A DNA stretch of 64,000 nucleotides. It comes from a bacterium (GTDB lineage: Bacteria; Patescibacteriota; Minisyncoccia; Minisyncoccales; GWA2-46-15). Below, piece after piece: positions 1-64,000 of the stretch (positions within the stretch are counted from its first letter, which is position 1; every line of letters begins with the position of its first letter). The notes beneath the pieces are model-generated. The model had not been told where the DNA came from, made no database searches, and saw only the letters and a program-made list of their open reading frames with translations. The stretch lies in the NCBI GenBank assembly GCA_030693425.1, contig JAUYAM010000002.1, positions 81,151 through 145,150 on the forward strand. The letters are read 5' to 3'. A program made the translations under genes and the position numbers.

Positions 1-74
1 TAAGCTAAAAACCACCATTGCCGTCAGGATAAAAATAGTGGTTTTGTGGTAAAAACTGAAGGACATTTGAATTT

Positions 75-758
75 TTAGGTTTTTTGAGGCTTCTCTGGTT
101 CTTCGGCCGGCTCTCCTTTCTTTTCTTTCTCGAGAACCTGCACTTCTTCAACTTTCTCTTCGGCGGGCTTGGCCAATTCTTCCTCAATCTTTTCCGGAGG
201 CAGCACCTGGGCGACGATCTCCTCCGGCTGCCTGATGATTTTCACTCCTTGAGGCAGGACGAGGTCTTTTATCAGAATCGTTTTTTCCAGTTCATCGAGG
301 GCGTTGAGCTCAACTTTGATTTCATGAGGGAGATTTTGGGGCAGGGCTTGGACCTGGACTTCCTGGATGTTTTTGACCAAAGTGCCGCCGAAAGTCTTGA
401 CCGCTCCGGCTTCTCCTTCGAAGGCGAGGGGAACTTTGACTTTTATTTCTTTGGTGGCAGACGGCTGGTAAAAATCAACGTGGGACAAAGACAGAGTCAA
501 AGGGTCTTTTTGGATGTCGTGGACCAGGACCAGGAAAGCCAGCGGTTTTTTGAGGTCTGGACCCTCGACTTCGAGCTGAAGGAAAGAAGTTCTGCCGGTC
601 TCCTGAAAAACATTAATAAACTCCTTGGAATCCATTTCCAAATTGAAGTTTTCCTTGAGCCCCGGGCCATATAAGACAGCCGGAAGCTTTCCTTCTTTTC
701 TCAAATCTTCAGTTTTCTTTCCGAGAACGGATCTAATCCTAACTTTGAGGTTAAGCAT
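75..758 (-). CDS. rplY: 50S ribosomal protein L25 / Ctc family
   Basis: Track ORF 75..794. The conserved L25/Ctc N-terminus starts at an internal Met (MLNLKVRIR...GKLPAVLYG), followed by a Glu/Lys-rich tail. Start trimmed to the ATG at 758, 2 nt after the ferredoxin stop. Confidence 0.85.
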   Translation of the reverse strand: MLNLKVRIRSVLGKKTEDLRKEGKLPAVLYGPGLKENFNLEMDSKEFINVFQETGRTSFLQLEVEGPDLKKPLAFLVLVHDIQKDPLTLSLSHVDFYQPSATKEIKVKVPLAFEGEAGAVKTFGGTLVKNIQEVQVQALPQNLPHEIKVELNALDELEKTILIKDLVLPQGVKIIRQPEEIVAQVLPPEKIEEELAKPAEEKVEEVQVLEKEKKGEPAEEPEKPQKT

Positions 759-760
759 AG

Positions 761-955
761 TTATTTCATAACACGAATGACCTGGACAGGGCAAGCCTCG
801 GCCGCGCTTTCAGCGCACTCAATCAGCTCTTTTGAATTTTTGAGGTTTTTCTTTACCTCTGATTTGCCGTCTTCGGCCATTTCAAAAACGGCGGGGCAGA
901 TAGCGGCGCAGCTGCCGCAGCCGATGCACTTTTCTTTATCGACGACGATTTTCAT
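761..955 (-). CDS. small 4Fe-4S ferredoxin
   Basis: 64 aa with the CIGCGSCAAICP cluster motif plus a distal Cys-Pro (EACP). Confidence 0.8.
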   Translation of the reverse strand: MKIVVDKEKCIGCGSCAAICPAVFEMAEDGKSEVKKNLKNSKELIECAESAAEACPVQVIRVMK

Positions 956-1703
956 TCTTGTTGAAAATAATCTCTTTTAAATCCTTGGTAATTTCTAAAG
1001 GCCTAAGGTGTTGCCAGACGTTTCTGCCGACGGCAACACCGATAGCTCCTGCCGACATGATCTCTTTGACGGTTTTTAAGAACACTCGTTCCGTAATCTT
1101 CGGACCGCCAGCCATCATCACCTTGGTTTTGCCTGCCGCCCTGACAGCTTGGGCAAAGCAGTTTTTAGAGCCACAGTACTTTACTTTAACAATGTCGGCC
1201 CCGAGCTCCAATCCTACCCGAGCGGCATAGATGACATTGTCTGGGTAAAACTCATCTTTGATGTTTTTGCCCCTGGGATAACACCAGGCAATTACCGGAA
1301 GGCTAATTCCATGGGCCTGTTCTACGATTTTGCCGAATTCAGCCATCATAATTGATTCGTGCTCGCTGCCGATATAAATGGTATATCCGACAGCGCTGGC
1401 CCCTAAATCCAAAGCCTCTTTAACTGAGCAAACCTGGCGGGAGACCGGGTCTCCTGAAACCAGTTCTGTTTTGCCGTTCAGTTTTAAGATTAAGGGAACA
1501 TGGTATTTTTCTTTTGAATAGTATTTTTCGGCAATCCCTTTTTGCAGGATAATGGCGTTATAGCCTCCTTTTTCGGCGATCTCCAAAACGGTTTTTGGGT
1601 CAATGGCCGCCTCGCCAACGTCATCGGGCCCTAATTCTAATCCCTGATCATAGGCCAGAAAAAGAGCTTTTCCCTTGGTGGTAATTTTGTTTAAGCTGAC
1701 CAT
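936..1703 (-). CDS. class I fructose-bisphosphate aldolase, DhnA/FbaB archaeal type (DeoC/LacD superfamily)
   Basis: 255 aa. ILKLNG, PVIAWCYPRG and GADIVKVKY regions resemble DhnA-type aldolases. The related ADH synthase (AroA') cannot be excluded. Confidence 0.65.
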   Translation of the reverse strand: MVSLNKITTKGKALFLAYDQGLELGPDDVGEAAIDPKTVLEIAEKGGYNAIILQKGIAEKYYSKEKYHVPLILKLNGKTELVSGDPVSRQVCSVKEALDLGASAVGYTIYIGSEHESIMMAEFGKIVEQAHGISLPVIAWCYPRGKNIKDEFYPDNVIYAARVGLELGADIVKVKYCGSKNCFAQAVRAAGKTKVMMAGGPKITERVFLKTVKEIMSAGAIGVAVGRNVWQHLRPLEITKDLKEIIFNKNENRRR

Positions 1704-2680
1704 GCTCTTTTTCTAACCTTAATTTTTAGCAGGGGCTGGCCTTTTTTCAAGAGCCCCTGGTTTGCCCCGACCACGAGGATGTTACTGATAGCGTTTGACA
1801 TGGCTAACTTCAAGGCCCTTTCAATAATCCGTGGGAGGTCGGACCTCCCATGCTTTGCGGTCAGGCCGGCGACAAATCCCGACCCGAAAGAATCTCCGGC
1901 CCCGGTGGCGTCGACGACTTTGACTAAAGGAGCGGGTACATTGTAGATAAACTTTCCGTCGCAGGCTAGAGCTCCCTTTTTCCCTCGAGTGACAACAACA
2001 TAATGTTTAACCTCAGGGGTTAAACAGTTCGGGGCGAGTTTTTGGAAGATTGCTTTTTCCTTGAAGGGTTTGATGCCGGTCAGAAACGAAGCCTCGTCGT
2101 CATTCAATATTAAAACATCAATTTTTTCTAAAATCTGGCCAATGTTTTTTAAAACCAACTGATCAAGGCTTGGATTCAAAGCTATTTTTACCTTGTTTTG
2201 GTAAGCAAAATTAACTAGTTTTTCAGTTAAAGCGGCAGCTTGTTCCCACAAGGGCGCCAAATACAGCCATTTGGCATTTTTAAGCCCTTGCCAATCAATG
2301 TCTTTTTCATTTAGGGTTCTAGAGGCCCCGTGAAAAAGCAAGATAGTCCTTTCGATCTGGGCGTGTAAAATCAAGCCAATGTCGGTTTTTTCGCGGCTTT
2401 TGACTCTTACCATGCTCGCGTCAATGCCTTTTTTATTTAACTCGTCAATTATTTCCTGGCCGGCCAAATCTTGGCCCAAAACCCCGCAAAATCCGGTTTT
2501 TAGGCCCTGTAAAGCAAAAGTCGTGGCCGCGTTCAATCCCCCGCCCCCGGAAAAATAGCGGATGTTTTTTAATTCAATTTTTTCACCCAAAGGCAATACT
2601 AAATTATCGTGTTTTTGTAGGTCTTTGGCGTCCAAAAAAATATCTTTGGTGGCCGATCCAACGGCAATAATATCCAACAT
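1691..2680 (-). CDS. PfkB-family carbohydrate kinase
   Basis: PfkB signatures GGGGLNAA and DATGAGDSFGSGF. The track start at 2692 is a TTG; the ATG at 2680 (MLDIIAVG) is preferred. Confidence 0.75.
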   Translation of the reverse strand: MLDIIAVGSATKDIFLDAKDLQKHDNLVLPLGEKIELKNIRYFSGGGGLNAATTFALQGLKTGFCGVLGQDLAGQEIIDELNKKGIDASMVRVKSREKTDIGLILHAQIERTILLFHGASRTLNEKDIDWQGLKNAKWLYLAPLWEQAAALTEKLVNFAYQNKVKIALNPSLDQLVLKNIGQILEKIDVLILNDDEASFLTGIKPFKEKAIFQKLAPNCLTPEVKHYVVVTRGKKGALACDGKFIYNVPAPLVKVVDATGAGDSFGSGFVAGLTAKHGRSDLPRIIERALKLAMSNAISNILVVGANQGLLKKGQPLLKIKVRKRAWSA

Positions 2681-2905
2681 TTCGCTTGACAACTTTAAGT
2701 TTGTATGTTATTATGTTTTTGCGAGGAAAAAAACAGGTCGATCTCTCTTTGAAATTTCATTGAGAATCGGCTGAAAGATGGCAAATTTGAAAAGGGGCAA
2801 TCAGCGCGGGCATCGTCCCGCCCGCCCCAATAGGGAATTTTTTCCCCTCCTCCCTTCCGGAGGAGCTATAAAATAGCCCGCCTCGCTCTGGCTAATACCA
2901 ACCCT

Positions 2906-5404
2906 TCAATTTTTTTGAGGGGCTGTGTTTTTTTCAACTTCGTTGACTTTCATGATCGTTTTTATTACGCTGTCAGGATTGACGGAAATTGATTCGATCC
3001 CCTCTTTGACTAGGAATTCGACAAAATCGGGAAAGTTCGCTGACGCTTCGCCGCAGATGCCGACGTATTTGTTTTTCTTTTGGCAGGCTTTGATAATTTG
3101 CGAAATCATTTGTTTTACGGCCTCGTTTCTTTCGTCGCCGATTTTGCTCAATTCAGCGTTGTCGCGGTCTAATCCCAAAACCAGCTGGGCTAAGTCATTT
3201 GATCCGATTGACATGCCGTCAAATATATTCAGGAATTCGTCGGCAAGCAAAATGTTTGAAGGAATTTCCGCCATGACCAATACCTTGAGTTTTTCCTCGC
3301 CCGCCGTAGCTTTAGCGGCTTCAGCAGAAGTGGGTTTCAAGCCATTTTTCGCCAAGAGATCCAGAACTTTCTTGCCTTCTTTCGGGGTGCGGCAAAAAGG
3401 CACCATCAGCCAAATATTCTTCAAGCCGAATTCATTGATTGCTTTTTTAATCGCTTGACACTCCATTTCAAAAGCCGGCTGGAATTTTTGGCTGTAATAT
3501 CTGGAAGCGCCGCGCAATCCTATCATTGGGTTTTGTTCCTCCGGCTCGAATAATTCTCCGCCAATCAAATTCCGGTACTCATTAGTTTTGAGGTCTGACA
3601 AACGGAGAATTATTGGCCTTGGCCAAAAGGCGGCGGCAATTTGTGAAATTCCCTCGGCCAGTTCATCGACAAAATATTCTTTTTTATCTTTATAACCAAC
3701 CGTTATTTCGTCTATTTGCTTGATTATTGTTTTTAATTTGGGATTTTGAATTTGGGATTTGTTTGGAACTTGGAACTTAGAACTTGGAACCTTGAGCTCT
3801 TTGTAGTGATAAAGAGCGAGCGGATGTATCTTTATCTTTTCCGCCAAAATGAACTCTGTTCTTGCCAGTCCCACGCCCGCAGCCGGCAGGAATGACGTTT
3901 TATAAGCGATTTCCGGGGCGCCGATATTAACCATTATCTTTGTTTTTGTTTCTGGTAGCTTCCGGAGATCCGATCTCCGGAAGCTAAAGGGAATTTTGCC
4001 CTTGAAAATCCGACCTTCTCCGGACGAACAATCAATGGTGGTTTCTTTGCCGGTTTTCAGCATTTTGGTTCCGGTTTTTGTTCCGACAACCGCAGGAATG
4101 CCTAGTTCCCGTGAAACAATAGCGGCGTGGGAGGTCCGACCTCCTTCGTCTGTGACGAGAGCTGAGGCGATTCGCATTGCCGGCAGCCAATCAGGATCAG
4201 TCATCTTCGTCACCAACACTTCGCCCTGTCTGAAATGGCTGATTTCGGCCGTGCTCTTTATAATTTTCGCCCTGCCTTGGCCGATTTTACTGCCGATGGC
4301 GATTCCTTTAAGAATCGGCTTTTGGCTGGTTTTTATTTCATACTCTTCAAAATAGTTCTGTGATTTGATTGCCTGGACTGTTTCCGGCCTTGATTGGACA
4401 ACGAACAATTTTCCGGTCTTGCCGTCCTTGGCCCATTCAATGTCCTGGGGCTGGCCATAGTGTTTTTCAATCAGGCAGGCCCACTTGGCCAGGGTCAGGA
4501 CTTCTTCTTCTGTCAGGGAAAATCTGGCTTGTTCGCCAGGAGACACCGCCATTTCTTTTAGGCCGCCTTTTTCATCAAAGACGTATTTTCTTGTTTTCCG
4601 GCCGAGATTTTTGACGATGACCGGCCGATAATCTTTGAGAGTTGGTTTGAAAACGCAGAATTCATCCGGAGTAATTTTTCCTTTGACGATTAGTTCTCCG
4701 ACGCCGTAGATTGAGTTAACTAGGACGACGTTTCTAAAACCGCTTTCCGTATCCAGAGTGAAAATGATGCCCGAGCTGGCCAGATCCGACCGAACCATTT
4801 TTTGAACGCCGACCGAAAGAGCGAATTTCAACTGGGGAATTTTGTTCTGTTCGCGGTAGGCAATGGCTCGGTCGGTGAAAATCGAGATCAGACTTTGTTT
4901 GACAGCCCAAAGCAGTTTTTCTTCGCCTTTGACGTTGAGAAAAGTTTCGAATTGTCCGGCAAAAGAAGCAGTCGGACTGTCTTCGGCCACGCCCGAGGTT
5001 CTGACGGCAACCTCGATTTCTTTTGAGCCGTATTTTTCTGACAGTTGTTGGTAGAATTTCCTCGTTTCATTTTCCAGGTCAGCTGGGATTCTGCTCTGTA
5101 AAATCAGCCGGCGGCAGAATTTTCCGGTTTTCTGCAGGCTGACAATGTTTTGCGGATTAAAATCCTTAAAAGCGCTCTCCAGTTTTTTCTGCAGGTGGTT
5201 TTCTTTTATGAAGCGCCAATAAGCCCGGCTGGTCAAGGCAAAGCCGTTCGGAACATTAATCCCCTGCCTACCGGCAGGCAGGCTTTTTCTGGTCAATTCG
5301 GAAAACATTTCCCCCAAAGAAGCGTTTTTTCCGCCCACCAGCGACACGTCTTTAATAGAAATATCTTTGAACCATAAAATCAATTTTTCTGTTTTCTTTT
5401 TCAT
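2906..5404 (-). CDS. ppsA: phosphoenolpyruvate synthase (pyruvate, water dikinase)
   Basis: 832 aa. N-terminal VGGKNASLGEM, phosphohistidine region GGRTSHAAIVSRELGIPAV, C-terminal PEP-utilising domain (GSNDLAQL). Confidence 0.9.
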   Translation of the reverse strand: MKKKTEKLILWFKDISIKDVSLVGGKNASLGEMFSELTRKSLPAGRQGINVPNGFALTSRAYWRFIKENHLQKKLESAFKDFNPQNIVSLQKTGKFCRRLILQSRIPADLENETRKFYQQLSEKYGSKEIEVAVRTSGVAEDSPTASFAGQFETFLNVKGEEKLLWAVKQSLISIFTDRAIAYREQNKIPQLKFALSVGVQKMVRSDLASSGIIFTLDTESGFRNVVLVNSIYGVGELIVKGKITPDEFCVFKPTLKDYRPVIVKNLGRKTRKYVFDEKGGLKEMAVSPGEQARFSLTEEEVLTLAKWACLIEKHYGQPQDIEWAKDGKTGKLFVVQSRPETVQAIKSQNYFEEYEIKTSQKPILKGIAIGSKIGQGRAKIIKSTAEISHFRQGEVLVTKMTDPDWLPAMRIASALVTDEGGRTSHAAIVSRELGIPAVVGTKTGTKMLKTGKETTIDCSSGEGRIFKGKIPFSFRRSDLRKLPETKTKIMVNIGAPEIAYKTSFLPAAGVGLARTEFILAEKIKIHPLALYHYKELKVPSSKFQVPNKSQIQNPKLKTIIKQIDEITVGYKDKKEYFVDELAEGISQIAAAFWPRPIILRLSDLKTNEYRNLIGGELFEPEEQNPMIGLRGASRYYSQKFQPAFEMECQAIKKAINEFGLKNIWLMVPFCRTPKEGKKVLDLLAKNGLKPTSAEAAKATAGEEKLKVLVMAEIPSNILLADEFLNIFDGMSIGSNDLAQLVLGLDRDNAELSKIGDERNEAVKQMISQIIKACQKKNKYVGICGEASANFPDFVEFLVKEGIESISVNPDSVIKTIMKVNEVEKNTAPQKN
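3737..3792. repeat. tandem heptamer array inside ppsA (about 4x TTTGGGA-like followed by 4x GGAACTT-like)
   Basis: Read directly: tttggga ttttgaa tttggga tttgttt ggaactt ggaactt agaactt ggaacct. Encodes the low-complexity insert KVPSSKFQVPNKSQIQNPKL. Confidence 0.85.
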
Positions 5405-5410
5405 TTTTTG

Positions 5411-5440
5411 TCACTCTACTGCTACGTAGCAGTAGAGTGA
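5411..5440. repeat. perfect 30-bp palindrome, core CTGCTACGTAGCAG (family member 1)
   Basis: tcactctactgctac|gtagcagtagagtga. Lies between the acs stop (5445) and the ppsA start (5404). Confidence 0.9.
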
Positions 5441-5444
5441 GCGG

Positions 5445-7355
5445 TTAATTGGGTTTAACTTGAGCTTTGATTTTTTCTACGATTTCGGGATTGGCCAGGG
5501 TGGAAAGATCGCCCAACTCTTCGCCGATCAGAAGTTTCTTTAAGATTCTTCGCATAATCTTTCCCGAGCGGGTCTTGGGCAAATCTTCAACAATGTAAAT
5601 TTGTTTTGGCAGGGCGATCGGTCCGATCTCTTTTTTAATTTGGTCAATCACCGCTTGTTTTAATTCGTTTTCATTGGGATTTAACTTACCTTGGGTATCT
5701 GAGGTGCTGAAAAACGGGCCTTTTTCCCTGACGGCGAAAACAACAATCGCTTCTCCTTTTATCTCGTCGGGAACGCCGACGACAGCTGTCTCGCCTAAAA
5801 ATTCGTGTTTGTTGACAGCGTTTTCCAGTTCGCCAGTTGAAATCCGGTGGCCAGCCACTTTTAAAACATCGTCAACCCGGCCCAGGATTCTGACTAACCC
5901 TTCTTTGTTTTTGAAAGCCGCGTCAGAAGTAAAATAGGTTTTACCGCCATACTGCGACCAGTAAGTTTGACGGTATTTTTCGTCGTTGTTATAAATGCCG
6001 CGTAGCATGCCTGGAGGAAAAGGCGGCAGGATTACTAGATTGCCGGATTTTCCGGCCGGGCAAGATTGGCCTTGTTCGTCTAAAATGTCGGCTTTGACGC
6101 CGGGGAAAGGCAGTCCGGCAAAAGCGGGCTTAAAAGGGCCTATTCCGGGCAAGGAGCTGATCAAAATACCGCCGGTTTCTGTTTGCCACCAGGTGTCAAC
6201 GATTTCGCATTTGCTTTTGCCGACATTTTCAAAATACCACAGCCAGGCCGCTTCGTCGATCGGCTCTCCCACCGAACCCAAAAGGCGCAGGCTGGAAAGA
6301 TTTTCTTCCTTGATTTCTGCCTCGCCGTATTTTTGGAACATTCTGATGGCAGTGGGAGCGGTGTAAAAAATCGTGATTTTGTGTTTTTCAATGGTTTTTG
6401 CCCAGCGGTCAGGAGCGGGCCAGTCAGGCGCGCCCTCAAACATCAAAGTGGCGATGCCGTTGAGCAGAGGCGAGTAAACGCCGTAAGTATGGCCGGTCAC
6501 CCAACCTATATCGGCGGTGCACCAAAAAATATCATCATCTTTGAAATCGAAAATCCATTTGCCGGTAGCTTGAGCCTGGACCGCGTAGCCGCCGCAGGTG
6601 TGCAAAATTCCTTTGGGTTGGCCCGTCGAGCCGCTCGTATATAAGATAAAAAATGGGTCTTCGCTGTCCATTGTCTCTGGGGAGCATTCCGGCTTTTCTT
6701 TGGTTATAAGTTCATGCCACCAGAAATCGCGGTTTTCCTGCCAAGAAATCTCATTGCCCGCTCTTTTGACGAGAATCACTTTTTCAACTGAAGTTTCCCC
6801 GACGCCTTGGTCAGCCGCGGCTTTGAGATTGATGACTTGACCCCTTCTATAGTAGCCGTCGGCAGTAATCAGGATTTTGGCGCCGGTGTCTTGAATCCGG
6901 GCTTGCAGGGCAGTGGGCGAAAAGGCGGAAAAAACCACCGAATGGACAGCCCCGATTCTGGCGCAGGCGAGCATGGAAACAACGGTTTCCGGGATCATCG
7001 GCATATAGATCGCCACTCTATCCCCCTTTTTGACACCAAGCTTTTTTAAGGCATTGGCAAATTTACAAACTTCGGCAAAAAGCTGGCCGTAAGTAATTAG
7101 TTTTAGCTTTTCTTCAAGAGGTTCCGGTTCCCAGATCAGGGCGGTTTTGTCCCCCTTGTCTTTTAAATGCCGGTCAAGACAGGATTCGGTGATATTGAGC
7201 TTGCCGCCAATAAACCACTTAAAGTAGGGCGGCTCATGAACAAAAGCTTTTCCCCATTTTTTCTGCCAGGAGATTTCTGAAGCCAAATCCTCCCAGAACC
7301 CAATTGGGTCTTTGCTTGCCTTTTCGTATATTGGTTTGTCCTTTTTGATTTCCAT
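5445..7355 (-). CDS. acs: acetyl-CoA synthetase (AMP-forming)
   Basis: Motifs YTSGSTGQPKG, WWQTETGG and SGKIMRR. Start trimmed from 7460 to the internal Met (MEIKKDKPIYE). Confidence 0.9.
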   Translation of the reverse strand: MEIKKDKPIYEKASKDPIGFWEDLASEISWQKKWGKAFVHEPPYFKWFIGGKLNITESCLDRHLKDKGDKTALIWEPEPLEEKLKLITYGQLFAEVCKFANALKKLGVKKGDRVAIYMPMIPETVVSMLACARIGAVHSVVFSAFSPTALQARIQDTGAKILITADGYYRRGQVINLKAAADQGVGETSVEKVILVKRAGNEISWQENRDFWWHELITKEKPECSPETMDSEDPFFILYTSGSTGQPKGILHTCGGYAVQAQATGKWIFDFKDDDIFWCTADIGWVTGHTYGVYSPLLNGIATLMFEGAPDWPAPDRWAKTIEKHKITIFYTAPTAIRMFQKYGEAEIKEENLSSLRLLGSVGEPIDEAAWLWYFENVGKSKCEIVDTWWQTETGGILISSLPGIGPFKPAFAGLPFPGVKADILDEQGQSCPAGKSGNLVILPPFPPGMLRGIYNNDEKYRQTYWSQYGGKTYFTSDAAFKNKEGLVRILGRVDDVLKVAGHRISTGELENAVNKHEFLGETAVVGVPDEIKGEAIVVFAVREKGPFFSTSDTQGKLNPNENELKQAVIDQIKKEIGPIALPKQIYIVEDLPKTRSGKIMRRILKKLLIGEELGDLSTLANPEIVEKIKAQVKPN

Positions 7356-7477
7356 ATTTTCATTGTACCTTAAAAAGCGCCTCAAAGCACGTGAAAAAGC
7401 CGGCTGGACAAGATGCGGAAATTGTGAGAGATTGATATTGTTTAAATTTTTCAAAACCATAGGAAAGAGAGGATAGA

Positions 7478-7735
7478 ATGCTAATCATTAAGGCAAAGGA
7501 AGTCGACGCGAATGAGCGTCGCACCCTCGGGGATCAAAAGCTCTTATACACTGCTGAGGAAGGCTGGCTCGTTCTTTTTACTGGGCCGATCGCGGATAAG
7601 GATGAAGGTCCAGCCAAAGTAGCTGCTCGAAAACAGGTGGCTGCGAATTTCAATGTCAAGTTTGACGACATTGAAGCGGTGATTATTCCGTGGAATGCGG
7701 CGGTCATCTTGGTGAGAGGAGCAAAGAGGAGGTAG
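7478..7735 (+). CDS. hypothetical small protein (85 aa)
   Basis: ORF with a purine-rich stretch (gagagga) upstream and locally higher GC. No recognisable motif. Confidence 0.35.
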   Translation: MLIIKAKEVDANERRTLGDQKLLYTAEEGWLVLFTGPIADKDEGPAKVAARKQVAANFNVKFDDIEAVIIPWNAAVILVRGAKRR

Positions 7736-7751
7736 AATTCGTAAAGACCAA

Positions 7752-7775
7752 AAGATCGCCCCCGCGGGCGATCTT
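7752..7775. terminator. bidirectional hairpin between convergent genes
   Basis: aagatcgccc-ccgc-gggcgatctt, a 10-bp perfect stem. On the minus strand it is followed by uugguCUUU. Lies between ORF 7478..7735 and the gap stop. Confidence 0.5.
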
Positions 7776-7800
7776 AAGTTTCCGAAAAAGTTAGTTATTC

Positions 7801-8841
7801 TTAGAGTCTTTTAGCGACGAATTCCGTCAGTTCTACCAGCCGGCAGGAATAGCCCCATTCGTTGTCATACCAGGCCACCACCCTGACCAGGTTTTGATCT
7901 TTGACTTTGGGCAAATTTATGACTTCGGTCAAAGGCAGATCGACAATCGCGGAAAAAGTCGTGCCGATAATGTCACTGGATACCAGATTTTCTTCAGAAA
8001 CTTCGAGAATTCCCTTCAATTCGCCTTTTGCGGCTTTTTCGAAAACCTTATTAACTTCCTCGACGCTCGTTTCTCTTTTTATCTGGGCGACGATCTCTAG
8101 GACAGATCCGGCAAGAACCGGCACCCTAAAAGCAGATCCCGAGATTTTTCCTTCGAGTTCCGGCAGGACCCTGACAACGGCTTCGCCGGCTCCGGTTGAG
8201 GCCGGAATAATATTATTGAAAGCAGCTCGGCCTTCTCGCAGATCTTTCTTCGGAGCATCCACCAAGCTTTGGCTGGCAGTGACGGCGTGGATCGTCGTCA
8301 TCTGGGCTTTTTCAATCCCAAAATCTTTATCCAGAACCTTCATTACTGGTGCGGCGCAATTAGTAGTGCAGGAGCAATTGGCGATTATCTGGTGTTTTTT
8401 AGGATTGTAGAGTTTTTCGTTGACTCCTAAAACGACGGAAAGATCGGCGTCTTTTGAATTGGCGGAGATAATCACTTTTTTAGCTCCGGCCTCCAAATGT
8501 TTTTGGGCCTCTTTTCTGGCCGTGAATTTCCCGGTTGATTCGATGACAACCTGGACGCCGAGTTCTTCCCAGGGCAGGCTCAAGGGGTCAGTTTTATCTA
8601 AAACCAGGATAGATTTCCCGTTGATTGACAAGGCCCCGATCGCCCCCTTTATCCCCTTTCTCAAAGAGATTTCTTTTTTCCAGGTTCCGTAGACAGAATC
8701 GTGCTTTAAGAGATAAGCGATGTTGTCCAGGCTGGCGAGATCGTTGACAGCCGCCACCTCTAAATCCGGGTGATTTTCCAAAATCCGTCGCAACGTTAAT
8801 CGGCCTATTCTACCAAAACCATTAATAGCGATTTTTATCAT
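7801..8841 (-). CDS. gap: glyceraldehyde-3-phosphate dehydrogenase
   Basis: INGFGRIGR NAD-binding fold and the active-site motif SCTTNCAAP. Confidence 0.95.
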   Translation of the reverse strand: MIKIAINGFGRIGRLTLRRILENHPDLEVAAVNDLASLDNIAYLLKHDSVYGTWKKEISLRKGIKGAIGALSINGKSILVLDKTDPLSLPWEELGVQVVIESTGKFTARKEAQKHLEAGAKKVIISANSKDADLSVVLGVNEKLYNPKKHQIIANCSCTTNCAAPVMKVLDKDFGIEKAQMTTIHAVTASQSLVDAPKKDLREGRAAFNNIIPASTGAGEAVVRVLPELEGKISGSAFRVPVLAGSVLEIVAQIKRETSVEEVNKVFEKAAKGELKGILEVSEENLVSSDIIGTTFSAIVDLPLTEVINLPKVKDQNLVRVVAWYDNEWGYSCRLVELTEFVAKRL

Positions 8842-8862
8842 AGTTTTTTAGAGGCCAACTTG

Positions 8863-8891
8863 CCCCGTAGCGAACTTGTTCTGCTACGGGG
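8863..8891. repeat. hairpin CCCCGTAGC-N11-GCTACGGGG
   Basis: 9-bp stem sharing the GCTACG/CGTAGC core with the palindrome family. Intergenic between the glutaredoxin-like gene and gap. Confidence 0.6.
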
Positions 8892-8996
8892 TTCTTCCAA
8901 AACCGTTAATTGCTACTTTAGTCATAATAGTTATCAGCATTAATCAACATATTGCCCTGGCCACTGATTTATGCCGATTTCGCCGATTTATGCTGA

Positions 8997-9239
8997 TTAT
9001 TCTATGTTCAACAACTTACTTATTTTCTCTTTATCAAAGCCGACAATCCACTGATCGTCGATGTCGATGACCGGAACGCCGAACTGCCCGGTCTTTTTAA
9101 CCATTTCCTCAAGAGCTATTTCGTTTTGGGAAACGTCGATGTCTTCAAACTCAAAGCTCTTTTCTTTCAAGAATTCTTTTAAGGTGACGCAGTAAGGGCA
9201 GGTCGGGGTGCTAAATATCCTAATTTTAGGTTTTATCAT
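8997..9239 (-). CDS. glutaredoxin-like protein (NrdH/Grx family)
   Basis: 80 aa. CPYC redox motif near the N-terminus and a thioredoxin-fold pattern (GVPVIDID). Confidence 0.8.
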   Translation of the reverse strand: MIKPKIRIFSTPTCPYCVTLKEFLKEKSFEFEDIDVSQNEIALEEMVKKTGQFGVPVIDIDDQWIVGFDKEKISKLLNIE

Positions 9240-9256
9240 TTCTTCTAAATGATCTA

Positions 9257-10231
9257 TTACTCGCAGCTGCCGCCAGATCCAGAGCCGGCTCCTTCTCCAA
9301 AGCCCGAGGCAGGCACATCGTTAGAAAGCTGTTGGCCGCATTTTTCGGGCGGATTGACAAAGGCCTGGCAGACTATATTTTTGAAGGCTTCCGGAGACCT
9401 AAGGCTGACCTTGGCCTCTTTGCTGTTGATGATTACTGTCGGCGACCCGCCGACTCCGTATTCTTGGTTGAGGTCTTCGTGGACAGTGAATTTCGGGTAG
9501 CGGCCGCTCATCCAAGTATTCTTGTCGTTGTAAAGAGCGGTTATTTTGAATTCAGCGTCGGTTTTGGCAACGCAGTCTGAAAGTTTGCCTTGATCGACTT
9601 TGGCTTCCTGAATGCAGGTTTCGGCAGAGCCGTTTTTGACAAAACAACTCAAGTAATTTGCGAATTTTTCCTTGTTTTCGCTTTGAATGCAGTATTGTCT
9701 CAGGTTTTCGTCGATCTCTTTCTTTTCGTGCATGATGTAGTTGACAAAATAGATGCCGAAATCAGCTTTATCCTTCAATAATTCATAGACAGGCAAATAT
9801 GCCTTTTCCATTTGCAGGCCAAAAGGACAGTAAGACATGACAAAGACTTTGACATTAGGTTTTTCAGCTTTTGGCGGTTCTTGGTTCGAAGAAGGCGTCG
9901 GGCTGGCTTTGAGTTCATCCAGATTGAAAACTTGGGTAAAAAGGAGCTTGCCGTCTTTGCTAACGTAAACCTCGGGTTTATCCGGCCCTATTTCAAGAAC
10001 GAGCTTGTAAAGAGAGCTTTCGCTGGAAATCTTTGAAAGAGTGGCGGCTGTTCCCGGAGGCAGAAGGTTTGTATTGATGAACTTGAGAGCTTTTTCGGCT
10101 GTTTGCTGCCCTCTCGGATTCAGTAGCAGAGTTGGAAGGCTGATCTTGCCCAATTTTGCCTGCCAGAAAATAAAAAACCCTCCGGCAAGAACTAAGATGG
10201 CGATAGCTAGAATATAGTACTTTTGCTTCAT
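9257..10231 (-). CDS. membrane-anchored thioredoxin-fold (DsbA-like) protein
   Basis: N-terminal TM helix and a CPFG redox-type motif (VFVMSYCPFGLQ). Gly/Ser-rich C-terminus ending in Cys. Confidence 0.55.
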   Translation of the reverse strand: MKQKYYILAIAILVLAGGFFIFWQAKLGKISLPTLLLNPRGQQTAEKALKFINTNLLPPGTAATLSKISSESSLYKLVLEIGPDKPEVYVSKDGKLLFTQVFNLDELKASPTPSSNQEPPKAEKPNVKVFVMSYCPFGLQMEKAYLPVYELLKDKADFGIYFVNYIMHEKKEIDENLRQYCIQSENKEKFANYLSCFVKNGSAETCIQEAKVDQGKLSDCVAKTDAEFKITALYNDKNTWMSGRYPKFTVHEDLNQEYGVGGSPTVIINSKEAKVSLRSPEAFKNIVCQAFVNPPEKCGQQLSNDVPASGFGEGAGSGSGGSCE

Positions 10232-10258
10232 GTTTTAGCTTAATTAGTTTTAGGGTTG

Positions 10259-11470
10259 TTATCCTTCAGAAGTTAGATTTTTAACTAGGGGAAGAATTTT
10301 CAGGTTTTTGACTTGGCCGAGATTTCCCTTGAGACAGCCGGATTCTGTGAATTTGGCGCCTGGATTGTGTTTTTTCGGCAAGCCCCAGATTAAAAGCGGG
10401 ATCGGTCCTTTGGCGTGGGTCTTGGTTTGGCAGGAAGTGGCGTGGTCTGCAGTAATAACGAGCAGGGTATGCTTTAAATCTTTGAAAATTTTTAGTTCTT
10501 TGTCAACTTTTTCAATGAATTTTTTCTTGCCTAAAAAGTCACCGTTCTCGGCCAGGAGATCTGCGCCTTTGACGTGGCAGAAAACAAAGTCGTATTTTTT
10601 CAGGGCGTTTTTGGCGGCGTAAAACTTGTTTTTGAGATACGCCGAGGAAAAAGGATCCCCTTGCTTCTCTTTAATTATAGCCATTCCTAGGAATTTGGCT
10701 ATGCCTCGGTACAGCGCCCCCAAAGAAAGGCAGCCGGATTTCAGCCCCCACTTTTTTTGGAAACTTTCAACGTTTTTAAGTTTGCCCGCTCCTCTTAACA
10801 AGATGAAATTAGCCGGCATTTTTCCTTGCTTTTGCCTTTTCAAATTGAGAGGATGGTTTTCCAAAATCGGGTTTGCGGTTTTGAGAAACTCGTTGACAAC
10901 CCGGGCGGTAAAGCAAGCTTTGTCATTGTTTTTGCCCAGAGGCAGGCAGGGCCTGGTTTTCTTGATGAATTTTTCATCGGTGTCAGAAATTCTTTCTGAC
11001 AATCCCCTGCCTCGCAAAATCACGGCTAGGCGGTGGCCGTAGACCGGCTTGATTAAGAACTTCACTCCTTTAATTTTCAAGCCGTTCAGGGATTCAGCCA
11101 GAACTTTTGCTTCGCCGCTTTGTATCCGGCCGGCCCGGCGGTCAAGCACCAAACCGTTTTTATCAATGGTGGCAAGATTTCCCCGCAAAACAATGTCTTT
11201 GGGCAAAAGCTTGACGCCGCAGCCAATCGCTTCCAAAACGCCGCGGCCTGGCAGGAATTTTTTCGGGTCGTAGCCAAAAAGGGCAAAATGGACTTCTTCA
11301 GAATCAGGCAGTTTGCCTAAGAACAGAGGTTTGAAAAAAGCCAAAAGCCCGTTTCGGGCAAAACAATCAAGGTTTATTCGCCGCGCCGCTTCCAGCGGCG
11401 TCTTATTTCCCAGGGCCGGAATTTTATCGTCCGGCAGACCGTCAATCACCAAAAAGAGAATTTTTTTCAT
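10259..11470 (-). CDS. apgM: 2,3-bisphosphoglycerate-independent phosphoglycerate mutase, archaeal type
   Basis: 403 aa. N-terminal ILFLVIDGLPD and C-terminal ITADHATS metalloenzyme motifs typical of ApgM. Confidence 0.8.
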   Translation of the reverse strand: MKKILFLVIDGLPDDKIPALGNKTPLEAARRINLDCFARNGLLAFFKPLFLGKLPDSEEVHFALFGYDPKKFLPGRGVLEAIGCGVKLLPKDIVLRGNLATIDKNGLVLDRRAGRIQSGEAKVLAESLNGLKIKGVKFLIKPVYGHRLAVILRGRGLSERISDTDEKFIKKTRPCLPLGKNNDKACFTARVVNEFLKTANPILENHPLNLKRQKQGKMPANFILLRGAGKLKNVESFQKKWGLKSGCLSLGALYRGIAKFLGMAIIKEKQGDPFSSAYLKNKFYAAKNALKKYDFVFCHVKGADLLAENGDFLGKKKFIEKVDKELKIFKDLKHTLLVITADHATSCQTKTHAKGPIPLLIWGLPKKHNPGAKFTESGCLKGNLGQVKNLKILPLVKNLTSEG

Positions 11471-13083
11471 GACAGCGGCAGTTCAACGTAAAACGTCGCG
11501 CCTTTGCCCTCGCCCTCAGACTCGGCCCAAATCTTGCCCCGGTGCGCTTTGACGATTTCTTTGGCGATGTAGAGGCCGAGGCCGGTGCCGAGGGTGTTTC
11601 TTAATTTAGGATCGCGGCTAAATTGATTGAAAATCGTCCCGATGATTTCCGGACGAATGCCGACTCCGGAATCTTTGACCTCAACAACGGCCTTGTCTCC
11701 GGTTTTTGTTCTCTCGATTTTTACTTTCACTTCACCTTCGGGAGTATATTTAATGGCGTTGTCAACCAGGTTTTGGATCACCTGTCTTAATCTTTGTTCG
11801 TCGGCTTTCAGATCGATTGTGATCTCATTAGTTTGCAGTCCCAGCTCTAAACCCTTCTGTTGGCCAACGATTTTGTATTCTTCAAAGACGCTTTTGGCCA
11901 AAGCAACTAAATTGATGGTTTTGAATTCATAGTCCATTCTGTCTTCCTCGATCTTTCTTAAATCCAGGAAGTCGTCAACCAACTTGATCAGTCTTCGGGA
12001 GTTTTCTTTGATTCCCCAGACTGCCTTGCTGACGCCGCCATTGATCTGGCCATAGCTGCCTTCGGATATTAAATCGGCATAGCCATTGATGACGGTCAAA
12101 GGTCCTTTTATTTGGTGAGAGGCGAAAGACAGAAATTGCGATTTGAGTTCGTCTAATTTTTCCAGCCGCGCATTGGTGGTTTCCAGTTCGGCGGTCAATT
12201 TTTCCAATCTTTCTCTCTGCTCGACTTCGCGCAGGACGCCGCGAATTAGAAGAATACCAAACGTAAGAACAAAAATAAAAATCGAGCTTCGATAAATAAC
12301 TAACCCTAAATCTTGAGCAAAAATCACCTCGGAAAAAGTGACTACCGAGAGCAAAAACACTAATATCGCCGTTCCCGCCACTCGGATGTTAAAAAGCTTG
12401 TGCCTTAAAATCGCATAGGAAGTGAAAATAACAAACGGAAAAGTAAAAACGGCGCCAAAAGGAACAAACTTAGGATTATTGAAAAAGGCTGGAAGTACGA
12501 AGTTTAGAGGCAAAATAAGAGCAAATGTTATTGCCACACCAATTAATAAAAGTAAGAATTTTCTTTTATCTTGACCAGAAGCTTTTAGTGTTTTTCGTAA
12601 GAGAATCCAAAAACTGGATAAGATTAAACCGAATACGGTTAAGCCAAAAAAAACTATACCGGCTTCTGCTTTTAATGTTAAGATTTGACCTTCTTTTGAA
12701 ACAGTTTCGACCCCAGAAAATACGAACGGTGTAAGTGTAAGTAAAGAAACAGTTACAACCACGGGAATTAGCATTACGGTATACCAACGATGAAACTTCA
12801 GCCTCTCATTTGGAAAAACATAGAGTAGTTGAAAAATCATAAACGAGTGCCATATTCCCAAGAAGATCTCGATCCGCAGAAACCAGAAAGCAAGATTGAG
12901 ATCAACAATCCTATAACTCATGAGGTTAAAAAATCCCCAAAAGGCAGTCAGAATCGAAAAAACGAAGAATGTTTTATTTGTTATGCTCTTCGGGTTATTT
13001 AAAAGAACGCTAAAGCCAAGCACTACCGTAGACGCAATAGCTATCCCCACAGACAATAGATCTAGATTAGATAACACATTCAT
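11467..13083 (-). CDS. sensor histidine kinase with multi-TM N-terminal domain
   Basis: About 9 predicted TM helices, a coiled coil, HisKA (FASHQIKGPL) and HATPase_c (GTGLGLYIAKEIVKAHRG). The 4-nt overlap with apgM suggests co-transcription. Confidence 0.85.
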   Translation of the reverse strand: MNVLSNLDLLSVGIAIASTVVLGFSVLLNNPKSITNKTFFVFSILTAFWGFFNLMSYRIVDLNLAFWFLRIEIFLGIWHSFMIFQLLYVFPNERLKFHRWYTVMLIPVVVTVSLLTLTPFVFSGVETVSKEGQILTLKAEAGIVFFGLTVFGLILSSFWILLRKTLKASGQDKRKFLLLLIGVAITFALILPLNFVLPAFFNNPKFVPFGAVFTFPFVIFTSYAILRHKLFNIRVAGTAILVFLLSVVTFSEVIFAQDLGLVIYRSSIFIFVLTFGILLIRGVLREVEQRERLEKLTAELETTNARLEKLDELKSQFLSFASHQIKGPLTVINGYADLISEGSYGQINGGVSKAVWGIKENSRRLIKLVDDFLDLRKIEEDRMDYEFKTINLVALAKSVFEEYKIVGQQKGLELGLQTNEITIDLKADEQRLRQVIQNLVDNAIKYTPEGEVKVKIERTKTGDKAVVEVKDSGVGIRPEIIGTIFNQFSRDPKLRNTLGTGLGLYIAKEIVKAHRGKIWAESEGEGKGATFYVELPLS

Positions 13084-13127
13084 AAGATTAAAGTAATAAG
13101 TGTTCAGGAAGACTAATACGATTCTAA

Positions 13128-14132
13128 TTAACCGTTAATTAATGAATCTAGATTTAAATAATATCTTCCTGATGGTACCAGACAATTCGTCGCAATCTGC
13201 CTAGCAAAATAACAAAGCATTGCTCCCCGTAAAAACGAGGATTCGCTTGTTTGAGGAATGCCAACTAACCCCTTTCCCACTAAGTCAAAGGATTGTCTCA
13301 GTCTCTCGGTTAAAAATTCTGCGCCCATAAAGTCGCGCGCCAACATAACTCTTTCTTGCATGGGCGTAGTATCAACTAAAGCAGATACTTTATTTATAAC
13401 GTCCTCTTTCAAATAACCATTTAGTAATGGTAAATCCGGCTCCAAGTCAAAACGTTCAACGTCAATTATCAAACCGGGCCCATTGCCGGTAACCATTAAC
13501 ACTGGGATTTTATAATACTTGGCCCTTTCTCTAATTTTGATTTTTAATGGCAGATTATCCATTTCCTCGATCAATAAATCAATTCTTGGTTGAGTTAAGA
13601 ACCGGTCAGTATTGTCTTCGGATATCCCCTTGTCAAAAATTTCTATATCAATAAAAGGGTCAATTTCATAGGCTTGACGGGCCGACAGTACCGCTTTATT
13701 AACACCCAAATCACCCAAACTGGCCCTGAACCTGTTTAAGTTGGATAATTCTAAAACATCATTATCAGCAAATTTCATTTTTTCTGCTCCGCCTTCAAGA
13801 ATAATACAAAGAGCGCCTGGATTGCCCACATTTAAACCGGCAATTCCGATTGTTTGGCGAGAGAATTTTTCCTGTTCTTCATCGGTTATCAAGTTCTTAT
13901 TGCGCGAAAGCCTTAATAGACGATAATCTTCTTTGTTCACAATGCGGACTAATGCTCGATTCCACGGATAATAAACCCAGACATCGATTAGTTCGCTCGA
14001 AACCATCTTTTTTATTTTACTTAACTCCTTTATTTGATCGTCCAAAAAATCAACCACTCTGACATTGCTGTCTTGCTTCAACTTTTCTATCCTTTCTTTA
14101 TCTGTTATAGGATTAAGTATTTCTGGTTGCAT
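13128..14132 (-). CDS. ThiF/E1-like adenylyltransferase-fold protein (resembles the N-terminal half of Rv1355c/MoeY-type proteins)
   Basis: Degenerate Rossmann loop IGIAGLNVGN followed by ELSNLNRF, as in ThiF/MoeB/E1 enzymes. Also a WVYYPW motif. Family assignment is from memory. Confidence 0.6.
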   Translation of the reverse strand: MQPEILNPITDKERIEKLKQDSNVRVVDFLDDQIKELSKIKKMVSSELIDVWVYYPWNRALVRIVNKEDYRLLRLSRNKNLITDEEQEKFSRQTIGIAGLNVGNPGALCIILEGGAEKMKFADNDVLELSNLNRFRASLGDLGVNKAVLSARQAYEIDPFIDIEIFDKGISEDNTDRFLTQPRIDLLIEEMDNLPLKIKIRERAKYYKIPVLMVTGNGPGLIIDVERFDLEPDLPLLNGYLKEDVINKVSALVDTTPMQERVMLARDFMGAEFLTERLRQSFDLVGKGLVGIPQTSESSFLRGAMLCYFARQIATNCLVPSGRYYLNLDSLING

Positions 14133-14140
14133 AGCATTAA

Positions 14141-15169
14141 TTAAGAAATTACTTTTTTTGTTAATTCATGTCTTGGTGTTGCTTGGTGCAATAAATCAAC
14201 TTTTCCCACAACGAATAGGAATTGCGGTATTTGGTCGGTGCCAACAACTTTCTTAATCTCACTTTGTAGATATCCCATTTCCACCGCTGCCACGAAAATA
14301 GAAGTCTGCCAACCAAAACTATTAAATTCTAGCATAAGCCTTTCGGCTAATAGGCCTACCTTAAGCCAAGTGTTTTGATTGTCTTTGGTTGCCGTAATTA
14401 CAGTAACCAGCGGCGCCGAACTCAAGCTTTTGTAATTTAATTTAGACAATAAACCACCCAGATTGAACCACTTAACCAAAGTTGGCAACACAAAAGACAA
14501 CAACAATGGCATTCTCAGAGCATAACCGGGCAAGCCATCTTTGTTTTTCGTTAAACTGTGGTGCATCCACCGCGACATCTCCCTACGAAAAGCGGGGCGG
14601 CGATAAGCAATCTTTAACCCCTCGACGGTTAGCCTAGACAACTTAATTATCTTGTCTTTATCCGTTACCCAGTGCACATTTATCCCTTCAACTAAGTAAT
14701 GCTGTGTTGCTGACGATATAAGATTGATCAGATTGGTTGGTACCGGTTCTGACGAAAACAAACCACGAGCATTTATTCTTTTGGTGATAGTATCAAGAAT
14801 TCTTTTATATTCATCATTTCTCGCGCCCGTATATTTTTTAAAGCGTATAGCGGCCAGTTGTTCCTTATCTTCAAACGGACCATAACTAATAGAGTCAAAA
14901 ATATTAAAATATGTAGCAGCTAAAATTAAGTTTTCTATGGCGCAGCCAATACTGATATGCAGATCTCTGGTTTTAGGATCAGCTTCCGGCAATAGTAATT
15001 TCGGATCATAATATATTTGGCATTCCGGCGCTTTTATCTTAAATAACCAAGGTTGACTATTATGGGTAGATGGCGCCAAAATAGCATAACTTAAAGCAAA
15101 TTTTATATGCTCCTGCAGATCGCCATTTCTAGGGAATTCTTCCGGATTGATTAATCTAATGTCTTGCAC
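14141..15169 (-). CDS. Acg-family nitroreductase-fold FMN-binding protein
   Basis: 342 aa, double-lobed size. APSTHNSQPW motif and a C-terminal ATPR motif, as I recall for M. tuberculosis Acg-like proteins. Confidence 0.65.
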   Translation of the reverse strand: MQDIRLINPEEFPRNGDLQEHIKFALSYAILAPSTHNSQPWLFKIKAPECQIYYDPKLLLPEADPKTRDLHISIGCAIENLILAATYFNIFDSISYGPFEDKEQLAAIRFKKYTGARNDEYKRILDTITKRINARGLFSSEPVPTNLINLISSATQHYLVEGINVHWVTDKDKIIKLSRLTVEGLKIAYRRPAFRREMSRWMHHSLTKNKDGLPGYALRMPLLLSFVLPTLVKWFNLGGLLSKLNYKSLSSAPLVTVITATKDNQNTWLKVGLLAERLMLEFNSFGWQTSIFVAAVEMGYLQSEIKKVVGTDQIPQFLFVVGKVDLLHQATPRHELTKKVIS

Positions 15170-15191
15170 GGTATTAATTTAAAATAAAATT

Positions 15192-16688
15192 TCATTTCTT
15201 TACCCACCTTTGTTTAATTCCCAGTTTAAAATATTTTGGATCTTCAGCCGGCCAAAACTGCAAGCGCGGCAAGGCGCGTTTGCCGAGGAATTTATGGAGC
15301 TCGCGATATTCAGAATTCTTGAGTTGCAACTGTTCAACAATGACGCTAAGAGTCGCCTGCTTGATAGCCCGAGGCACGATGTCATTGCGGGATTTACGCA
15401 TTTCCAAATGAATCAGGAGATATTGATTTTGCTTGCTGTTAAACCGCGTTTCTAAGGTAAATTTCCCTGTTAAATAGGCGCTTAATGGCTTTTTAAGCAA
15501 CGCTTCCCGTATTGGCTCGGGATAAACCTGCAGGCCGTAGAGATTGGTAGAAAAGTCGGCTCGTTCGTAGACATAAACAAAAGGAAGTTCGTGCCAAAAT
15601 TTTTCTATCCCCGCCTTTTTTGCCTCCTTTTTCAAGTCTACTCCTAATTCGCTTAACTTCTTTGTAAGTTCCCGGAAAGAATAAACCCCGCCGTGATCTC
15701 CTAAAGCGTATCTTATGAGCGGCATCGTGTTGTTGCCGCTTACCAAGAGATCATCACCTTCGGCGTCAAACGAAATAAAAGAGGGTATGTATTGGCCTAA
15801 AGTCGGGGTCTTTTGAATTTTTTTGAAGATTGCTTCAAACAACTTTTGATTTTTGGCGCAAAGCCGGCGAATCAAAATTGCCAGGGGCGTCTCAAAAGCC
15901 ATGGCTCCGAGGTCGGCGGTGCCGTAAATATTCATCGTATCAATGAAAGAATTTCTCATATTAACCGCTCTGGAGACATATTCCCGGAAATCCTCGGTAA
16001 AAACTTCTGCTGCAAAAAGCAAGCGGACGCGGAATTTCCGCCAATCAATGCCGCGGGACGGCGCTTCGTCAATAATGTCTTTGATGAGCGGCGGATAACC
16101 GACTAAAATAATATTTTTGTATGATCTTCCAAGGTCCTTCAGCGACTTAAAGATTTCCTCTTTGTTAATGCCCGGGGTGATTAAAGAAACATTATAGCCC
16201 CTCTCCTGAAGCAAGTGGAATGCCTGATAAGTAATCAGGCCGCCGATCCAAACACCCATGCCGAAACAGACAATCACCAGTACTGGTTCTTCTTTTTCGT
16301 ACTGGCCCTGGAGATAAAATAATTCGTGGATAACCGAAGTTTGTAAATCTAAGTCGAAAGATCGATGAAAATAAAAAGGGGTACCGGTGGCTCCGGAAGT
16401 AGAGGTAAAAACAAGCGGTTTATCAATACGCCCGTCAATGGTCAATTCAGATAAAGGATATCTGCGCAGATAATTTTTCTTATCAATCGCCGGCAATAAC
16501 CGAAGATCAGCAACGGTTTTAATATTTTCTGGCTTAACTTTATTATTCCGTAAAAAATCCTGATAAGCAGGAACTTGTCCACTAAGCAAACGAAAGAGAT
16601 TTAAAACACTCTCGCCTCTAATTTTTTCCCAAAACAAACTCTCCCGCGTCTTAATTTGTTGAATAATCCGACTGGCTTTTGTCTTCAT
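15192..16688 (-). CDS. PaaK/CapK/F390-synthetase-like adenylate-forming enzyme
   Basis: 498 aa. TSTSGATGTPFYF (AMP-binding P-loop equivalent of SSGTTGKP) preceded by LPAIDKKNYLRRYP, typical of phenylacetate-CoA ligase-like proteins. Confidence 0.65.
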   Translation of the reverse strand: MKTKASRIIQQIKTRESLFWEKIRGESVLNLFRLLSGQVPAYQDFLRNNKVKPENIKTVADLRLLPAIDKKNYLRRYPLSELTIDGRIDKPLVFTSTSGATGTPFYFHRSFDLDLQTSVIHELFYLQGQYEKEEPVLVIVCFGMGVWIGGLITYQAFHLLQERGYNVSLITPGINKEEIFKSLKDLGRSYKNIILVGYPPLIKDIIDEAPSRGIDWRKFRVRLLFAAEVFTEDFREYVSRAVNMRNSFIDTMNIYGTADLGAMAFETPLAILIRRLCAKNQKLFEAIFKKIQKTPTLGQYIPSFISFDAEGDDLLVSGNNTMPLIRYALGDHGGVYSFRELTKKLSELGVDLKKEAKKAGIEKFWHELPFVYVYERADFSTNLYGLQVYPEPIREALLKKPLSAYLTGKFTLETRFNSKQNQYLLIHLEMRKSRNDIVPRAIKQATLSVIVEQLQLKNSEYRELHKFLGKRALPRLQFWPAEDPKYFKLGIKQRWVKK

Positions 16689-16712
16689 TGTCTGCTAAAA
16701 TTATACCATAAT

Positions 16713-18083
16713 ATGGTGGCAACAACAAAACAATTTAATATATTGGCCACAATAAGGCGGGAATTAACAGGACAGTTGTTAGCAAGAGTGGATAAAGGGG
16801 CAAATCCTTTAAGAGCTAATGCTTTGATTTGGAGTGAGTATGCAGATAGGTGTAATAAAGAAGGCTTGCCAGTTATTGGCGCGAATTTAAGTTTAGGCAA
16901 TATTGATGCGAGCAGCTTTGATCGTGAGCCGGGACATTGGCATTTGTCTCAAGCGTTGGGAATTCACCCTGATGGTGAAATATATAGGCAAATTAGTCTG
17001 ACTAAAGAAAAGTTAAATAGAGAGTATTATTTTTCAGGTAGATCGCTGGCGAAATATGGCGATTTTACCGGTATAGAAGAAGCGAGACTGGCTTTTTCAA
17101 AATATTTAGCCCAGTGGGGCGGAGTGATGATCAGTAAAGAAGAAACGTTTTTTTCTAGTGGCGGAACTTCAGATGCGGCTCAAAGAGAAATGGGAGCTTT
17201 GGTTTTATGGTTAGATAAGAAGCAACTAGAGGCTAACTTTTTAACCACTGTCCCTGGATACACGCCGGTAATTAATATGGCTAGAAGAGCGGGGATGCGA
17301 GTGATAACTTTAGAATGTGGCGAGACGGATAGTTATTTTTTACAGGCGGACCAGGCGCGTCAGATAGTACAAGATCAAAACATAGGAGTATTTTATATCG
17401 TACCGATTAACAATCCGACTGGGACGATGATTCCGGCGGATCAGCTAAGTCGGGTAGTAAAGCAAAGCTATGAAGCAAATACGGCAATAATTTTTTTAGT
17501 GGATTTGGCTTATATTACTACGGTGCCTGAAGAACAGGCGCGCGCGATGTTGGCAGTATTCAATAACAAAGAGATTTTAAGACAGACCGTGTTTTTAACC
17601 TCTTTGTCTAAATCTCACGCAATTCCCGGGCAGCGGCTGGGAGCTTGTCATACAATAGTAGCCGGAATGAACGAGTGTTTGCGCGCGGCCACCGAGGCCG
17701 GCAATCCCTGTCATTCAGCCGCGGCAATGCTGGAAGCGGTAGCGGTGCTGGAAAATGTTAGCAAGGAGGCAGTGCGGCAAACTGCGGCAGTGTATAGGCG
17801 GCGTAGAGAGGTAACAGTTGATGTTTTAAGAGACATTAATCGATTAACTGATAGAGAATTGTTTATTGATTTAGACCAGTTGAAAACTGACGGGGCGTTG
17901 TATGTTTATCCGCGACTAGGAAAAAGTAAAACTAGTTTGGATCTTTTTGTTCAGACTGGAATGTGGGGAATTGGGGGAAGATTTTTTGGGGCGGGTGACA
18001 ATGATCAACGAGTGCGCTTGGCAATAGGAGTTAATTCCAGTTTGGAAATTCAAGGCATTCCTTCACAACTAGATCTGTCTTAA
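16713..18083 (+). CDS. class I/II PLP-dependent aminotransferase
   Basis: INNPTGT and SLSKSHAIPGQRLG (PLP-lysine) motifs. Start trimmed from 16656 to MVATTKQ to remove overlap with the divergent gene. Confidence 0.8.
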   Translation: MVATTKQFNILATIRRELTGQLLARVDKGANPLRANALIWSEYADRCNKEGLPVIGANLSLGNIDASSFDREPGHWHLSQALGIHPDGEIYRQISLTKEKLNREYYFSGRSLAKYGDFTGIEEARLAFSKYLAQWGGVMISKEETFFSSGGTSDAAQREMGALVLWLDKKQLEANFLTTVPGYTPVINMARRAGMRVITLECGETDSYFLQADQARQIVQDQNIGVFYIVPINNPTGTMIPADQLSRVVKQSYEANTAIIFLVDLAYITTVPEEQARAMLAVFNNKEILRQTVFLTSLSKSHAIPGQRLGACHTIVAGMNECLRAATEAGNPCHSAAAMLEAVAVLENVSKEAVRQTAAVYRRRREVTVDVLRDINRLTDRELFIDLDQLKTDGALYVYPRLGKSKTSLDLFVQTGMWGIGGRFFGAGDNDQRVRLAIGVNSSLEIQGIPSQLDLS

Positions 18084-18155
18084 CCAATAGATAATTTTTC
18101 TGCGCCGCGGGCTTCTCGGATATTTTGAAAACCGTCTTTTTTCAAGAATTGCACC
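17983..18155. repeat. 173-bp direct repeat, copy 1 (aminotransferase 3' end plus antisense pyrD 3'-end fragment)
   Basis: Hand alignment to 25129..25301 gives 7 mismatches. This copy supplies the functional aminotransferase 3' end. Confidence 0.9.
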
Positions 18156-18210
18156 TGAAAAAGGCACCTGAAAAAGGTACCTGGTCCCTTTTCCCCTGGT
18201 CCCTTTTCCC
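18152..18210. repeat. junction tandem repeats (2x13 nt and 2x15 nt)
   Basis: cacctgaaaaagg x2, then ctggtcccttttccc x2. The two pairs are imperfect reverse complements of each other. They sit exactly where pyrD homology ends. Confidence 0.85.
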
Positions 18211-18224
18211 CTTGTCAATCCTAA

Positions 18225-18370
18225 TCATATTGGTAGTTCAATATAAAAAGAGGTGCCTTTGTTTTTTCCGGCCGATTCAACTCTGATATCTCCGCCGTGG
18301 AGCTTGACGAATTTCTGGGCGATGTAAAGGCCCAACCCGACTCCTTCGGTCCAGTAGCGGTCGCCGGCGT
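18225..18370 (-). pseudogene. orphan 3' fragment of sensor histidine kinase (fragment A)
   Basis: Encodes ...DRYWTEGVGLGLYIAQKFVKLHGGDIRVESAGKNKGTSFYIELPI (HATPase_c tail only). The upstream part of the 86-aa ORF is unrelated sequence. Confidence 0.85.
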
Positions 18371-18623
18371 TGCTGGTGCTGGTTGGTCTTACCATGACTG
18401 AATTTGAGACACTCGGGTCGAGGTCTAAAAATGTGAATATCTCAGTTTTTATAGTTTTGTTCGGAAAATGAGACAAATGAGACATGAAAAGACGCGTTCC
18501 GCTTTACCGGAACCAGATTATGCAGGGATTGAGAGCGTGGCAAGCGTTGAAAAACGAAACAATTGCTATTCTATAACATCTACCCGTCCTTCTACTCACT
18601 ATATTTAAGGCAATATCCTATCT

Positions 18624-19265
18624 CTAGGACGTTTCAATAGAGTCCATGAAGGTTTCTTCTTTGAACTTAATTAAAGCCTTATCCATTTTTTCCATGCGCT
18701 CTTTCGCAATATTTTTGCTACTTTTAAAAAATAATTCTCCGCTTTTTCTAATTTTGTCCTGTCTGTCAAAACTAAAATAATAATCAATCGCTTCTTTGAT
18801 ATCTTGATTATGTTTTCCAGCGTAAACCGCAAGTCTCCAAAAATTAAGCATTCCTATCTCGTCCAAATTATCCGCATCGTGGACTATTTTACTTTCAGTT
18901 AAATCAAATTTCTTATTTGAAAAATCTACTATCAATTTTATGACATAATCTTTATCGTTTTCATTTTTTATGAAGGGCACAATAAACTCCTCAAAAAGCA
19001 CAATGTTATTCTTATCGTGTTCGTCTAAAAAAAGTCTTTTTTCTAAAGCCAGTTTTTTATTTTTTCCAATATCGTGAAATAGAGACAAAATAATAGTACA
19101 ACCTATGCTTACTTTTTCTTGTAATACCTCAGATTTAATTATTCTTTCAGATAATTTTAATACCCTTAAAGGATGGTAATAGCGATAGTTTTTACCATCT
19201 TTTTCATCCTCAGAGTTATAATTGATTTCCTTAAAAAAGTTTAGTACCTGTTCTTTATTTTCCAT
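18624..19265 (-). CDS. HD-domain phosphohydrolase
   Basis: H...HD...D pattern: YHPLRV, LFHDIGK, HDADNLDEIG. AT-rich. Confidence 0.7.
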   Translation of the reverse strand: MENKEQVLNFFKEINYNSEDEKDGKNYRYYHPLRVLKLSERIIKSEVLQEKVSIGCTIILSLFHDIGKNKKLALEKRLFLDEHDKNNIVLFEEFIVPFIKNENDKDYVIKLIVDFSNKKFDLTESKIVHDADNLDEIGMLNFWRLAVYAGKHNQDIKEAIDYYFSFDRQDKIRKSGELFFKSSKNIAKERMEKMDKALIKFKEETFMDSIETS

Positions 19266-19308
19266 GTTTTTATGTTTAAAATAGGTGGCTAAAAGGATGG
19301 GAGAGGCT

Positions 19309-19902
19309 TTATTCCTCTCCCATCTTTTCTAGGACGACTCTCATAATTTCACTATGGATTTCAAGAGGTTTCTTTTCGCCATCCAGAATCACCCAGCCCT
19401 CGGCACAAGCCAGCGTTTCGTAGGCTTCGGCCATACGGGCATGGTATTCTAGATCCTTACCGTCAAAGAAATCTCTTCCACGAGCTTCAGTGCGTAATCC
19501 TGCCCTTTCTGGAGAAATCTTCAGAAGGAAAGTCAGATCTGGCTTTTTACCCTCAAAGGCAATCTTGTTTAATCTTCTTCTCAGGCCCTCATCCTGAGAC
19601 AAAAGACCAAATTGAGAGTGGTATGCCAAGTATGACTCATCCCACCGGTCTGCAAGGACGATTTGCCCAGCTCCCAGGGCCTCCGTGGCTTTTACGAACT
19701 GCTGGCGATGCAAAGCCTGAAAAGCCAGTGTGATAGCGACATCGTCCCAGTACAAGAAGAAATGAGATAGACCCTCCTTCTCTGCCTCATCATATGCCTT
19801 AGAGATAAATATTCTAAGTCCTTTTCTCTCCAAGACTTCTCGTAAAAGATAGATCTGCGTACCCTTTCCGCAACCATCAATTCCAGTTATACAGATTAAC
19901 AT
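19309..19902 (-). CDS. thymidylate kinase-like P-loop kinase
   Basis: GIDGCGKGT P-loop, ADRWDESYLAYH (DR motif region) and a PDLTFLLKISPERAGLR lid-like region. Clearly GC-richer than its neighbours and has a GGAGG SD 6 nt upstream. Confidence 0.65.
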   Translation of the reverse strand: MLICITGIDGCGKGTQIYLLREVLERKGLRIFISKAYDEAEKEGLSHFFLYWDDVAITLAFQALHRQQFVKATEALGAGQIVLADRWDESYLAYHSQFGLLSQDEGLRRRLNKIAFEGKKPDLTFLLKISPERAGLRTEARGRDFFDGKDLEYHARMAEAYETLACAEGWVILDGEKKPLEIHSEIMRVVLEKMGEE

Positions 19903-19943
19903 CGGAAGCCTCCTTCCTTCTCTCGAGCCTATGTTCTAGACAA

Positions 19944-20864
19944 TTAATGATCTATATAACAATAACACAAACCTGTTCTCAAAGCAACTCTTGGGCGCCA
20001 TTTGGTCAATTCATTAATCTTTTTTATATCTGCTCTAATAATAGAAGAATCTAATATTCTTTGTCTTAGTTTTACAGATTTTAGTTCAAACCTTTTTCCC
20101 GAGATATTATTTAAAATTCCAAATACCTGCTCTACCGACCATGCCTTGCCGGTTCCTACATTGAAAATCTGATTTTTACAATTAGTCTTAGTAAGGCTAA
20201 TTACGATGGCTCTTACAACATCCTCCACCCAAATATAATCCCTTCTACTTTTGAGATTACCTAGTTTTACCTCTTTATCTGCTTTCATTTGTTTGATTAT
20301 CTCGGGAATCAAGTGCGATGTTGTATCGTTTGGGCCGTACACATTAAATAGCCTCAAGGCCGTATAATCAATTCCGAATATGGGACTTAAAGTTCCTATT
20401 ATTTTCTCCCCTAATATTTTTGAAGCTCCATATATATCTAAAGATCCAACCTTATCAGTTTCTTTATGGGGCTTATTGCTGGGATAATAAACAGACGCTG
20501 AGGAAGAAAATATAAGTCTCTTTATGCCGTATTTTTTCATTAAAACAAGGATATTAAGGGTTCCGATTACATTTGTTTCAATCGTTTCTTTTTTATGGGC
20601 TTGACAATAAGGCATATAATGCTTTGCTGCTAAATGAATAATTGTGTCTATCTTCTCTTTTTTGAATACGTCCTCCAGTAGATTGCTCTTATATATATCT
20701 ACTTTATAAAATTTTACTTCGTTATTGATAAACGGTTTTCTTTCAGAAGACAGGTCATCAATTACAATTACCTTATACCCTAATTTTATAAGACTATTAA
20801 CCAAAAAGCTTCCTATAAATCCGCATCCTCCCGTCACAAGAATATTACTCTGTTTTCTTTTCAT
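19944..20864 (-). CDS. NAD-dependent nucleotide-sugar epimerase/dehydratase (SDR)
   Basis: VTGGCGFIGS Rossmann motif and catalytic YGASK. Confidence 0.8.
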   Translation of the reverse strand: MKRKQSNILVTGGCGFIGSFLVNSLIKLGYKVIVIDDLSSERKPFINNEVKFYKVDIYKSNLLEDVFKKEKIDTIIHLAAKHYMPYCQAHKKETIETNVIGTLNILVLMKKYGIKRLIFSSSASVYYPSNKPHKETDKVGSLDIYGASKILGEKIIGTLSPIFGIDYTALRLFNVYGPNDTTSHLIPEIIKQMKADKEVKLGNLKSRRDYIWVEDVVRAIVISLTKTNCKNQIFNVGTGKAWSVEQVFGILNNISGKRFELKSVKLRQRILDSSIIRADIKKINELTKWRPRVALRTGLCYCYIDH

Positions 20865-21420
20865 ATATAAGTTTTTCTATTAAGTTTCTGATTATTTTTT
20901 CTTCTACAAATGCACTATCTTTAAAAACATTTAAACTTTTAGTGTTGTCTTTACCAAATAGCATTTCGCAATAAAGTTTTAAATTTCGATTATAATTTCT
21001 GACAAGTTTATCATTAATCAGAATAAATTCTTTTAAATCCTTATTATCAAGAGATTTAGTTCCTATAAGGTAATCTTTATAGTTTATGTTAAAAATAATA
21101 CATAGGTCAAAGTTTTTATACGCCAAAAATCTCTCGTCTGCAATTAGTTTTCGTACGAGCGCATCTTTACTATCTCTACTTTTTATAAAAGATAGAGTAG
21201 AAGCAACAGACCTTTCTAAAACAACATCTGATTCCACTTCCATAGCCTTTTCTAAATTTTCTAAGTGCTTGTCATAATACCATCTATCTAGATCGGTTTT
21301 TTCTAATTTATGCTTTTTATGATCTGGCTCTCTTATAAATACAAAATCGTGCTTTTTTTCCAGAAATTCGCAAGCCAAGGTTTTTCCCAAAGCCCATAGG
21401 CCTTCAATTACGATTTTCAT
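20845..21420 (-). CDS. P-loop nucleoside/nucleotide kinase-like protein (deoxynucleoside kinase-like)
   Basis: Walker A GLWALGKT, REPD, and an ERS motif (VLERSVAS) as in dNK-family kinases. Weak assignment. Confidence 0.45.
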   Translation of the reverse strand: MKIVIEGLWALGKTLACEFLEKKHDFVFIREPDHKKHKLEKTDLDRWYYDKHLENLEKAMEVESDVVLERSVASTLSFIKSRDSKDALVRKLIADERFLAYKNFDLCIIFNINYKDYLIGTKSLDNKDLKEFILINDKLVRNYNRNLKLYCEMLFGKDNTKSLNVFKDSAFVEEKIIRNLIEKLIYEKKTE

Positions 21421-22636
21421 AATTTAAAGTTATATAATCTGGAACAGTAGACGAAAATTTTACTCTTTTTTCTTCCAGCCACATAGGTAGGGGCGATAGT
21501 CGTTGAAAAAAAATTTTATTCTTTTTCTCCTTATCCTTAACCCCAAGAACGAAAGAGCTTCTTTTTTTCTTAAATTTTGTTTTCTTGTAAAGCTTAATTA
21601 CTTTCTCGGCTATAAAATCAAATGAAAACTTTTTGCAAACTATTTCCCGCGCTTTTTTACTTTGTTCGGTTGCTACTTTCAGGTCATCCAATAGTTTCTC
21701 AACTAATTTCGGATATTTAGTGATATCATTTTCAATAATTGCAATATTGCGTGGATAACCTGAAATTCCCATTTCAGTAGATACTATAGGAAGCCCTGAG
21801 GCCGCGTAATTTAAAAGTTTTACTTTCATTCCAGAACCTTCAAAGACCGGTGCTATTGCAATAGAAGATTCTTTCAAAAAGGGCCTAATATCATCCACCC
21901 CTCCAGTAAAAACAACCTTGTCGGAAGAGAATTTCCTGCGGAAAGAATCTTCTACCATGCCAATACACAACAGTCTGGCATTGATATGGGGCACTATCAT
22001 TTTAATTGCTATTTCTGCAGCATTTCTGTTTGGTTCATAGAACATATTCCCCAGAAAAATAATTTGTCTTTTAGGTAAATTAGGAGAATTATACTTAAAA
22101 TAATCAGTATCTATACCGTTCGGTATTAAATTTATTTTATCCTTGAGTATGCCCATGTGAATGAATTCTTTTTTATCTTTAGGCGTCATACATATTACCT
22201 CATGAGAAAGATAGCCGGCAGAATATTGTATAAATTCTGAAATATCAATATCCTGTCTATCGCACCCGAGAGTCTTCTTTATAATTGCGTCACAATCATG
22301 CATCTCTGTAACAAGCGGAATTCTTAATTCATTAGAATAATATGCCCCGTACGAAAGCACCGATGAAGAGTTATTCACTTGGATAATGTCTGGCTTTTCT
22401 TTGCTAATAACGTTTTTTACGAAGTCTATCTTTTTATAAAAAACTTCTGGTGAAAATATATGAAATACAAAAGGTTCCTTTTTTAGGTCGTTATGGGAAA
22501 CCCATCCTCTCTCGCAAAGAAACATTACAACTCTAACCCCCTTTTCTTCAAGTTTTTTAGATAAATAGTACAGACGAAAGGCTACACCGCTTTTGGGAGG
22601 TATTTCAATGCCATCAAAGATTATACCTATTTTCAT
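21404..22636 (-). CDS. GT-B glycosyltransferase (family 4/1-like)
   Basis: 410 aa with two Rossmann-like halves. C-terminal EGSGMKVKLLNYAASGLPIVST matches the GT4 E-x7-E region. Confidence 0.75.
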   Translation of the reverse strand: MKIGIIFDGIEIPPKSGVAFRLYYLSKKLEEKGVRVVMFLCERGWVSHNDLKKEPFVFHIFSPEVFYKKIDFVKNVISKEKPDIIQVNNSSSVLSYGAYYSNELRIPLVTEMHDCDAIIKKTLGCDRQDIDISEFIQYSAGYLSHEVICMTPKDKKEFIHMGILKDKINLIPNGIDTDYFKYNSPNLPKRQIIFLGNMFYEPNRNAAEIAIKMIVPHINARLLCIGMVEDSFRRKFSSDKVVFTGGVDDIRPFLKESSIAIAPVFEGSGMKVKLLNYAASGLPIVSTEMGISGYPRNIAIIENDITKYPKLVEKLLDDLKVATEQSKKAREIVCKKFSFDFIAEKVIKLYKKTKFKKKRSSFVLGVKDKEKKNKIFFQRLSPLPMWLEEKRVKFSSTVPDYITLNYENRN

Positions 22637-22872
22637 GATAGAAGATGTTCTTTCTTAAAATATTTATAATGATTCCTTTCCTTTTTGCTATGATTTGATC
22701 TACCAGCATTTTCATCTCCAAAAAAAGAAGCAAGCAGCCTTGCCAACCCTTTATTAAAGCAATACACTCTCCTGTTTTTGTAATTATAAATGTAAATTTT
22801 GTCGTTTATCTCTTTTGCTATTATCATAATTGTCGTCGTTTTTATATTTATGCTATTTCCTTCAGAATCCAT
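22633..22872 (-). CDS. hypothetical small protein (79 aa)
   Basis: ATGA overlap with the glycosyltransferase gene. Faint resemblance of KIYIYNYKNRRVYCFNKGLARLL to PqqD-like peptide-binding domains, which is not enough to call. Confidence 0.3.
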   Translation of the reverse strand: MDSEGNSINIKTTTIMIIAKEINDKIYIYNYKNRRVYCFNKGLARLLASFFGDENAGRSNHSKKERNHYKYFKKEHLLS

Positions 22873-22975
22873 AAGGTTACTTGTAATAATCTTGTTTTTC
22901 CAACATTAAAGCAGTTTTTAGTAGCAAACTCGAGCTTTGCAATTTCTGGCCTCCGACGCCAAAGACCACTTCTAT

Positions 22976-23299
22976 TCATATTACTACCTCTGAAACATTC
23001 TCGGGAGTTAAATCTCCTCCCCTAGTAAAGATATTGGGCTTTATTTTCTCCAGTGTCTTAATTACTGTTCTGTGTTTGTCTATTGATAATACTGCTTCGT
23101 CCACCCACTTAATTGCTTTCACTATTTCAAATTTCTCTTTTCCTATCATAAAAGGCGCGCTTCCCTTTAATTTCACCTGTTCATCATTGTTCACTATCAC
23201 TATCAATTTATCTCCAAGCTTCTTGGCACCTCTTAAATATTTTAAATGTCCTATATGAATTGGATTAAAATATCCGCTGGCAACAACTATTTTCATCAT
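22976..23299 (-). CDS. cytidylyltransferase-fold nucleotidyltransferase, ends at an in-frame TGA (see finding)
   Basis: GYFNPIHIGH (HxGH) nucleotidyltransferase motif. 107 aa is short for the family. The same frame continues for 32 protein-like codons after the TGA. Confidence 0.65.
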   Translation of the reverse strand: MMKIVVASGYFNPIHIGHLKYLRGAKKLGDKLIVIVNNDEQVKLKGSAPFMIGKEKFEIVKAIKWVDEAVLSIDKHRTVIKTLEKIKPNIFTRGGDLTPENVSEVVI

Positions 23300-23362
23300 T
23301 TTGATCTTATGAAAATAACCCTGTAAATCTAAAATTTTTATGATTATCTATAAAGAGTTTAA

Positions 23363-24079
23363 CTAGAAATATCCATCTATTTCTTTGTCTAGTCGTTTAA
23401 AAAAATCTGCCATAAATTTATGCCTATCTATCGCCATTTTTTTACCTTCTTCTGTAAGCATTCTGTCTTTAATTTTACAAAGCTTAACACTAAATTCTCT
23501 ATAGGCAGTATCCTCTTTCGTATATGGCTTGGTTTTTTCCAGATCAATATCTTTATTATGAAGTCTGGCTCCGATTTCCCCAGAAAACAGAAAAGCCCTT
23601 CCTATGCCACAAGCTCCAATGGCATCAAGTTTATCCGCATCAAATAAGATTTGGGCCTCTCTACTCTGCGGGAAATTATTGCTTCTAAATCTGTGCGTTT
23701 TTATACAAGAAATAATTTTTTCTATTTTTTCTTGATCAATGTTATGTTTTTCTAAAAGTTCTTTGGCCAAAATCGCTCCCTTTTTGGCGTGACAAACCTT
23801 TCCATTTGACTTATATTCTTCTTCTCTGCCTATATCGTGTAAAATCGCGGCCATCCCTAGAACCTCTGTATCTACATTTTCCAAGCTACCTATTTTAATA
23901 CAAAGATTATAAACTCTTAAAGTATGGTCCCAGTTGTGGCTTCCTCTAGAATTTATAAAAAACTTCCTTGCTTCTTTTTTGATTCCCGACCAATCAAGAG
24001 TCAATCCATTCTTCTTATAAATTTTTCCTTTTTGCTGCCCTATTTCTTTGGGACTCCCTTTAAACGTTTTTATTTCCAT
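23363..24079 (-). CDS. HD-domain phosphohydrolase
   Basis: WDHTLRV, AAILHDIGR, FDADKLDAIG. Confidence 0.75.
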   Translation of the reverse strand: MEIKTFKGSPKEIGQQKGKIYKKNGLTLDWSGIKKEARKFFINSRGSHNWDHTLRVYNLCIKIGSLENVDTEVLGMAAILHDIGREEEYKSNGKVCHAKKGAILAKELLEKHNIDQEKIEKIISCIKTHRFRSNNFPQSREAQILFDADKLDAIGACGIGRAFLFSGEIGARLHNKDIDLEKTKPYTKEDTAYREFSVKLCKIKDRMLTEEGKKMAIDRHKFMADFFKRLDKEIDGYF

Positions 24080-24356
24080 ACAAATAAATTAGATTTAGTG
24101 TTTAAATTTATCGCAGAGCTACTCGAGTCACAGCTCTCTCGCGATCACTCGGGTCTGCACGATAAGAAATGGTCGTGGCGGGACACTCGGGTTAAGTGCC
24201 CAGGGTAGCCACATTTTTAAGAACATTATAGGTCTTTTTAGGCGATTTTGCCAGGGTTGAATTATTTCAATTGGCTGGTTTATATTAAACCCATCAGGCA
24301 CTGGGTTACGCACATCCCGAGAGTTCGTACACACTTTCACCTAATTTGTTATAACC

Positions 24357-24922
24357 GTGATATTATTATTAATAATAGATAAGTATTTTTTAATTTTAAT
24401 TTTATTTTACCTAATATTCTTAGGAGCCCTTTTTGAAGCCCCTTGGCTTCCTACAATGAAAAAGAACTTCGATAGAATAGCAAAATTAGCGGGTCTGCAA
24501 CCAGGCATGTTGTTTTATGATCTGGGTAGCGGTAGCGGTGAATTGTTATTTTGCTTATCAAAGAAATATGATGTGAATTGTATCGGGATAGAGATTTCAC
24601 CGCTTCTGTACTTGTATTCAAAAATCAAATCTTTATTTTTTAACAAAGTAAAAATTAGATACGGCAATTTTTACAAATACGATTTATCAAAAGCAGATGC
24701 GGTTTATGTTTTTCTATTCCCAAAAGCTTACTATAGATTAAAAACCAAAATTAGCTCGGGACTAAAAAAGGAGCAAGGGTAATATTATCTTACTGGCCCT
24801 TTGAATACTGGGAACCAACCGAAATAAGCGAAAAAGAAAATTCAGTCACCTATTATTTATATATTGTGCAAAAAGAAAAGGAAGGTTATTTTTTGTCAGT
24901 TAAAGCGGGAAGTTCAATATAA
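24357..24922 (+). pseudogene. TM-anchored class I SAM-dependent methyltransferase, frameshifted at an A6 run
   Basis: Track ORF 24357..24782 (GTG start) has motif I, FYDLGSGSGELL. After the A-run at about 24764-24769 the next frame reads KKGARVILSYWPFEYW, the expected continuation. Confidence 0.55.
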
Positions 24923-25137
24923 AAAGAGGTGCCTTTGTTTTTTCCGGCCGATTCAACTCTGATATCTCCGCCGTGGAGCCTGACGAATTTCTGGGCGATG
25001 TAAAGGCCAAGACCGGCTCCTTCGGTCCAGTATTTTCCGTCGGCCTGGCCTCTGGAAAAGCTTCGGAAAAGCTCTTTTAAGTCTTGTTTACTGATGCCCG
25101 CTCCCGTGTCTTTTATTTCTATGACGACTTTTTGGGG
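24886..25137 (-). pseudogene. orphan 3' fragment of sensor histidine kinase (fragment B), fused to antisense aminotransferase sequence
   Basis: Encodes VVIEIKDTGAGISKQDLKELFRSFSRG...GLGLYIAQKFVRLHGGDIRVESAGKNKGTSFYIELP. The N-terminal MPSALVDHCHPP of the 94-aa ORF is antisense to the repeat copy. Confidence 0.85.
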
Positions 25138-25301
25138 CGGGTGACAATGATCAACGAGTGCGCTTGGCAATAGGAGTTAATTCCAGTTTGGAAATTCAAG
25201 GCATTTCTTCACAATTAGATCTGTCTTAACTAATAGATAATTTTTCTGCGCCTCGGGCTTCTCGGATATTTTGAAAGCCGTCTTTTTTCAAAAGTTGCAC
25301 C
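25129..25301. repeat. 173-bp direct repeat, copy 2 (antisense-orphan aminotransferase 3' fragment plus functional pyrD 3' end)
   Basis: Hand alignment to 17983..18155 gives 7 mismatches. Confidence 0.9.
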
Positions 25302-26356
25302 AAACCGCGATTGATTTCGCTGATGAACTGCGGGCCCTCAAAAATCATTCCGGTAATGAGTTGGACCAGCGAAGCGCCCGCTTTAATTTTTGTATAGGCG
25401 TCAATGGCTGAAAAAATGCCGCCGCAGCCAATAATAATATATTTTCCACCGCTTTTCCGATAAATGAAGCGAATTTGAGCGTTGGACAACTCTTCTGTTG
25501 GCTTTCCGCTAATGCCGCCTTTTTCTGGAACTATCTGATCGCCCATTTTTAACGCGCTTCTATTTTTAGTAAGATTGCCGCAGATAAATCCATGAATGCG
25601 GTGGTTCTCGCATACTCGGAGGATAGCGTCAATCTGTTCTTCGCTTAGATCAGGAGACATTTTTAAAAAGATGGGTTTCTTCGTAGAAACGGCGTCAATT
25701 GCTAAAAGAAGACGGTTGAGTCGATCGGGTTCGGTAAAGGGCTCGCCGCCAAAAGCGTTCGGGCAGCTAATGTTGATGGTAAAGTAATGACCAATATCAA
25801 CAAACTGGCGAAACGCTTTTAGATAATCGTTAATTCCGGCTTCGGTTTCAACCGTGGCTAAACTATTAGTCTTGGCAATACTTGTTCCGAGAGGGATTTT
25901 GAAATTTTTTGAGCGTAACCGGCCAGCTATTTTTTCACATCCTTGATTCTTTAATCCGTAATATACTAGGAGAGAGCGCGATTCTTTCAAACGCCATAAC
26001 CGCGGCTTAGGATTGCCTTCGCACGGTTCACCGGTGATGGATCCTACTTCCGCAAATCCAAACCCAACGCAAGGAAGAATGTCAGTGAGCAAGGCGTCTT
26101 TATCAAAGCCAGCAGCCAATCCCACTGGATTAGGAAAATGTATTCCGAGGAGATTTTGTTCCAGCATCGGATGAGTAAAAGAAAATGACAGCGACGTTGC
26201 CTTTCTTGTAATCGCGCGTTGTCCGAGAAACTTGCCTATCCGCGTCATGGCGTTGTGAACTTCTTCCGGATCGAGGCGAAAATAAATAGGTTTTAATATA
26301 TTGGCGTAAAAAAAGTGAAACAATTTGTTTCGCGCCGCTATCGTCAAATTATTCAT
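25226..26356 (-). CDS. pyrD: dihydroorotate dehydrogenase, class 2 (quinone-type)
   Basis: 376 aa. N-terminal extension typical of class 2, plus GLAAGFDKDA and GCGGIFSAIDAY motifs. Confidence 0.85.
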   Translation of the reverse strand: MNNLTIAARNKLFHFFYANILKPIYFRLDPEEVHNAMTRIGKFLGQRAITRKATSLSFSFTHPMLEQNLLGIHFPNPVGLAAGFDKDALLTDILPCVGFGFAEVGSITGEPCEGNPKPRLWRLKESRSLLVYYGLKNQGCEKIAGRLRSKNFKIPLGTSIAKTNSLATVETEAGINDYLKAFRQFVDIGHYFTINISCPNAFGGEPFTEPDRLNRLLLAIDAVSTKKPIFLKMSPDLSEEQIDAILRVCENHRIHGFICGNLTKNRSALKMGDQIVPEKGGISGKPTEELSNAQIRFIYRKSGGKYIIIGCGGIFSAIDAYTKIKAGASLVQLITGMIFEGPQFISEINRGLVQLLKKDGFQNIREARGAEKLSIS

Positions 26357-26432
26357 AGTCCATTTCTTAGTTTTATTTCTAAAGGCGACTGTCGCCTTAT
26401 AGCAAGAAGAAAATCGTCAGTAAAATAATCGT

Positions 26433-27764
26433 TTAGGGTGAAAACTGGCTGGCGACTCGAGCAAAATCCCAGATTCCCGTCCGATTCGACTCCCCTATTT
26501 TCAAATGGTCCAAGCAATGATTCTCCCTTAGCTTTTTGATGAGATGAGCGGTGTAAGCCGGGGCGCCGGTGGCGCCGGGGGAGTTAAAGTTCAAGACGTG
26601 GAAGGATCTGTGACCGAAAATTTCCAATGCTTCTTTGACGAATTTCCCCTGACGATCAATGACCGGACTGCGAATGCCGGCCGAGCCTTTCTTCGTTAGA
26701 TATTCTGGTTTGACGCCGGGTAAAAACTTCCTGACTCGTCGGACCATTGCTTCCTTAAAAAAAGAACTTTGCCACTCTTCCAGGGCCAAGCGCAGAAACT
26801 CATGATTCATCATCAGTTTGATTTTATTTGCCAGGGGCATTTCAAAAACTTTCTTTAAGCCGGAAAGCGGATTCTCGAAAAATCCTTTATAGGCGTAAGG
26901 GCCCAGAACCGGCACGGCCGTTGGGCCGATCTCAACTTGATCGTCCCAACGGCTGATCCAGTGCGGGTCGAGAAAAGGAAATTCCGAGTGGCGCGGCACC
27001 GAGTAGATATTATGATTGGCCAAACCGGCTCGCGCCGGATCAACGATCCAGTATTCTCCGCGGAAATTTAAGTCGGTTAAATCTCGCGCCACGCCCAGAA
27101 GATGGGCAATTTTTACGGCTTGGCCGCCGGCGCAGTTCAGCACATATTTGGCCGAAAGATTTTTGCCGTTAGCAAGGGCGAGGTCAAGACAGCCGCCGGT
27201 TTTTTTGATTTTTTTAACCTCGCATTCCAGCAAAAATTCAACCCCGTCGTTTTCCGCGTCGCTTCTTAAACTTTTTGTCAATGCGTAAAAATCGGTGGCA
27301 ACGTCCGTTTTGCAGAAAAAAGCTCCTCGGCACTCTATATTCGGCTCCATTTTCTTTGCCTCCGCCGAATCCAGAAGCTCGATTTCCTTTTCGTCCATTC
27401 CGTTCTCCGCCGACCATTTCTGGTATTTCTTGAGGGTCAGCAGATCGGCCTCGTTAAGAGCCACCTCGAGCGTTCCCCTTTTGACCCAGGGGAGCTGTTT
27501 CAGCGAAGCGTATTTTTCCCAGAGCGGAAAAGACAAGAGAGCCGAGCGGGCGAAAATTTTCTTTTTTTCCGGATCGAGGTAAAACGGCCGGTGGACAACT
27601 CCGGTATTACGCTTGGTGGCGTGCAGGCCGGTGTCGTTCTCTTTTTCTATGACGACAATCCCCCCTGTTTCGTAAATGGTTGCCAGCCAATAAGCCAGGG
27701 TTGTTCCCAGAATTCCTCCGCCTACGATCGCCAGATTGTATGTTTTGCTTTTTGGCAGATCCAT
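26433..27764 (-). CDS. FAD-dependent oxidoreductase, L-2-hydroxyglutarate oxidase (LhgO)-like
   Basis: IVGGGILGT dinucleotide fold, with FRGEYW and NFNSPGATGAPA motifs as in the LhgO/DAO family. Confidence 0.6.
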   Translation of the reverse strand: MDLPKSKTYNLAIVGGGILGTTLAYWLATIYETGGIVVIEKENDTGLHATKRNTGVVHRPFYLDPEKKKIFARSALLSFPLWEKYASLKQLPWVKRGTLEVALNEADLLTLKKYQKWSAENGMDEKEIELLDSAEAKKMEPNIECRGAFFCKTDVATDFYALTKSLRSDAENDGVEFLLECEVKKIKKTGGCLDLALANGKNLSAKYVLNCAGGQAVKIAHLLGVARDLTDLNFRGEYWIVDPARAGLANHNIYSVPRHSEFPFLDPHWISRWDDQVEIGPTAVPVLGPYAYKGFFENPLSGLKKVFEMPLANKIKLMMNHEFLRLALEEWQSSFFKEAMVRRVRKFLPGVKPEYLTKKGSAGIRSPVIDRQGKFVKEALEIFGHRSFHVLNFNSPGATGAPAYTAHLIKKLRENHCLDHLKIGESNRTGIWDFARVASQFSP

Positions 27765-27795
27765 TCTTGCTGTTTTTTGGCCCAGTCGGCTCCTC

Positions 27796-30039
27796 TCAGC
27801 GGTCTCGACTTGTTTTGCTTAGGATTAGATTCCCTATTTCATTTTTGTCTGCTGCCATCGGCAGATCAATGTAAAAAGAGGTGCCTTTGTTTTTTCCGGC
27901 TGATTCGGCGCGGATATCGCCGCCGTGGAGCTTGACGAATTTCTGGGCGATGTAAAGGCCCAACCCGGCTCCTTCGGTCCAGTAGCGGTCGCCGGCGTGG
28001 CCTCTAGAAAAGCTTTTGAAAAGGTCTTTGAGGTCTTTTTTGCTGATACCCGCCCCGGTGTCTTTTATTTCAATGACGACTTTTTGGGATAGTCCCCGGC
28101 TTTGACTGGCTTCGACGGTAATGTTTCCCTTTTGGGTGTAGAGGATGGCGTTGTCAATGATAATAATAAGCACCTGCCTGATTTTTTCCTTGTCCATAAG
28201 AATTTGGGGCAACGGCTCTTTCTCCTCTTTGTAGGCTAAAACTAGGTTCTTTCCCTTGGCTTCGGTTTTTAGGGCTTCGATGACGCTGGTAATCAGTTCT
28301 TTGAGCGAGCTCTTTTCCAGGTTTAGTTCGATTCGGCCGGCTTCTATTCTGGAAACTGTTAAAATATCTCCGACCAGCTTTATTAACCTCTCGTTTGTCT
28401 GAAAAACTCTTTGGATAGGCTCTTTCATTCTCCCGGGCATGTTTCCGTAGGTTCCTTCAACGGCCATCGACAAATACCCCTTGATAATACTCAAAGGAGT
28501 TCTTAGTTGGTGCGAAGCAATGGAGATAAACTCCGATTTTGCCTCGTCTAGTTTTTTGAGCTCTTCGTAAGCCTCTTTTAATTCTCTGGTTTGTTCATCA
28601 ACCTTGGCTTGGAGGTTTTTTGACAAGTCTTGAACTTGGGAATAAAGCTTGGCGTTTTGCAGGGCAATCGAGGCCTGATGCGACAGGGCCGTGAGCAGGT
28701 CCAAGTCCTCTTTGGAATAGGAATCTCCGGAAATCTTGTTGCCCAGGACGATGATGCCGATAATTTTATCTTCGATTAAAAGCGGCAGGCAGAGGCTGGC
28801 CTCAATCCTTTTCATGTTTTGCTTCAGCTTTTCGAGATCGGTTTTTTCCGTCATTTTGCTGTCTCTAATGACCAAAGACAATTCCTCATAAACCAAGGCT
28901 CTTTTGGTTTTCTCGAGATATGAGGTTAAGAAATCGTCCCTGACCAAAGAGATGCCGTTTTCCTCTCTGAATCCGATATTCTTTTTGATCTGGTAGTCTC
29001 CGGTTTGAGGATCCCTTAAAAGGATGACCGTTCTGTCTAACTTCATGGTTTCTACCAGGGTGCTGGTGATTAAAGAAGCTAACTGATCAAGGTCTAATAC
29101 TCGGGTCAATTTTCTTCCCATGTTGATGATGACCGTTTGATACGAATAGAATGTGTAATAGAAATATTTTGAAGCCAGGTTTTCAAAAAAACGGTAGACC
29201 GGTTGAAATAAAAGGATGCTTAAAAAAATAATTAATGGTCCTAAAACATTGAAAGTTGCTGGTTGCTCTAATTTGTTATTCAGAATGATTGTCAAAGAAG
29301 CCAGACCGATGACGACAAGGAAGGAAAGAAAATAAACCGCGCTTTTGCCGATGACAAAACGGATATCCATTAGTTGATAGACCATGACGGCGTAAGAAAC
29401 AAAACCGACCATGAAAAGAGTTGCCACCTGGCCAAGCCAATTAAAGCGGAAATCACCGATGGTCGGCAGGAATAAATTAAAGATTGATCCCAGAACAATG
29501 GAAAGGCTGGTCCCCAAGAGCATATACCTGACTTGTGATTTTAGGATCCCATGAGACTTTATATATCTTTTAAAAAGATTCCAAAGAGCCCAGGTGAAAT
29601 AGCTGGAAATGTAGACCGTATAAAGGAGATAAGCTGGTCCCCAAAGAATTTCTTTTTCTTGGCCAAGATGAACTTTTACATCTTTGATAATCATTCCTTT
29701 CAAAGCTACCAAGACGACTACAATAATCATTGGCAAGACAATCAAGAGACATTCTCTTTTTGTGATTTTCCATTCTCCGTGGGGGTAGATAAAGGTAAAA
29801 TATAAGAAAGAGATCGGAATAAGGGTGGCCGAAACATAAAGAATCTGGCACCAAATAACAGAAGTTTCTTGCGGCGAGGATCTGTAGAGAATCATCGAGG
29901 CTATCCAGAGGATGACTGCTCCGATAACAGTGCTCCAAATCAAATTTACTTTTCCTCTTTTGCTTTTAAAATAACTGAAAAATGCCAAAGCAAAATTAGC
30001 AATCAGGACAATTACAAGAATAGTATTTTTCCAGTCCAT
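27796..30039 (-). CDS. sensor histidine kinase (7TM N-terminal domain, GAF-like, HisKA, HATPase_c)
   Basis: 747 aa. About 7 TM helices, HisKA SIASHQLRTPL, HATPase GAGLGLYIAQKFVKLHGGDIRAESAGKNKGTSFYIDLP. This is the intact source-like copy of the repeated 3' segment. Confidence 0.9.
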   Translation of the reverse strand: MDWKNTILVIVLIANFALAFFSYFKSKRGKVNLIWSTVIGAVILWIASMILYRSSPQETSVIWCQILYVSATLIPISFLYFTFIYPHGEWKITKRECLLIVLPMIIVVVLVALKGMIIKDVKVHLGQEKEILWGPAYLLYTVYISSYFTWALWNLFKRYIKSHGILKSQVRYMLLGTSLSIVLGSIFNLFLPTIGDFRFNWLGQVATLFMVGFVSYAVMVYQLMDIRFVIGKSAVYFLSFLVVIGLASLTIILNNKLEQPATFNVLGPLIIFLSILLFQPVYRFFENLASKYFYYTFYSYQTVIINMGRKLTRVLDLDQLASLITSTLVETMKLDRTVILLRDPQTGDYQIKKNIGFREENGISLVRDDFLTSYLEKTKRALVYEELSLVIRDSKMTEKTDLEKLKQNMKRIEASLCLPLLIEDKIIGIIVLGNKISGDSYSKEDLDLLTALSHQASIALQNAKLYSQVQDLSKNLQAKVDEQTRELKEAYEELKKLDEAKSEFISIASHQLRTPLSIIKGYLSMAVEGTYGNMPGRMKEPIQRVFQTNERLIKLVGDILTVSRIEAGRIELNLEKSSLKELITSVIEALKTEAKGKNLVLAYKEEKEPLPQILMDKEKIRQVLIIIIDNAILYTQKGNITVEASQSRGLSQKVVIEIKDTGAGISKKDLKDLFKSFSRGHAGDRYWTEGAGLGLYIAQKFVKLHGGDIRAESAGKNKGTSFYIDLPMAADKNEIGNLILSKTSRDR

Positions 30040-30093
30040 ATTGATTTATATTACCACCAAAAGTTTTGAAAATCAAAAGTGAGCCCTTGTCAG

Positions 30094-31098
30094 CTAGAGC
30101 TCACTTTGATGTTCGACTATGGGTGCCGTAAACCCAAGCATCCTTGCGGCATTATTGAATCGCTGCTGGTCATCAATCTTAGCGTTATCGGCAGCGATAA
30201 CAATCGCCTCGACGCAGCACCCTGGCAGCCAAGTAGGTTTCCATTTCGGAAGCCGTGGCATAAAGATGCTCCCTTTTAGCGTCAGGGTGGCCTTGATCAC
30301 TCTGCCCTCCTTTCTTTTTATAGCTGCGACCAAGCGCTTGGGCAATTGAGGGTGCGTATCATCAACGACGATGACCCCGTTATCCAAATGGTCAATTACG
30401 GTTTCCATCTGTTCTCCTCTTGCGGTCAGGACAACCACGACATTGCATCCAGAAACCGCTGCTGGATCACGAGCCCTCCGCTTATCGGCGCGAGGATCAA
30501 TAGCGACTACTTTCCAGGTTTCTTTGAGGGTATTGACCACTCGGGAACCAAGGTATCCATAACCTCCCAAGACGCCGATCTTGACCTGTTCTGGGCTAAG
30601 ACCGGCATCGGCGATAGCTTGTTGTGTGACGGCAACAACAGTGTAGGTTGAGCCCATGTTGCCGGCCACAATCGGCGCGGGTAAGCTACTATAGCCGTTT
30701 TGGAGCAGTACGCTAGGAAGCCGTCCGGCTAGGGCGACTGCCTTAGCGCCGATGGCATCGGCGAGGCTTTTAACCTCTTTAACCATCCTTTCAAGTCTTT
30801 GATGTCGATGACCTGCGTCTTCCATTTCCTCGATCGTGCGAGGGATGGTGACTACCAGTCCAGGGTACCTTCCTTTTATTACGCCGATGACCGAGATCAT
30901 TGGCGCAATTTCCCGGTACCACAGAGGCGCATAGCCGCGCACTTGATCTAAGGTTCCGGGGTAAACCAGGAATATGAACCGGAAGACTGGTCGGCCAAGT
31001 TTTTTTGCCACCCTGAGGGGCATTAAAACGATTGGCCAAAGCAGGTTCATCGTGAAATAGGCCGCAAACCGGCCCAAGAACCACAATTGTCGTTTCAT
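30094..31098 (-). CDS. NAD(P)-binding oxidoreductase, acyl-ACP reductase-like / COG5322-type (tentative)
   Basis: 334 aa, GC-rich. AGNMGSTYTV...IGVLGGYGYLGSRV...VVVLTARGEQ parallels the cyanobacterial acyl-ACP reductase layout as I recall it. N-terminal hydrophobic segment. GGAGG SD 6 nt upstream. Confidence 0.45.
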   Translation of the reverse strand: MKRQLWFLGRFAAYFTMNLLWPIVLMPLRVAKKLGRPVFRFIFLVYPGTLDQVRGYAPLWYREIAPMISVIGVIKGRYPGLVVTIPRTIEEMEDAGHRHQRLERMVKEVKSLADAIGAKAVALAGRLPSVLLQNGYSSLPAPIVAGNMGSTYTVVAVTQQAIADAGLSPEQVKIGVLGGYGYLGSRVVNTLKETWKVVAIDPRADKRRARDPAAVSGCNVVVVLTARGEQMETVIDHLDNGVIVVDDTHPQLPKRLVAAIKRKEGRVIKATLTLKGSIFMPRLPKWKPTWLPGCCVEAIVIAADNAKIDDQQRFNNAARMLGFTAPIVEHQSEL

Positions 31099-31249
31099 CT
31101 GCCACCTCCTGGGTGATTTTCGTAAAGGTCTGCTGACAAGACCTTATTGACAATGTTGCTAATTTATTTATAGCAGAAGTCGAGCAAAAAGAAAAGAGGC
31201 CTCAGCAACTATGTGTGAGGTCTCTTTTAGGTGAAGGGGCGCCGGTCAT

Positions 31250-31459
31250 CTATGCGCCGTGACCGCCTTGCATGACCGCCCTGATGCCGAGAATCGCGCC
31301 GGCAATGACTGCTCCGGCAAACGCCAGCCCTATAACTAGCGGGCTGATGTTCATTTCGGCGGTAACAGCACCGATGATCCCAATTGCTGCGACAGCAATT
31401 ACGATCAATCCTAACCCCCTAACCAAGGGCACTACGATCCAAATCCAAAACTCGTTCAT
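31250..31459 (-). CDS. small two-TM membrane protein (69 aa)
   Basis: Start trimmed to MNEFWIWIVVPL, with GGAG 6 nt upstream. Gly/Ala/Ile-rich TM helices. Confidence 0.55.
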   Translation of the reverse strand: MNEFWIWIVVPLVRGLGLIVIAVAAIGIIGAVTAEMNISPLVIGLAFAGAVIAGAILGIRAVMQGGHGA

Positions 31460-31585
31460 GGTAATCTCCTTTTCCTTTCCTTGGAATAGTTCGAATATGC
31501 TGATTTTTTCATAACACAAGTTAGTCGAAAAGAAAAGACCCGGCGCGCTTTGATGAGCGGCCGGGACTTTCTTCCGTGCGGCTGG

Positions 31586-31726
31586 CTAACATACCAGCGC
31601 GCACAGGGGCAAGGGCGGGAATTCATAATAGAATCGCAGCCAGATCATGCCGGCCGCGATCACCACGATCGCCAAGCCGAAGGCGATCGGCACCACCCTC
31701 GCCGGGAGGGAAAGTTTATTGACCAT
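31586..31726 (-). CDS. small membrane protein (46 aa), below the ORF-track threshold
   Basis: Hand translation: MVNKLSLPARVVPIAFGLAIVVIAAGMIWLRFYYEFPPLPLCALVC. AAGGAGG lies 6 nt upstream of the ATG. Confidence 0.45.
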   Translation of the reverse strand: MVNKLSLPARVVPIAFGLAIVVIAAGMIWLRFYYEFPPLPLCALVC

Positions 31727-31791
31727 CACGCACCTCCTTGTGCTATCTATATTAAATCAGAAAACGTTCAGAAGATCAATTAAAATTTAGT

Positions 31792-31863
31792 CATCGGCAG
31801 TTCAACGTAAAAAGCGGTGCCTTTGTTTTTTCCCGCTGATTCGGCGCGGATATCGCCGCCGTG
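31792..31863 (-). pseudogene. orphan 3' fragment of sensor histidine kinase (fragment D)
   Basis: Encodes HGGDIRAESAGKNKGTAFYVELP. About 5 mismatches over 72 nt to 27856-27927. Shares an exact cggcagttcaacgtaaaa with the 3' end of the kinase at 11467. Confidence 0.8.
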
Positions 31864-31960
31864 GCCAGAGATAAAATGTCCGAGGATAACGAATTTCATT
31901 ATTAGACAAATCTCCTTTAACTGCTTATTATTTTAGCACGATAGCTGGGGTTGCCAAGCC

Positions 31961-31989
31961 TTGACTTTCCCTACAGGGCGTGGTATAAT
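31961..31989 (+). promoter_or_regulatory. near-consensus sigma70-type promoter (TTGACT-17 nt-TATAAT, with TGn extended -10)
   Basis: ttgact ttccctacagggcgtgg tataat. Lies 79 nt upstream of the ATG at 32068. Confidence 0.6.
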
Positions 31990-32067
31990 TGAGGTGTTGT
32001 ACACTGTCAATCCCGCTGAGGCGTTATGCCGGAAGCGGGAAAAATATTCAGAAAAGGAGAAGTACAG

Positions 32068-32682
32068 ATGAATACGACGAATTTGCAACAAGCTTTGCAA
32101 GAGGCTCGGGAACGAGCCGAACAGGCCGAACGGGCTCGTGTCGAAGCCGAGACCCAAGCGAAGCTCTTCGGAGTTTTGGCCCGGGTAGCCCAGGCCGATG
32201 TCAAGGCCACTCAGGCCGTGGTCGATGTCAAAGAGACCGAGGCTACTTGGCGGAAAGCCGGCGAAAACGAGGCAATCGCCTCCGAGGCCAAAACCAAGGC
32301 CGAGGCCGGAAAGACCGAGGCCGAGAAGAAATTGGTCCAGGCCAAAGCTGACTTCAAGGTCGCCGAGGCCAGTGAGGTTCAGGCCAAGGATATTCTGGTT
32401 GCAGCCGCCAAGGTGGCTCAGGCCATGGCTATTGCCAAGGCCGATGCTGACAAGGATCTGGCCGTGGCCCGAGCAGAGCTGGAAAAAATCCAGCCTCTGG
32501 CCCCCGCCCCCGAGCCCACTCCAGTTCCCGTTCTCGACTCCGTTCCGGCCAAAGCCCATGTCGGATTTTGGGCCAAGTTGTTTGGGGGTCAATCAACCGT
32601 CAAATGCCCGAGCTGCGGGCAGATGACGCCTCAGGGGCCATTCTGCGTTAACTGCAGCGGGGCACTAGGAGGTGTTGCATGA
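32068..32682 (+). CDS. Ala/Glu/Lys-rich coiled-coil protein with C-terminal zinc ribbon
   Basis: Start trimmed to MNTTNLQQ, with a GGAG SD 8 nt upstream. C-terminal CPSCG...CVNC. About 60% GC. Confidence 0.65.
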   Translation: MNTTNLQQALQEARERAEQAERARVEAETQAKLFGVLARVAQADVKATQAVVDVKETEATWRKAGENEAIASEAKTKAEAGKTEAEKKLVQAKADFKVAEASEVQAKDILVAAAKVAQAMAIAKADADKDLAVARAELEKIQPLAPAPEPTPVPVLDSVPAKAHVGFWAKLFGGQSTVKCPSCGQMTPQGPFCVNCSGALGGVA

Positions 32683-33545
32683 CCTCCCTTACTTGCCCTG
32701 GCTGTGGCCAGCCGGTTCGGGTCGGCTGGAAGTTCTGCGGCAGTTGTCGCACTCCATTGTCCGCCCCGCCCGCCGCCGCTACCCCCGCCCAGCCTGCGCC
32801 TCAGGCCACGCCCCGGATCCCGTTTCGCGTGCGGATCCGGAAGAACTGGCCCCTGTGGGTGGGCCTGGCGGTCATCGGGTCGTGCTGCATGTGCGGGGCC
32901 CTGCTAGTCTCGGCCCTTTGGCTCGAGACGCTGAAATCCACTGTTCAAACAGTGGCTCAGCAGCAGGTCGAGCCGCCGGCATCGTATGTGCCGACGCAGG
33001 CCCCGGCCGTGGTCCCTCAACCTGATTCTGGGGCCCAGCCCCAGCCCGGGACATCTGATCCCGGGATCGCACCTCTCGCGCCCCTGTCGCTCCCGCCCGC
33101 CCTGTCCGGCCAATACCAGGTGGTGGATCCTGACGGAAATTACCTCGTCGGGACCATCACTTTCGCCGATGGGGCCGGCTGCTACGACGGGTGCGGGTCT
33201 TTCTCAGCGAATATCACGCCGAGAGAAGTCCAGGCCATGGACGACGGCACGATCGTCTTCCACTTCCAGATCGATTTTCTGGAGGTCAGCGGCAATCCAT
33301 ATTTCCGGCAGGAGTTCTTGAACGCCACAATGTATATCAACAACGTGGAGTTCAAGCCCACCGGCAGTTCTCTCCCAAGTCAGGTTACCCCGGAATTAGT
33401 GGGGAAACCACTGATGGGGTACCTGACATTCCCGGGACGGATTCTCGCGGTGGATCCAGCGAATTCACCGGAGTATAGTTTCCGGCTCGAGATTCCCCTT
33501 CTCAATCAGCCACTAGTAGGAGGGTGGCTGAAACCAAAGAGCTAG
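32679..33545 (+). CDS. zinc-ribbon / Pro-rich / single-TM protein with extracytoplasmic domain
   Basis: N-terminal CPGCG...CGSC, a Pro/Ala linker and the TM helix WPLWVGLAVIGSCCMCGALLVSALWL. ATGA overlap with the upstream gene. Confidence 0.65.
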   Translation: MTSLTCPGCGQPVRVGWKFCGSCRTPLSAPPAAATPAQPAPQATPRIPFRVRIRKNWPLWVGLAVIGSCCMCGALLVSALWLETLKSTVQTVAQQQVEPPASYVPTQAPAVVPQPDSGAQPQPGTSDPGIAPLAPLSLPPALSGQYQVVDPDGNYLVGTITFADGAGCYDGCGSFSANITPREVQAMDDGTIVFHFQIDFLEVSGNPYFRQEFLNATMYINNVEFKPTGSSLPSQVTPELVGKPLMGYLTFPGRILAVDPANSPEYSFRLEIPLLNQPLVGGWLKPKS

Positions 33546-33715
33546 GAAGGTAGCTCAAATGAGAAAAAAAGTGCCCAAAGTATATGCCCAAAGCGTATGC
33601 GGCGGGCACTTTTTCATTAGCATTTCGATCAGACAGTTCCTCTTTATTACAACGCCGCCGGGGCGCGTTGTGTTAAACTTCACTTCGTACAAGATCATTT
33701 CAAAAACAACCATAC

Positions 33716-33741
33716 AAAAAATCCACGATCGTGGATTTTTT
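33716..33741. terminator. bidirectional intrinsic terminator
   Basis: aaaaaatccac-gatc-gtggatttttt: a perfect stem flanked by an A-tract and a T-tract, between convergent genes. Confidence 0.75.
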
Positions 33742-33769
33742 GTAATCTTGGCATTTCATCTTCCGGTCT

Positions 33770-34045
33770 TTATTCAGTCGGCAGGTTGCCCGGCGGTTCG
33801 GGGTCTTTTGAGGCTAATAGCCGAGGTTCTTGGCCAGCCGGCAAAGAAACTGGCGCTGGCGTTGGTGCCTGGCTCACCTGCCTCTTTGCGAGCTCGGGTG
33901 TTTTCTCTGGTTTTGACTCCATGACAGGTTCAGCCTTTATTTTCGGCAAGCTGGGCTTAATAATTGGTTTTTGCTTTCTTTGGAAACGCTGAAAAGCAAA
34001 GATAGTCAGACAAACCGCCAGAAGGATTAAGAAAAAAAGTGTCAT
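33770..34045 (-). CDS. membrane-anchored Pro/Lys-rich hypothetical protein
   Basis: Start trimmed to MTLFFLILLAVCL (TM helix), followed by a low-complexity tail. Confidence 0.4.
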   Translation of the reverse strand: MTLFFLILLAVCLTIFAFQRFQRKQKPIIKPSLPKIKAEPVMESKPEKTPELAKRQVSQAPTPAPVSLPAGQEPRLLASKDPEPPGNLPTE

Positions 34046-34116
34046 GTTTTTTGTGAGTTGCTTAACCCGGTTAAGCAACAGACCCTTTATATTTTATCCG
34101 CGCACCAGTCCCGCTT

Positions 34117-35595
34117 TTAGCGGGACGGTGCGGGATTCCGCTCCACGCGTAAGCGTGGGAGGAATCCCGTAGCGGAGAAGATACCACGCGCTTGCGCGTG
34201 GAGCTTCATTTTCTTCTTTTCTGTTTTGCCTGTCAATAAAAGCGATAAGTTATAGATATCCCCTGCCCCCATGATAACCAGAACTTCGTTGCCTGTCAGG
34301 TTTTTCTTTAAGTAAGTGACAATTTTTCGGGCAGTCGGAATATAAAAGATCTTTGTATTTCGTATATCGTATTTTGTATCTAGTATTTGTTGGACGGCGA
34401 CGGCGAGCTTTTGAGAATCGACTTTCTTTTTAATAGCCTGGCTTTCGCGGCCAGCCACGCTGTAAATTGGCGCCAAAATGAGCTTATTAATAGGAGCCGC
34501 AGCCAAAACTTTGACAAAATCTTTGAACAAATAATATGTCCTTTGATATTGGTGAGGCTGGAAAACGCAAAAGATTTTCTTTTTCGGATATTTTTCCCTA
34601 ACAGCTTTAAGAGTGACTTCGATTTCTTTTGGGTGATGGGCGTAGTCGGAAATTAGTTTATAGTTTATAGTTTTTAGTTTAATAGTTCTTTCTTCAAAGC
34701 GGCGCCAGGCGCCGCGATATTCGCTTAACGCCTGAAAGCTGGTTTTGTCCGGGATTTTTAAGATTCTGGCAACTGAAAGGGCTGCCAAAGCATCAGCAAC
34801 TATATGTTCGCCAGGTATTTTCAGTATTTTTCTTAGTTTTTCTGCTTCTTTCAATTTTCTATCAAATAATACCGTGTTTTTCACGGCCGTGAAAAAGATG
34901 GTTTTCTCATTTATGTTTGTTACCAGCCAGCCATGTTTTGGCAAATGCCCGACGAATTTTCTGAAAGTCTTGATAATATTGCCTAAGGTTTTAAAGTAAT
35001 CCAAGTGGTCTTTATCAATCGTTGTCAGAACGATGATTTGGGGCCAGTAGTTCAAAAAAGAAGAGGCGTATTCATCGGCTTCGATGACGAGTATTTTGTA
35101 TTTAGTATTTAGTATCTTGTATCCGAATTTTTTCCCAAGGCGGAAGTTACTATCGCCGAATTCTTTTAGTTTTGTGCCGATGATCACGGTCGGGTCAAGG
35201 CCGGCCTTTATCAGGATCAAAGAAATCATCGCGGTGGTCGTGCCTTTGCCGTGAGTGCCGCAGACGGCAATGGTAAAGTATTGTTTAGTCAGCTTGCCAA
35301 GCGCTTCGGGATATGATTGGCGCTTAATCCTCCATTCCTTCGCCGCTTTTAACTCTGGGTTGTTTGGTTGAACCGCCGGGCTGTAAATCACCAAATCCGG
35401 CAACTGTTTAACCTCAGGGGTTAAACATTGGGGGTTGTGTTTGCCGATTCGAACTCTGGCTCCTAATTTTTCTAAGGCCTTGGTTATTTCAGACTCAGCC
35501 AAATCAGACCCTGAAACCTGGTGGCCTTGTGAAAGATAATATCTGGCTAGAGCTGAAACGCCGATGCCGCCAATGCCAATGAAGTGAACTCTCAT
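34117..35595 (-). CDS. murC: UDP-N-acetylmuramate--L-alanine ligase
   Basis: FIGIGGIGVSALA, GTHGKGTTT and EADEYASSF motifs. Carries three in-frame heptamer-array inserts and a ~35-aa C-terminal extension encoded by GC-rich hairpins. Confidence 0.9.
   Translation of the reverse strand: MRVHFIGIGGIGVSALARYYLSQGHQVSGSDLAESEITKALEKLGARVRIGKHNPQCLTPEVKQLPDLVIYSPAVQPNNPELKAAKEWRIKRQSYPEALGKLTKQYFTIAVCGTHGKGTTTAMISLILIKAGLDPTVIIGTKLKEFGDSNFRLGKKFGYKILNTKYKILVIEADEYASSFLNYWPQIIVLTTIDKDHLDYFKTLGNIIKTFRKFVGHLPKHGWLVTNINEKTIFFTAVKNTVLFDRKLKEAEKLRKILKIPGEHIVADALAALSVARILKIPDKTSFQALSEYRGAWRRFEERTIKLKTINYKLISDYAHHPKEIEVTLKAVREKYPKKKIFCVFQPHQYQRTYYLFKDFVKVLAAAPINKLILAPIYSVAGRESQAIKKKVDSQKLAVAVQQILDTKYDIRNTKIFYIPTARKIVTYLKKNLTGNEVLVIMGAGDIYNLSLLLTGKTEKKKMKLHAQARGIFSATGFLPRLRVERNPAPSR
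34354..34388. repeat. 5 x 7-nt tandem array, GTAT type, in frame in murC
   Basis: tgtattt cgtatat cgtattt tgtatct agtattt. Encodes DTKYDIRNTKI. Confidence 0.85.
34654..34688. repeat. about 5 x 7-nt tandem array, TAGTTTA type, in frame in murC
   Basis: tagttta tagttta tagtttt tagttta atagttc. Encodes KLKTINYKLIS. Confidence 0.8.
35090..35124. repeat. 5 x 7-nt tandem array, GTAT type, in frame in murC
   Basis: agtattt tgtattt agtattt agtatct tgtatcc. Encodes YKILNTKYKIL immediately before the conserved EADE motif. Confidence 0.85.
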
Positions 35596-35647
35596 AAAGC
35601 GGAAAGTTTAGAACTGGAGTTTTGACTTTTAAATTATGATTTTGCCC

Positions 35648-36244
35648 TTAGCTTGAGAGCGGACAGCTTTCAAGAATTGAATATTCCGGCCCTTCTTTTG
35701 CCAGCTCGCTTTCCATGACTTCAATTGATTCAACCGGGATTTTCAGAGAAATTTCCTTGTCGATTTCCGGAATTTCTTCCAATTCCATTTCCCGGAACTG
35801 CCATTGTTTGATTCTGGCCAGAGTGACGTGGGGAGAAAATTGATTGTCTTTGGAGTCTTTCACCACTTTTTCAAAAAGGGAGTTTTCTAAGTCCTGCCGA
35901 AGAGCAGAAAGCTCTTTGACTGCTTTTCCGCTCGCCCAGACCATACGCGGCAGCTTTCCTGCCCCGTGGAGGCCTTGCTTCTTTTCGGGATTCCCCGGCG
36001 GTCCGTAAGAGATCCTGTTCAGCTCAAAGACAAAAGGTTTGTGTATTGAGCAAGTTTTCCTGACGATTTCGCAGGTTTCCAGGAGTTCTTCGTCGCTGGC
36101 GTACCCTAAGAACAAGAGCGTTAAATGGAGGTTCTCCTTCTTTGTCCACCTGCAGGGCAGTTCCGGAAACTCGTCTCTGGTTCTGTTCAGGCTTTCCTTG
36201 ACGTCTTTTGGGAAGTTGACGGCGATAAAAATTCTGTGTCCCAT
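35648..36244 (-). CDS. thpR: RNA 2',3'-cyclic phosphodiesterase (2H phosphoesterase, LigT/ThpR)
   Basis: Two H-x-T-x motifs: HLTLLFLG and HVTLARI. Confidence 0.75.
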   Translation of the reverse strand: MGHRIFIAVNFPKDVKESLNRTRDEFPELPCRWTKKENLHLTLLFLGYASDEELLETCEIVRKTCSIHKPFVFELNRISYGPPGNPEKKQGLHGAGKLPRMVWASGKAVKELSALRQDLENSLFEKVVKDSKDNQFSPHVTLARIKQWQFREMELEEIPEIDKEISLKIPVESIEVMESELAKEGPEYSILESCPLSS

Positions 36245-36284
36245 ATTTTTGAATTATAGCAGAAAAAGCATTATAATTGAATAA

Positions 36285-37349
36285 ATGAGAGAAGCTTTAG
36301 TTTACGAAAAACTGAAAGAAGGTTTGGTCCGCTGTCAGGTTTGCCAGAGGCGGTGTTTGGTTGCAGAGGGCAAGACCGGCTTTTGCTTGACAAAGAGAAA
36401 TAAAGGCGGAAAACTAGTCAGCCTGAATTACGGCCTGATCCGAGGAGTCCAATTGGACCCGATTGAGAAAAAGCCTTTTTACCATTTCCGTCCGGGCGCC
36501 TGGGTTCCTTCGATCGGAAACTTTGGCTGCAATTTTAGGTGCAAGCAGTGCCTGAACTGGTGGTGCTCCTGGGGCGAGCCCGCCCAAATTTTGCTCCGCA
36601 AAATTCTGGCGGGTGAACCGGCTGAAATAATTAAACCAGAGCAGCTTATATCTGATTTTAAAAAAGCCGGTTACAAAAGTATTGCTTTCACTTACAACGA
36701 GCCGGTTGTCTGGGCAGAATACGTTTTAGACGCTTCAAAGCTGGCAAAACAGGAAGGTTTTTTTACCGTCTTTGTCACCAACGGCTCCTGGACTAAGGAA
36801 ACCTTAGATAAGATCGGCAAGTTCATTGACGCCGCCAACATCGATTTCAAAGGCTTTTCTGATAAGACTTACAGCAAAATGGGCGCTTTTTTCGGGCAGG
36901 TTCCCGAGATGGCAAAGTACGCCCAGGAAAAACACAAAATCTTTATTGAGATTACCACTCTCTTGATTCCTGGAATCAACGACGGCAAGGAAGAGTTGGA
37001 AGAAATGACAAGATGGATGGTAAAGCACTTGGGCCCAAAGACTCCCTGGCATCTAAGCCGTTTTGACCCGGATCTTGCTCCCGACAAAAGCTTTCAGGCC
37101 CTGCCCCAGACTTCGGTTAAAGATTTAGACAAGGCTGCGGCCATCGGCAAGAAGTCGGGATTGAAGTTTATCTATATCTGGGCGCCGGGTCAGAATTTAC
37201 CCGGAGGCCTCTATGCCCAGGGCAATACCTTTTGTCCGAAGTGCGGCCAGCTGGCGATAGAAAGAACTGCCTGGCAGCCAAAGCTGGTTGGCATAGACAA
37301 AAATGGCTGTTGCTCAAATTGCCAAGAGGATTTAAATGTTAAATTATAA
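36285..37349 (+). CDS. amrS: AmmeMemoRadiSam system radical SAM enzyme
   Basis: CNFRCKQC (CxxxCxxC) cluster motif, N-terminal CQVCQRRC and C-terminal CPKCG...CSNC. PFL-activase-like architecture. Confidence 0.75.
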   Translation: MREALVYEKLKEGLVRCQVCQRRCLVAEGKTGFCLTKRNKGGKLVSLNYGLIRGVQLDPIEKKPFYHFRPGAWVPSIGNFGCNFRCKQCLNWWCSWGEPAQILLRKILAGEPAEIIKPEQLISDFKKAGYKSIAFTYNEPVVWAEYVLDASKLAKQEGFFTVFVTNGSWTKETLDKIGKFIDAANIDFKGFSDKTYSKMGAFFGQVPEMAKYAQEKHKIFIEITTLLIPGINDGKEELEEMTRWMVKHLGPKTPWHLSRFDPDLAPDKSFQALPQTSVKDLDKAAAIGKKSGLKFIYIWAPGQNLPGGLYAQGNTFCPKCGQLAIERTAWQPKLVGIDKNGCCSNCQEDLNVKL

Positions 37350-37353
37350 TTCC

Positions 37354-37971
37354 ATGATTTCCTTCGCCTGTTTTTCGCCTCATCCGCCGCTTCTGCTTCC
37401 CTACATCGGCTCTATTGACGACAGGATTAAGGTCAAAAAGACGCTCCAGGCCCTAGAGTCTTTGGCGAAACAATTTAAGGAAGCTGAAATAGACGAGATT
37501 GTCATTTCCTCTCCTCATTCTGACTGGGGCTTTAACGTTCCCCTTTATTTTTTAGCCAACAACTTTAAAGGAAAGACTACTCCTTACTTGCTGGAATCGG
37601 AACCTCCGAGGTTTTATTTCAAAGAAGCAGAAAAACTGTATAGATCTAAGATTTCTAATTTAAAGTCTAAGGTTGCCTTAATTGCCTCCGGGGATACCTC
37701 CCATTGTTTGAAAAAAGACGGTCCCTACGGCCTTCATGCCGAAGGCCCAAAATTTGACAGAGACTTGATCAGCTATTTGAAAGAGAAAAACATTGAAAAG
37801 ATCTTAAGTCTAGCTGAGATTTATCCCAATGCCGCAGAATGCGGCTTGAGATCTTTTTCCTTTATCCTGGGCATTCTTGAAGCCTCTGGGATAGACTGGC
37901 AATCGGAGATCTTGTCCTACGAGGGTCCTTTGGGAGTCGGCTACCTCGTCGCCAATTTTAAACTTAATTGA
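37354..37971 (+). CDS. LigB-fold (class III extradiol dioxygenase B-like / Memo-related) protein, probable partner of AMMECR1
   Basis: ACFSPHPPLLLP, ISSPHSD, ASGDTSHCL and AAECGLRS motifs typical of the LigB-like domains found with AMMECR1. Start trimmed to MISFACF. Confidence 0.6.
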   Translation: MISFACFSPHPPLLLPYIGSIDDRIKVKKTLQALESLAKQFKEAEIDEIVISSPHSDWGFNVPLYFLANNFKGKTTPYLLESEPPRFYFKEAEKLYRSKISNLKSKVALIASGDTSHCLKKDGPYGLHAEGPKFDRDLISYLKEKNIEKILSLAEIYPNAAECGLRSFSFILGILEASGIDWQSEILSYEGPLGVGYLVANFKLN

Positions 37972-38018
37972 AGAAAAGAAGCCGTTTTGTCAAATCAAAA
38001 AGACTGCCATTTAATTTT

Positions 38019-38050
38019 CTCACTTCACTGCTACGTAGCAGTGAAGTGAG
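38019..38050. repeat. perfect 32-bp palindrome, core CTGCTACGTAGCAG (family member 2)
   Basis: ctcacttcactgctac|gtagcagtgaagtgag, 48 nt after the stop at 37971. Confidence 0.9.
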
Positions 38051-38111
38051 GATTGTGTCATTATAATTTTAGGACGATATTAAATTAGGTTTAAAAGTAA
38101 AATAGAAAACT

Positions 38112-38630
38112 ATGGCTAGATATTCGCAAATTACTAATCAAGAAAAACAAGAATTACTTAGCGATTTCTGCGAAGCCTTAGCAGTTTTAAAAACTGCCGA
38201 CGAGGCAATGAAATTTCTTACCGATCTGCTAGGGCGTCAGGAAATTATCGCTTTGGCAAAAAGAATAAAAATCGCTAAACTTCTCTTAGCCAGCAAAGAT
38301 TACCGCGAAATAGCGCGCCTTCTAAAAGTGAGCCATGCTACGATTGCCAAGGTGAGCCAGTGGTTGATGGAGTCGGGTGAGGGCTTTAAGCTGGTGGCGG
38401 AGAGGACAAAAGACAAGAAACGCAAGCAAATTACCGGTTCTGCCGAATTGAGAAAGATAGAGTGGGATAATTTTAAAAAGGGTCATCCTCTGATGTTCTG
38501 GCCTGAGTTATTGATCAAGGATGTTATTAAAACAATGGATAGAAAACAAAAAGATAAAATAAAAGCGGCGTTGGCTAAAATTGATTATAAATCAAGCCTG
38601 TATAGGCGGATTAATCGTTTGCTGAAATAG
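38112..38630 (+). CDS. TrpR-like YerC/YecD-family DNA-binding protein with C-terminal extension
   Basis: The N-terminal ~100 aa (FLTDLLGRQEIIALAKRIKIAKLL...YREIARLLKVSHATIAKVS) matches the TrpR-related HTH pattern. Confidence 0.6.
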   Translation: MARYSQITNQEKQELLSDFCEALAVLKTADEAMKFLTDLLGRQEIIALAKRIKIAKLLLASKDYREIARLLKVSHATIAKVSQWLMESGEGFKLVAERTKDKKRKQITGSAELRKIEWDNFKKGHPLMFWPELLIKDVIKTMDRKQKDKIKAALAKIDYKSSLYRRINRLLK

Positions 38631-38633
38631 TCG

Positions 38634-38663
38634 TCAGTATACTGCTACGTAGCAGTATACTGA
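38634..38663. repeat. perfect 30-bp palindrome, core CTGCTACGTAGCAG (family member 3)
   Basis: tcagtatactgctac|gtagcagtatactga, 4 nt after the stop at 38630. Confidence 0.9.
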
Positions 38664-38681
38664 TGAGAGACGGCAAGGAAC

Positions 38682-39029
38682 GTGAGTTCGAATCGTATAG
38701 AAGTAAAGAAGGAGATTGTGGAAAAGGAACGTTTATTTAACAAAATCAGAAAAGTTGTGGCCAGAATTCCTAAGGGCAAAGTAACGACTTACGGGGCGAT
38801 CGCTAGATTTTTAGGGTTGCGAGACAGCCGGTTAGTAGGCTACGCTCTTTGGGGAAACCAAGATTCTAAAATTCCTTGCCACAGGGTGGTTAAAAAAGAC
38901 GGTTCTCTGGCCAAAGACTATTCTCTCGGCGGCTGGCAAGAGCAGAAACGAAGATTAGAAAAAGAAGGAGTAAAGTTCTTGAAGGAAAATCAGGCAAACC
39001 TTAAAAAACATTATTGGCAGCCCCGTTAG
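38682..39029 (+). CDS. MGMT-family protein (methylated-DNA-protein-cysteine methyltransferase DNA-binding domain)
   Basis: IPKGKVTTYGAIA and PCHRVV active-site-type motifs. GTG start in the track. Confidence 0.7.
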   Translation: MSSNRIEVKKEIVEKERLFNKIRKVVARIPKGKVTTYGAIARFLGLRDSRLVGYALWGNQDSKIPCHRVVKKDGSLAKDYSLGGWQEQKRRLEKEGVKFLKENQANLKKHYWQPR

Positions 39030-39178
39030 GAAAACACAGGGGTTTTCGTGGAATTCCAAGAAGCGAAATATCTTCGTCTGAAAACCCCTCTAACTATTTT
39101 TAAATAATGCCTTATGATATATGAAAATTTAAACATTCTAACCACGGAAGATATTTAATTTCCTACGGGGCAGCCTAA

Positions 39179-39745
39179 ATGAACATAGCCAAATTAGCGA
39201 GAATAGCGGTTGAAACATATATTAGAGAGGGCAAGGTTGCAGATATTCCGAAAAACCTTCCGGAGGAATTCTTGATGGAAAAAGCCGGGGTTTTCGTGTC
39301 GATCTTTCGATCTCCACGCGGAACTGACGCTGAACAAAAACGCGGAACCGACGCTGAAAAAGAATTACGAGGTTGTGTCGGCACTTATTTGCCTGTCAGA
39401 GAAAACATTGCCCAGGAAACGATCCATAACGCCGTTGCTTCGGCCAGCCAGGATCCCAGGTTTTCTCCGGTCTCAAAAGAAGACTTAGGCCAGCTTTCTT
39501 ACTCCGTTTATATCCTGGGAGAACCGAAACAAATGGAAAGGCTTGAAGAACTCGATCCGAAAAAGTATGGTATTATAGTGAAGGCCAGAGATTTTCCTTC
39601 AAAAACCGGACTTTTGCTCCCCGGCCTTAAGGGCATTGACAGCGTTGACGCCCAGATTTATATCGCCTCCCAGAAAGCTGGCATTGACCTCAAAAAAGAA
39701 GAAATCTTAATTTACCGGTTCGAAGTCGAAAAATACCATGACTGA
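39179..39745 (+). CDS. amrA: AMMECR1-domain protein (AmmeMemoRadiSam system protein A)
   Basis: LRGCVGTY core motif and DPRFSPV. Contains an in-frame 2x24-nt tandem duplication (RGTDAEQK/RGTDAEKE). Confidence 0.8.
   Translation: MNIAKLARIAVETYIREGKVADIPKNLPEEFLMEKAGVFVSIFRSPRGTDAEQKRGTDAEKELRGCVGTYLPVRENIAQETIHNAVASASQDPRFSPVSKEDLGQLSYSVYILGEPKQMERLEELDPKKYGIIVKARDFPSKTGLLLPGLKGIDSVDAQIYIASQKAGIDLKKEEILIYRFEVEKYHD
39317..39364 (+). repeat. 2 x 24-nt in-frame tandem duplication in amrA
   Basis: cgcggaactgacgctgaacaaaaa / cgcggaaccgacgctgaaaaagaa. Confidence 0.85.
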
Positions 39746-40205
39746 GAAAACCAACCAACGTCTTGAGAAAAAACGCCGAAAGAAAAGAAAAGAGGAAACC
39801 GAGATCCAAAAGATCGTCAACCACTATTTCTATACCAAAGGCTTGACTTTGGAGCGGATCAAGAAAGACGCCAGAAAAAAGAAAATCATCTATTCTAGGT
39901 TTACCCGGCCGGCAAAGCAGCTGTTGATTTTGGCCGGATCTGTCAGAAAGGCCAAAGCCGCCATTACCAGAGTCGCCGACTGGGCAAAATCAAGGAAATT
40001 GGACTATGCCATAGAAACTGTTTTTAAGAAATGGCTGGAGTTGGACAAGCTGAAGCCCAAGGAAATCGTCAAGAAACCTTATTTCCAGGGAGATCCGATG
40101 GTTTGGTCGGAAAGCAAAAGAAAATGGTACGTTGTCACCAAAGACGGCGACTGGCTGGAATTCGCCGGCAAAGACGACGAAGTTGAGTGGAGAATCGTCA
40201 AATAG
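39738..40205 (+). CDS. hypothetical basic protein (155 aa)
   Basis: Lys/Arg-rich N-terminus. 8-nt overlap with amrA. No recognised motif. Confidence 0.4.
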   Translation: MTEKTNQRLEKKRRKKRKEETEIQKIVNHYFYTKGLTLERIKKDARKKKIIYSRFTRPAKQLLILAGSVRKAKAAITRVADWAKSRKLDYAIETVFKKWLELDKLKPKEIVKKPYFQGDPMVWSESKRKWYVVTKDGDWLEFAGKDDEVEWRIVK

Positions 40206-40222
40206 CCAAAGATTTCAGTAAG

Positions 40223-41194
40223 ATGAAGATTGTTTTTTTCGGAACGCCGGATTTTGCGGCCACTATTTTAGAGAAACTTGTCAAAAATAATTTCAAGCCG
40301 GTTTTGGTTGTGACTTCTCAGGATAAACCCATTGGTCGCCGGCAGGAGCTAACTCCCCCGTCGGTCAAGATTGAAGCGCAAAAATACGGCCTTCCGGTTT
40401 TGCAGCCGGAATCTTTTGACATTCCCGAATTCCGCCAGGTCCTTTTTAATTCTCAACCAGACTTTATTGTTTTGGCCGCTTTTGGCCCGCCTTTCTTGGA
40501 CAAAAAGATTTTGAATATCCCAAAGTACGGTTGCCTCAACGTTCATCCCTCTCTTTTGCCAAAGTACCGGGGCGCCTCCCCTATTCCCCAGGCGATTTTA
40601 AATGGCGAAAAGGAAACCGGAGTGACTATTATCAGAATGTCGGAAAAAATCGACCAGGGCGACATCCTTTCTCAGGAAAAATTGGAGATTTTGCCGGTAG
40701 ACACGGCTTTAACACTAACAAATAAACTGGCTGGTTTGGGCGGCAGCCTTTTGGTGAAAACCATTTCTGCTCTGGTTGGAAGCGGGATTTTTCCCCGGCC
40801 CCAAGGAGAATCCCCTACGCCCTATTGCCCCCAGCTTAAAAAAGAAGACGGTAGAATTAACTGGGATTGTCCGGCCGACTACATTGAAAGGCAGACCAGA
40901 GCTTTTGATCCCTGGCCGGGAACTTATACGTTTTTTGAAAAAAAGATCTTGAAAATCCTGAAAACCCATGTTATAACGGACAGAATGTCCGATATATCGT
41001 CGCACGCTATAAATGAGAATGAACCGGAGAGAAAAGCAGGTTTTGTTTTTTTGACCAGAGACGGCAAGTTGGCGGTTCAGGCCCAGAAAGGCTCTTTGGT
41101 TGTCGAGATTCTGCAGCTCGAAGGGAAAAAGCCCGTGCCCGTCCAAGACTTTTTAAGGGGACACCGGGACATTGTCGGTGCCACCCTGGAATAG
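40223..41194 (+). CDS. fmt: methionyl-tRNA formyltransferase
   Basis: Start trimmed to MKIVFFGTPDFA. Motifs NVHPSLLPKYRGASPI and a C-terminal Fmt domain. Confidence 0.9.
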   Translation: MKIVFFGTPDFAATILEKLVKNNFKPVLVVTSQDKPIGRRQELTPPSVKIEAQKYGLPVLQPESFDIPEFRQVLFNSQPDFIVLAAFGPPFLDKKILNIPKYGCLNVHPSLLPKYRGASPIPQAILNGEKETGVTIIRMSEKIDQGDILSQEKLEILPVDTALTLTNKLAGLGGSLLVKTISALVGSGIFPRPQGESPTPYCPQLKKEDGRINWDCPADYIERQTRAFDPWPGTYTFFEKKILKILKTHVITDRMSDISSHAINENEPERKAGFVFLTRDGKLAVQAQKGSLVVEILQLEGKKPVPVQDFLRGHRDIVGATLE

Positions 41195-41196
41195 TT

Positions 41197-41231
41197 TCAT
41201 ACTAAATACCAGATACTAAATACTATATACT
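41197..41231. repeat. 5 x 7-nt tandem array, GTAT type, intergenic (opposite orientation)
   Basis: ATAC recurs every 7 nt (about 41199, 41206, 41213, 41220, 41227). Shares actaaataccagatact with the reverse complement of the dnaX array. Confidence 0.85.
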
Positions 41232-41238
41232 ATAATTT

Positions 41239-41805
41239 ATGTTGGGTTATTTCGATTTAAGAAGAGGCATCCAGTTCATTTATGAAGGCCAGCCTTACGA
41301 GGTTTTAGATTTCAACCAGATGAAAAAAGCCCAGCGAGAAGGAATTGCCCAAGTGAAAATGAGAAACTTAATTACCGGCAAGGTTATTGAGCAGGGTTTC
41401 CATTCGAGCGATCACTTTGAGGAGGCCGATCTCCAGAGATTGAGGGCAAAGTATCTTTACAATCACCGGGGCAGGTTTTTCTTTTCCGAAGAGAAAGATT
41501 CGAGCAAGAGGCTTGAGTTGAGTCAAGAACAAGTTGGCCAGGGATCAAGGTTTCTGAAGGCCGGGCAAGTCATTGACACCATCATCTTTGAAGAAAAGAT
41601 TATCACCGTTTCTTTGCCGATCAAAGTCCAGTTAAAAGTGACCGAAGCCCCTCCGGGCGTTCAGGGCGATCGGGCCCAGGGCGGAGTCAAGTCAGCCGTT
41701 TTGGAAACCGGAGCCTCCATTAATGTTCCCCTATTCATTGAAGAAGGAGATCTTATTGAAGTCAACACCGAAACAGGAGAATATGCCAAGAGAGCAAATG
41801 AATAA
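41239..41805 (+). CDS. efp: elongation factor P
   Basis: 188 aa with the three-domain EF-P pattern (KVTEAPPGVQGDRAQGGVKSAVLETG). Confidence 0.9.
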   Translation: MLGYFDLRRGIQFIYEGQPYEVLDFNQMKKAQREGIAQVKMRNLITGKVIEQGFHSSDHFEEADLQRLRAKYLYNHRGRFFFSEEKDSSKRLELSQEQVGQGSRFLKAGQVIDTIIFEEKIITVSLPIKVQLKVTEAPPGVQGDRAQGGVKSAVLETGASINVPLFIEEGDLIEVNTETGEYAKRANE

Positions 41806-41818
41806 AATTATGTTAAGC

Positions 41819-41849
41819 AAAAACGTCCCGCTTCAAGCGGGACGTTTTT
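41819..41849. terminator. bidirectional intrinsic terminator
   Basis: aaaaacgtcccgct-tca-agcgggacgttttt, between convergent efp and the 41858 gene. Confidence 0.8.
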
Positions 41850-41857
41850 GTTATGTT

Positions 41858-42931
41858 CTAATCGGAAACGTTATTCAACTCTTCAATTAAAAGACTGACA
41901 AAGGCATTGGCGTTGGCCAAGTTGAATCCGTCGATGCCGCTATTCGATTCTGGCGTGGCAAAATTGACGCTGTGAATCTTGAGAAACCGGTCTAAAATAT
42001 CTCGGCTGATGTAAATTGCCTGGATTCTAGACAAGGGTACGGAAGTTTCTTGTTTTTTGGTCGTTCCCTGGCGAATGATTATGTTTTTATCTTGTGTCAG
42101 GTCGTAAAAATATGAGCTGTAGGACGATTTTTCCCTTAACAATTTGGCGAGTAAATAAACGCCAAAAAAGACTAGCGGAAAGGCGGCGAACAAAACGATA
42201 GGTAAATTCAGTGCCCCCTTGCTTGCCGAAGGAGAAATTATCATCAAAGCCCAGGCGAGCCAGCCGAAAAATATCAAATATGTCTCTGATCGGCCAGATA
42301 TTCTCTTGGCAATTACCCGTTTTTCTCGCGGGTAGCGATAACTCAAAATTTCTTGTCCGGTATAGTCTCGAGGCGCGGGTTTTTTGTTTTGGCTTGACGC
42401 CCGTCTGATTTCTTCGACCGCCTTTTCTTTTAAAGCGGCGGCGTTTGTGGCGTTCAAGCCATCAATGCGTGCTTGCAGATAAGAACCGGCAAGATTAAGC
42501 GAAAACCGGATGTCATAGAGTTTAAAAATCCTGTTTCCAATATCTTGGTCAAGATAGACATCTTGAACTTTTGTTAGAGGCACAATAATTTCTTTTCTTG
42601 AAAACAAACCGCTTTTAATAATAAGCATGTTGTCTTTGATATCGTAAAACACAGAGCGGTAATTGAGCCGGTCCAAAACATAACTTCCCAGCAGCGCAGC
42701 ACTCAATATGAAAAGAAGGGCGAGGAAAGACTTTAACTCGTTAGGGCCGAATTTGGATATCTCTTCCGGTCCCATTTGCCCTAATATCCAGACGACCATC
42801 AGGCCAGATATTATCACCGAGGTTATCGTACCCATTCCCAGAAAAGGCTTGATAAGATCCTTAATGATTTTTCTTTTCTCCAGCGGATACTGATGGCAAA
42901 GAGTCCCTTCTTTGCAATATATTTGATCCAT
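41858..42931 (-). CDS. membrane protein with two bacterial PH (bPH_2, YdbS/YdbT-like) domains
   Basis: Two repeats of a TM hairpin followed by a (L/I)IIKSG..R.E..VPL.K(V/I)Q-type segment. Confidence 0.6.
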   Translation of the reverse strand: MDQIYCKEGTLCHQYPLEKRKIIKDLIKPFLGMGTITSVIISGLMVVWILGQMGPEEISKFGPNELKSFLALLFILSAALLGSYVLDRLNYRSVFYDIKDNMLIIKSGLFSRKEIIVPLTKVQDVYLDQDIGNRIFKLYDIRFSLNLAGSYLQARIDGLNATNAAALKEKAVEEIRRASSQNKKPAPRDYTGQEILSYRYPREKRVIAKRISGRSETYLIFFGWLAWALMIISPSASKGALNLPIVLFAAFPLVFFGVYLLAKLLREKSSYSSYFYDLTQDKNIIIRQGTTKKQETSVPLSRIQAIYISRDILDRFLKIHSVNFATPESNSGIDGFNLANANAFVSLLIEELNNVSD

Positions 42932-42949
42932 AGTTTTCTTCCAGTTTGG

Positions 42950-43546
42950 TTATTTCTCGACGGTGACGCTTTCCATAACTACCGGCGTCAGAGGTCTATC
43001 ATTTGGTCCGACCAGGACTTCTCCGATTTCATCGACCACTTCCTGTCCTGAAATTACTTTGCCGAAAATAGTGTAGAGATGCGGCAAAGAAGCGTCTTTG
43101 AGGACGATGAAAAACTGGCTGCCGTTGGTATTTGGGCCGGCGTTGGCCATCGCCACCACTCCTTTTTTGTAGCCGGTCTGGTAGGATTCGGTTTCGGGAT
43201 TCAGTTCGTCTTCAAAAGTATAGCCCGGGCCGCCGGTGCCGTCGCCATTGGGATCTCCGCCCTGGATGACAAAGTCTTTAACGACCCGGTGGAAAGTCAG
43301 GTTGTCGTAAAAGTTTTTCTCGACGAGTTTGATAAAATTCTCAACGGTTTTCGGGGCGTCGTCATCATAGGTTTGAATCCTGATTTCGCCCATATTGGTC
43401 TTGATTTTGACGATGTTCATGTTTTTTGGCGTGTTTTCCGGTTGATTATTTTGCGGCTCCTGATTCAAAGCTCGCCAGCTTAAAGCGCCGGCAGCAAAAA
43501 AGAAGGCGAGGATCAGGACTGTTTTAACAAGTTTGTTTTTTCCCAT
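42950..43546 (-). CDS. cyclophilin-type peptidyl-prolyl cis-trans isomerase, membrane-anchored
   Basis: FHRVVKDFVIQGGDP and GSQFFIV motifs, plus an N-terminal TM/signal segment. Confidence 0.85.
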   Translation of the reverse strand: MGKNKLVKTVLILAFFFAAGALSWRALNQEPQNNQPENTPKNMNIVKIKTNMGEIRIQTYDDDAPKTVENFIKLVEKNFYDNLTFHRVVKDFVIQGGDPNGDGTGGPGYTFEDELNPETESYQTGYKKGVVAMANAGPNTNGSQFFIVLKDASLPHLYTIFGKVISGQEVVDEIGEVLVGPNDRPLTPVVMESVTVEK

Positions 43547-43655
43547 GGGAGATTAATTATATTTTCTTAATAATAACTCAGTCTTGCATAAATTAGAATA
43601 CTGAACTTTAAGGGGCGGACTTGTTTTGTCCGCCCCTTAGGTCTTTCATCTTCTC

Positions 43656-45152
43656 CTAGAGATTGTAGACTTGGCTGTACTTTTCCTCCAAGTATGCCAG
43701 ATAGGGACCGGGATTCAGATCTTCCCCGGTCAGACTTCTGACCAGGGCTGGCATTTCGTAAGCCATGCCCCAGTCGTGGATATGATCTTTCAGCCACGCT
43801 TTGACGGCCAAGAGTTTCCCTGACCCGATTTCAGCCGTGAGGCTCATGTCGGTTTCCATCCTTTCGCGGATCATGGCAGTCATCAGGTTGCCCAGCAAAT
43901 AGGAAGGAAAGTAGCCGATGTAGCCGACCGACCAGTGCACATCCTGGAGACAACCCACGGCGTCATTCTCGGGCGTGATTCCAAGATATTCTTTCATTTT
44001 GGCGTTCCAGGCCGCAGGCAGGTCAGCAGGGTCCAGTTCGCCGGAAAGCAAAGCAAGCTCCAATTCAAATCTCAGAAGGATATGGAGGCCGTATGTAACC
44101 TCGTCCGCCTCCGTCCTGATGAGCGAGGGTTTGGAAGCATTGATCGCTTTCCAAAAGGCGTCCAGCGGCACCTCTTGGAACTCCGGCATGATGGCTTTGA
44201 GGAACGGGAAGAAGTATTCCCAGAAAGCCATGCTGCGGCCGACGACGTTTTCCCAGAACCGCGACTGGGACTCATGCGTGGCCATGGAGTAAGCAAGGCC
44301 GCCGATGTCAAACCAGAGCCAGTCAAAGTCAGAGGCTGCCCCTTGGCAGTAGAGGCCGTGTCCTCCCTCGTGCATGGTGCCAAAAAGGCAGATCTTTATG
44401 TCGTTGGGTTTGATCTTGGTTGTGAGCCGGATGTCGTTGGGGCCGACAGTGATGGTCATTGGATGGCCAGGAACGGCGATCAGTCTGCCGGACCCGAAAT
44501 CAAATCCCATGCGAGCCAGGATGAGCCGGCTGAATATTTCCTGGCGGTCGGGCGCAAAGAATCCCTGTATACAGGATTCGTCCACTGGCTTCGCCTCAGC
44601 AATCCTTCTGACCAGGTCAGTCAGAGGCTGTCGCAGCGGAAATAGGACTCTCTTCGTTTCCTCCGCTGTTATGCCAGGCTCAAAGTCGGGTGCGAGGTCG
44701 TCGTACGGGTGATGTCCAGAGCCCAATGCGCTGGCTCTTTCTTTGGCCAGGTTAAGGACTTGCCTCAAGCTGGGCAGAAAGACGTCGAAGTTGGCTCTAT
44801 CTTTAGCTTGTGTCCAATCACGATGGGCCTGGGAGGTGGCCTTGGCAAGGGCGCTGACGAGATGTAGCGGAACTGCCTTGGCTCGCGTATAGCCTCGCTC
44901 AATCATCCGGACAAGATTGGCGCGGCCTGGGTCAAGATCGGTAACGCTGGCCAATTGAGCCAGCACTTCTCCGATTTCCGGCCGGGTGAACATTTCGGCT
45001 GCTTTTCCTGCCATGAAAGCCTTGATTTCGTCGCGCCCGGGGCCGGCATTGTTTGGCAGCATAGTTTCCCTGTCTGCGTCAAAGAGGGACAGGGTGTGGC
45101 CGTAATAGGCCACCTCTTTCAAGAGAAGTAGTAATTCTTCCCATTTAGTCAT
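43656..45152 (-). CDS. M32-family carboxypeptidase (Taq-type)
   Basis: HEGGHGLY zinc motif, about 500 aa, GC-rich. GGAGG SD 5 nt upstream. Confidence 0.8.
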   Translation of the reverse strand: MTKWEELLLLLKEVAYYGHTLSLFDADRETMLPNNAGPGRDEIKAFMAGKAAEMFTRPEIGEVLAQLASVTDLDPGRANLVRMIERGYTRAKAVPLHLVSALAKATSQAHRDWTQAKDRANFDVFLPSLRQVLNLAKERASALGSGHHPYDDLAPDFEPGITAEETKRVLFPLRQPLTDLVRRIAEAKPVDESCIQGFFAPDRQEIFSRLILARMGFDFGSGRLIAVPGHPMTITVGPNDIRLTTKIKPNDIKICLFGTMHEGGHGLYCQGAASDFDWLWFDIGGLAYSMATHESQSRFWENVVGRSMAFWEYFFPFLKAIMPEFQEVPLDAFWKAINASKPSLIRTEADEVTYGLHILLRFELELALLSGELDPADLPAAWNAKMKEYLGITPENDAVGCLQDVHWSVGYIGYFPSYLLGNLMTAMIRERMETDMSLTAEIGSGKLLAVKAWLKDHIHDWGMAYEMPALVRSLTGEDLNPGPYLAYLEEKYSQVYNL

Positions 45153-45319
45153 TTCATCCTCCGATCTGTTATCTAAGAGATAAGGTGTCTTTTTGAGAAT
45201 CTTGTTATGCGAAAGGGCTGATAAGCCTCCTTTTTCAGGATCGTGAACGCGATCCCTATAATAAAATACTAAAACGGTCTGACTAAAGTGTCAAACAGAA
45301 AAATAGATCTTTGATGGGA

Positions 45320-45874
45320 CTAATTTAGGGAACTCGGATTTTTGTCCAGGAAATCTTTCATCTTGACGAGGGCGATTTTGCGCATCGATATTCTGTCCTT
45401 TTCTTCCGGGGTTATTTGGGCAAAGGTTTTAGTAAGCCCCTGGGGCATGAAAATCGGATCCCAGCCAAAGCCGTTCTGGCCCAGAGGTTTTTCCGGCATC
45501 TTGCCCCTAATTTCCCCGCAAAAGACCATTGATTCTTTGCCGTTATACAGGCAAACGCAGGTTTTAGCTATGACTGTCCGATTTTTATCCTGGAGAAGCC
45601 GGCAAAGACCGTCGTTTCCCAGAGTTTTGAGAACCCATTTGATCAAAGCTCCGGGAAAGCCTTTCCACGCTTCAATATAAAAACCGGTGTCTTCAACCAT
45701 CACCGGTTTTCTTGCCAGATCAAACGCTTTTTCAGCCTTGTCTTTGACTATTTCTTCAACGTCAAGGCTCTGGATTTCTTTGATATCCAAATTGACTTTG
45801 TCGATTTTAAAGCCCAAGATGCTTTCCGCTTCCTTGAGTTTATTTTCGCTTGAAGTGACAAAACAGAGCCGCAT
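45320..45874 (-). CDS. rdgB: non-canonical purine NTP pyrophosphatase (RdgB/HAM1)
   Basis: 184 aa. FVTSSENK, EDTGFYI and GFGWDPIF motifs. Confidence 0.8.
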   Translation of the reverse strand: MRLCFVTSSENKLKEAESILGFKIDKVNLDIKEIQSLDVEEIVKDKAEKAFDLARKPVMVEDTGFYIEAWKGFPGALIKWVLKTLGNDGLCRLLQDKNRTVIAKTCVCLYNGKESMVFCGEIRGKMPEKPLGQNGFGWDPIFMPQGLTKTFAQITPEEKDRISMRKIALVKMKDFLDKNPSSLN

Positions 45875-45891
45875 GCTATTTTAGGACGGAA

Positions 45892-46452
45892 TCAATATAT
45901 AAAAGGAATAATTAAGGCAACTTTTTTCCTGTAGTCTAGATATTCTTTATCAAATTTATTATTCAGCTCTTGCTCTTCGATTCTGGCCCTGTAGATCAGC
46001 AGTCCGGATATCAGCGCGGCCAACCCAAGCAGAACGTATGAGCGGACCACGAGCAGGCAGCCGAGGAGCATTACCATATTGGCAAAGTACATCGGGTGTC
46101 TGACTATTGAGTACGGACCCTTGGTTATTAATTCGTGATCTTTGACTATTCTGGCCGGGCCGCTCCATTGCTTTCCTAAAATCTTTCTCGCCCATTCATT
46201 GAACAGAACGCCAGAAACGATTAACGTCATCCCGATTAGGAATGGCCAGATCTCCAGGGATTTCGGCATGATCAGACAGATGGCCAGAAGATAGAATAAT
46301 ATTGACAGGAATAGCGGTAGCTCCCCGATTATCTTCAGTTTCTCTTTCTCAGCCGGTTTCTGGCGGCGTTTTTTCCCCATAATAAGCGGGATCCTGACCA
46401 GGAGCCAATAGGCGGTTATGAATAGAATAAAAATTATCTTCGGAATTTCCAC
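45892..46452 (-). CDS. isoprenylcysteine carboxyl methyltransferase (ICMT/PEMT)-family membrane protein
   Basis: Multi-TM protein with GPYSIVRHPMY and RIEEQEL motifs. Confidence 0.7.
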   Translation of the reverse strand: MEIPKIIFILFITAYWLLVRIPLIMGKKRRQKPAEKEKLKIIGELPLFLSILFYLLAICLIMPKSLEIWPFLIGMTLIVSGVLFNEWARKILGKQWSGPARIVKDHELITKGPYSIVRHPMYFANMVMLLGCLLVVRSYVLLGLAALISGLLIYRARIEEQELNNKFDKEYLDYRKKVALIIPFIY

Positions 46453-46925
46453 CTCAACTTTTCTATTAGCTTCTTATCCAGCGGCTGGGATTTCTTCCAG
46501 ATATTATTGAAGTAGGCGGCCGTCATCTTTGCGAAATCTCTGTCTTTTATCAATATGTTTAAGAGTTCGTTCTTTGGCATCGGAAATTCGAGCAAAACTG
46601 TCTTTCTGTCGCGGACAGAAACGCTGAATCCGTGATGAGGAAAATGCCTTACTTCAATCCCCTGTTCCAGTCTTTTTAAATTCTTTTCAAGGCTGGCTTT
46701 ATTCGAAATGTTTTCGATAAACTTAACAGTGACCTTATCTTTCTTCAAAAACTTTCCTCTTTTGCTCTCGGCGGTCTTAATCCTCTTTTTTGGAGTGGTT
46801 TCCGGCGCGACGATAACAAGACTTTCTTTCTCGGTCTCTTCCCAGTTCCCTATTCTTAAAGCGATCGCTTTCTTGATTCCGAAAAAGAGCCCTATATTTT
46901 TACTTGGAATAAAGGTTTTTCCCAT
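46434..46925 (-). CDS. hypothetical protein (163 aa)
   Basis: ORF in an operon-like overlap with the downstream gene. No recognised motif. Confidence 0.4.
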   Translation of the reverse strand: MGKTFIPSKNIGLFFGIKKAIALRIGNWEETEKESLVIVAPETTPKKRIKTAESKRGKFLKKDKVTVKFIENISNKASLEKNLKRLEQGIEVRHFPHHGFSVSVRDRKTVLLEFPMPKNELLNILIKDRDFAKMTAAYFNNIWKKSQPLDKKLIEKLRWKFRR

Positions 46926-47130
46926 GATTAGATATTAAAGAAGTTGTTTTTTTGGAATTTGGAAAGATATCAAGTGATATAAGATTAAACTTTTAAGTAT
47001 TCATTTTAGCCATAAACCCGAAACTCCAAAATGCCTGATTTAATTCTACAATAATCAGAAGAATTTCTCTAGGCGGAATTATTTGAAAGGTGACTGTCAC
47101 CCATTCACTACCCATTCACTATCATCTCTA

Positions 47131-47165
47131 ACAAAAAACTCAGTGCGTCCTCCATCGCACCGAGT
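47131..47165 (-). terminator. intrinsic terminator downstream of the M20 peptidase gene
   Basis: Minus strand: ACUCGGUGCG-AUGGAGGA-CGCACUGAGU followed by UUUUUUGU. Confidence 0.75.
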
Positions 47166-47186
47166 TATCTATGATCTTCATGAAAT

Positions 47187-48428
47187 TTAGATGCTCATTC
47201 TGGAGTAGCGCCTGATCATATTAAGTATGATTGGAGGCACCAGCTCGAGCTCATCAACGACCAGGAACTCCTTTGGGCCGTGTAAATTCCTGGCCCCTGC
47301 CCCTATATTGGGAGCCGGCAGGTCCGGATAGAGCATGTTTAGGGCAGCACCGTCCGTTCCCCCACGGACATCACCCAACTTTGGTTCAAGGCCCAAGGCG
47401 CGATGGGCATCAATTGCCGGCTGAACCAGGTCCATGTGCTTGTCAACGGCCAGGCGGGTATTAATACAGCTTAGTTTATCATCAACAGTAGCCGTACACC
47501 CGTACCGGTGAGCGCAGCGTTCGGCAAGCGTCCGGAGCGTTTGTGCCATCTGCTCTAATTCTGCCGTGTCAAACGATCGAGGCACGCAGGTGACTGATGC
47601 CAGAGTCGCGTCGCCCTTTATCTCCACGACATAATAAAATGGTCGTTGTCCGCTGGCGGTCATTGGCGTCGGATACTCCTCAGCCAGCCTTGCTACAAAT
47701 TTGGCGGCAGCGTAGTGAGCTGGTTTGATTCTATCGCCCTGAAGACCAGGATGCGCCGTTTCGCCCTTGAAGCTGATTACGGTCAGATGGCTGGCAAGAC
47801 AGCCGACGTCAATCAACCCTGCCTGTTCCCCATCTACGGTCCAAAATATACTCCAGGACCTAACCGTTTCTGCGGGCACGGCTTCAAAGTCCAGGCCACC
47901 GGTTTCCTCATCTACGCAAAACCAAAACGTGAGAGGCCCGTGTTCGATGCTGTCAGCCAGAAGTGATCGAATAACCACGACGAGAGCAGCAACGCCAGCC
48001 TTGTCATCCGCGCCAAGGAGCGTGCTGCCGTCAGCGGTGACGATCCTTTTGCCTCCTCCTAGCCCGGCAAGATCATTCGCCGAAATTATCACTCCTCCTT
48101 GAGGAAGAACAATATCCCCGCCTCTGTAATAGTGAACGATCGGGCAAGCTTTGCCGGGAAAGCTATAGTGAGTGTCAAGGTGAACCGCATAAACAACATG
48201 CGGAGCTCCTTGTGAACCTGGCGTGGCCGAGAAATTGACCAGGAACGAACCATCCCGAAGGGGTATGAGTTGATCGAATCCCAAACCCGCTTCAAGAAGT
48301 TGGCGTTGGATTAACTCACCAAGAACTTTCTGCCCGGCTGAGCTTGGGTGTTGACTGCTCCCCATGACAGACCTGGTGTCAATCCAAACGTATTGTAAAA
48401 AAAGATCTAAAAGACTTATTTGTGCCAT
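47187..48428 (-). CDS. M20-family metallopeptidase (peptidase T-like)
   Basis: HLDTH, GADDKAGVAAL and DEETGG motifs. GC-rich. Start moved to the second ATG (MAQISLL), giving 9-nt spacing from the GGAG. Confidence 0.75.
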   Translation of the reverse strand: MAQISLLDLFLQYVWIDTRSVMGSSQHPSSAGQKVLGELIQRQLLEAGLGFDQLIPLRDGSFLVNFSATPGSQGAPHVVYAVHLDTHYSFPGKACPIVHYYRGGDIVLPQGGVIISANDLAGLGGGKRIVTADGSTLLGADDKAGVAALVVVIRSLLADSIEHGPLTFWFCVDEETGGLDFEAVPAETVRSWSIFWTVDGEQAGLIDVGCLASHLTVISFKGETAHPGLQGDRIKPAHYAAAKFVARLAEEYPTPMTASGQRPFYYVVEIKGDATLASVTCVPRSFDTAELEQMAQTLRTLAERCAHRYGCTATVDDKLSCINTRLAVDKHMDLVQPAIDAHRALGLEPKLGDVRGGTDGAALNMLYPDLPAPNIGAGARNLHGPKEFLVVDELELVPPIILNMIRRYSRMSI

Positions 48429-48560
48429 TGGGCACATCTCCTTTTCTAGCTCGTCTGAGAGCTATCTCTAGCCAAACAGAAAAAGTTCTTTCAGTCAAGA
48501 GTCAATTACAAAAAACCCTGTCAAAAAAACAAGGTTGTCTATAGAATAAATCTAAAGAAA

Positions 48561-48593
48561 ACAAAAAAAGAGTCACTAAAAAAAAGTGACTCT
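48561..48593 (-). terminator. intrinsic terminator about 280 nt downstream of the DedA-like gene
   Basis: Minus strand: AGAGUCAC-U8A-GUGACUCU followed by UUUUUUGU. Confidence 0.65.
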
Positions 48594-48869
48594 CCCAACT
48601 TCTCTTTTCCGCGCTGGCGGGCGTTTGGTCGACATGCTCATCGTGCGCTTGTACTTCAAATGGTACTTCCACGCCCGGAGCCTCGGAAAAGAATCAACAT
48701 TGAGAGAGCCACAAATTAGCCACCTTTAGCTAAAAAGACGACCACTTTGCGACTCTCCCAACGATATGTTTAAGGAGCTATATTTACACAAGCAAATTCC
48801 AAAAAGTTTGTCAACAGTCCCGGCGGTTTTGGGCGTAGCAATCGGACATCGTTTGTTCGGAGGTTATTA

Positions 48870-49385
48870 TTAAATAATCTTTCCAAACGATACGATGCCA
48901 AATCCCAATATAATAAACCGAACGAATTTGCCCAAAAACATAGGAAGAACAAAACTTTTATAAGGAAATTCCAAATAGCCGGCGACAAAGCCGATTATAT
49001 CGTAAGGTATTGGAATCAAAGACCAAACAAAAAAAGCGATCGGGCCAAATTTGTGGATGCTTGCTTCTATTTTCTCCACTTTTTTGGAACGGGGCATAAT
49101 CACGTCCCCGCTTCTGCCCACCAGCCAACTGACGCTGTCGTTTAACGACATTCCCAGAGCCGAGGCCAGGGCCAACCAAAAAATGTTCATGTGCTTGGCT
49201 AGCGAAAATACCAGTAAAGTCCCGGGGCCGAACAAGTTGAAAACAAAAACGCCGCTATAGCCAAATTTCAGAAACGGCTTTGGATCAAGCGAGATGACAA
49301 GAGTTAAAACAAAAAATAAAATACCCAAGATAATGGTTATTTCTTTAAATCTTCGCGATTGGAAAATTTTTGCTAACTTGCTCAT
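48870..49385 (-). CDS. DedA/VTT-domain (YqaA-like) membrane protein
   Basis: 171 aa, multi-TM. SLIPIPYDIIGFVAGYL pattern. Confidence 0.6.
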   Translation of the reverse strand: MSKLAKIFQSRRFKEITIILGILFFVLTLVISLDPKPFLKFGYSGVFVFNLFGPGTLLVFSLAKHMNIFWLALASALGMSLNDSVSWLVGRSGDVIMPRSKKVEKIEASIHKFGPIAFFVWSLIPIPYDIIGFVAGYLEFPYKSFVLPMFLGKFVRFIILGFGIVSFGKII

Positions 49386-49491
49386 TATCTCAAAATTGCC
49401 CGAATGCCCTGAGTTTATCGAAGGACTACTACCGGGAAAGGGGAATTTTAGCGATTTTAGCTATTCCCTAATGACGCGTTTCGGTCGTGGG

Positions 49492-50079
49492 TTATTTCAA
49501 TAAATTTAAGTCTGCAGTAATTCTTTTGGTTAATTCATTTTTTCCTTCATTTGTTTTGGCCGAATATCGCAAAACTGGTATATCTCGCGCTTCTTTTTGG
49601 ATTAACGAAAGCTGTTTTTCCGCGGCGCCTTTAGCTAATTTATCAATTTTGTTTGCAATAATGATAACTTGGTGTTTGTTTGCTTCAAGAATTTTTATCA
49701 TATCCCGATCAAGGGCAGTCAAACCGACGTTGGCATCAATAATTAAAAAAATTGCCTTTGGCCTCGCTTTGGAAAACTCCACATACCAAAGAATCCTTTT
49801 GATCATTTTGTTGCGTTCCAATATCGAACACTTCGCATATCCGTATCCGGGAAAATCAACTAAATAAAAAGAATCATTGATGCGGAAAAAATTCGCTTCA
49901 CGCGTTTTCCCCGGCGTCTTGCTCACTTTTACAAAGTCTTTTTTACCGACTAAAGAGTTAATTACGCTTGATTTCCCCGCATTGGAACGGCCAAAAAAAG
50001 CGATATGCGGCAAATTATCTTCCATGCCGTAATTGTCTCCGATAACACCTTTGACAAATTCTACTTTTGATATTTTCAT
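49492..50079 (-). CDS. engB: ribosome biogenesis GTP-binding protein YsxC/EngB
   Basis: GRSNAGKSS (G1), DFPGYG (G3) and NKIDK (G4). Confidence 0.85.
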   Translation of the reverse strand: MKISKVEFVKGVIGDNYGMEDNLPHIAFFGRSNAGKSSVINSLVGKKDFVKVSKTPGKTREANFFRINDSFYLVDFPGYGYAKCSILERNKMIKRILWYVEFSKARPKAIFLIIDANVGLTALDRDMIKILEANKHQVIIIANKIDKLAKGAAEKQLSLIQKEARDIPVLRYSAKTNEGKNELTKRITADLNLLK

Positions 50080-50280
50080 ATTTATAATTTCTTCCTATCA
50101 TTCCTTCCTGTTCTATCGAAACGAAAAACACTCTCTATGTATATTAGGATTTTAGCACAAAATGAGGCAAATGAGACACGGAAAGCGGTATTTCGGCGTG
50201 TGCGGGGCTCGGATTCGAACCGGTCATGGTTTAGCGCTGAAGATTTCTCCGCCGTTCTTTTTTGTGATATGGTACTCTAT

Positions 50281-51459
50281 ATGGATCAATCTTTGGGTTT
50301 TTACAGCCTTGGCATCGCCCCAAACATATTACAGATACTTGATAGACTTAATTTCAAAGTTCCCACTCCTATTCAGGAAAAATCGATTCCTCCGGCGATA
50401 GAGGGAAAAGATATGATCGGCATCGCCCAGACCGGCACCGGAAAGACGCTGGCTTTCGGCGTGCCCATGATTCAGGCCGCGCTCCGAGGAAAACAGGGGC
50501 TCGTCGTCTTGCCGACAAGAGAGCTCGCCCTCCAAATAAATGAAGTCTTCCATAAGATCGGATCTCCCCTCGGCGTGCGGACGGCGGTTTTGATCGGCGG
50601 CGAACCCATTGGCCGCCAGATTCAAGCGCTCCGTAGGAATCCTCAGATTGTGATTGGCACCCCGGGAAGGGTCATCGATCATCTTGGGCAAAAGACGGTT
50701 TCGTTCAAATCCATTGCCGTTCTGGTTCTCGACGAGGCAGATCGGATGCTTGATATGGGTTTTGCGCCACAGTTGAAGCGGATACTCCAGGTACTGCCTC
50801 GCGATCGGCAAACCATGCTTTTCTCGGCGACAATGCCTCAAGACATCGTTATTATGGCGCGCTCGTATATGAAATTTCCTGTTCGTATTGAGATCGCTCC
50901 ACCGGGTACTCCGCCCGAGAAGATTACGCAAGAACTTTTCTTCGTGCAGAAACAGGACAAGCCGCGGCTTCTAGAAAAAATTTTAACGGAATATCGCGGA
51001 TCCGTGCTTATATTTTCCCGCACGAAATTCGGCGCGAGAAAAATTACCAGAAACATCCGCGCTTTGGGCCAGACCGCGGCAGAAATTCACTCAAATAGGT
51101 CGCTTAACCAGCGCCGGGAGGCACTCGAAGGATTTCGGAACGGAACTTATCGAATTCTCGTGGCCACCGACATTGCCGCTCGCGGCATAGACGTGAGGGG
51201 CATCGAGCTGGTGCTAAACTACGATCTTCCCCATAGCCCGGAGGACTACGTTCATCGCATCGGACGGACGGGACGGGTAGGTGATGCTGGCCATGCTATC
51301 TCTTTTGCCATGCCAGAGGAGAAAAGCGATGTCTGGGGGATCGAGCGGCTGATCCGAGAAACTTTACCGCTCTCGAAACTTCCCCAGCTTCCACTCGTCC
51401 GCCCGGCCATATTTGTGCCAAGATATTCAAGGCCGGGACGGTTCAGACGACAGAGATAG
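50281..51459 (+). CDS. DEAD-box ATP-dependent RNA helicase
   Basis: Q motif (PTPIQ), AQTGTGKT, DEAD, SAT and HRIGRTGR. Start trimmed to MDQSLGF. Confidence 0.9.
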   Translation: MDQSLGFYSLGIAPNILQILDRLNFKVPTPIQEKSIPPAIEGKDMIGIAQTGTGKTLAFGVPMIQAALRGKQGLVVLPTRELALQINEVFHKIGSPLGVRTAVLIGGEPIGRQIQALRRNPQIVIGTPGRVIDHLGQKTVSFKSIAVLVLDEADRMLDMGFAPQLKRILQVLPRDRQTMLFSATMPQDIVIMARSYMKFPVRIEIAPPGTPPEKITQELFFVQKQDKPRLLEKILTEYRGSVLIFSRTKFGARKITRNIRALGQTAAEIHSNRSLNQRREALEGFRNGTYRILVATDIAARGIDVRGIELVLNYDLPHSPEDYVHRIGRTGRVGDAGHAISFAMPEEKSDVWGIERLIRETLPLSKLPQLPLVRPAIFVPRYSRPGRFRRQR

Positions 51460-51465
51460 TTCTTG

Positions 51466-52428
51466 TCATTTTTTAGCCTTGATGTCGTTCAGGATCTTTT
51501 CTACATTTTTTATGCTTTCCGTATCGTTCACAGAAATCGCTATCACATAGGGATCTATTTTTTTGAGCGCCGATAATTTTTTATTGAGATCTTTCGGCAT
51601 TACCAGATCGCTCTTTGTTAGAAAAAGACGTTCTGGTTTTTTAAGGAGCGCCATGTTCCACGCGCCTAGTTCTTGGCGGATGATCTGGTAGTCTTTCAGG
51701 GGAGCTGCAGATTCCGTTGAAATAAAGTGGAAAAGAATATGCGTCCGCTCAATGTGGCGGAGGAATTTGATACCCAGCCCTCGACCGCTTGATGATCCCT
51801 CGATGAGCCCGGGAATATCCGCGAGGATAAGTTCGTAGTATGCGCCTAAGTTGGGTTCAAGCGTGGTAAATGGATAATTGGCTACTTTGCTTTTGGCATT
51901 CGTAAGCTCATTGAGCCAGCTTGATTTGCCGACATTTGGAAGTCCCACGAAACCGATATCGGCAATAAACTTGAGCTCGAGCCGGAAGGCAAAATGCTCT
52001 CCGGGCAGACCCGGTTGCGCTTGTTTCGGCGTGGTGTTGCGTGAAGAACGAAACTGGAAATTGCCTTTTCCGCCGAGGCCGCCTTTGGCGAGGAGGATCC
52101 GCTCGCCGGTCTTTTCAAAGTTAATTTCGCTGCCGTTTGTAAGGTTGTGGGCGACGGTTCCGATTGGAAGTTTCAGGACGAGATCACTTGCGTTGTAACC
52201 GTCGCGGAACTGACCGCGGCCGTCCCGGCCGTCCTCCGCCGAAAACACCTTTTTAAAGCGGAACTGCCGGAGCGCCGTGAGATCGGAGACGCCTTCGCCA
52301 TAGACGCTGCCGCCCTTGCCGCCCGACCCTCCGACCGGCCCGAGGCTTTTCATGTTTTTATTAAACGCCACCGCGCCCTTTCCGCCATGGCCAGCCTTTA
52401 TTTCTATTTCAACGTCGTCAATAAGCAT
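51466..52428 (-). CDS. obg: GTPase Obg/CgtA
   Basis: Obg fold (KAGHGGKGAVAF, glycine-rich repeats) plus a GTPase domain (GLPNVGKSS, DIPGLIEG). Confidence 0.9.
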   Translation of the reverse strand: MLIDDVEIEIKAGHGGKGAVAFNKNMKSLGPVGGSGGKGGSVYGEGVSDLTALRQFRFKKVFSAEDGRDGRGQFRDGYNASDLVLKLPIGTVAHNLTNGSEINFEKTGERILLAKGGLGGKGNFQFRSSRNTTPKQAQPGLPGEHFAFRLELKFIADIGFVGLPNVGKSSWLNELTNAKSKVANYPFTTLEPNLGAYYELILADIPGLIEGSSSGRGLGIKFLRHIERTHILFHFISTESAAPLKDYQIIRQELGAWNMALLKKPERLFLTKSDLVMPKDLNKKLSALKKIDPYVIAISVNDTESIKNVEKILNDIKAKK

Positions 52429-52498
52429 TGCTTTTGTGTCACCTTGAATTCTTGAATTTTAACACAAAACAGATTCCCACGGGCAAGCCCGTGGGAAT

Positions 52499-52756
52499 CT
52501 ATGAATAAAGTTCTGAATGGGATCCAATGGTGATAAATATGGAGATTTTCTCTTTGGCTTGGAAAATCGCTCTGTAATTCCCTGTTATGTTGATGCTTCG
52601 GCATCCGGGGAACGCCCGCCCTACAAAATGATTGTTAAGGGATGGATCGAAGGGGTTATTTAGAAATATATCGAGGCGTTTTTGGAATTGCGTCTTGATA
52701 TTATTCGGCAGTTTACTAAACTTCTTTTTGAAATTTTTATGGAAAACAGCCTCCAT
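52499..52756 (-). CDS. type II toxin, RelE/YafQ-family mRNA interferase
   Basis: 85 aa. KKFSKLP...RLD.FL.NPFDPSL..H...G....RSINITGNYRAIF pattern. 4-nt gap to the upstream antitoxin. Confidence 0.7.
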   Translation of the reverse strand: MEAVFHKNFKKKFSKLPNNIKTQFQKRLDIFLNNPFDPSLNNHFVGRAFPGCRSINITGNYRAIFQAKEKISIFITIGSHSELYS

Positions 52757-52760
52757 GATT

Positions 52761-53036
52761 CTAACGCTTCAAATATGTCAGGGCTTTCTTCGCGTCTTTA
52801 AAAGCGGGAGAAAGATTTTTATTCCTTTTGATGTCTTGAGTCGCTTGTTCTATTTCTTGCTTGGTGTTTTGATTAAACGCAAGATCGTGACCCAAGATAA
52901 TATTGAGCTTATTCTCCGCGTACGCTTTCGCGGCAAGCTTAAGAATCATTGAAAAAGGCACGCCATCGGCTTGCGCTTTTTTCATGGCGCGCTCTTTGAT
53001 TTGCGAATCAATGCTGAAAATCATTTTGCTTGTCAT
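52761..53036 (-). CDS. type II antitoxin, RelB/DinJ-like (ribbon-helix-helix)
   Basis: 91 aa. An N-terminal beta-strand and helices (FSIDSQIKERAMKKAQADGVPFSMILKLAAKAYA) resemble DinJ. Confidence 0.65.
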   Translation of the reverse strand: MTSKMIFSIDSQIKERAMKKAQADGVPFSMILKLAAKAYAENKLNIILGHDLAFNQNTKQEIEQATQDIKRNKNLSPAFKDAKKALTYLKR

Positions 53037-53113
53037 ATATCGATTATATATCTACCATATATACATGTCAACCCATTCGATAAACTCAGGGTTGACCCTG
53101 AAGAAAAATAGTG

Positions 53114-53365
53114 TCAACTCTGATTTTTTATCAAATTAAGTTTCTTCTCACGGCGCCACCCCTTTATTTCTGATTCATAGCGCCTAGCGTCTTTAAGGGT
53201 GTTGAACTCCTTTGAAAACTTCAAAACCACAGGTCTTCTTAATTTTGTATAATGCGCGCCCCATTTTGAATTATTATGTTGTCTTATCCGTTTTGTTAAA
53301 TCATTCGTACATCCAACATATAATGACTGGTCTGCGCACTCAACTATGTAAACGTAATATGACAT
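53114..53365 (-). CDS. GIY-YIG nuclease-family protein (UPF0213-like), copy B
   Basis: Start trimmed to MSYYVYIVECADQSLYVGCTNDLTKRIRQHN. The longer track ORF reads through the tRNA gene. Confidence 0.8.
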   Translation of the reverse strand: MSYYVYIVECADQSLYVGCTNDLTKRIRQHNNSKWGAHYTKLRRPVVLKFSKEFNTLKDARRYESEIKGWRREKKLNLIKNQS

Positions 53366-53485
53366 GGCACTTCGTCGCCAAGGCTCCTCAGTGTCTTCAA
53401 TTTTCTGTATATTAAATTGGTCGAAATCCTGAGTGCAGCGAAGGATGTAGACTCTGAAATTTGAGCAGAAGCGAAAATTGAAGAG

Positions 53486-53556
53486 CTGCCGGGGAACGAA
53501 TCGAACGTTCATTAGAGCTTTCAAAGAGCTCCGTCCTACCATTAGACGACCCGGCA
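53486..53556 (-). tRNA. tRNA-Gln(UUG): tRNA-Gln (anticodon UUG)
   Basis: Hand-folded cloverleaf: TGCCGGG TC GTCT AATGGTA GGAC G GAGCT CTTTGAA AGCTC TAAT GAACG TTCGATT CGTTC CCCGGCA G. U1:A72 and G73 as in bacterial tRNA-Gln. CCA is not encoded. Confidence 0.9.
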
Positions 53557-53579
53557 ATATCTATTGCGCACTTAAAGCA

Positions 53580-53816
53580 TCAAAATATCTTCTTTAAAAA
53601 TTTACGGCCGCTGGCAGATTTCAAGTATTTTTCTCTTTTTCTGGCACCAATGAAGTTATTAAACTTTTCCGTATAAATAATTGTCCACGGCATGTATCTT
53701 TTTGTGTAAGCATGTTTTCCAGAATTATGTTCCTCTAGTCTTCTCTTAATATCATTAGTTACTCCAATATAGCTTTTATTAGCAATATCGCTTTTGAGCA
53801 GATAAACGATAAACAT
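53580..53816 (-). CDS. GIY-YIG nuclease-family protein (UPF0213-like), copy A
   Basis: Start trimmed to MFIVYLLKSDIANKSYIGVTNDIKRRLEEHN. The longer track ORF reads through the tRNA-derived sequence. Confidence 0.8.
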   Translation of the reverse strand: MFIVYLLKSDIANKSYIGVTNDIKRRLEEHNSGKHAYTKRYMPWTIIYTEKFNNFIGARKREKYLKSASGRKFLKKIF

Positions 53817-53824
53817 ATTTTTTG

Positions 53825-53887
53825 GTCCTACCATTAGACCCGCCTCGCATCGACGAGCGAATGCGAGTCGAGGCGGGCGACCCGGCA
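53825..53887 (-). pseudogene. partial duplicate of the tRNA-Gln 5' part (nt 1-24) interrupted by a 39-nt hairpin
   Basis: TGCCGGGTCG [cccgcctcgactcgcattcgctcgtcgatgcgaggcggg] TCTAATGGTAGGAC. Identical to the acceptor 5' strand plus D-arm of the intact gene. Confidence 0.85.
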
Positions 53888-53911
53888 ATGTCAAAACCCA
53901 AATACCAAAAA

Positions 53912-55084
53912 CTATTCAACTCCGCAATACTCGACAATTGCCAGCTCCAGGGGCAATTGCAAGATTGGCGAAGATTTCATTCGGTTCTGGGCGTCTAAAA
54001 ACAGATTTATGAGCTTTCTTAAATCCTCCTCTTTAAACTTTTGCGCTTGGTTTTTGAGGTTTTTGAATTCCTCATCGGTCAAGCCGTCGGTCAAAGGATT
54101 GTGTAGGCTTTCTCCTCCGATTTTGAACATCAGGCTGGCGTGGAGGTACTTCACCGTTTCTGAAACAAATTCCTGCAGGTCTATCCCCTCTTCAAAAACC
54201 TGACCTAAAAAGCTTAAGGCGTTTTTGGCGTCTTTGTCCAAGATGAAACCAACAAATCTTGAAACCTTTTGGATGCCCACCATTCCCAGCATTTCCCTCA
54301 GATCCTCTGTTTTGATGACGGTTTCCCTGCCTTGTTTTGAGCAAAAAGTGGCGGCCTGGTCAAGAATGCTTTCTGCGTCCCTGAAAGAGCCTCCGGAGTT
54401 TAAAGCGATGAGCTCCAAAGCTGATTTTTCTATCTTTAGATCCTCTTTTTTTGAAATGATTTCCAGGCGTTTTATAATCTCGGGCATTTTCAGCCTTTTG
54501 AAGTCAAACCTCTGGCATCTGGAAATGATGGTCGGGATCATTTTATGGATTTCGGTGGTGGCTAAAATAAAAATAGCGTGGCTAGGAGGTTCTTCTAAAG
54601 TTTTTAAAAGGGCGTTTGAGGCTTCTTTTGTCAGCTGGTGACTTTCGTCAATGATAAAAACCTTGTATTTTGACTTTGTTGGGGAGTACTTAATCCCCTC
54701 TTTTAATTCCCTGATTTCGTCAATACCCCTATGAGAAGCAGCGTCAATCTCAATCAAGTCAATGGCTCTGCCGTCATTAACCTCAAGACAGCTTGAGCAT
54801 TTGTTGCAAGGCTCGAAACTAGTATCTAGTATCTGGTATTTAGTATCTGGTATTCTTTTTGATTCTGCTTCTGCGGTTTTTTTGTTTCTAGTTTCGCAAT
54901 TAAGGGCTTTCGCGAACAATCTGGCTATTGTGGTTTTCCCCGATCCTTTTGGACCAGAAAACAAATATCCTTGGGAAAGAATTTTTGAGCTCAAGGCGTT
55001 AGTCAGGGTTTTGACGATGTGCTCCTGGCCGATAACTTCGCCAAAAGTCTTTGGCCGGTATTTTCTGTAAAAAACCTGGTTCAT
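53912..55084 (-). CDS. dnaX: DNA polymerase III subunit gamma/tau (short form)
   Basis: GPKGSGKTT Walker A, DESHQLT, SRCQRF. 390 aa, domains I-III only. A heptamer-array insert lies in the zinc-module loop. Confidence 0.9.
   Translation of the reverse strand: MNQVFYRKYRPKTFGEVIGQEHIVKTLTNALSSKILSQGYLFSGPKGSGKTTIARLFAKALNCETRNKKTAEAESKRIPDTKYQILDTSFEPCNKCSSCLEVNDGRAIDLIEIDAASHRGIDEIRELKEGIKYSPTKSKYKVFIIDESHQLTKEASNALLKTLEEPPSHAIFILATTEIHKMIPTIISRCQRFDFKRLKMPEIIKRLEIISKKEDLKIEKSALELIALNSGGSFRDAESILDQAATFCSKQGRETVIKTEDLREMLGMVGIQKVSRFVGFILDKDAKNALSFLGQVFEEGIDLQEFVSETVKYLHASLMFKIGGESLHNPLTDGLTDEEFKNLKNQAQKFKEEDLRKLINLFLDAQNRMKSSPILQLPLELAIVEYCGVE
54821..54855. repeat. 5 x 7-nt tandem array, GTAT type, in frame in dnaX
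   Basis: agtatct agtatct ggtattt agtatct ggtattc. Encodes PDTKYQILDTS between the first Cys and the CNKCSSC of the Zn module. Confidence 0.85.
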
Positions 55085-55677
55085 TATTTAAACACGATGA
55101 ATTTGTAACCTAAGAAATTCCAGATGAGACCGGCAGCGCTGCCCATTAAAGCACCGACATTAGCCCAGGTCTTAACTGTCAGGCCCGCTTGCGGCCCGAT
55201 CAGATTGACTATAAAGGAGGCGGCGCCGACGTTAATAAAGAAACCGATGACGCTGATAACCAGGAACTGGTGGAATTTGCCCTTGCCGGATCCAAAAGTC
55301 CAGAGTTTGTTCCAAAAGTAGGAATTGGTGGTGGCAATCAGAAAGGAAACGCCTTTGAAAACAGAATACCAAAGTCCAGAGCTTATTCCAGCAGCAAGGA
55401 TTAAAAGATTTAAAATTCCTAAGTCAACCAAAGTATTCATGCCTCCGACCAGGAAGAACTTGGCAAACTGGTAAAGAGTCAACAGTTTTTCTTTAAAGAG
55501 CAGGGCAACGATCATTCCCCCGCCGCACAGGATCGGGAAAGTAATCGGCAGCAGCCACCAAAACTTGAAGTCCTGGACGAGGTTTTTGGAAATGGCCAGT
55601 GCCAGCCAGGCCGAGATTTCACCGATGGCAAGGGAGGCAATAAGATCTTTTTTCTTTGAAGAAATGTTTAAAGTCAT
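55084..55677 (-). CDS. GtrA-family membrane protein
   Basis: FAKFFLVGGMNTLVDLGILNLL and WNKLWTF motifs. Shares its stop/start nucleotide region with dnaX. Confidence 0.7.
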   Translation of the reverse strand: MTLNISSKKKDLIASLAIGEISAWLALAISKNLVQDFKFWWLLPITFPILCGGGMIVALLFKEKLLTLYQFAKFFLVGGMNTLVDLGILNLLILAAGISSGLWYSVFKGVSFLIATTNSYFWNKLWTFGSGKGKFHQFLVISVIGFFINVGAASFIVNLIGPQAGLTVKTWANVGALMGSAAGLIWNFLGYKFIVFK

Positions 55678-55776
55678 ATTATTCTAGGATATCACGCCTC
55701 TTGCGAAAAATAAAGGCATTTGCTATTCTGCGCATGCGTTTAAATATCCGGTTTTCTATTCACGAAGGAGGTCCTA

Positions 55777-56082
55777 ATGCCACAAGCTCTTTTTTACGGT
55801 TCGCTTGACGAAGATAAGCGCAGTTACCTGCGGCAGAGGGTCGAGGTTTCACGTGTCAATGTTGATTTTGTCCAGTTCGTGATCGCTTCTGGCAGTCTAG
55901 ATGTCGGTTTGAGTTATTTGGGTCGAGCCGCTGGCGATCGTCATCTGACGAAGACTTATTTGACGATTGTGATATGGTACAGTTCCGAGGCAATTGGACT
56001 TTCGATATCAGAAGAGTTCCATTCCCAGGGCGCGGATCACGTTGCCTGGGATCCGTCAGACGCAGTCCGGTTCCTCAGGTGA
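55777..56082 (+). CDS. hypothetical protein (101 aa)
   Basis: GGAGG SD 5 nt upstream. Followed by two hairpins (56102-56129, and 56154-56180 with a T6 tract). Confidence 0.45.
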   Translation: MPQALFYGSLDEDKRSYLRQRVEVSRVNVDFVQFVIASGSLDVGLSYLGRAAGDRHLTKTYLTIVIWYSSEAIGLSISEEFHSQGADHVAWDPSDAVRFLR

Positions 56083-56153
56083 ACACGAATCAATTTTCGA
56101 CAAAACTCCGGCCACTATGGCGGAGTTTTAGTTTCTAAATAGATAAAGTATTA

Positions 56154-56180
56154 GTTGGACATCGCATGTCCGACTTTTTT
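56154..56180 (+). terminator. intrinsic terminator
   Basis: gttggacat-cgc-atgtccgac followed by tttttt. Confidence 0.75.
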
Positions 56181-56186
56181 ATTCGC

Positions 56187-56216
56187 TTGACAAAATGCTC
56201 ACAGAAAAGGTATGAC
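56187..56216 (+). promoter_or_regulatory. candidate promoter (TTGACA-18-TATGAC) with conserved leader, copy 1
   Basis: cTTGACAAAAT...ggTATGACC...gcacacaaaaGGAGGtgc then ATG. Paralogous to 56681-56736. Confidence 0.4.
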
Positions 56217-56244
56217 CGAAGTGGCACACAAAAGGAGGTGCGAG

Positions 56245-56592
56245 ATGGACAATAAGGTTTTGAAATTCTATCTCTGGAAACCCTTTCCAGACATAGAGGG
56301 TGCGTTCATAGCTGAGCAAGTGTCTTGCAAAGGCGGCATCATGTGGGACAGCCAGCATGGAGCAAACATCATATTCGCCTACGTGGCAAGGGGGCCGGCA
56401 GTGATCGAGGAAGTGAGGCGAAGTAACGGTCGAGCTGTCCTCGTCGCTCTGATTAAGCGAGGAGGTAGCGGCGACTTAAAACAAAGGTGCCTTGCTGCCG
56501 GTGCGAGCGTGGGTTTCTATATGCCTACACACGCGCGGGGGTTTAAACAAATGTTCACGCGTCTCGATGCGCTCTATGCGCAAAAACCATAA
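56245..56592 (+). CDS. hypothetical protein (115 aa)
   Basis: Start trimmed to MDNKVLKF, 6 nt after the GGAGG. The C-terminal half is faintly receiver-domain-like (AAGASVGFYMP), which is not enough to call. Confidence 0.45.
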   Translation: MDNKVLKFYLWKPFPDIEGAFIAEQVSCKGGIMWDSQHGANIIFAYVARGPAVIEEVRRSNGRAVLVALIKRGGSGDLKQRCLAAGASVGFYMPTHARGFKQMFTRLDALYAQKP

Positions 56593-56680
56593 GAATGTTT
56601 ATTGGATCAAAGCCCTCTCGCCAACGCGTGAAGAGGGTTTTGCATTTTATGAACGCACAATATTGAACCAATACAGGAAC

Positions 56681-56709
56681 TTGACAAAATACTTTTTTGG
56701 GGGTATGAC
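56681..56709 (+). promoter_or_regulatory. candidate promoter (TTGACA-17-TATGAC) with conserved leader, copy 2
   Basis: cTTGACAAAAT...ggTATGACC...gcacacaaaGGAGGtgc then ATG at 56737. Confidence 0.4.
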
Positions 56710-56736
56710 CAAATTAGCACACAAAGGAGGTGCCCC

Positions 56737-56943
56737 ATGGGTGACGTGACTAGTGATATGGACAATCATGTGATTGGCAAGACGGAAACCAAACTTATAG
56801 TTGGTTTGCATCGCGCTATTTATCATTGCAAGGCAGGCGATGCCGTGGCCGCTTACATCGGTGACAAACTGGAATGGTTTGACACCATAAAAGCCCTTGA
56901 GAAATATCTGCAGGAAACCGAGGGAGACCTCGTGGCAGCATAG
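56737..56943 (+). CDS. hypothetical small protein (68 aa)
   Basis: GGAGG SD 6 nt upstream. Terminator-like hairpin plus a T8 tract at about 56963-56998. Confidence 0.45.
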   Translation: MGDVTSDMDNHVIGKTETKLIVGLHRAIYHCKAGDAVAAYIGDKLEWFDTIKALEKYLQETEGDLVAA

Positions 56944-56962
56944 ATCTCATCATTAGTAGAGT

Positions 56963-56998
56963 GCCGACCCCAAAGGAGTCGGCGCTTCTATTTTTTTT
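56963..56998 (+). terminator. intrinsic terminator
   Basis: gccgac...gtcggc stem followed by cttctaTTTTTTTT. Confidence 0.6.
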
Positions 56999-57046
56999 CA
57001 CGACTATCTTTGATTAAAACGGGTTAATATAGTAAAATTAGGTAAA

Positions 57047-58465
57047 ATGATCAAACTTTACAACACTCTCACCAGAAAGCTCGAGGATTTCAAGCCTATA
57101 AAAAATGGCTTTGTCGGCATTTATTCTTGCGGGCCCACGGTTTACTGGAATCAGCACATCGGCCATATGTACGCTTACGTCCAGTGGGATGCCTTGATTA
57201 GATTTTTAGGCTATTCCGGGTTCAAAACTAAATGGGTGATGAATATCACTGATGTCGGCCACATGACTTCTGATGAAGATACCGGCCAAGACAAAATGGA
57301 AAAAGGCGCCAAAAGAGAGAATCTTTCCGTCTGGGAGATCGCTGACAAATACATTAAGCAATTCACAGAAAGTTTGGACTTGCTGAATATTAAAAGGCCC
57401 GATATTCTTTGCCGGGCAACCGGCCATATCAAAGAGCAGATTGATTTAATCAAGAAAATTGAGAAAAATGGGTTTGCGTATAAAACCAAAACCGGTTTGG
57501 TTTTTGACACTTCAAGGTTTCCAGGATATGCCAAGTTTGCTCGGCTCAACCTCAAAGACCAATTTGCCGGCGCCAGGACCGAAATTGACAAAGAAAAGAA
57601 AAAACCCTGGGATTTCCTTTTGTGGGTGACCAACCAACCGAACCACATTATGCAATGGGATAGCCCTTGGAACCGCGGTTTTCCCGGCTGGCATATTGAA
57701 TGCACGGCCATGTCAACCAAGCACCTGGGCAAAGTTTTTGACATTCATACCGGCGGCAAAGAGCACATCCCGATCCACCATACCAACGAGATCGCCCAGG
57801 CTTTCGGCGCCTTCGGCAAGCGGACGGCTAATTTCTGGCTCCATAACGAGTGGCTGACGTTGGAAGGAGAGAAAATGTCAAAGAGCTTGGGAAATAATGT
57901 TTTAGTCACAGACCTAATTGCCAAAGGCTTTAATCCTTTAGCTCTGAGATATCTCATCATGACTTCCCATTACCGCCAGGGGTTAAACTTTACCTGGCGG
58001 AGTTTAAAGGGGGCAGAAAAAGCACTGATCGGTTTATATATGACGGCAGCTCGTTTATGGGAAGAATCTTCTGGTTCCAAATCGCCAAAAGATAATCCAT
58101 TATTAAGAAAAAAATATACAGAGGAATTTGTTGCCTATTTATCTGATGATCTGAATGTGGCAAAATGTCTTGGATTGATCTGGAAAGTTTTAAAGGACAA
58201 AAATCTTTCGTTTAAAGATAGATATGAATTGTCAATAAATTTTGATAAAGTATTTGGTCTCAGAATTGCGGAGAATAGCAGACCGTCTCCTTCGATGCCG
58301 CCTATTGTGATACCGTCAGAAGTGGAAAAATTAGTTGAACAAAGAGAAAATTTGAGGAAAGAAAAACAATGGCAGGAAGCAGACCAAATCAGAAAAGAGG
58401 TGGAAAGACTCGGTTGGCAGATTGAAGATGCGACCGAGGGACCAAAGATCAAACCAAAATCGTAG
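57047..58465 (+). CDS. cysS: cysteinyl-tRNA synthetase
   Basis: HIGH region (NQHIGHM) and KMSKS (GEKMSKSLGN). 472 aa. Confidence 0.95.
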   Translation: MIKLYNTLTRKLEDFKPIKNGFVGIYSCGPTVYWNQHIGHMYAYVQWDALIRFLGYSGFKTKWVMNITDVGHMTSDEDTGQDKMEKGAKRENLSVWEIADKYIKQFTESLDLLNIKRPDILCRATGHIKEQIDLIKKIEKNGFAYKTKTGLVFDTSRFPGYAKFARLNLKDQFAGARTEIDKEKKKPWDFLLWVTNQPNHIMQWDSPWNRGFPGWHIECTAMSTKHLGKVFDIHTGGKEHIPIHHTNEIAQAFGAFGKRTANFWLHNEWLTLEGEKMSKSLGNNVLVTDLIAKGFNPLALRYLIMTSHYRQGLNFTWRSLKGAEKALIGLYMTAARLWEESSGSKSPKDNPLLRKKYTEEFVAYLSDDLNVAKCLGLIWKVLKDKNLSFKDRYELSINFDKVFGLRIAENSRPSPSMPPIVIPSEVEKLVEQRENLRKEKQWQEADQIRKEVERLGWQIEDATEGPKIKPKS

Positions 58466-58482
58466 ATTGCTTCCAATCAAAA

Positions 58483-58505
58483 CAGGACAGATTATTTCTG
58501 TCCTG
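58483..58505. terminator. bidirectional hairpin terminator
   Basis: caggacag-attattt-ctgtcctg. U-rich sequence follows on both strands. Confidence 0.55.
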
Positions 58506-58532
58506 CTTTGTCTGACGACGATAGGTTATTCC

Positions 58533-58676
58533 TTATTTCTCCTCTCTTGGTGCTGTTTTATTTTCCGCCTCGTTCGCGTCCGGTTTTTTGAGTAACCGCC
58601 ACCGGAGTAAAACGATAAAGGCGAAGATGATGAGAGCCAACGGCAACAACAAGATGTCACAGAGCTCTTGGAACAT
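58533..58676 (-). CDS. small membrane protein (47 aa), below the ORF-track threshold
   Basis: Hand translation: MFQELCDILLLPLALIIFAFIVLLRWRLLKKPDANEAENKTAPREEK. AAGGAGG lies 6 nt upstream. Confidence 0.4.
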   Translation of the reverse strand: MFQELCDILLLPLALIIFAFIVLLRWRLLKKPDANEAENKTAPREEK

Positions 58677-58776
58677 AACAGGCCTCCTTTTTTCTGACTA
58701 GGGATTGTATGTGTGGATTATAAGGGGATTTCTTTTAGTTGTCAAAGGCTTCTAGTTTTGTTAGTTTTAAAGTATC

Positions 58777-60138
58777 ATGCCGGACCAGCTTTCAGACAAA
58801 CTTCCTCCGCAGAATCTTGAGGCCGAACAATCAGTTTTGGGCAGTCTTTTGATCGACAACAACGCCATCGTCAAGGTGATTGATTTTTTGCAACCAAAGG
58901 ATTTTTACAAGCCAGACCACCAGGAGATTTACCGGGTGATGGCCGAGCTTTTCGAGAAGAGCGAGCCGATTGATCTGCTTTCGGTTTCCATCAGGCTTAA
59001 GGAAACTGACAAGCTTGAAGAAGTCGGAGGCAATGCCTACTTGACCCAGCTGGTGAATACCGTGCCGACGGCGGCCCATACTCTAAATTATGCCAAAATA
59101 GTCCAGCGCAAAAGGATTTTAAGGGACCTGATCGACGCCAGCCACGAGATCGGCCAGATGGGTTACAACGAATCCGAGGACGTCGAGATTCTGCTCGATC
59201 AGGCCGAGAAAAGAATTTTCAGCATCACTCAGAAATCCCTGACCCAAAAATTCCTGCCTATCAAGGCCAGTCTTGAGGAAGCTTTTGACCGGATCGACCG
59301 GCTTTCCAAACACGAAGGCGGCCCCAGAGGGGTGCCGACCGGCTTTGTTGACTTAGACAACATGCTTTCCGGGCTCCAGAAGTCTGACCTGATAATCTTA
59401 GCTTCCCGGCCTTCAATGGGAAAATCCTCTCTGGCCATGGATTTTGTCAAGCACGTGGCCGTAAATGAAAAACTGCCCGTCGGCGTTTTCAGCCTGGAAA
59501 TGTCAATGGACCAGGTAGTTGACAGACTTATCGCCTCCCAGTCAGGAGTTGATCTCTGGAAAATCAGGACAGGGACGCTTTCTTCAAAAGGAGAGGACAA
59601 CGACTTTAGCAAAATCCAGGCAGCTTTAGGAGTTTTGGCTGAAGCCCCTATTTTTATTGACGACGCTGCCACTTCCAATGTTCTTCAAATGAGGGCCATG
59701 GCCAGAAGATTGCAGGCAGAGCACGGGCTCGGCCTGTTAGTCATTGACTATCTTCAGCTGGTTGAGCCGAGAACCGGAACAGAGAGCATGGTTCAGCAGA
59801 TCACCGAAATCTCCAGATCTTTAAAGGGTTTGGGCCGGGAATTGAATGTGCCGGTAGTGGCTATTTCCCAGCTTTCAAGGGCAGTTGAGCAAAGGTCTCC
59901 CCAAATACCAAGGCTGGCCGATCTAAGAGAGTCAGGCTCGCTGGAACAGGATGCGGACGTGGTCTTATTTATATACAGAGAGGATCGCTACCGCCAAGAC
60001 AGCGATAAAAAGAACATCGCTGATATTATTATTGCTAAGCACCGAAACGGCCCGGTCGGCAAGATAGAGCTCTATTTTGACGAAAGGATAGTCAGCTTCA
60101 GGAGCTTGGCAAAGGAAGAAAGAGAGTTTTTGACTTAG
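58777..60138 (+). CDS. dnaB: replicative DNA helicase
   Basis: LPPQNLEAEQSVLGSLL N-terminus, Walker A SRPSMGKSS, and SQLSRAVEQR. Confidence 0.95.
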   Translation: MPDQLSDKLPPQNLEAEQSVLGSLLIDNNAIVKVIDFLQPKDFYKPDHQEIYRVMAELFEKSEPIDLLSVSIRLKETDKLEEVGGNAYLTQLVNTVPTAAHTLNYAKIVQRKRILRDLIDASHEIGQMGYNESEDVEILLDQAEKRIFSITQKSLTQKFLPIKASLEEAFDRIDRLSKHEGGPRGVPTGFVDLDNMLSGLQKSDLIILASRPSMGKSSLAMDFVKHVAVNEKLPVGVFSLEMSMDQVVDRLIASQSGVDLWKIRTGTLSSKGEDNDFSKIQAALGVLAEAPIFIDDAATSNVLQMRAMARRLQAEHGLGLLVIDYLQLVEPRTGTESMVQQITEISRSLKGLGRELNVPVVAISQLSRAVEQRSPQIPRLADLRESGSLEQDADVVLFIYREDRYRQDSDKKNIADIIIAKHRNGPVGKIELYFDERIVSFRSLAKEEREFLT

Positions 60139-60140
60139 AA

Positions 60141-60764
60141 ATGTTTTCTCCAAAGATTCAAAAGCTGATCGGAATCTTTTCCCATTTTCCGGGCGTGGGG
60201 CCGAAAACCGCCTCGCGTTTTGTTTTCTATCTTTTAAGAAAGCCGGAATCCCAGATAGAGGAGATTTTGGGATCGATTGCCGACTTGAAGAAAATTGTCA
60301 GAATCTGCCAATTCTGCCTGAACCCTTTTGAACCGAAAGCCAAAGAGCTTCTCTGTCCGATTTGCCTTGATCCCGGCCGTGACAAAAGCCTGCTCTGCCT
60401 GGTCGAAAAAGAAGCAGATCTTGATTTGCTGGAGAAAACCAGGAAATACCGAGGCCTCTATTTCATACTCGGGGGCCTGCTTTCTCCTCTGAAAAAGAGA
60501 GAAACGGAAAAACTGATAATCGACAGCCTTTTGGAAAGGCTGAAAAACCCGGCCAGTTTTGGCTTGTCCAAGGCCGATTTCAAGGAAATTATTATTGCCA
60601 TCAGCTACACGACCGAAGGCATTGCCACTTCCCTGTATCTGGAAAGGGTTTTAAAGCCCCTGAATAAAAAAATCACCCGCTTGGGCCAGGGCTTGCCGAT
60701 TGGAGCTGAAATCGAATACGCCGACGAAGAAACTTTATCTTCTGCTCTGGAAGGTAGAAAATAG
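60141..60764 (+). CDS. recR: recombination protein RecR
   Basis: HhH N-terminus (PGVGPKTASR), C4 zinc finger (CQFC...CPIC) and a Toprim domain. Confidence 0.9.
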   Translation: MFSPKIQKLIGIFSHFPGVGPKTASRFVFYLLRKPESQIEEILGSIADLKKIVRICQFCLNPFEPKAKELLCPICLDPGRDKSLLCLVEKEADLDLLEKTRKYRGLYFILGGLLSPLKKRETEKLIIDSLLERLKNPASFGLSKADFKEIIIAISYTTEGIATSLYLERVLKPLNKKITRLGQGLPIGAEIEYADEETLSSALEGRK

Positions 60765-60850
60765 CAAAGATAAAAAAACATTCGGACAAACTAATCGATT
60801 AGATTAATCGGTTAGTCTAATCGATATAAATAGGCATAAAAATTTTGTTC

Positions 60851-60878
60851 TCCTGTGCAAGCATATGCTTGCACAGGA
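60851..60878. repeat. perfect 28-bp palindrome upstream of the PaaX-like gene
   Basis: tcctgtgcaagcat|atgcttgcacagga. A degenerate copy lies at about 61516-61545, downstream of the gene. Confidence 0.9.
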
Positions 60879-60910
60879 AATGAACAAGTTTATAATGAAT
60901 AAATGAATAT

Positions 60911-61477
60911 ATGAAAGAAAGATACGGAGAACTTGCTAAGGATATTTTGACGGGACTGGTTATTGCCGGTGCTGTGGCGGTGGCGGCTACCTCGCCATAT
61001 TTTTTATTGAATCTTGCTAAGCAAGTTTTACGGAACCAAAAATATTTTGAAAAAGAATGGGAGAAAATAAAATTTAAGAGAGCGCTTGAAAAATTAAAGA
61101 AAAACCGTTTAGTAATTCTTCGGGAAAAAGAAGGCAAATTTACCGTCGAGCTTACCGAAAAGGGAAAGAGAAAAACAAAAGAAATCCAACTCGATGGTCT
61201 GAAGGTTGAAAAACCGCAAACCTGGGATGGAAAATGGCGGATTGTGATTTTTGATATTCCCAATAGATTCGGTCGCGCAAGAGACGCCTTAAGGGAAAGA
61301 CTGAAAGACTTGGGTTTTTATCAGTTCCAAAAAAGCGCTTGGATTATTCCATACCCCTGCGAAAAAGAAGTAGAATTTTTAGCCGAATTTTTTGATATAT
61401 ATTCTTATCTCAATATCGTAGAAACAGAGAGAATTTCTAATGATCTTAGGTTAAAAAGGCATTTCAGATTATTGTAA
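60911..61477 (+). CDS. TM-anchored winged-helix / PaaX-like (Cas2-fold middle domain) protein
   Basis: WDGKWRIVIFDIPNRFGRARDALRERLKDLGFYQFQKSAWIIPYP matches the PaaX-family pattern. It is preceded by a wHTH-like segment (LEKLKKNRLVILREKEGKFTVELTEKG). Confidence 0.55.
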   Translation: MKERYGELAKDILTGLVIAGAVAVAATSPYFLLNLAKQVLRNQKYFEKEWEKIKFKRALEKLKKNRLVILREKEGKFTVELTEKGKRKTKEIQLDGLKVEKPQTWDGKWRIVIFDIPNRFGRARDALRERLKDLGFYQFQKSAWIIPYPCEKEVEFLAEFFDIYSYLNIVETERISNDLRLKRHFRLL

Positions 61478-61627
61478 AAAGTCGTGGAAATCCTCCGTAT
61501 TATTATGTTAGATATTCTTCTGTGCACGCATATGCTTGTACAAGGGATATAAAAATACAATGGAAAATAAGATTTTAAAGATGCAAGCGAAGGTCTTAAA
61601 GACGCAAGAGCGAGACGGTTATTAAAC

Positions 61628-62117
61628 CTAAACGGATTGGCCGAAGAGTTTTTGATAGAATTGGGCGTAAATTAGAGGAACGAACCTGGGCAGGTTTTGA
61701 TGTTCTTTTCTGAAAGTTAAAAACAGCCATTTATGTGTAGGAATGGCAAGAAAAGCGGCGAAAATATCCCAAAGGGGCGGGACAACAATAATAACGTTCT
61801 CCCCCCACTCTTTTGAGTTCTTGGTAAAATCTTTTCGGGTCGTCGACATGTTCAATCGTGTGTGAACAAAGAACGTATTTGAATTGTTTGTCGGTGAAAG
61901 GAAGGTTATAAACATCTTTAATCAAAACAAAATCGGGTAAATCTTTATGTTTTTTGATGTCGGCGTTGACTCCGCCACCGTCCGTTCTGCCGCAGCAAAT
62001 ATTCAAACCCCACTTTCTTTTCTTGAGAGTTTTGTTTTTGAGGATTGTATAACTGAAATAATGAGCCAGGAAAAGATAGGTAAGAAAAATGCCGGTCGCA
62101 ATAAAAACTGTCTGCAT
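61628..62117 (-). pseudogene. TM-anchored class I SAM-dependent methyltransferase, frameshifted at a G6 run
   Basis: ORF 61731..62117 ends ...HVDDPKRFYQELKRVGGERYYCC. Removing one G from the run at about 61801-61806 gives ...RVGENVIIVVPPLWDIF..., which continues ORF 61628..61915. Confidence 0.6.
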
Positions 62118-62120
62118 ATT

Positions 62121-62522
62121 TTAGCTTTCAATGCTTTCAATCTCGACTTCGGTATAGGGCTGGCGGTGGCCCATTTTTTTATGGTACCTGGTTTTGGGCT
62201 TGAACTTTAAAATAATCACTTTCTTGCCTTTTCCCTGCGTCAAAACTTTGGCTTTAACTTTGGCATTTTCCACCAAAGGCGTGCCGATTTTCGTTTTTTC
62301 GTTTTCAACCACCAGAAGAACTTCGTTGAAAACGATTTCCTGGCCGACTTCTTTTTCGATTTTCTCGATCTTTAGTTTCTGTCCGGGCCTGACTATGTAT
62401 TGCTTGCCGCCGGTTCTTATCACGGCAAAATCTATCTTGTTTTTGCCGCCGGCCTGCCCCGTAGGTCCCGCCGAGACGGGATCCTTCGGGGTTTTTATCA
62501 CAGCTAATGTTGAGTTGCTCAT
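62121..62522 (-). CDS. rplU: 50S ribosomal protein L21 (with N-terminal extension)
   Basis: FAVIRTGGKQYIVRPGQKLKIEKI core and a KKMGHRQPYT tail. Confidence 0.9.
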   Translation of the reverse strand: MSNSTLAVIKTPKDPVSAGPTGQAGGKNKIDFAVIRTGGKQYIVRPGQKLKIEKIEKEVGQEIVFNEVLLVVENEKTKIGTPLVENAKVKAKVLTQGKGKKVIILKFKPKTRYHKKMGHRQPYTEVEIESIES

Positions 62523-62528
62523 AAAAGA

Positions 62529-63542
62529 TTATTCTTTTTGATTATTACTTTCTAATTTTTTAGTTTCGTCAATTTCAATTAGTTTTTCAACCTTTTCTTC
62601 AAACAGAGTCAGCCTTTTTTCCGAGCTGTCATAGGCTGAGGAAGCGTTTCTCAAGTGGCTGCCAAGTTTGCGAAAATCTTCCATTAGTTTTTCCCCGTCC
62701 TGGTAGATTTTCCCTAATCTTTTTAAGATTTGCTGGGTTTGTTTTGAAATCTGGGTATCTTTGAACCAATGTTCAATTGTTCTTAAAGTTAAATAAATTG
62801 TGTTTGGCGAAGCAATAATAATTTTTCTTGACCAGGCAAAGCCGGTAATATCAATTTCCTTGGCAACGTTATTGATCATTTCATAATAAATGGCTTCAGC
62901 CGGGATAAACATTAGGGCAAAATCAGTGGTGCCCTCCCCTGGTATAATATACTTTTGGGAAATAGACAAGACCTGAGCTTTAATATCTTCCAGGAACGCT
63001 TTTTTGAAGAATTCCTTTTCAATGTCGGTGGCGGCAGCTACCATTTTCTGGAAGTTTTCTGTAGAAAACTTGGAATCAATCGGCACGACTTTGCCATTCG
63101 GCAGTTTTAAGATAAAATCCACTGCTTCTCCGGAATTAAACAGATATTGGCTTTGATAAAGCTCTCTGGGAAAATGCTGGGCTAAAATATGTTCCAACTG
63201 GGCTTCTCCCCAAGTACCTCTTAATTTTGGAGATTTGAAAATATCCTGGAAACTTGAAACGTCAGAAACTTTGTTTTGAATCTGCTTTATATTTTCACTT
63301 ATTTCTGTCGCTTCTTTGGTAAAAGAGCGTATTTGGTCGTGCATTTCTTTGGAAGTGTTGTCAACGCTCCCCCTGATCTCTTTTAACTGCTGGCTCATTA
63401 GATCGGTGAGCCTTCTTTCAAGGTTTAAAATCGATTCGCTTTGATTTTTGTCGGTTTGAGAATTTTTAATAAGGAAGAAAACCACTACTGCAGCGGCAAT
63501 GATTACGGCTACGATTGCAAGGGCAAAATAAAAAACCGGCAT
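62529..63542 (-). CDS. rmuC: DNA recombination protein RmuC
   Basis: N-terminal TM helix, a coiled coil and a RmuC nuclease-like C-terminal domain (VPIDSKF, FALMFIPAEAIYYE). Confidence 0.85.
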   Translation of the reverse strand: MPVFYFALAIVAVIIAAAVVVFFLIKNSQTDKNQSESILNLERRLTDLMSQQLKEIRGSVDNTSKEMHDQIRSFTKEATEISENIKQIQNKVSDVSSFQDIFKSPKLRGTWGEAQLEHILAQHFPRELYQSQYLFNSGEAVDFILKLPNGKVVPIDSKFSTENFQKMVAAATDIEKEFFKKAFLEDIKAQVLSISQKYIIPGEGTTDFALMFIPAEAIYYEMINNVAKEIDITGFAWSRKIIIASPNTIYLTLRTIEHWFKDTQISKQTQQILKRLGKIYQDGEKLMEDFRKLGSHLRNASSAYDSSEKRLTLFEEKVEKLIEIDETKKLESNNQKE

Positions 63543-63589
63543 TAGCCTATTCTAGCAAAGCTCATTCCGCATTTCAAGCTCGGAGGAGA

Positions 63590-64000
63590 TTATCCGCGCC
63601 TTAAGAAAATTTCAGAGAGCAAAAAGGCAATATAAATTCCGAGGAGGAAAAAGGCCTCTTTTCTGGTTATCTTCTTTCCTGACCTCAAAAATACCAGAAA
63701 GAAAACCGCTGAAATCACCAGGAATATCCTGGCCATCAGATACGGAGAAAAATCAGTTATTATGATCGGAGAAATGAGAACGACTATTCCCAAAACCAGG
63801 GTGGCGCAATTAATAACACTTCCCATCAAATCTCCCAAAATCAGCCATGACTGTCCTTTTTTAGCAGAAATGATGCTGAAATAGATCTCTGGCATGCAGT
63901 TGCCCAAGCCGACAATCAAAATGCCGATTAAGCCTATCGACATTCCCAAAAACTCGGCAAAAAATAAGGCAGAGGTAACCATTCCCTGAGAGCCGATTAC
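63590..64000 (-). CDS. Ca2+/cation antiporter (CaCA/YrbG-like), C-terminal part; runs off the window
   Basis: GLGNCMPEIYFSI (alpha-repeat, cf. GTSLPE) and multiple TM helices. The frame stays open to the window edge. Confidence 0.6.
   Translation of the reverse strand, partial: VIGSQGMVTSALFFAEFLGMSIGLIGILIVGLGNCMPEIYFSIISAKKGQSWLILGDLMGSVINCATLVLGIVVLISPIIITDFSPYLMARIFLVISAVFFLVFLRSGKKITRKEAFFLLGIYIAFLLSEIFLRRG

Follow-up and report, generated by a model that had tools for sequence, protein, structure and literature searches.

What do perfect palindromes do when they bracket a regulator gene, and how does a further copy come to stand elsewhere in the same genome? These questions are raised by the window analyzed in the present study, a 64-kb stretch of a candidate-phyla-radiation (Parcubacteria-like) genome, in which perfect 30-32 bp palindromes are located at 5411-5440, 38019-38050, and 38634-38663. 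They had been reported in a sequence-only reading of this DNA and are real, since three exact copies of the core are present where 0.07 are expected by chance: a search of the window matched CTGCTACGTAGCAG exactly at 5419, 38028, and 38642, three or more copies were reached in none of 100 shuffles, and no extra match appeared in the window when up to two mismatches were allowed. The common form of the three copies is TCA-N4-ACTGCTAC/GTAGCAGT-N4'-TGA (a slash marks the dyad here and below), and the block shared by all of them, ACTGCTACGTAGCAGT, is 16 nt long and is without another window match at up to three mismatches. The previous description of outer arms of 7-9 nt differing between copies holds for the sequence of the N4 block (CTCT, CTTC, and GTAT in copies 1, 2, and 3, varying at three positions only), but not for arm length, because copy 2 merely pairs one base further (arms of 15, 16, and 15 nt, respectively).

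Copy 1, a solo palindrome (5411-5440, TCACTCTACTGCTAC/GTAGCAGTAGAGTGA), lies between two genes on the minus strand, 4 nt past the stop codon of acs (acetyl-CoA synthetase, 5445-7460) and 6 nt ahead of the ATG of ppsA (PEP synthase, 2906-5404), which is directly downstream of it and represents a candidate regulated target. The upstream (U) palindrome, copy 2 (38019-38050, CTCACTTCACTGCTAC/GTAGCAGTGAAGTGAG), is 47 nt past the stop codon of a Memo/LigB-like gene and 61 nt ahead of the ATG of the TrpR-like gene, and the downstream (D) palindrome, copy 3 (38634-38663, TCAGTATACTGCTAC/GTAGCAGTATACTGA), is 3 nt past the stop codon of that gene, with its pairing extending to 38631-38666 when one G.T is included; none of the palindromes is assigned a strand. 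All three are thus downstream of stop codons as previously claimed, at distances of 4, 47, and 3 nt rather than 4-48 nt, and copy 1 is indeed just upstream of ppsA, with a gap of 6 nt instead of 7 nt. The next gene after the D palindrome is ATL/MGMT-like and extends from 38682 or 38718 to 39029.

The RNA folding energies of copies 1, 2, and 3 were -21.4, -26.0, and -24.6 kcal/mol, with z-scores between -5.7 and -8.7. A scan for T-tract terminators flagged none of the copies, and no T-run follows any of them on either strand, which agrees with the previous observation that a canonical U-tract is absent; canonical A/T-flanked GC hairpins are present in the same genome, such as that at 41818-41850 after efp. 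Rfam covariance models at gathering thresholds found only a tRNA-Gln in the window and did not match the palindromes. A hairpin at 8865-8893 (CCCCGTAGC-(11 nt)-GCTACGGGG, also without a strand), which had been regarded as a relative, is not a member of this family because its arm order is reversed and it was missed by both the mismatch search and the covariance model of the family. This model retrieved no further copy in 268 kb of the window and related loci, and the copy number in the window is three per 64 kb, two of which are the pair flanking the TrpR-like gene.

The flanked gene, located between copies 2 and 3 as the earlier description stated (38112-38630, plus strand), encodes a 172-aa long-form YerC/YecD (TrpR-fold) helix-turn-helix protein, which we propose as the protein that binds the palindromes. 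It matched PF01371 in Pfam (E 7.8e-16), TIGR02531 in NCBIfam (50.9 bits, cutoff 42.2), and the PDB entries 3frw, 3g1c, and 3kor (E 1e-16 to 1e-19), and its AF2 model was superimposed on 3frw with a TM score of 0.88-0.90 and an rmsd of 1.3 A. A helical C-terminal extension of approximately 70 aa (approximately residues 105-172) is conserved and without a Pfam match. Within lineages, the gene occurs as a single copy and its synteny is stable; we found no catalytic domain or motif in the protein and no phage or plasmid homologs of it.

A comparison with relatives showed that the orthologous TrpR-like gene lies between a U and a D site in all ten lineages examined (the window, L034, L005/6, L011-16, L017, L018-20, L021/22, L026/27, L023-25, and L028/29), the U site 8-69 nt before the start codon and the D site 0-12 nt past the stop codon; an upstream site equivalent to that of the window was seen in L034, L005, L011, L017, L018, L021, and L026, and that of L018 lies in a divergent intergenic region. 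The U and D sites of each genome are 84-86% identical. The conserved unit is the gene with its two sites, approximately 600-650 bp, which remains intact in every lineage examined regardless of its neighbors, and which was found in three genomic contexts, namely, the interval LigT...fmt-efp, the interval between rplC and rplD in the S10 ribosomal operon (three lineages), and that between ppsA and fbp, where in L026/L027 it directly follows ppsA and precedes the class V FBPase gene. The stable element among relatives is the TrpR-like gene (LigT...TrpR-like...fmt-efp), and its neighbors vary, including the AmmeMemoRadiSam genes and the content just past the D site (ATL, HhH-GPD, MBOAT with DUF459, or NUDIX). 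The view that the TrpR-like gene interrupts an AmmeMemoRadiSam cluster is thus appropriate only in part.

The center of the palindrome varies in step with the residues that open the recognition helix, with three center types only: a helix starting with S/G-H (seven lineages) is accompanied by TGCTAC/GTAGCA, G-Q in P0019 by TGCTCT/AGAGCA, and G-T-P in P0034 by TGCTTT/AACGCA. Among 34 arms, positions 2, 3, 5, and 11 are invariant and positions 4, 6, and 13 are nearly so. In the U sites of L005 and L021 and in the site of L002, the predicted folds are weak (-6.6 to -10 kcal/mol vs -21 to -26 kcal/mol in the window) and the core and the outer T11/A13 are kept despite the decay of the stem; sequence is better conserved than structure in this family. 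Promoter-like sequences, TTGCTA-17/18-TATAAT or TATATT, occur in L011 and L017 with the -35 element inside the palindrome, an overlap that was seen only in these two lineages and is absent in the window and L034.

Among the roles that had been proposed for the palindromes, we favor that of protein-binding sites, specifically putative cognate sites of the bracketed TrpR-like regulator, arranged as in a REPtron and accompanied by dispersed solos of low copy number, and, judging from comparative sequence data, we assign this reading a probability of approximately one half. It is suggested by the linkage of the gene and two sites in 10/10 lineages together with the co-variation of the site center with the recognition helix, by the persistence of sequence beyond that of hairpin structure, by the TrpR/YerC fold of the protein and the precedent of its family, by the overlap of palindrome and -35 element in L011 and L017, by the link to ppsA, given that ppsA/fbp adjoin the regulator gene in L026 and the solo of the window is 6 nt upstream of ppsA, and by a low, regulon-like copy number and the parallel case of a PaaX-like gene in the window. 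In the mechanism that we propose, a dimer, or a dimer of dimers, of the TrpR-like protein would bind the duplex palindrome, reading in each half of the palindrome the invariant core T6-G5-C4-T3-A2 as well as the outer block A13, T11, and A8, which is approximately one helical turn further from the dyad. Occupancy of the U and D sites may autoregulate and insulate the gene, by occluding a promoter at U and by forming a roadblock or a U-D loop, and, at a solo site between co-directional genes, such as acs and ppsA, transcription reading through into the second gene would be controlled in the same way.

A precedent is YerC, which is HisR; the palindromes bound by TrpR-family proteins are 20 bp long, and approximately half of hisR genes have their own site upstream, with autoregulation being frequent (PMC9413887). 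The present family resembles the TrpR/HisR operators in the adjacent bona fide YerC/YecD TrpR-fold protein, the dyad-symmetric site, the copy upstream of its own gene, and a lineage-specific motif that varies along with the protein, and the outer block A-S-T-N-Y-A is similar to the HisR half-site cacTTTA. However, its sites are 30-34 bp long and often perfect palindromes instead of 20 bp, they contain an additional invariant core (TGCTAC/GTAGCA), there is always another copy past the stop codon, the protein has its conserved C-terminal extension of no known family, the system has no connection with genes for histidine or tryptophan, and solos apparently arise by insertion. Several features count against the binding-site reading: the position right after the regulator's own stop codon is unusual for an operator, the spacing of the outer half-sites is 14 bp instead of 6 bp as in HisR operators, the symmetry of arms within sites that differ from one another is not predicted by a plain operator model, and the solo copies at gtrA and acs/ppsA look like insertions, whereas regulons do not normally grow in this manner. 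The lack of promoter overlap in the window and L034 and the variable distance from U to the ATG, 8 to 69 nt, also count against it.

The solo copies require more detailed consideration. The acs and ppsA genes of L030/L031 and L032/L033 overlap (by 8 or 4 nt) without a palindrome, and, therefore, the spacer of approximately 40 nt at 5405-5444 in the window is an insertion relative to them. The gtrA gene of L006 contains a 36-nt in-frame insertion carrying a palindrome copy, the flanks of which, TTTT-n-TCAC...GTGA-G, are shared with the window copies. Solos stand at a small number of other loci, and at least two of them sit in sequence missing from relatives. At two sites, L002 def and L026 ppsA, the central TAG of the palindrome supplies the stop codon of the upstream gene. 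Insertion appears to be the way in which extra copies reached new locations, as far as comparisons among relatives suggest; no target-site duplication could be defined at the solo copies, and no transposase was associated with them. Rickettsia palindromic elements are palindromic repeats of approximately 100-150 bp found in frame inside protein-coding genes. The gtrA insert, which adds a loop peptide, is similar to these elements and to intragenic REPs; however, it is only 36 nt long and is the one such case.

These insertions, the stop codons supplied by the palindrome, and a gene lying between two copies as in the REP-RAYT-REP layout (PMC3733652) would also be expected of a selfish, low-copy REP/MITE-like mobile element, with the TrpR-like gene and its two copies as a REPtron-like 'master' unit, the protein of which binds the element ends or is a domesticated transposase DNA-binding domain and not a host regulator, and which is mobilized in trans by another enzyme. 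The whole unit, including both palindromes, has moved between three or more genomic contexts, which is consistent with such mobility, and the protein showed weak matches to the N-terminal DNA-binding regions of IS630, IS1, and IS21 transposases. These matches are, however, ordinary helix-turn-helix cross-matches, at 16-20 bits against cutoffs of 100-160, and a mobile element is difficult to reconcile with a protein that lacks a catalytic domain or motif, with a single-copy gene so stable in its synteny and without phage or plasmid homologs, with the absence of a transposase, integrase, recombinase, RAYT, or other Y1 enzyme among the approximately 55 ORFs of the window, or with a very low copy number and no definable target-site duplication; we consider this explanation unlikely.

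The resemblance to REPtrons, as described in PMC3733652 and PMC2817692, extends to the short 20-40 bp palindromes, the single-copy protein gene bracketed by repeat copies, solos that mostly follow genes closely and occasionally lie within them, and a GTAG tetranucleotide. The proposal that the palindromes are REP-like therefore holds by analogy, through this layout and the inserted appearance of the solos, but not in its particulars: the partner is a TrpR-fold helix-turn-helix protein without a catalytic motif and not a RAYT (an IS200/IS605-like Y1 transposase), GTAG is at the dyad and paired with CTAC without an unpaired foot, the ends are TCA...TGA, and there are a few copies per 100 kb, not the more than 100 per genome that PMC2817692 gives as usual for REPs, although families of 20-100 units or fewer have also been described (PMC3733652).

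The symmetry of the arms raises the possibility that pairing itself is selected. Variable arm positions are symmetric within sites in 85 of 102 cases (60.9 +/- 5.1 in shuffled data) and differ between the sites of one genome, arm changes affect both sides in 7 of 13 pairs, and the covariation score is 0.341 vs 0.167. This self-complementarity could mean that intrastrand pairing matters, in an RNA hairpin just past stop codons or in a hairpin extruded from DNA, or could result from the homogenization of quasi-palindromes by replication template switching. RNA hairpins alone, acting as 3'-end protectors, as RNase III-type processing sites that release the TrpR-like mRNA from a polycistronic transcript, or as modulators of translational coupling (acs stop-hairpin-ppsA AUG), would not need the TrpR-like protein; their high stability, the compensatory changes, the location of nearly all sites between co-directional genes with D sites 0-12 nt after the stop codon, and the known action of REPs near stop codons at the RNA level (PMC3733652) are consistent with this explanation. 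Transition mismatches on the sense strand are also mostly G.U (14 vs 5 A.C), a bias that is weak (one-sided p of approximately 0.03), non-independent with five cases at position 7, and could stem from strand-biased C-to-T mutation. On the other hand, the retention of the core and outer T11/A13 where the stem has decayed is unexpected under pure selection for structure, the U and D sites have a common sequence that changes together with the protein lineage, one U site (L018) is in a divergent intergenic region, the asymmetric flanks have no fixed orientation with respect to transcription, and no Rfam model matches, all of which make an explanation by RNA only rather improbable.

Some sites have hybrid arms, including that of L002 (TCACTCT/ATACTGA) and the U sites of L021 and L005, and palindromic sites that bracket a single gene amid variable neighboring gene content recall integron attC and Xer dif-type sites. 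If the palindromes were att-, attC-, or dif-like sites of site-specific recombination, the TrpR-like gene would be an excisable cassette and the solos empty sites or U x D scars, and L002 does resemble a U-type left arm joined to a D-type right arm, the product expected of a U x D deletion, with gene content past D also varying. We regard this as very unlikely because neither the module, its vicinity, nor the window contains a recombinase gene (of the tyrosine type or otherwise), the conserved part of the family is the center, not the ends, most sites are symmetric, unlike the products of a centered crossover between dissimilar sites, the module is stable over long divergence, and an in-frame copy in gtrA is difficult to explain as the scar of a 600-bp cassette. 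That the strong hairpins shortly after stop codons are U-tract-independent terminators, factor-dependent or I-shaped, is scarcely credible, since they have no T-tract in a genome with canonical hairpins of the kind found after efp, in three lineages two of them stand on either side of a gene located between rplC and rplD, a position at which termination would shut off the remaining S10 genes, copy 1 leaves no room for a new promoter in the 6 nt before the ppsA ATG, the L018 U site is in a divergent region, and a common protein-lineage-specific sequence is unnecessary for termination.

The PaaX-like regulator gene mentioned above, located in the same window, is preceded by a perfect 28-bp palindrome.

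Regarding the three palindromes at 5411-5440 (copy 1), 38019-38050 (copy 2), and 38634-38663 (copy 3), we consider that they may be the cognate binding sites of a long-form YerC/YecD protein, a reading to which sequence comparisons lead us to assign a probability of roughly 0.5. Copies 2 and 3 bracket the gene for this 172-aa TrpR-like protein (38112-38630), as the sequence-only reading had noted, and copy 1 is a solo copy in the acs-ppsA spacer, both genes being on the - strand (acs 5445-7460, ppsA 2906-5404); the acs stop precedes it by 4 nt and the ppsA ATG follows it after 6 nt. The gene and its two sites would form a self-contained autoregulated unit, accompanied by a few solo sites at junctions of co-directional genes, the acs/ppsA site being the only one in the window. 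The window represents unremarkable chromosomal DNA from a Parcubacteria-like candidate-phyla-radiation genome, with its closest ppsA homologs labelled Nealsonbacteria and Wildermuthbacteria, and no transposase, integrase, or RAYT was found among the approximately 55 ORFs scanned.

The window contains the 14-mer CTGCTACGTAGCAG at three places, 5419, 38028, and 38642 (shuffle expectation 0.07), with no further window match at <=2 mismatches; the block identical among the three copies is 16 nt long and has no other window match at <=3 mismatches. In an exhaustive hairpin scan of the window, copies 1, 2, and 3 had perfectly matched arms, 15, 16, and 15 nt long, and zero spacer, in agreement with the exact search and with the original description of three perfect palindromes sharing a core. 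In the in-register form common to all three, TCA-N4-ACTGCTAC|GTAGCAGT-N4'-TGA, N4 is CTCT, CTTC, or GTAT and N4' is exactly complementary in each copy, which bears out the earlier observation that the outer arms differ and yet remain self-complementary. The RNA folding energies of copies 1, 2, and 3 were -21.4, -26.0, and -24.6 kcal/mol (z -5.7 to -8.7), and no T-run follows any of them, as had been stated for the U-tract. The hairpin at approximately 8865-8893, previously proposed as a related member, was excluded from the family because its arms are in the reverse order and it was recovered neither by the mismatch search nor by the family covariance model. No Rfam family matches the palindromes. 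The type A arm, CAGTATACTG, is itself a mini-palindrome, which makes the 30-mer formally a zero-spacer tail-to-tail dimer of GTAG-tagged mini-REPs; this was rejected because the other arm types, CAGTGAAGTG and CAGTAGAGTG, are not palindromic.

Further related loci were obtained as contigs on which a homolog of the TrpR-like protein is encoded. In 10/10 lineages, with protein identity ranging from 87% down to 54%, the gene has a copy of the same palindrome on either side; the upstream palindrome (U, copy 2 in the window) precedes the start by 8-69 nt and the downstream palindrome (D, copy 3) follows the stop by 0-12 nt. The U-D centre spacing is approximately 560-625 nt, except at the related locus L018 (408 nt), the C-terminal extension of the protein being lost there. 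The gene of L018 (10001-10342) encodes only 113 aa, and D still lies 12 nt after its stop. Three genomic contexts were observed: LigT to fmt-efp, with variable neighbours including AmmeMemoRadiSam genes (the window and the related loci L034, L005, L011, L017, and L018); ppsA to a class V FBPase gene (L026); and rplC to rplD inside the S10 ribosomal operon (L021, L023, and L028). In the last context, it is unusual that the gene (L021 10001-10516, L023 10001-10519, and L028 10001-10519) interrupts an operon that is otherwise highly conserved. The genes adjoining the unit vary among close relatives (window 38682-39029; L005 10571-11520; L017 2141-2617 and 3285-5673; L034 103-579) and include those for an ATL/MGMT-like DNA-binding protein, an HhH-GPD glycosylase, a NUDIX protein, and MBOAT+DUF459, which suggests that gene turnover has a local hotspot here. 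Related loci also contain scattered genes for 23S rRNA intervening-sequence proteins (PF05635), at L021 4947-5210, L006 15065-15424, and L018 16354-16725, one of them between rpsG and fusA. A pattern scan of GTDB genomes yielded one real extra site, in a MAG labelled Saccharibacteria (L002); that of viral contigs yielded 0 matches, and that of JGI metagenomes yielded 2, one inside a high-GC coding region and the other a different repeat, both of which look like chance.

The product of 38112-38630 is a YerC/YecD TrpR-related protein (Pfam PF01371; NCBIfam TIGR02531 above cutoff) with the PDB relatives 3frw/3g1c/3kor, and its AF2 model superposes on 3frw with a TM score of 0.88-0.90. Its C-terminal extension of approximately 70 aa is all-helical and conserved, with no Pfam match even at E up to 10 and no structural match found beyond the TrpR domain. 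The long-form family is conserved, with about 91 clusters at 50% identity (E <= 1e-30); searches for homologs in phages or plasmids found none, and literature searches found no published description of the family. TrpR-family proteins bind palindromic operators, and approximately half of hisR genes have their own site upstream (PMC9413887).

The centre TGCTAC|GTAGCA is common to eight lineages, and the same-register centres in the S10-operon loci L028 and L023 are TGCTCT|AGAGCA and TGCTTT|AACGCA, respectively, with U and D being 84-86% identical over 32-50 nt within each of these two loci. The start of the recognition helix tracks the centre, (S/G)-H occurring with TAC|GTA, G-Q with TCT|AGA, and G-T-P with TTT|AAC. 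Among 17 distinct sites (34 arms), the dyad-relative positions 2, 3, 5, and 11 are invariant and 4, 6, and 13 nearly so, and decayed hairpins (L005 U, -9.7; L021 U, -6.6; L002, -10 kcal/mol) keep the conserved positions. The outer block A13-S12-T11-N10-Y9-A8 resembles the HisR (= YerC) half-site cacTTTA, a resemblance rather than a test, and the palindromes of L028 and L023 have ACTTT in this same register; HisR half-sites are 6 bp apart, whereas the outer blocks are 14 bp apart. The invariant core kept in decayed hairpins, the tracking of the centre by the recognition helix, and the HisR-like block together favour recognition of a specific sequence by the bracketed protein. The protein-binding role, one of several offered by the sequence-only reading, thus gained from the linkage of gene and site and from the tracking of the centre, and binding itself is a prediction from sequence. 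Regarding the mode of action, U does not have a constant promoter geometry (centre-to-ATG distances range from about 23 to 78 nt); a promoter-like TTGCTA-17/18-TATAAT with its -35 inside the palindrome was found in L011 and L017, and this overlap is absent in the window and L034. Occlusion of its own promoter is therefore not the whole story, and a roadblock or a U-D loop may be a further action.

The solo copies look inserted when compared with relatives. In two relatives (PpsA 71-74% identical), no palindrome is present and the acs and ppsA genes overlap, by 8 nt in one and 4 nt in the other, and thus the 40-nt spacer carrying copy 1 in the window is extra. A degenerate copy with three C-to-T changes lies at 15677-15706 of L006, inside a GtrA-family gene (15470-16090, - strand), and coincides with a 36-nt, 12-codon in-frame insertion, QPLTSLLHNNEV, which the orthologs in the window (55087-55665) and L018 lack and which is translated as a 12-aa loop insertion of the membrane protein. 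The inserted piece consists of ATTTT, the palindrome, and G, and TTTT-n...G flanks are common to the U and solo copies of the window. In L002 (def) and L026, the preceding gene uses the TAG at the palindrome centre as its stop codon, the pcm start in L002 being 20 nt beyond the def stop. The covariance model applied to 268 kb found nothing beyond the known sites. If the palindromes spread as units, they would represent a binding-site family dispersing without an associated transposase, with a bearing on regulatory rewiring in small genomes.

Regulators of the TrpR family that have a palindromic operator ahead of their own gene are already known. The new aspects are a perfect palindrome of 30-34 bp that has an additional invariant core, an obligatory second copy after the stop codon, a bracketed unit kept across contexts including the S10 operon, and the apparently insertion-like origin of the solo copies. 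To our knowledge, very little work has addressed regulation in candidate-phyla-radiation bacteria, which cannot be cultivated on their own; the present candidate regulator-operator pair has a precisely defined site and is accessible with recombinant protein and oligonucleotides, and TAC|GTA, TCT|AGA, and TTT|AAC centres provide natural specificity variants. A plausible target is ppsA and gluconeogenesis, and the location of the regulator gene next to ppsA/fbp in L026 hints at this link. The arrangement is unusual in that putative sites of the regulator invariably flank its gene, even in the S10 operon, and in that one of the copies that look inserted is in frame inside a membrane-protein gene.

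The symmetry of the arms needs a separate account because window sites differ in N4 and are each perfectly symmetric, which the preference of one protein cannot explain. At the variable positions 7-12, 85/102 cells are Watson-Crick matched within sites, compared with 60.9 +/- 5.1 when arms were shuffled between sites (0/20,000 shuffles reached 85). In a 19-site alignment, 91.9% of cells pair, 7/13 pairs are changed on both sides, and the covariation score is 0.341 vs 0.167 for shuffled arms and <=0.134 for slid registers. This leaves two explanations: an intrastrand hairpin, of RNA or DNA, may be under selection, or quasi-palindromes may be homogenised mutationally through template switching during replication, which is a documented process (PMC7202029). 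Sense-strand transition mismatches comprise 14 G.U vs 5 A.C, a weak excess that is only suggestive of an RNA hairpin because the cases are non-independent and strand-biased C-to-T mutation (deamination) would give the same result. A perfect 15+1+15 palindrome inside ppsA, TAGCTTCCGGAGATC-G-GATCTCCGGAAGCTA (3956-3986, residues ~474-483, FSFRRSDLRKL), is a conserved coding segment rather than an insertion and is only a quasi-palindrome in the L030 ortholog, a hint in favour of template-switch homogenisation.

The most novel alternative to the binding-site reading is a new REPtron-like type in candidate-phyla-radiation bacteria, in which a non-catalytic TrpR-fold HTH protein, not an HUH transposase, would be the dedicated partner of a small palindrome copyable to new loci, the palindrome-gene-palindrome unit itself would relocate, even between rplC and rplD, and the protein would recognise the extruded hairpin or cruciform. 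The formal layout of the bracketed gene is the same as in REPtrons, in which the partner is a RAYT rather than a TrpR-fold protein, and recognition of an extruded form would explain both the conservation of the core sequence and that of arm pairing only; we nevertheless regard this possibility as rather unlikely. A function as recombination sites accounts for the hybrid sites with arms of two types (L002, L021 U, and L005 U), but no recombinase was found in the window. The REP-like nature raised earlier survives as the REPtron analogy, and classical REP membership was rejected on three defining features, namely a low copy number in the 268 kb scanned, no unpaired GTAG foot, and no RAYT partner. 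The suggested role as terminators was likewise rejected as unlikely, since the U-tract is absent, the pair lies inside the S10 operon in L021, L023, and L028, and the L018 U is in a divergent intergenic region.

Other palindromes and hairpins were also noted. A perfect 14+14 palindrome, TCCTGTGCAAGCAT|ATGCTTGCACAGGA (60851-60878), within a longer quasi-palindrome, precedes a PaaX-like regulator gene (60911-61477) by 33 nt, is directly followed by a TATAAT, and is probably the operator of this regulator itself; a second palindrome, ATCGATTAGATTAA-TCGG-TTAGTCTAATCGAT (60794-60825), is located just upstream. A separate family, TTGYKYTWRGC-n-GCYWARMRCAA, exemplified by GTTGCTTAACC-C-GGTTAAGCAAC, recurs in the window (34057-34079) and related loci (L018 14618-14640 and 20160-20180; L005 7227-7251; L011 424-448; L002 4543-4567), with two copies inside a Mur-ligase gene approximately 180 nt from its start. 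Further long perfect hairpins of the window are at 33713-33744, 43609-43639, 52471-52500, and 41818-41850; the last, CAAAAACGTCCCGCTT-C-AAGCGGGACGTTTTTG, is between the convergent efp and bPH_2 genes and looks like a canonical bidirectional terminator, which indicates that this genome does use A/T-flanked terminators.

Follow-up and report, generated by a model that had tools for sequence, protein, structure and literature searches.

The terminal 3' segment of a sensor kinase gene occurs four times in the 64-kb stretch of DNA analysed here (the window), once in the intact gene (K2) and three times as orphan fragments (A, B and D) at which blocks of different base composition meet. The orphans may represent 3' ends of K2-type genes that were displaced or truncated through integrase-independent insertions behind the kinase, a reading in which we place middling confidence. 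It draws on the mosaic structure of the tails, on two novel junctions and on the unequal divergence of the repeats.

The kinase tail and its truncated copies

K2 (27796..30039, minus strand) is an intact 7TM-GAF sensor histidine kinase of 747 aa with the Pfam domains HisKA_7TM, GAF, HisKA and HATPase_c, and its protein is a 100% match to the NCBI MAG protein P0001. Its C-terminus extends ~19 aa past the ...ELP with which the family usually ends (members are ~723–730 aa). The K2 tail served as reference copy for the tail comparisons, and self-BLAST delimited a segment of it (27856..28088, minus strand) that is common to the whole of B, to A up to ~28004 and to D up to 27928. The initial annotation had counted five copies of this tail, including that of K1 (11467..13083, minus strand), a 7TM histidine kinase of 538 aa according to Pfam. 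K2, A, B and D do belong together, but K1 is, judged by sequence, a distant paralogue outside the recent repeat family: it shares 37% aa identity with K2 over the kinase core and ~67% nt identity over a 73-nt register. Since K1 is this distant and the exact 18-nt match between D and K1 falls within conserved codons (FYVELP), four members, not five, make up the recent family. The core 18-mer GGTGCCTTTGTTTTTTCC occurs exactly four times in the window, versus 0.18 expected, and all copies lie on the minus strand in direct orientation, as previously described.

Self-BLAST of the whole window gave alignments of 229 nt (86%) for B and K2, 145 nt (91.7%) for A and K2, 125 nt (95.2%) for A and B, and 73 nt (94.5%) for K2 and D, the longest exact runs between copies being 69, 48, 30 and 29 nt. 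The only other repeat found in the 64 kb is a 179-nt pair, X/X', which is absent from the initial annotation. The orphans are 5'-truncated copies of the last 73–252 nt of a K2-type gene, with starts at ~aa 652, 673 and 697 of K2 (a spread of up to 180 nt), and homology among the tails stops ~10–25 nt past the ELP codons in every copy. Orphan B (24886..25137, minus strand; Pfam HATPase_c) runs from ~aa 652, includes the G1 box and corresponds to the 94-aa protein P0174, which NCBI annotates as ATP-binding. Orphan A (18225..18376, minus strand), recognised from alignments and a Pfam HATPase_c match on an 86-aa ORF, starts at ~aa 673 and corresponds to a 56-aa protein with the same NCBI annotation (P0179). 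Directly after its stop codon lies r (18156..18224, minus strand), a nested hairpin with U-runs, built of 13–16 nt tandem repeats. Its RNA fold has an energy of -37.3 kcal/mol (z = -4.1), and it probably served originally as terminator to the kinase gene from which A derives. Orphan D (31792..31865, minus strand) comprises the last ~24 codons of a K2-type tail, within a 39-aa ORF (31780–31899).

Mosaic tails and the borders of the blocks

Reading from its 5' end, A carries 77 nt that are K2-like followed by 69 nt identical to B; 11 K2-like informative sites precede 8 B-like ones, a significant pattern (Fisher p = 1.3e-5 at the best breakpoint). The initial annotation had described A as a B-like/K2-like chimera, identical to B over ~68 nt and tracking K2 with 1 mismatch upstream of this run, and all of this was confirmed, the exact run being 69 nt. 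In the variable-site table, the K2 tail matches A at sites 27997–27932 and D at sites 27919–27871, and haplotypes among K2, A and B switch solely in the 12-nt interval GCTCCACGGCGG (27920..27931, minus strand). The site patterns of K2 and B fit the products of a reciprocal crossover. That the tail copies recombined with each other is supported by these sequence patterns; moreover, the homology of D begins at 27928, inside the switch interval, which could point to a preferred crossover site.

The orphans also mark compositional breakpoints, as had been claimed, with blocks of 34%, 44–50% and 61% GC meeting at them. Between A and B lies an AT-rich island (18377..24885, minus strand), in which Pfam matches and ORFs give, on the minus strand, HD, cytidylyltransferase, a 79-aa ORF, GT4, dNK-like, epimerase, Tmk and HD genes and, on the plus strand, one methyltransferase. 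Its genes have 34% GC versus 42–46% in the flanks, tmk (0.46) being an exception. A terminator scan placed a terminator-like site of its own at 18513–18496, and no recombinase, replication or mobilisation gene was found in the island. Its core cluster is kept in a Shapirobacteria chromosome, and the nearest relatives of the core operon belong to another CPR class. A and B do bracket the island as direct repeats, as proposed, but they are not the outermost ones, as X/X' lies outside them.

X (17977..18155), delimited by repeat comparison, is the junction of convergent aminotransferase and dihydroorotate dehydrogenase (DHODH) gene ends: the aminotransferase gene has its functional 3' end at 17977–18083, while 18080–18155 duplicates the final 25 codons of DHODH as an orphan. 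In X' (25123..25301), which is 95% identical and differs at 9 positions, the roles are reversed, with the functional DHODH 3' end at 25226–25301 and an orphan aminotransferase 3' fragment at 25123–25229. The r|X junction shows a 5-nt microhomology (GGTGC) and the X'|B junction one of 8 nt (CCCAAAAA) between both parental sequences; such joints, here at two novel junctions, are typical of illegitimate recombination. Each orphan looks to be followed by its native downstream DNA: for A this is the strong terminator hairpin, and in X the true aminotransferase end comes next after the DHODH fragment.

Between the K2 tail and B lies a block (25226..27764, minus strand; Pfam, NCBIfam) with a DAO-type FAD oxidoreductase gene (26433–27764) and DHODH (25226–26356). 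D, in agreement with the initial annotation, separates two further blocks, a 50% GC block of small ORFs and a 334-aa gene, and a pair of zinc-ribbon protein genes with 61% GC (32026..33545, plus strand, divergent from D), which is a compositionally foreign block at the 5' side of D.

The repeats do not appear to be equally old. B and K2 differ by ~14% overall, and by ~20% in the 5' third of B, whereas X and X' differ by only 5%, which disfavours a single duplication in situ. Furthermore, B compared with K2 has a dS of 0.44 and a dN/dS of 0.21, indicating purifying selection, so that B diverged inside a working kinase and did not decay as a local duplicate.

Related loci and the origin of the orphan tails

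The initial annotation had suggested a search of relatives for orphan copies. Such tails do recur, behind K2-family kinases in the CPR metagenome contigs L149, L128 and L095 and on the unrelated contig L157, but they are rare: ~3 of 65 other K2-family loci surveyed had them, compared with 0 of 60 DHODH control loci, a difference that is not significant. The new and the old tail of L128 are separated by an 'insert' that is just a ~35-nt terminator hairpin, and L095 contains a ~3.9 kb tandem duplication that begins in the last codons of the kinase gene. On L157 four tails separate toxin-antitoxin (PIN, ParE pairs) and operon cassettes; these repeats are ~105 nt long, coding-derived and conserved in sequence, with 68–76% nt identity, saturated synonymous sites and dN/dS of 0.05–0.13, and three of the four start at nearly the same codon. 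Tails this diverged with near-identical 5' starts favour, for L157, a site-specific process over homologous recombination. The kinase of the nearest relative has 66% aa identity to K2, and neither an empty site nor a donor was seen among the loci compared; synteny with this relative covers only the 334-aa gene and the kinase and stops inside the kinase tail, and an RHS toxin array follows. Viral contigs contained no tail copy beyond chance 18-mer matches.

We propose that DNA of related or foreign CPR bacteria would have been placed directly behind the kinase, the conserved last 100–250 nt of which could serve as homology for RecA-type recombination with incoming tail-carrying DNA. This might involve a circular intermediate and a Campbell-type crossover, or else one-sided homology-facilitated illegitimate recombination, the remaining joints being made by microhomology-mediated illegitimate recombination. 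In each event the kinase would gain a new tail and new downstream genes, and the old, 5'-truncated tail would be shifted downstream. As reconstructed, with a nearest compared kinase of only 66% aa identity, an order of events that accounts for all the features would start from the aminotransferase and DHODH genes as convergent neighbours (X). A kinase with an A-type tail and terminator r may then have been linked, through GGTGC, with the final 76 nt of DHODH, and the AT-rich island would have arrived behind this kinase, leaving A. Subsequently, a ~3-kb segment of kinase tail, DAO, DHODH and X', closed at CCCAAAAA, would have recombined once in GCTCCACGGCGG with the resident tail, giving as reciprocal products K2, whose A-like part is followed by a D-like one, and B, whose diverged part is followed by an A-like one, plus a second copy of X. 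D would be a further truncated tail upstream, the source or a relative of the present 3' end of K2.

Other explanations have to be weighed against this one. The segment order comes from one short-read MAG assembly of an uncultured CPR-type bacterium, in which different strains or species might have been joined at the conserved kinase tail, or the island might be a separate circular molecule; indeed, k = 31 unitigs break at every repeat, the graph over the 69-nt A/B repeat equally permits an island-less chromosome plus a 6.7-kb circle, and the composition shifts at each copy. In Logan unitigs (SRR13727538) the unique segments reappear at 100% identity, with breaks where the exact repeats end (by BLAST L001 = 25176–27949 and L068 = 18310–24940; by coordinate arithmetic L069 starts near 18012), but as these unitigs probably derive, on our assumption, from the assembly's own reads, they are no independent proof of segment order. 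Nevertheless, the copies differ and are truncated at different 5' points, the unique sequence at each joint must occur in reads, and r|X and X'|B share just 5–8 nt, far too little for joining by an assembler. X and X' are distinct, no exact repeat exceeds 69 nt, below the usual Illumina read length, the island lacks any detected replication or mobilisation gene, and similar structures are present in unrelated assemblies. We therefore regard an artefact, which the initial annotation had named as a possible refutation, as most improbable. A purely internal history, in which tandem or segmental duplications starting in the kinase tail, gene loss or replacement and gene conversion produced the arrangement with no role in DNA acquisition, strikes us as unlikely. 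The X'|B joint looks as expected from one unequal microhomology-mediated sister-chromosome exchange, i.e. a tandem duplication spanning K2 codon 652 through the end of X, for which L095 offers a comparable case; the 69-nt A=B and 77-nt A=K2 tracts resemble short conversion tracts between nearby repeats, and a D-to-K2 conversion would account for the K2 switch point meeting the end of D. However, one duplication predicts equal age for B–K2 and X–X', GC content varies strongly from one intervening block to the next, self-BLAST detected no duplicated gene remnants, and the relatives nearest to the island core operon come from a different CPR class.

Site-specific capture, with the kinase tail as att site for a recombinase encoded elsewhere and acting in trans, appears quite unlikely; the recombinase-less blocks would then be cis-mobilisable cassettes carrying the target gene's 3' end, stacked by successive integrations. 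Target-gene 3' ends do flank the blocks as direct repeats with the intact gene restored at one end, an architecture proven to exist by e14 at icd (PMC13626634). All haplotype switching falls in one 12-nt interval inside which D starts, tail homology ends at a similar point in every copy, and on L157 four tails from very diverged sources, three with almost the same 5' boundary, part small cassettes. Against this, no integrase or transposase was found in the 64-kb window (Pfam, PHROGs, NCBIfam), nor any recombinase on L157, and the tails contain no attC-like fold. Besides, the orphan 5' ends in the window vary, microhomology links unrelated genes at X'|B and r|X, the outer repeat of the island is X/X' rather than the tail, and the L128 'insert' is a mere hairpin. 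Hence, of the recombination or integration hotspot suggested by the initial annotation, the mosaic, the border positions and the recurrence stand, whereas the tail as an integration site is unproven.

Comparison with known displacement systems

Displacement behind a conserved anchor has precedents. In rhs loci, integrase-free displacement leaves strings of 3' fragments via a circular intermediate and homologous recombination (Jackson et al. 2009, PMC2935791). As in rhs C-terminal displacement arrays and orphan cdiA-CT/rhs-CT modules, an intact gene is followed here by 5'-truncated fragments in the same orientation that retain more or less of the conserved part; GC content sets the inserted DNA apart, an integrase is lacking, and homologous recombination via the conserved piece with a circular intermediate is proposed. 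Only in rhs, however, is the conserved piece followed by a variable toxin tip and an immunity gene, with toxin/immunity turnover as the selection; here it forms the extreme terminus of a sensor kinase, the tail peptides are near-identical with no variable protein tip, and the cargo consists of unrelated metabolic, envelope or toxin-antitoxin genes.

T6SS effector-immunity modules of V. cholerae are sequentially displaced by homology-facilitated illegitimate recombination (PMC5361080), a mechanism whose first descriptions, as cited there, came from Acinetobacter, S. pneumoniae and P. stutzeri. Here, too, a conserved upstream gene is a candidate homologous anchor, the far end is joined illegitimately (microhomologies of 8 and 5 nt) and old 3' pieces accumulate downstream; in contrast, at least one event looks reciprocal (Campbell-type) rather than a one-sided replacement, and the host is an uncultured CPR bacterium.

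Prophage e14 targets the icd 3' end with a replacement end, leaving the icdC fragment (PMC13626634). The likeness lies in the C-terminal gene fragment at the far end of the insert as a direct repeat and in the intact target with a hybrid end. ICESt1/3 and CIMEs at fda behave like e14 at icd. Elements of this type carry, or rely on, a tyrosine recombinase that has a fixed core; the searches of the 64-kb window detected none, the boundaries here are variable, and microhomology marks two of the joints. L157 resembles integron cassette arrays in its small cassettes, toxin-antitoxin pairs included, parted by repeats. Unlike integrons, it has no intI gene, its coding-derived repeats are conserved in sequence without an attC hairpin, and the best promoter-like sites on the contig immediately follow three of the four tails, with a site after the fourth seen by eye. 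For the orphans in the window, scars of displacement and insertion anchored on the conserved kinase are a better reading than sites on which a dedicated system acts.

Kinase tail copies, repeats and joints

The intact kinase K2, a 7TM-GAF histidine kinase of 747 aa (27796-30039, minus strand), contains the domains HisKA_7TM, GAF, HisKA and HATPase_c. Three orphan, 5'-truncated copies of its 3' end (hereafter tails) lie on the same strand: B (24886-25137, 252 nt) and A (18225-18376, 152 nt) downstream of K2, and D (31792-31865, 74 nt) upstream of it. K2 and the second kinase, K1 (11467-13083), both have HisKA and a complete HATPase_c above the Pfam cut-offs, whereas A, B and D contain only the C-terminal part of HATPase_c, indicating that they are fragments and not kinases. 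The initial annotation counted five copies of the kinase tail. Four of these are real (K2, A, B and D), but K1 is only a distant paralogue with 37% amino acid identity to K2, and the exact match reported between D and K1, although 18 nt are indeed shared, falls in the conserved FYVELP codons. The core 18-mer occurs four times in the window against 0.18 expected, and a self-BLAST of all 64 kb returned the tail copies and the X/X' pair (see below) as the sole repeats.

None of the tail copies has an indel. The peptides they encode are nearly identical, and silent cassettes of the kind used in antigenic variation were rejected on this ground. The orphan reading frames are open (D, 31780-31899, 39 aa; B, 24886-25170, 94 aa; A, 18225-18485, 86 aa), and the public record labels B (P0174) and a shorter, 56-aa frame of A (P0179) as 'ATP-binding protein'. 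These 94-aa and 56-aa proteins are gene fragments, not genes. K2 itself is identical to a protein encoded on an NCBI MAG contig of 453 kb. Its last part (27796-27855) extends about 19 codons beyond the usual end of the family (...ELP plus 1-3 residues), and its stop lies 32 nt ahead of the start codon of DAO, the FAD oxidoreductase gene, as though joining to the block of DAO and DHODH (the dihydroorotate dehydrogenase gene) had given K2 a new stop in place of its original one.

Along the plus strand the locus reads aminotransferase (rightward), X, the hairpin element r, A, the AT-rich island, B and X', followed by DHODH, DAO, K2, a gene for a 334-aa protein and small ORFs (all leftward), and then D and a GC-rich gene pair. 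A and B had been described as direct repeats flanking the island, and this is correct as far as it goes. A second direct repeat outside them, X (17977-18155) and X' (25123-25301; 179 nt, 95% identity), had however been missed. X represents the junction of two convergent genes, with a 4-nt overlap between their stop codons. One strand of X codes for the true aminotransferase C-terminus (...FFGAGDNDQRVRLAIGV...) and the other for the last 25 codons of DHODH. The left copy, X, combines the working aminotransferase end with an orphan DHODH end, and the right copy, X', the reverse. Both new joints show microhomology between the parental sequences, with CCCAAAAA common to the two at the X'|B joint and GGTGC at the r|X joint. 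Directly after the stop of A, r (18156-18224) forms a nested hairpin with U-runs (-37.3 kcal/mol, z = -4.1), so that A still carries what appears to be its own terminator.

The blocks between the tails carry DAO, DHODH and nucleotide-sugar genes, and their base composition differs. The GC content is 34% for the island genes, 44% for DHODH, 50% for DAO, 42% for K2, 52.5% for the 334-aa gene and 61% for the Zn-ribbon pair, compared to 44% for the whole window. The island itself is mosaic as judged by its thymidylate kinase gene, tmk (19309-19902), which has 46% GC against 28-35% in its neighbours. A Shapirobacteria genome has the island core (GT4, dNK-like, epimerase and Tmk) as a conserved operon on its chromosome (53% amino acid identity for GT4), and for K2, DHODH and the island GT4 alike the best homologues come from CPR genomes. 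Housekeeping genes occur throughout the window, which is a piece of the chromosome of an uncultured bacterium of the CPR/Patescibacteria type. In the 61% GC block, a minus-strand ORF of 219 aa (31933-32592) overlaps almost fully with a plus-strand ORF of 218 aa (32026-32682). The latter is Ala/Glu/Lys-rich, with a zinc-ribbon-like CxxC...CxxC motif at its end; the former is glycine/leucine-rich and of low complexity, and is probably a by-product of the high GC content.

No integrase, transposase or other recombinase domain was found in any ORF of the 64-kb window with Pfam, PHROGs or NCBIfam, and a recombinase hidden in unannotated ORFs was rejected after PHROGs and NCBIfam returned nothing for them. 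The 334-aa protein gave only weak matches far below threshold, and a 498-aa protein resembles a CoA ligase. The tails folded no better than shuffled sequences when examined for an attC-like structure (z from -0.97 to +1.56; A, B and D on the minus strand, and the tails of the metagenome contig L157 described below on both strands). A phage-borne att copy was also considered and rejected: the 18-mer core is present in four viral contigs, none of which has kinase homology, and by our estimate this number is about that expected by chance.

Mosaic structure and divergence of the tails

The table of variable sites shows that K2 agrees with A against B at 11 sites (K2 coordinates 27997-27932), and that at 7 further sites (27919-27871) A and B share a state that differs from that of K2 and D. 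The sole haplotype switch is confined to the 12 nt GCTCCACGGCGG (27931-27920). The description of A as a chimera was thereby borne out, since 11 K2-like sites in A give way to 8 B-like ones (best breakpoint, Fisher p = 1.3e-5). The homology of D starts at 27928, within the same 12-nt interval. It should be underlined that the switches, all located in 27920-27931, represent one or two events only; the 5' ends of the orphans vary, and two of the joints are at microhomologies. As judged from the site patterns, K2 (A-like, then D-like) and B (diverged, then A-like) look like the two reciprocal products that a single crossover between a tail of the A type and another type of tail would give. Alternatively, the end of K2 may have been converted by D.

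B and K2 differ by a dS of 0.44 and a dN of 0.094. The resulting dN/dS of 0.21 indicates that most of the difference arose while both sequences belonged to working kinases, and thus that B is not a decayed local duplicate. The overall divergence between B and K2 is about 14%, rising to about 20% in the 5' third of B, whereas X and X' differ by only 5%, and this inequality argues against a single duplication in situ.

Kinase tails in other genomes

A survey of 80 metagenome loci of K2 relatives covered 84 kinase copies, and for 65 of these the sequence continued for 1 kb or more downstream. Three loci had orphan tails. In one (L149) the orphan, of 93 nt, lies about 0.9 kb downstream, beyond a single reverse-strand gene; in another (L128) a terminator hairpin occupies the roughly 35 nt between the new stop codon and a decayed orphan; the third (L095) has two orphans, one of which is part of a tandem duplication of about 3.9 kb. 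The initial annotation had pointed to relatives as a place to look for further copies, and they do occur there, in about 3 of 65 loci and in the L157 string described next, at a frequency not significantly different from the 0 of 60 DHODH loci that had an orphan DHODH tail in the control. Around another K2-family kinase (L133) there are repeat families of 80-130 nt with 80-94% identity, mostly intergenic (549-684, 7486-7564 and 16296-16409; 2094-2222/8230-8357; 2269-2362/12248-12340).

A protein search with the tail only, in which 17 candidates passed the word filter, revealed L157 (1-4658; ENA ERZ27247971 k141_1736911), and the same array is present in three further metagenome samples (L158, L161 and L162). 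It contains four K2-type fragments in direct orientation (approximately 196-299, 1025-1132, 1651-1757 and 4309-4491), which separate an antitoxin and PIN_2 pair, an antitoxin and ParE pair and a radical-SAM/NDK-HD/NUDIX operon. Synonymous sites are saturated in these tails and dN/dS is 0.05-0.13; three of the four have nearly the same starting codon. Directly after three of the tails come the best promoter-like sites of the contig, and a fourth (TTGACA-N17-TATAAA), spotted by eye, follows the remaining one. Directly after the stop of the first tail (300-340) there are five 7-nt tandem units (AGTAAC CAGTAAC GAGTAAT CAGTAAG CGGTAAT); r in the window is also built of short tandem units immediately after a tail. 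Three other sequences were rejected as orphan tails, namely L160, a normal gene that lies at the end of its contig, and L159 and L163, in which a frameshift or stop splits the kinase gene. In the last two (1049-3223 and 1-477, respectively) a K2-family kinase is spread over two or three ORFs, either as a pseudogene or through sequencing errors, and short 'HATPase-only' proteins in the databases are thus not all orphan tails.

The nearest relative of K2 (66% amino acid identity; L070, GCA_039739295.1, 7355-14843) shares synteny with the window only over the 334-aa gene and the kinase, ending inside the kinase tail, and its kinase is followed by a gene for a 1570-aa RHS/YD-shell toxin. The array at this orthologous position is a classic displacement array. 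At 66% identity this relative serves to set the limits of synteny, but it is too distant for the events to be reconstructed from it. Core-end fragments are repeated downstream in this genome (11036-11229 and 13977-14170, 90% identity; 11140-11225 and 12589-12674, 93%). With regard to DHODH, none of the 66 loci in a scan of the genome collection had an adjacent aminotransferase or DAO gene. The best locus (L002, JAUYCZ010000028.1; 88% amino acid identity) shares only the DHODH gene with the window: 25240-26358 and 9999-11117 are 87% identical at the nucleotide level, with the similarity bounded by the gene ends and no flanking synteny, which suggests that DHODH has moved between lineages as a single gene.

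Origin and meaning of the orphan tails

The best-supported reading of the locus is an integrase-free displacement of the kinase 3' end. Incoming DNA with a kinase tail of its own would recombine with the resident tail by homology, the remaining ends would be joined illegitimately at a microhomology, and the old tail would be displaced downstream as a 5'-truncated orphan. What the data show directly are the repeats and their mosaic, the microhomologies, the terminator, the signature of selection, a window devoid of recombinase genes and the recurrence at other loci. A history in four steps would account for all features; its order, circular intermediates and a donor origin of the inserted blocks are what we infer. 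The same logic has been proposed for the displacement of rhs C-termini (PMC2935791), and homology-facilitated illegitimate recombination for that of T6SS modules in V. cholerae (PMC5361080). As in an rhs array, K2 is followed by same-strand, 5'-truncated fragments of variable length (B, then A), with D upstream; unlike in such an array, the tails encode nearly the same peptide and are associated with metabolic cargo, not with differing toxin tips and immunity genes. The microhomologies at X'|B and r|X resemble homology-facilitated illegitimate recombination. Islands of the e14/icd type are similar in that direct repeats of a target-gene 3' end flank the island (A/B) and DAO-DHODH (K2 tail/B), but differ in that the 64-kb window has no tyrosine or serine recombinase gene, although one may be encoded elsewhere in the genome. 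The locus also differs from an integron, having no intI integrase in the window and no attC hairpin fold in its tails.

An error of assembly is highly improbable. The longest exact repeat in the window is 69 nt, no two of the tail copies are the same, the sequence at each joint is unique, and no assembler would join r to X or X' to B on the 5-8 nt that these joints share. The window is matched at 100% by Logan unitigs from SRR13727538, and the k = 31 unitigs end at the ends of exact runs (L001 and L068 by BLAST, L069 by coordinate arithmetic). The unitig graph fits an integrated island and an island-less chromosome plus a 6.7-kb circle equally well; the integrated form is more plausible because the island has no replication gene. 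We consider it rather unlikely that the copies arose purely by internal duplication and gene conversion, which accounts for the X'|B joint but does not fit the unequal divergences, the dN/dS value and the differences in composition.

A site-specific recombinase acting in trans, which the L157 string and the single switch interval in the window keep in contention, appears quite unlikely. The observation made in the initial annotation is confirmed for the most part, the corrections being four copies in place of five and the outer X/X' repeat. That annotation regarded the tail as a hotspot of recombination or integration; the recombination part is supported, but an integration hotspot is unproven, and the copies are better described as displacement scars behind a conserved anchor gene. 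Distinctly improbable, in our judgement, is that in CPR bacteria the 3' end of this 7TM-GAF kinase family, which is widespread, is a true cassette-capture platform, where cassettes carrying a tail of about 100 nt as an 'address label' would cross very different lineages and pile up behind the kinase through a trans-acting recombinase or another targeted mechanism. This reading is kept open by L157, with its four saturated yet protein-like tails, three of them with a common 5' boundary, and a strong promoter-like site and a cassette after each tail, and it also fits the single 12-nt switch interval in the window. If true, it would amount to an integron-like system with a protein-coding gene end as recombination site, and would be of considerably greater interest.

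Gene gain in CPR bacteria is poorly understood, and reports of conventional mobile elements in them are, to our knowledge, few. If the kinase end was displaced as proposed, the nucleotide-sugar genes, a gene of pyrimidine synthesis and the GC-rich pair, whose function is unknown, would represent several acquisitions made without an integrase, and their joints, reciprocal products and displaced gene ends would still be legible at the locus. Displacement predicts such scars on conserved genes adjoining variable DNA, which would allow gene flow in metagenome-assembled genomes to be mapped by a simple sequence signature.

Follow-up and report, generated by a model that had tools for sequence, protein, structure and literature searches.

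A patescibacterial five-gene module that may make, and possibly sense, an amino-acid-derived oxazolone-type heterocycle

Introduction

TrzS (Rv1355c) is a fusion of a ThiF cyclase with an FDO that makes N-acyl tryptazolones (Kleetz et al., JBC 2025, PMC12856293), combining an ATP-dependent cyclase with an O2-dependent desaturase, both acting on N-acyl amino acids (PMC12856293). Its split homologues include TyzB and TyzC, which together with TyzA form the N-acyl tyrazolone pathway (TyzA/TyzB/TyzC being Rv2336/Rv2338c/Rv2337c; Grigg et al., JBC 2023, PMC10404671), and OxzB, from the OxzAB system of Pseudoalteromonas rubra (de Rond et al.). An earlier note on the DNA analysed here had treated the function of Rv1355c as unknown, which is out of date; because this protein is TrzS (PMC12856293), the pairing of ThiF-like and FDO proteins has characterised chemistry. 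Among PaaK-fold enzymes, ClxA and NatL2 of benzoxazole biosynthesis form amides or esters straight from the adenylate (PMC9400959, PMC12519233).

The locus described here lies in a 64,000-nucleotide stretch of DNA (the window) from an ultra-small Patescibacteria/CPR bacterium. Its five-gene module is proposed to make, and probably to sense, an amino-acid-derived heterocycle of the oxazolone type.

Results

Gene layout, conservation and fusions

The window contains three closely packed ORFs on the minus strand, separated by 22 and 8 nt, with an aminotransferase gene diverging from them (Table 1). The coordinates, spacing and domain assignments given in the earlier note for the three minus-strand genes were all confirmed, as was the divergent aminotransferase, and the identical three genes were called independently on a public contig that carries this locus (L001). 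The earlier outline of the operon had, however, ended too early: a 7TM histidine kinase gene continues the operon after a 44-nt gap following the ThiF-like gene, and it is part of the conserved unit. The aminotransferase ORF extends over 16656..18083(+) and opens with TTG at 16656, but the true start is likely the ATG at 16714, 25 nt from the start of the ligase gene.

Table 1. Genes of the module and their positions in the window
Product	Length	Position	Strand	Remarks
PaaK-fold (ANL superfamily) adenylating ligase	498 aa	15192..16688	(-)	
Acg-type flavin oxidase (FDO)	342 aa	14141..15169	(-)	GTG start
ThiF-like adenylating cyclase	334 aa	13128..14132	(-)	TrzS/Rv1355c N-terminal type
Sensor histidine kinase	538 aa	11467..13083	(-)	HisKA_7TM
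Class I/II (PLP) aminotransferase	~456 aa	16714..18083	(+)	divergent

The linkage of the enzymes to the kinase and to an amino-acid-converting enzyme extends over hundreds of species, with gene content kept while gene order varies; the three genes are widely found together, in contrast to the possibility raised earlier that they never co-occur outside this genome. The ThiF-like and FDO genes are adjacent, in either order, in most of 80 related loci, and the ThiF, FDO and kinase genes share the strand of the ligase gene in 44 of the 57 ligase loci with enough sequence. Fusions were found in all pairwise combinations as well as in a triple form (dehydrogenase-ligase, ligase-ThiF, ThiF-ligase, ligase-FDO, ThiF-FDO and the triple fusion dehydrogenase-ligase-ThiF), and none of the junctions inspected carried a stop-codon read-through signature. 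The ThiF-FDO fusions (loci L074 and L076) are 731-733 aa long and score 450 bits on the Rv1355c model; both the split proteins and this fused CPR form (450.5 bits) fall under the equivalog cut-off of 476 bits. These fusions and the frequent adjacency bear out the suggestion that an Rv1355c-type protein is here split into a ThiF-like and an Acg-like gene, in reverse order, and that the two form a functional pair.

The ThiF-like protein and the FDO

The ThiF-like protein matches Pfam ThiF (E 2e-17), and its residues 10-333 match positions 22-340 of the Rv1355c model NF005901, in the N-terminal half of that model, with 304 bits (E 1.6e-90). An Rv1355c-family (TrzS-family) protein of Jiangella alba aligns with it end to end at 35% identity (E 1e-62), and its sequence relatives in the PDB include TcdA and ThiF. 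The ATP-site residues Gly103, Gly114, Asp123, Asp125, Asn131, Asn133, Arg134, Lys146, and Asp192 are invariant across 63 loci, with Asp192 at the motif position of the Mg-binding Asp of ThiF/MoeB. On the strength of these matches, the protein is proposed to be an ATP-dependent cyclodehydratase.

The FDO scores 199.1 bits on the Acg family model NF047509, for which the cut-off is 199 bits, and matches the C-terminal half of the Rv1355c model with an E-value of 2.7e-19; against the FDO half of a Jiangella TrzS-family protein the identity is 23% (E 2e-16). The top fold match of its AF2 model (pLDDT 94.1) is the Acg homologue 2YMV (E 3.5e-17), which is also the closest reported structure to the FDO domain of TrzS (PMC12856293). 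Invariant residues comprise Ala-Pro-Ser32-34, Asn37, Gln-Pro-Trp39-41, Arg131, and Arg135. From these similarities the FDO is proposed to be a Cα/Cβ desaturase, but its reaction may differ from that of the FDO half of TrzS, given that it scores 199 bits on the Acg family, whose function is not known, against 69 bits on the TrzS half.

The PaaK-fold ligase

A Pfam search with the ligase gave no match. The PaaK model TIGR02155 is matched weakly (E 7e-14) and, at 51 bits against a cut-off of 646, falls far short, and residues 37-259 give weak PaaK, FlxY, and F390-synthetase matches. A Foldseek search with the AF2 model of the ligase (pLDDT 82.6) returned PaaK1, PaaK2, and BT_0428 (E ~5e-21), with HCL and the amide ligase ClxA also among the top matches. 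The family is 50-86% identical over 80 Patescibacteria loci, and the P-loop (Thr95-Pro104), Tyr255-Gly256, Asp331, Arg376, and Gly490/Lys492 are invariant. Nor is the ligase a CapK-type enzyme of a capsule locus, the other case that the earlier note had named as refuting. The replacement of the known N-acyltransferase by a strongly conserved PaaK-fold ligase appears to be new. We propose that the ligase carries out a CoA-independent acyl- or amide-forming step, and the data would fit the formation of an amide or of a CoA thioester alike.

The most serious alternative, which we nonetheless consider unlikely, is that the ligase is an ordinary acyl-CoA synthetase of the aryl-acetate (PaaK-like) type, N-acylation being left to an unlinked acyltransferase or occurring spontaneously, with the ThiF/FDO chemistry unchanged. 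The nearest relatives by sequence or fold are indeed CoA ligases (PaaK, BT_0428, and HCL), and the known oxazolone pathways begin with acyl-CoA. However, the score on the PaaK model is low, contiguous modules contain no acyltransferase gene, and there are direct fusions of the ligase with ThiF, with FDO, and with the dehydrogenase, which suggests that the ligase product is handed straight on.

The 7TM histidine kinase

The kinase contains the Pfam domains HisKA_7TM, HisKA, and HATPase_c. Its residues 3-287 include about 8-9 hydrophobic segments, forming a polytopic membrane domain that lacks a large extracytoplasmic domain. Of the 57 ligase loci with enough sequence, 52 have the kinase downstream of the enzymes, and in the reverse test the FDO was found upstream in 50 of 50 kinase-centred loci; the association is also present in distant fused subtypes. 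This two-way association of the enzymes with a 7TM kinase appears to be new. No response regulator was found near the kinase in the window, and only 23 of 81 loci have a receiver-only regulator within 10 kb.

Distances in the 7TM domain correlate with those in ThiF (0.47) and FDO (0.48; an independent set gave 0.57). With the ligase (0.10) and the kinase core (0.16-0.24) the correlation is weak, and the locus pairs behind these statistics are not independent. The switch in correlation is abrupt and falls where the membrane domain meets the DHp domain. A ligase/kinase-core correlation of 0.67 was not reproduced in a second set. The co-variation of the sensor domain with the enzymes could also arise because adjoining stretches of DNA are physically linked when they recombine. 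We propose that the kinase is a receptor or regulator partner of the enzymes.

A slightly less probable alternative than the acyl-CoA synthetase is that the kinase regulates the enzymes in response to an outside cue (such as redox state, O2, or contact with the membrane or a host) and is no receptor for the product, or that the Acg-type flavoprotein serves as its redox accessory. FDO-kinase adjacency is the tightest link in the module, HisKA_7TM has no known ligand, and the Acg-family genes of M. tuberculosis belong to the DosR regulon, with Rv3131 adjoining dosS. Against this, a domain search of the kinase revealed no sensory domain of the PAS, haem, or GAF type, and it is with ThiF and FDO, not with the kinase core, that the sensor domain co-varies, as would be expected of a matched ligand and receptor but not of a generic cue.

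The amino-acid-converting enzyme

The aminotransferase matches Pfam Aminotran_1_2 (E 4.9e-27), and its divergent arrangement is retained in L085/L086, from a relative whose ligase is 84% identical. A tblastn search over 80 species loci did not find it, and the window's own aminotransferase is conserved in close relatives only. The corresponding slot is occupied in 40 of 67 loci: 24 have an ELFV dehydrogenase there, 13 a HisC-like aminotransferase, and 3 a class IV aminotransferase. That four unrelated enzyme families converting amino acids to 2-oxo acids fill this ligase-adjacent slot appears to be new. The link to an aminotransferase drawn in the earlier note holds at the level of function. 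The aminotransferase probably supplies an amino acid or 2-oxo acid building block.

It is also conceivable, although rather improbable, that the ligase activates an amino acid or 2-oxo acid and couples it with a second amino acid, so that a dipeptide or α-ketoamide results, that the ThiF-like protein closes a ring of the diketopiperazine, pyrazinone, or imidazolone type and that the FDO acts like a cyclic-dipeptide oxidase. A dehydrogenase or aminotransferase adjoins the ligase, and a dehydrogenase is fused upstream of it in the dehydrogenase-ligase(-ThiF) proteins, suggesting that what this neighbour makes, a 2-oxo acid or amino acid, is the substrate of the ligase; two adenylating enzymes would moreover suit two dehydrative bond formations, and nitroreductase-fold flavoenzymes such as AlbA also desaturate cyclic dipeptides. 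The ring types fit the data alike, but the closest characterised ThiF homologues turn N-acyl amino acids into oxazolones.

Peptide and carrier-protein alternatives

Pairs of E1-like and nitroreductase-fold proteins are known from azole-forming RiPP systems (reviewed in PMC12596934), and an analogy had been drawn with TOMM/RiPP-like systems, in which a ribosomally made peptide is matured by an FMN dehydrogenase together with an E1-like protein for docking or activation. It found no support and is very improbable: YcaO is absent from the operon and its conserved neighbours, the gaps of 22, 8, 44, and 25 nt are too small for a precursor ORF, by fold the FDO resembles Acg, IYD, and BluB rather than azoline dehydrogenases, and the ThiF-like protein is specifically TrzS-like, models other than Rv1355c scoring at most 69 bits. 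Least probable of all is that the ThiF-like protein serves sulfur transfer or conjugation by activating a ThiS/MoaD/ubiquitin-like carrier protein in the classical E1/ThiF manner: despite the Pfam ThiF match, the ThiF/MoeB models score a weak 20-53 bits against 304 for Rv1355c, the ThiF-like protein has no conserved Cys across the 63 loci, and the module has no β-grasp carrier, rhodanese, or JAB gene.

Discussion

With about even confidence, we favour a CoA-independent, oxazolone-type pathway whose product the kinase probably senses, on the basis of gene content, homology, conserved catalytic motifs, two-way co-occurrence, fusions, and co-variation. The aminotransferase, or in most relatives a Leu/Phe/Trp-type dehydrogenase, would interconvert an amino acid and a 2-oxo acid to give a building block. 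The ligase, in a step for which there is precedent, would adenylate a carboxylic acid and use it to acylate the amino group of an amino acid directly, yielding an N-acyl amino acid without acyl-CoA and taking the place of the TyzA/TrzA/OxzA acyltransferase. By homology to TrzS/TyzB, the ThiF-like enzyme would adenylate the amino-acid carboxylate, with the amide oxygen closing a 5(4H)-oxazolone ring, and by homology to TrzS/TyzC the FMN oxidase would desaturate the Cα/Cβ bond. Linkage and co-variation suggest that the hydrophobic product, or an intermediate, may be the ligand of the kinase membrane domain, on the model of the synthase-receptor pairs of cell-cell signalling. For acyl donor, amino acid and ring type, this scheme gives what we infer. 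The FDOs characterised so far require O2 and many Patescibacteria are anaerobes, which counts against the proposed pathway. The module points to a small molecule derived from an amino acid that has yet to be described and may be a signal.

Comparison with known systems

As in the cassettes agrBDCA, comQXPA, and cqsA/cqsS, which pair a signal synthase with a membrane sensor kinase, biosynthetic genes adjoin a histidine kinase with a polytopic membrane domain, and the sensor co-varies with the biosynthetic enzymes while uncoupled from the kinase core, like pherotype regions. The proteins of those systems are unrelated to those of the module, however, and the module has no identified secreted signal, export system, or DNA-binding regulator; a signalling role here is putative.

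With the Acg/Rv3131 family (NF047509; 2YMV), the FDO shares a score at the family cut-off and a pseudo-dimeric double nitroreductase fold (TM 0.72-0.75). In mycobacteria, the family members belong to the DosR regulon, stand alone and have no known substrate, whereas the FDO of the window has a fixed place in a module with ligase, ThiF and kinase, a hint that it may act as a desaturase.

ClxA and NatL2 have the same PaaK-type ANL fold as the ligase and provide the precedent for CoA-independent acyl transfer from adenylate to amine. Their substrates, however, are aminohydroxybenzoates, structural alignment with the window ligase gives only 13-14% identity, and the ligase's family has no characterised member.

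TyzABC and OxzAB resemble the module in having split ThiF and FDO genes side by side, in acting on a small molecule rather than a peptide and in coupling ATP-dependent cyclisation to flavin-dependent desaturation. They differ in using an acyl-CoA/acyl-ACP N-acyl amino acid synthase of AHL-synthase-like fold, and their clusters are not reported to include a ligase, dehydrogenase, or kinase.

TrzA/TrzS (Rv1356c/Rv1355c) of M. tuberculosis and its relatives belong to Actinomycetota rather than Patescibacteria. The module has a PaaK-fold ligase in place of the TrzA acyltransferase and adds a 7TM kinase as well as an aminotransferase or dehydrogenase dedicated to it; in the window the halves of TrzS are separate, in the order FDO then ThiF, and the FDO is nearer to the Acg family than to the FDO half of TrzS. 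The ThiF-like cyclase is nevertheless homologous end to end, it partners an FDO for which the nearest solved structure is Acg 2YMV, and fused ThiF-FDO forms exist in related CPR loci.

Organization of the operon

The PaaK-fold ligase, the Acg-type flavin oxidase (FDO) and the ThiF-like protein are encoded by three consecutive minus-strand ORFs, separated by 22 nt (ligase/FDO) and 8 nt (FDO/ThiF), positions and gaps that the earlier note had placed exactly. Gene calls in L001, a public contig carrying an identical locus, agree with these three ORFs. The DNA comes from a metagenome-assembled genome of the Patescibacteria, with Falkowbacteria and Wildermuthbacteria as the closest relatives that bear names. 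A gene for a histidine kinase with a seven-transmembrane (7TM) sensor follows, and the ATG assigned to the divergent aminotransferase lies 25 nt from the ligase start. An Rfam search of the window returned a single tRNA only, and a promoter and terminator scan over 8.5–18.6 kb was uninformative, with counts close to the shuffled expectation. The slot beyond the kinase, occupied in the window by an apgM-type mutase, holds an unrelated His_Phos_1 (cofactor-dependent-type) mutase in the close relative L085 (13239..13916), a non-homologous replacement; the genes beyond the mutase, for a protein of ~325–330 aa and then a glutaredoxin, are conserved between the window and L085.

Features of the window, with coordinates on the forward strand
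Feature	Position	Strand	Remarks
apgM-type cofactor-independent phosphoglycerate mutase	10259..11470	-	next gene after the kinase; 4-nt overlap with the kinase stop
HisKA_7TM histidine kinase	11467..13083	-	44 nt after the ThiF gene
ThiF-like protein	13128..14132	-	334 aa
Acg-type FDO	14141..15169	-	342 aa; GTG start
PaaK-fold ligase	15192..16688	-	498 aa
Class I/II aminotransferase	ORF opens 16656; start placed at ATG 16714	divergent	start from gene calls in L001 and a close relative
Low-GC stretch	20001..24000		GC 0.32–0.33 versus ~0.45 elsewhere
Quinone-dependent PyrD	25226..26356	-
L-2-hydroxyglutarate-oxidase-like FAD enzyme	26433..27764	-
Second HisKA_7TM kinase	27796..30039	-	747 aa; GAF between membrane domain and kinase core
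Protein without family match	30094..31098		334 aa
Region of highest GC	31900..33600		GC 0.576
ORF in high-GC region	31933..32592	-
ORF in high-GC region	32026..32682	+
ORF in high-GC region	32679..33545	+

The low-GC stretch, perhaps a sugar-modification island gained by horizontal transfer, has no relation to the operon; it encodes a GT4 glycosyltransferase, a GalE-like epimerase, kinase-like proteins and an HD-domain protein. In the region of highest GC the ORFs overlap on both strands, and none has a match in Pfam, NCBIfam or Rfam.

The ThiF-like protein and the flavoprotein

The earlier note had described Rv1355c as a protein of unknown function in which a ThiF-like and a nitroreductase-like domain are fused, a view that is now outdated. 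Rv1355c has been characterized as TrzS, which makes N-acyl tryptazolone from N-acyl-tryptophan (Kleetz et al., JBC 2025, PMC12856293), the ThiF-like domain being responsible for ATP-dependent cyclisation and the FDO domain for O2-dependent desaturation, with acyl-tryptophan supplied by the acyltransferase TrzA (PMC12856293). The split counterparts TyzB (ThiF) and TyzC (FDO), with the acyltransferase TyzA, produce tyrazolones (PMC10404671), and OxzAB from Pseudoalteromonas rubra was the first oxazolone example. Oxazolones do not survive exposure to acid or to alcohols (PMC12856293).

Homology to the N-terminal half of TrzS spans the whole ThiF-like protein, including parts beyond the Pfam ThiF core: residues 10–333 align to positions 22–340 of the Rv1355c model NF005901 with 304 bits (E 1.6e-90), and the ThiF, MoeB and TcdA models give 20–58 bits. 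By BLASTP the protein is 35% identical over 334 aa to P0471 of Jiangella alba, a bona fide Rv1355c-family protein scoring 939 bits against the Rv1355c model. A group of longer Rv1355c-family proteins from outside the Patescibacteria (CPR), exemplified by P0469 (950–1047 aa, 903 bits), carries ~240 extra N-terminal residues, which could be a fused acyltransferase. Across 63 loci the nucleotide-site residues Gly103, Gly114, Asp123, Asp125, Asn131, Asn133, Arg134, Lys146 and Asp192 are invariant, and in alignment with ThiF-type structures Asp192 falls on the Asp of their DN motif. Mutation D217A in TrzS (Msmeg numbering) abolishes cyclisation, and Asp192, judged by its motif position, is probably the counterpart of that residue. 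No Cys is conserved across the 63 sequences; together with the invariant nucleotide site, this fits a direct cyclase and not a thioester-forming E1.

The FDO scores 199.1 bits against the Acg model NF047509, marginally above the cut-off of 199, and 69 bits against the C-terminal half of the Rv1355c model. For the predicted structure (pLDDT 94), the best Foldseek match by far is the Acg homologue 2YMV (E 3.5e-17, TM 0.72/0.75), which is the nearest solved structure for the FDO domain of TrzS as well (PMC12856293). Other high fold matches are IYD, BluB and the C-terminal domain of FbiB, and no azoline dehydrogenase of the SagB/McbC type is found among the 50 best. The commoner FDO type of the CPR, for example that of locus L010, gives 200 bits against PRK14851, 160 against Rv1355c and 148 against Acg, as compared with 199 (Acg) and 69 (Rv1355c half) for the window protein; TrzS, TyzC and OxzB fall into the FDO-A clades. 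An APS..N.QPW motif and Arg131/Arg135 are invariant across loci; the FMN-site residues of TrzS are Arg540 and Gln651. At three loci (L026, L046 and L060) a gene of the ApbE family (FMN transferase) lies immediately upstream of the ligase and may be connected with the flavoprotein.

The PaaK-fold ligase

The ligase has no match in Pfam, and its weak matches to PaaK, FlxY and F390-synthetase are confined to residues 37–259; against TIGR02155 (PaaK) it scores 51.2 bits over the N-terminal half only, where the equivalog cut-off is 646. Its AlphaFold2 model (pLDDT 82.6) adopts a PaaK-type ANL fold, with PaaK1/2, BT_0428, 2-hydroxyisobutyryl-CoA ligase and the amide ligase ClxA as best Foldseek matches (2Y27, 2Y4O and 4R1L at E ~1e-20). 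The adenylation motifs, comprising the P-loop (95–104), Tyr255-Gly256 (YGT at 255), Asp331, Arg376 and Lys492, are invariant in the family, which forms 498 clusters at 50% identity. Profile and fold matches thus bear out the PaaK-like, Acg-type and ThiF-like assignments made from sequence in the earlier note.

Distribution, gene order and fusions of the module

A search with the ligase, limited to one genome per species, gave 270 confirmed relatives, all of them from Patescibacteria; 80 of these loci were analyzed, with ligase identities of 50–86%. In the 57 loci for which 5 kb or more of downstream sequence is available, a ThiF gene on the strand of the ligase is present in 49, an FDO gene downstream in 49, a HisKA_7TM kinase downstream in 52 and all three in 44; given the crude ORF calling, these are minimum counts. 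The reverse search, with the 7TM domain of the kinase as query against metagenomes, employed a 6-sequence HK-domain alignment, a 15-sequence alignment being too divergent, and yielded 50 loci that extend 4 kb or more upstream. Gene order varies among these kinase-centered loci, and an FDO gene lies upstream of the kinase in all 50, a ThiF gene in 42 and a ligase gene in 39.

The ThiF and FDO genes are paired, in either order, in 45 of the 57 loci; 35 loci have the order ThiF-FDO, and 9 share the FDO-ThiF order of the window. L074 and L076 each encode both domains in a single fusion protein (731–733 aa) with ~450 bits against the Rv1355c model. The fused protein of L074 (450.5 bits) and the split window proteins (304 and 69 bits) fall under the equivalog cut-off of 476, so that the CPR proteins represent a related subfamily and not the Rv1355c equivalog. 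The suggestion of a split Rv1355c therefore holds: the ThiF-like protein matches the N-terminal half and the FDO the C-terminal half, and the two are adjacent or fused in relatives.

Multi-domain relatives of the ligase, sought among 1.84 billion representative proteins, comprise the fusions dehydrogenase-ligase (P0248), ligase-ThiF (P0257), ThiF-ligase (P0331), ligase-FDO (P0437) and dehydrogenase-ligase-ThiF (P0321, 1242 aa), and no sign of TGA read-through as Gly or Trp was seen at the fusion junctions examined. The proposed check by co-occurrence and gene fusion was thus positive on both counts, the three genes occurring together widely in Patescibacteria. Around the fused forms the gene order is FDO, fusion protein, alpha/beta-hydrolase and 7TM kinase. 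The hydrolase (Abhydrolase_1, 291 aa; L082 11732..12607, L083 4550..5425, L084 7681..8556) sits between the enzymes and the kinase in the DH-ligase-ThiF and ThiF-ligase subtypes, where a bactofilin and a DAGK_cat protein come after; it could act in ring opening, as a thioesterase or in signal degradation. Eight loci carry between FDO and kinase a protein of ~310 aa (cluster c14; L051 4202..5143, with further examples in L023, L038, L040, L049, L066 and L071) that has no Pfam or NCBIfam match and a GSGS motif, by which it may be a methyltransferase. No homologue of c14 or of the ELFV dehydrogenase described below was found in the window. Two ligase modules (L035 and L066) that differ in cassette type and gene order are present in MAG REEB413, so that paralogous systems can share one genome.

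The enzyme beside the ligase

An aminotransferase of the window type occupies the same divergent position in one relative (L085/L086), whose ligase is 84% identical to that of the window, and is absent next to the ligase from all 80 species loci. The slot upstream of the ligase is filled elsewhere by a Glu/Leu/Phe/Val-type (ELFV) dehydrogenase in 24 loci (best NCBIfam match the tryptophan dehydrogenase ScyB, 318 bits), by a HisC-like class I/II aminotransferase in 13 and by a class IV aminotransferase in 3, together 40 of the 67 loci that extend far enough upstream; L087 also has the class IV enzyme. One slot is filled by any of four unrelated enzyme families whose net function is the same, which argues that conversion between amino acid and 2-oxo acid belongs to the pathway. 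The possibility that the window aminotransferase is unrelated to the module was dropped, since close relatives retain the enzyme and it gives way elsewhere to three function-equivalent families. The fusion order dehydrogenase-ligase-ThiF suggests, moreover, that the dehydrogenase or aminotransferase feeds the ligase.

A TrpRS gene lies near the module in L007, L009, L010, L015, L044, L067, L068 and L079, and AspRS genes and the dnaK operon (DnaK-DnaJ-GrpE) recur near it at several other loci. Such tRNA synthetase and dnaK neighbors may be plain CPR synteny, and the TrpRS neighbor together with the ScyB match of the dehydrogenase could hint at an aromatic substrate.

Co-variation of the kinase sensor with the enzymes

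Residues 3–287 of the kinase contain ~8–9 hydrophobic segments without a large extracytoplasmic domain, and no ligand of HisKA_7TM was found in a literature search. There is no response regulator near the kinase in the window; of 81 loci, 23 have a receiver-only regulator no more than 10 kb away.

Pairwise distance matrices from 48 genome loci were compared by Spearman correlation (Mantel p ≤0.004 for the main pairs); physical contiguity of the block is a possible confounder, and pairs of loci are non-independent. ThiF and FDO correlate at 0.76, and the 7TM domain of the kinase correlates with ThiF at 0.47 and with FDO at 0.48, as compared with 0.10 with the ligase and 0.24 with its own kinase core. 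Sliding windows along the kinase revealed that the correlation switches sharply at the boundary between membrane domain and DHp, and a ThiF/FDO signal is absent along the entire length of the ligase. A second, independent set, of 28 metagenome loci, gave a similar result: the sensor domain tracks the FDO most closely (0.57, p 0.002) and the kinase core poorly (0.16). The correlation between ligase and kinase core in the genome loci (0.67) was not reproduced in this set and is thus not relied on.

The module is also a mosaic. The window ligase shares 86% identity with its counterpart in L004 (Wildermuthbacteria), yet the ThiF proteins share only 39% and the gene order differs, whereas the window ThiF and FDO are closest to those of L039 (71% and 64%), whose ligase has only 55% identity. 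Such a pattern points to a swap of the ThiF-FDO cassette between lineages.

The second HisKA_7TM kinase of the window is 38% identical to the operon kinase in the core and only 27% in the membrane domain. Its gene lies downstream of that for the 334-aa protein and upstream of those for the FAD enzyme and PyrD, with no ligase/ThiF/FDO set linked to it.

Proposed pathway and alternative readings

By analogy with the oxazolone systems, a pathway can be proposed in which the aminotransferase or dehydrogenase would supply one building block and the ligase would join an acid and an amino acid with ATP, yielding the N-acyl amino acid directly and replacing the acyl-CoA-dependent acyltransferase. No acyltransferase resembling TyzA, TrzA or OxzA was found in the window operon or within the contiguous modules of related loci, and the PaaK-fold enzymes ClxA and NatL2 are a precedent for amide or ester formation direct from the adenylate (PMC9400959, PMC12519233); the rival reading of this step is that the ligase makes acyl-CoA only. 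By homology, ThiF would then adenylate the carboxylate of the N-acylated amino acid and close the oxazolone ring, and the FDO would desaturate the Cα–Cβ bond, although a dipeptide or keto-amide closed into another ring type is a competing possibility for the same enzymes. The 7TM kinase, whose sensor domain varies with ThiF and FDO, would sense the product; alternatively, it may be a regulator or redox partner and not a receptor. The enzymology, read from homology and gene context, is held with moderate confidence, and the signaling role with less.

Two further readings are very unlikely. The earlier note had seen a likeness to TOMM maturases, a form of RiPP maturation, but the operon and its conserved neighbors contain neither YcaO nor a precursor gene, the intergenic gaps are just 8–44 nt and the flavoprotein fold is of the Acg type, not that of an azoline dehydrogenase. 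E1 activation of a ThiS/MoaD-type carrier protein is opposed by the lack of a beta-grasp carrier gene in the modules and of a conserved Cys. A CapK-type enzyme of a capsule locus was likewise rejected, the glycosyltransferase and epimerase genes (19.9–22.6 kb) being apart from the operon and not conserved with it.

The genomes of Patescibacteria are very small and encode almost no biosynthetic capacity. The module is nevertheless retained in 270 or more genomes at species level, which places it among the few candidate specialized-metabolite pathways of these organisms. It offers leads to an ATP-dependent synthesis of N-acyl amino acids that may dispense with CoA and to a functional context for the Acg flavoproteins, which are enigmatic in M. 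tuberculosis. We tentatively suggest, as a possibility with the odds against it, that the module is a self-contained CPR signal system, in which the CoA-independent ligase, ThiF and FDO make an oxazolone-like autoinducer from an amino acid, the co-encoded 7TM kinase reads it and the ThiF-FDO-sensor block is exchanged as a specificity cassette. If true, this would be the first small-molecule signaling system assigned to these ultra-small episymbionts and would give oxazolones a physiological role. A signaling role for oxazolones has been speculated on by the authors of the TrzS study (PMC12856293), an idea that can be put to a direct test where the pathway is linked to a sensor kinase.

Comparison with known systems

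The chemistry of ThiF and FDO is already known, and in the CPR module, as in the TrzS, Tyz and Oxz systems, ThiF lies next to or is fused with the FDO. The module differs from these systems in that their acyltransferase (TrzA, TyzA or OxzA) is missing and the ligase is found instead. No published account of such a module was found in the literature searched, and several features appear undescribed: a ligase that takes the acyltransferase's place, an amino acid/2-oxo acid enzyme dedicated to the module, a 7TM kinase that is an obligatory component and has a sensor domain co-varying with the enzymes, and the wide distribution of these features in Patescibacteria. The co-variation of sensor and enzymes seen here resembles that of the specificity regions known from agr and comQXP, and the proposed exchange of the ThiF-FDO-sensor block would be comparable to that of agr and comQXP pherotypes; linkage of enzymes to a kinase and co-variation of the sensor are features that the CPR module shares with agr/comQXP-type cassettes.
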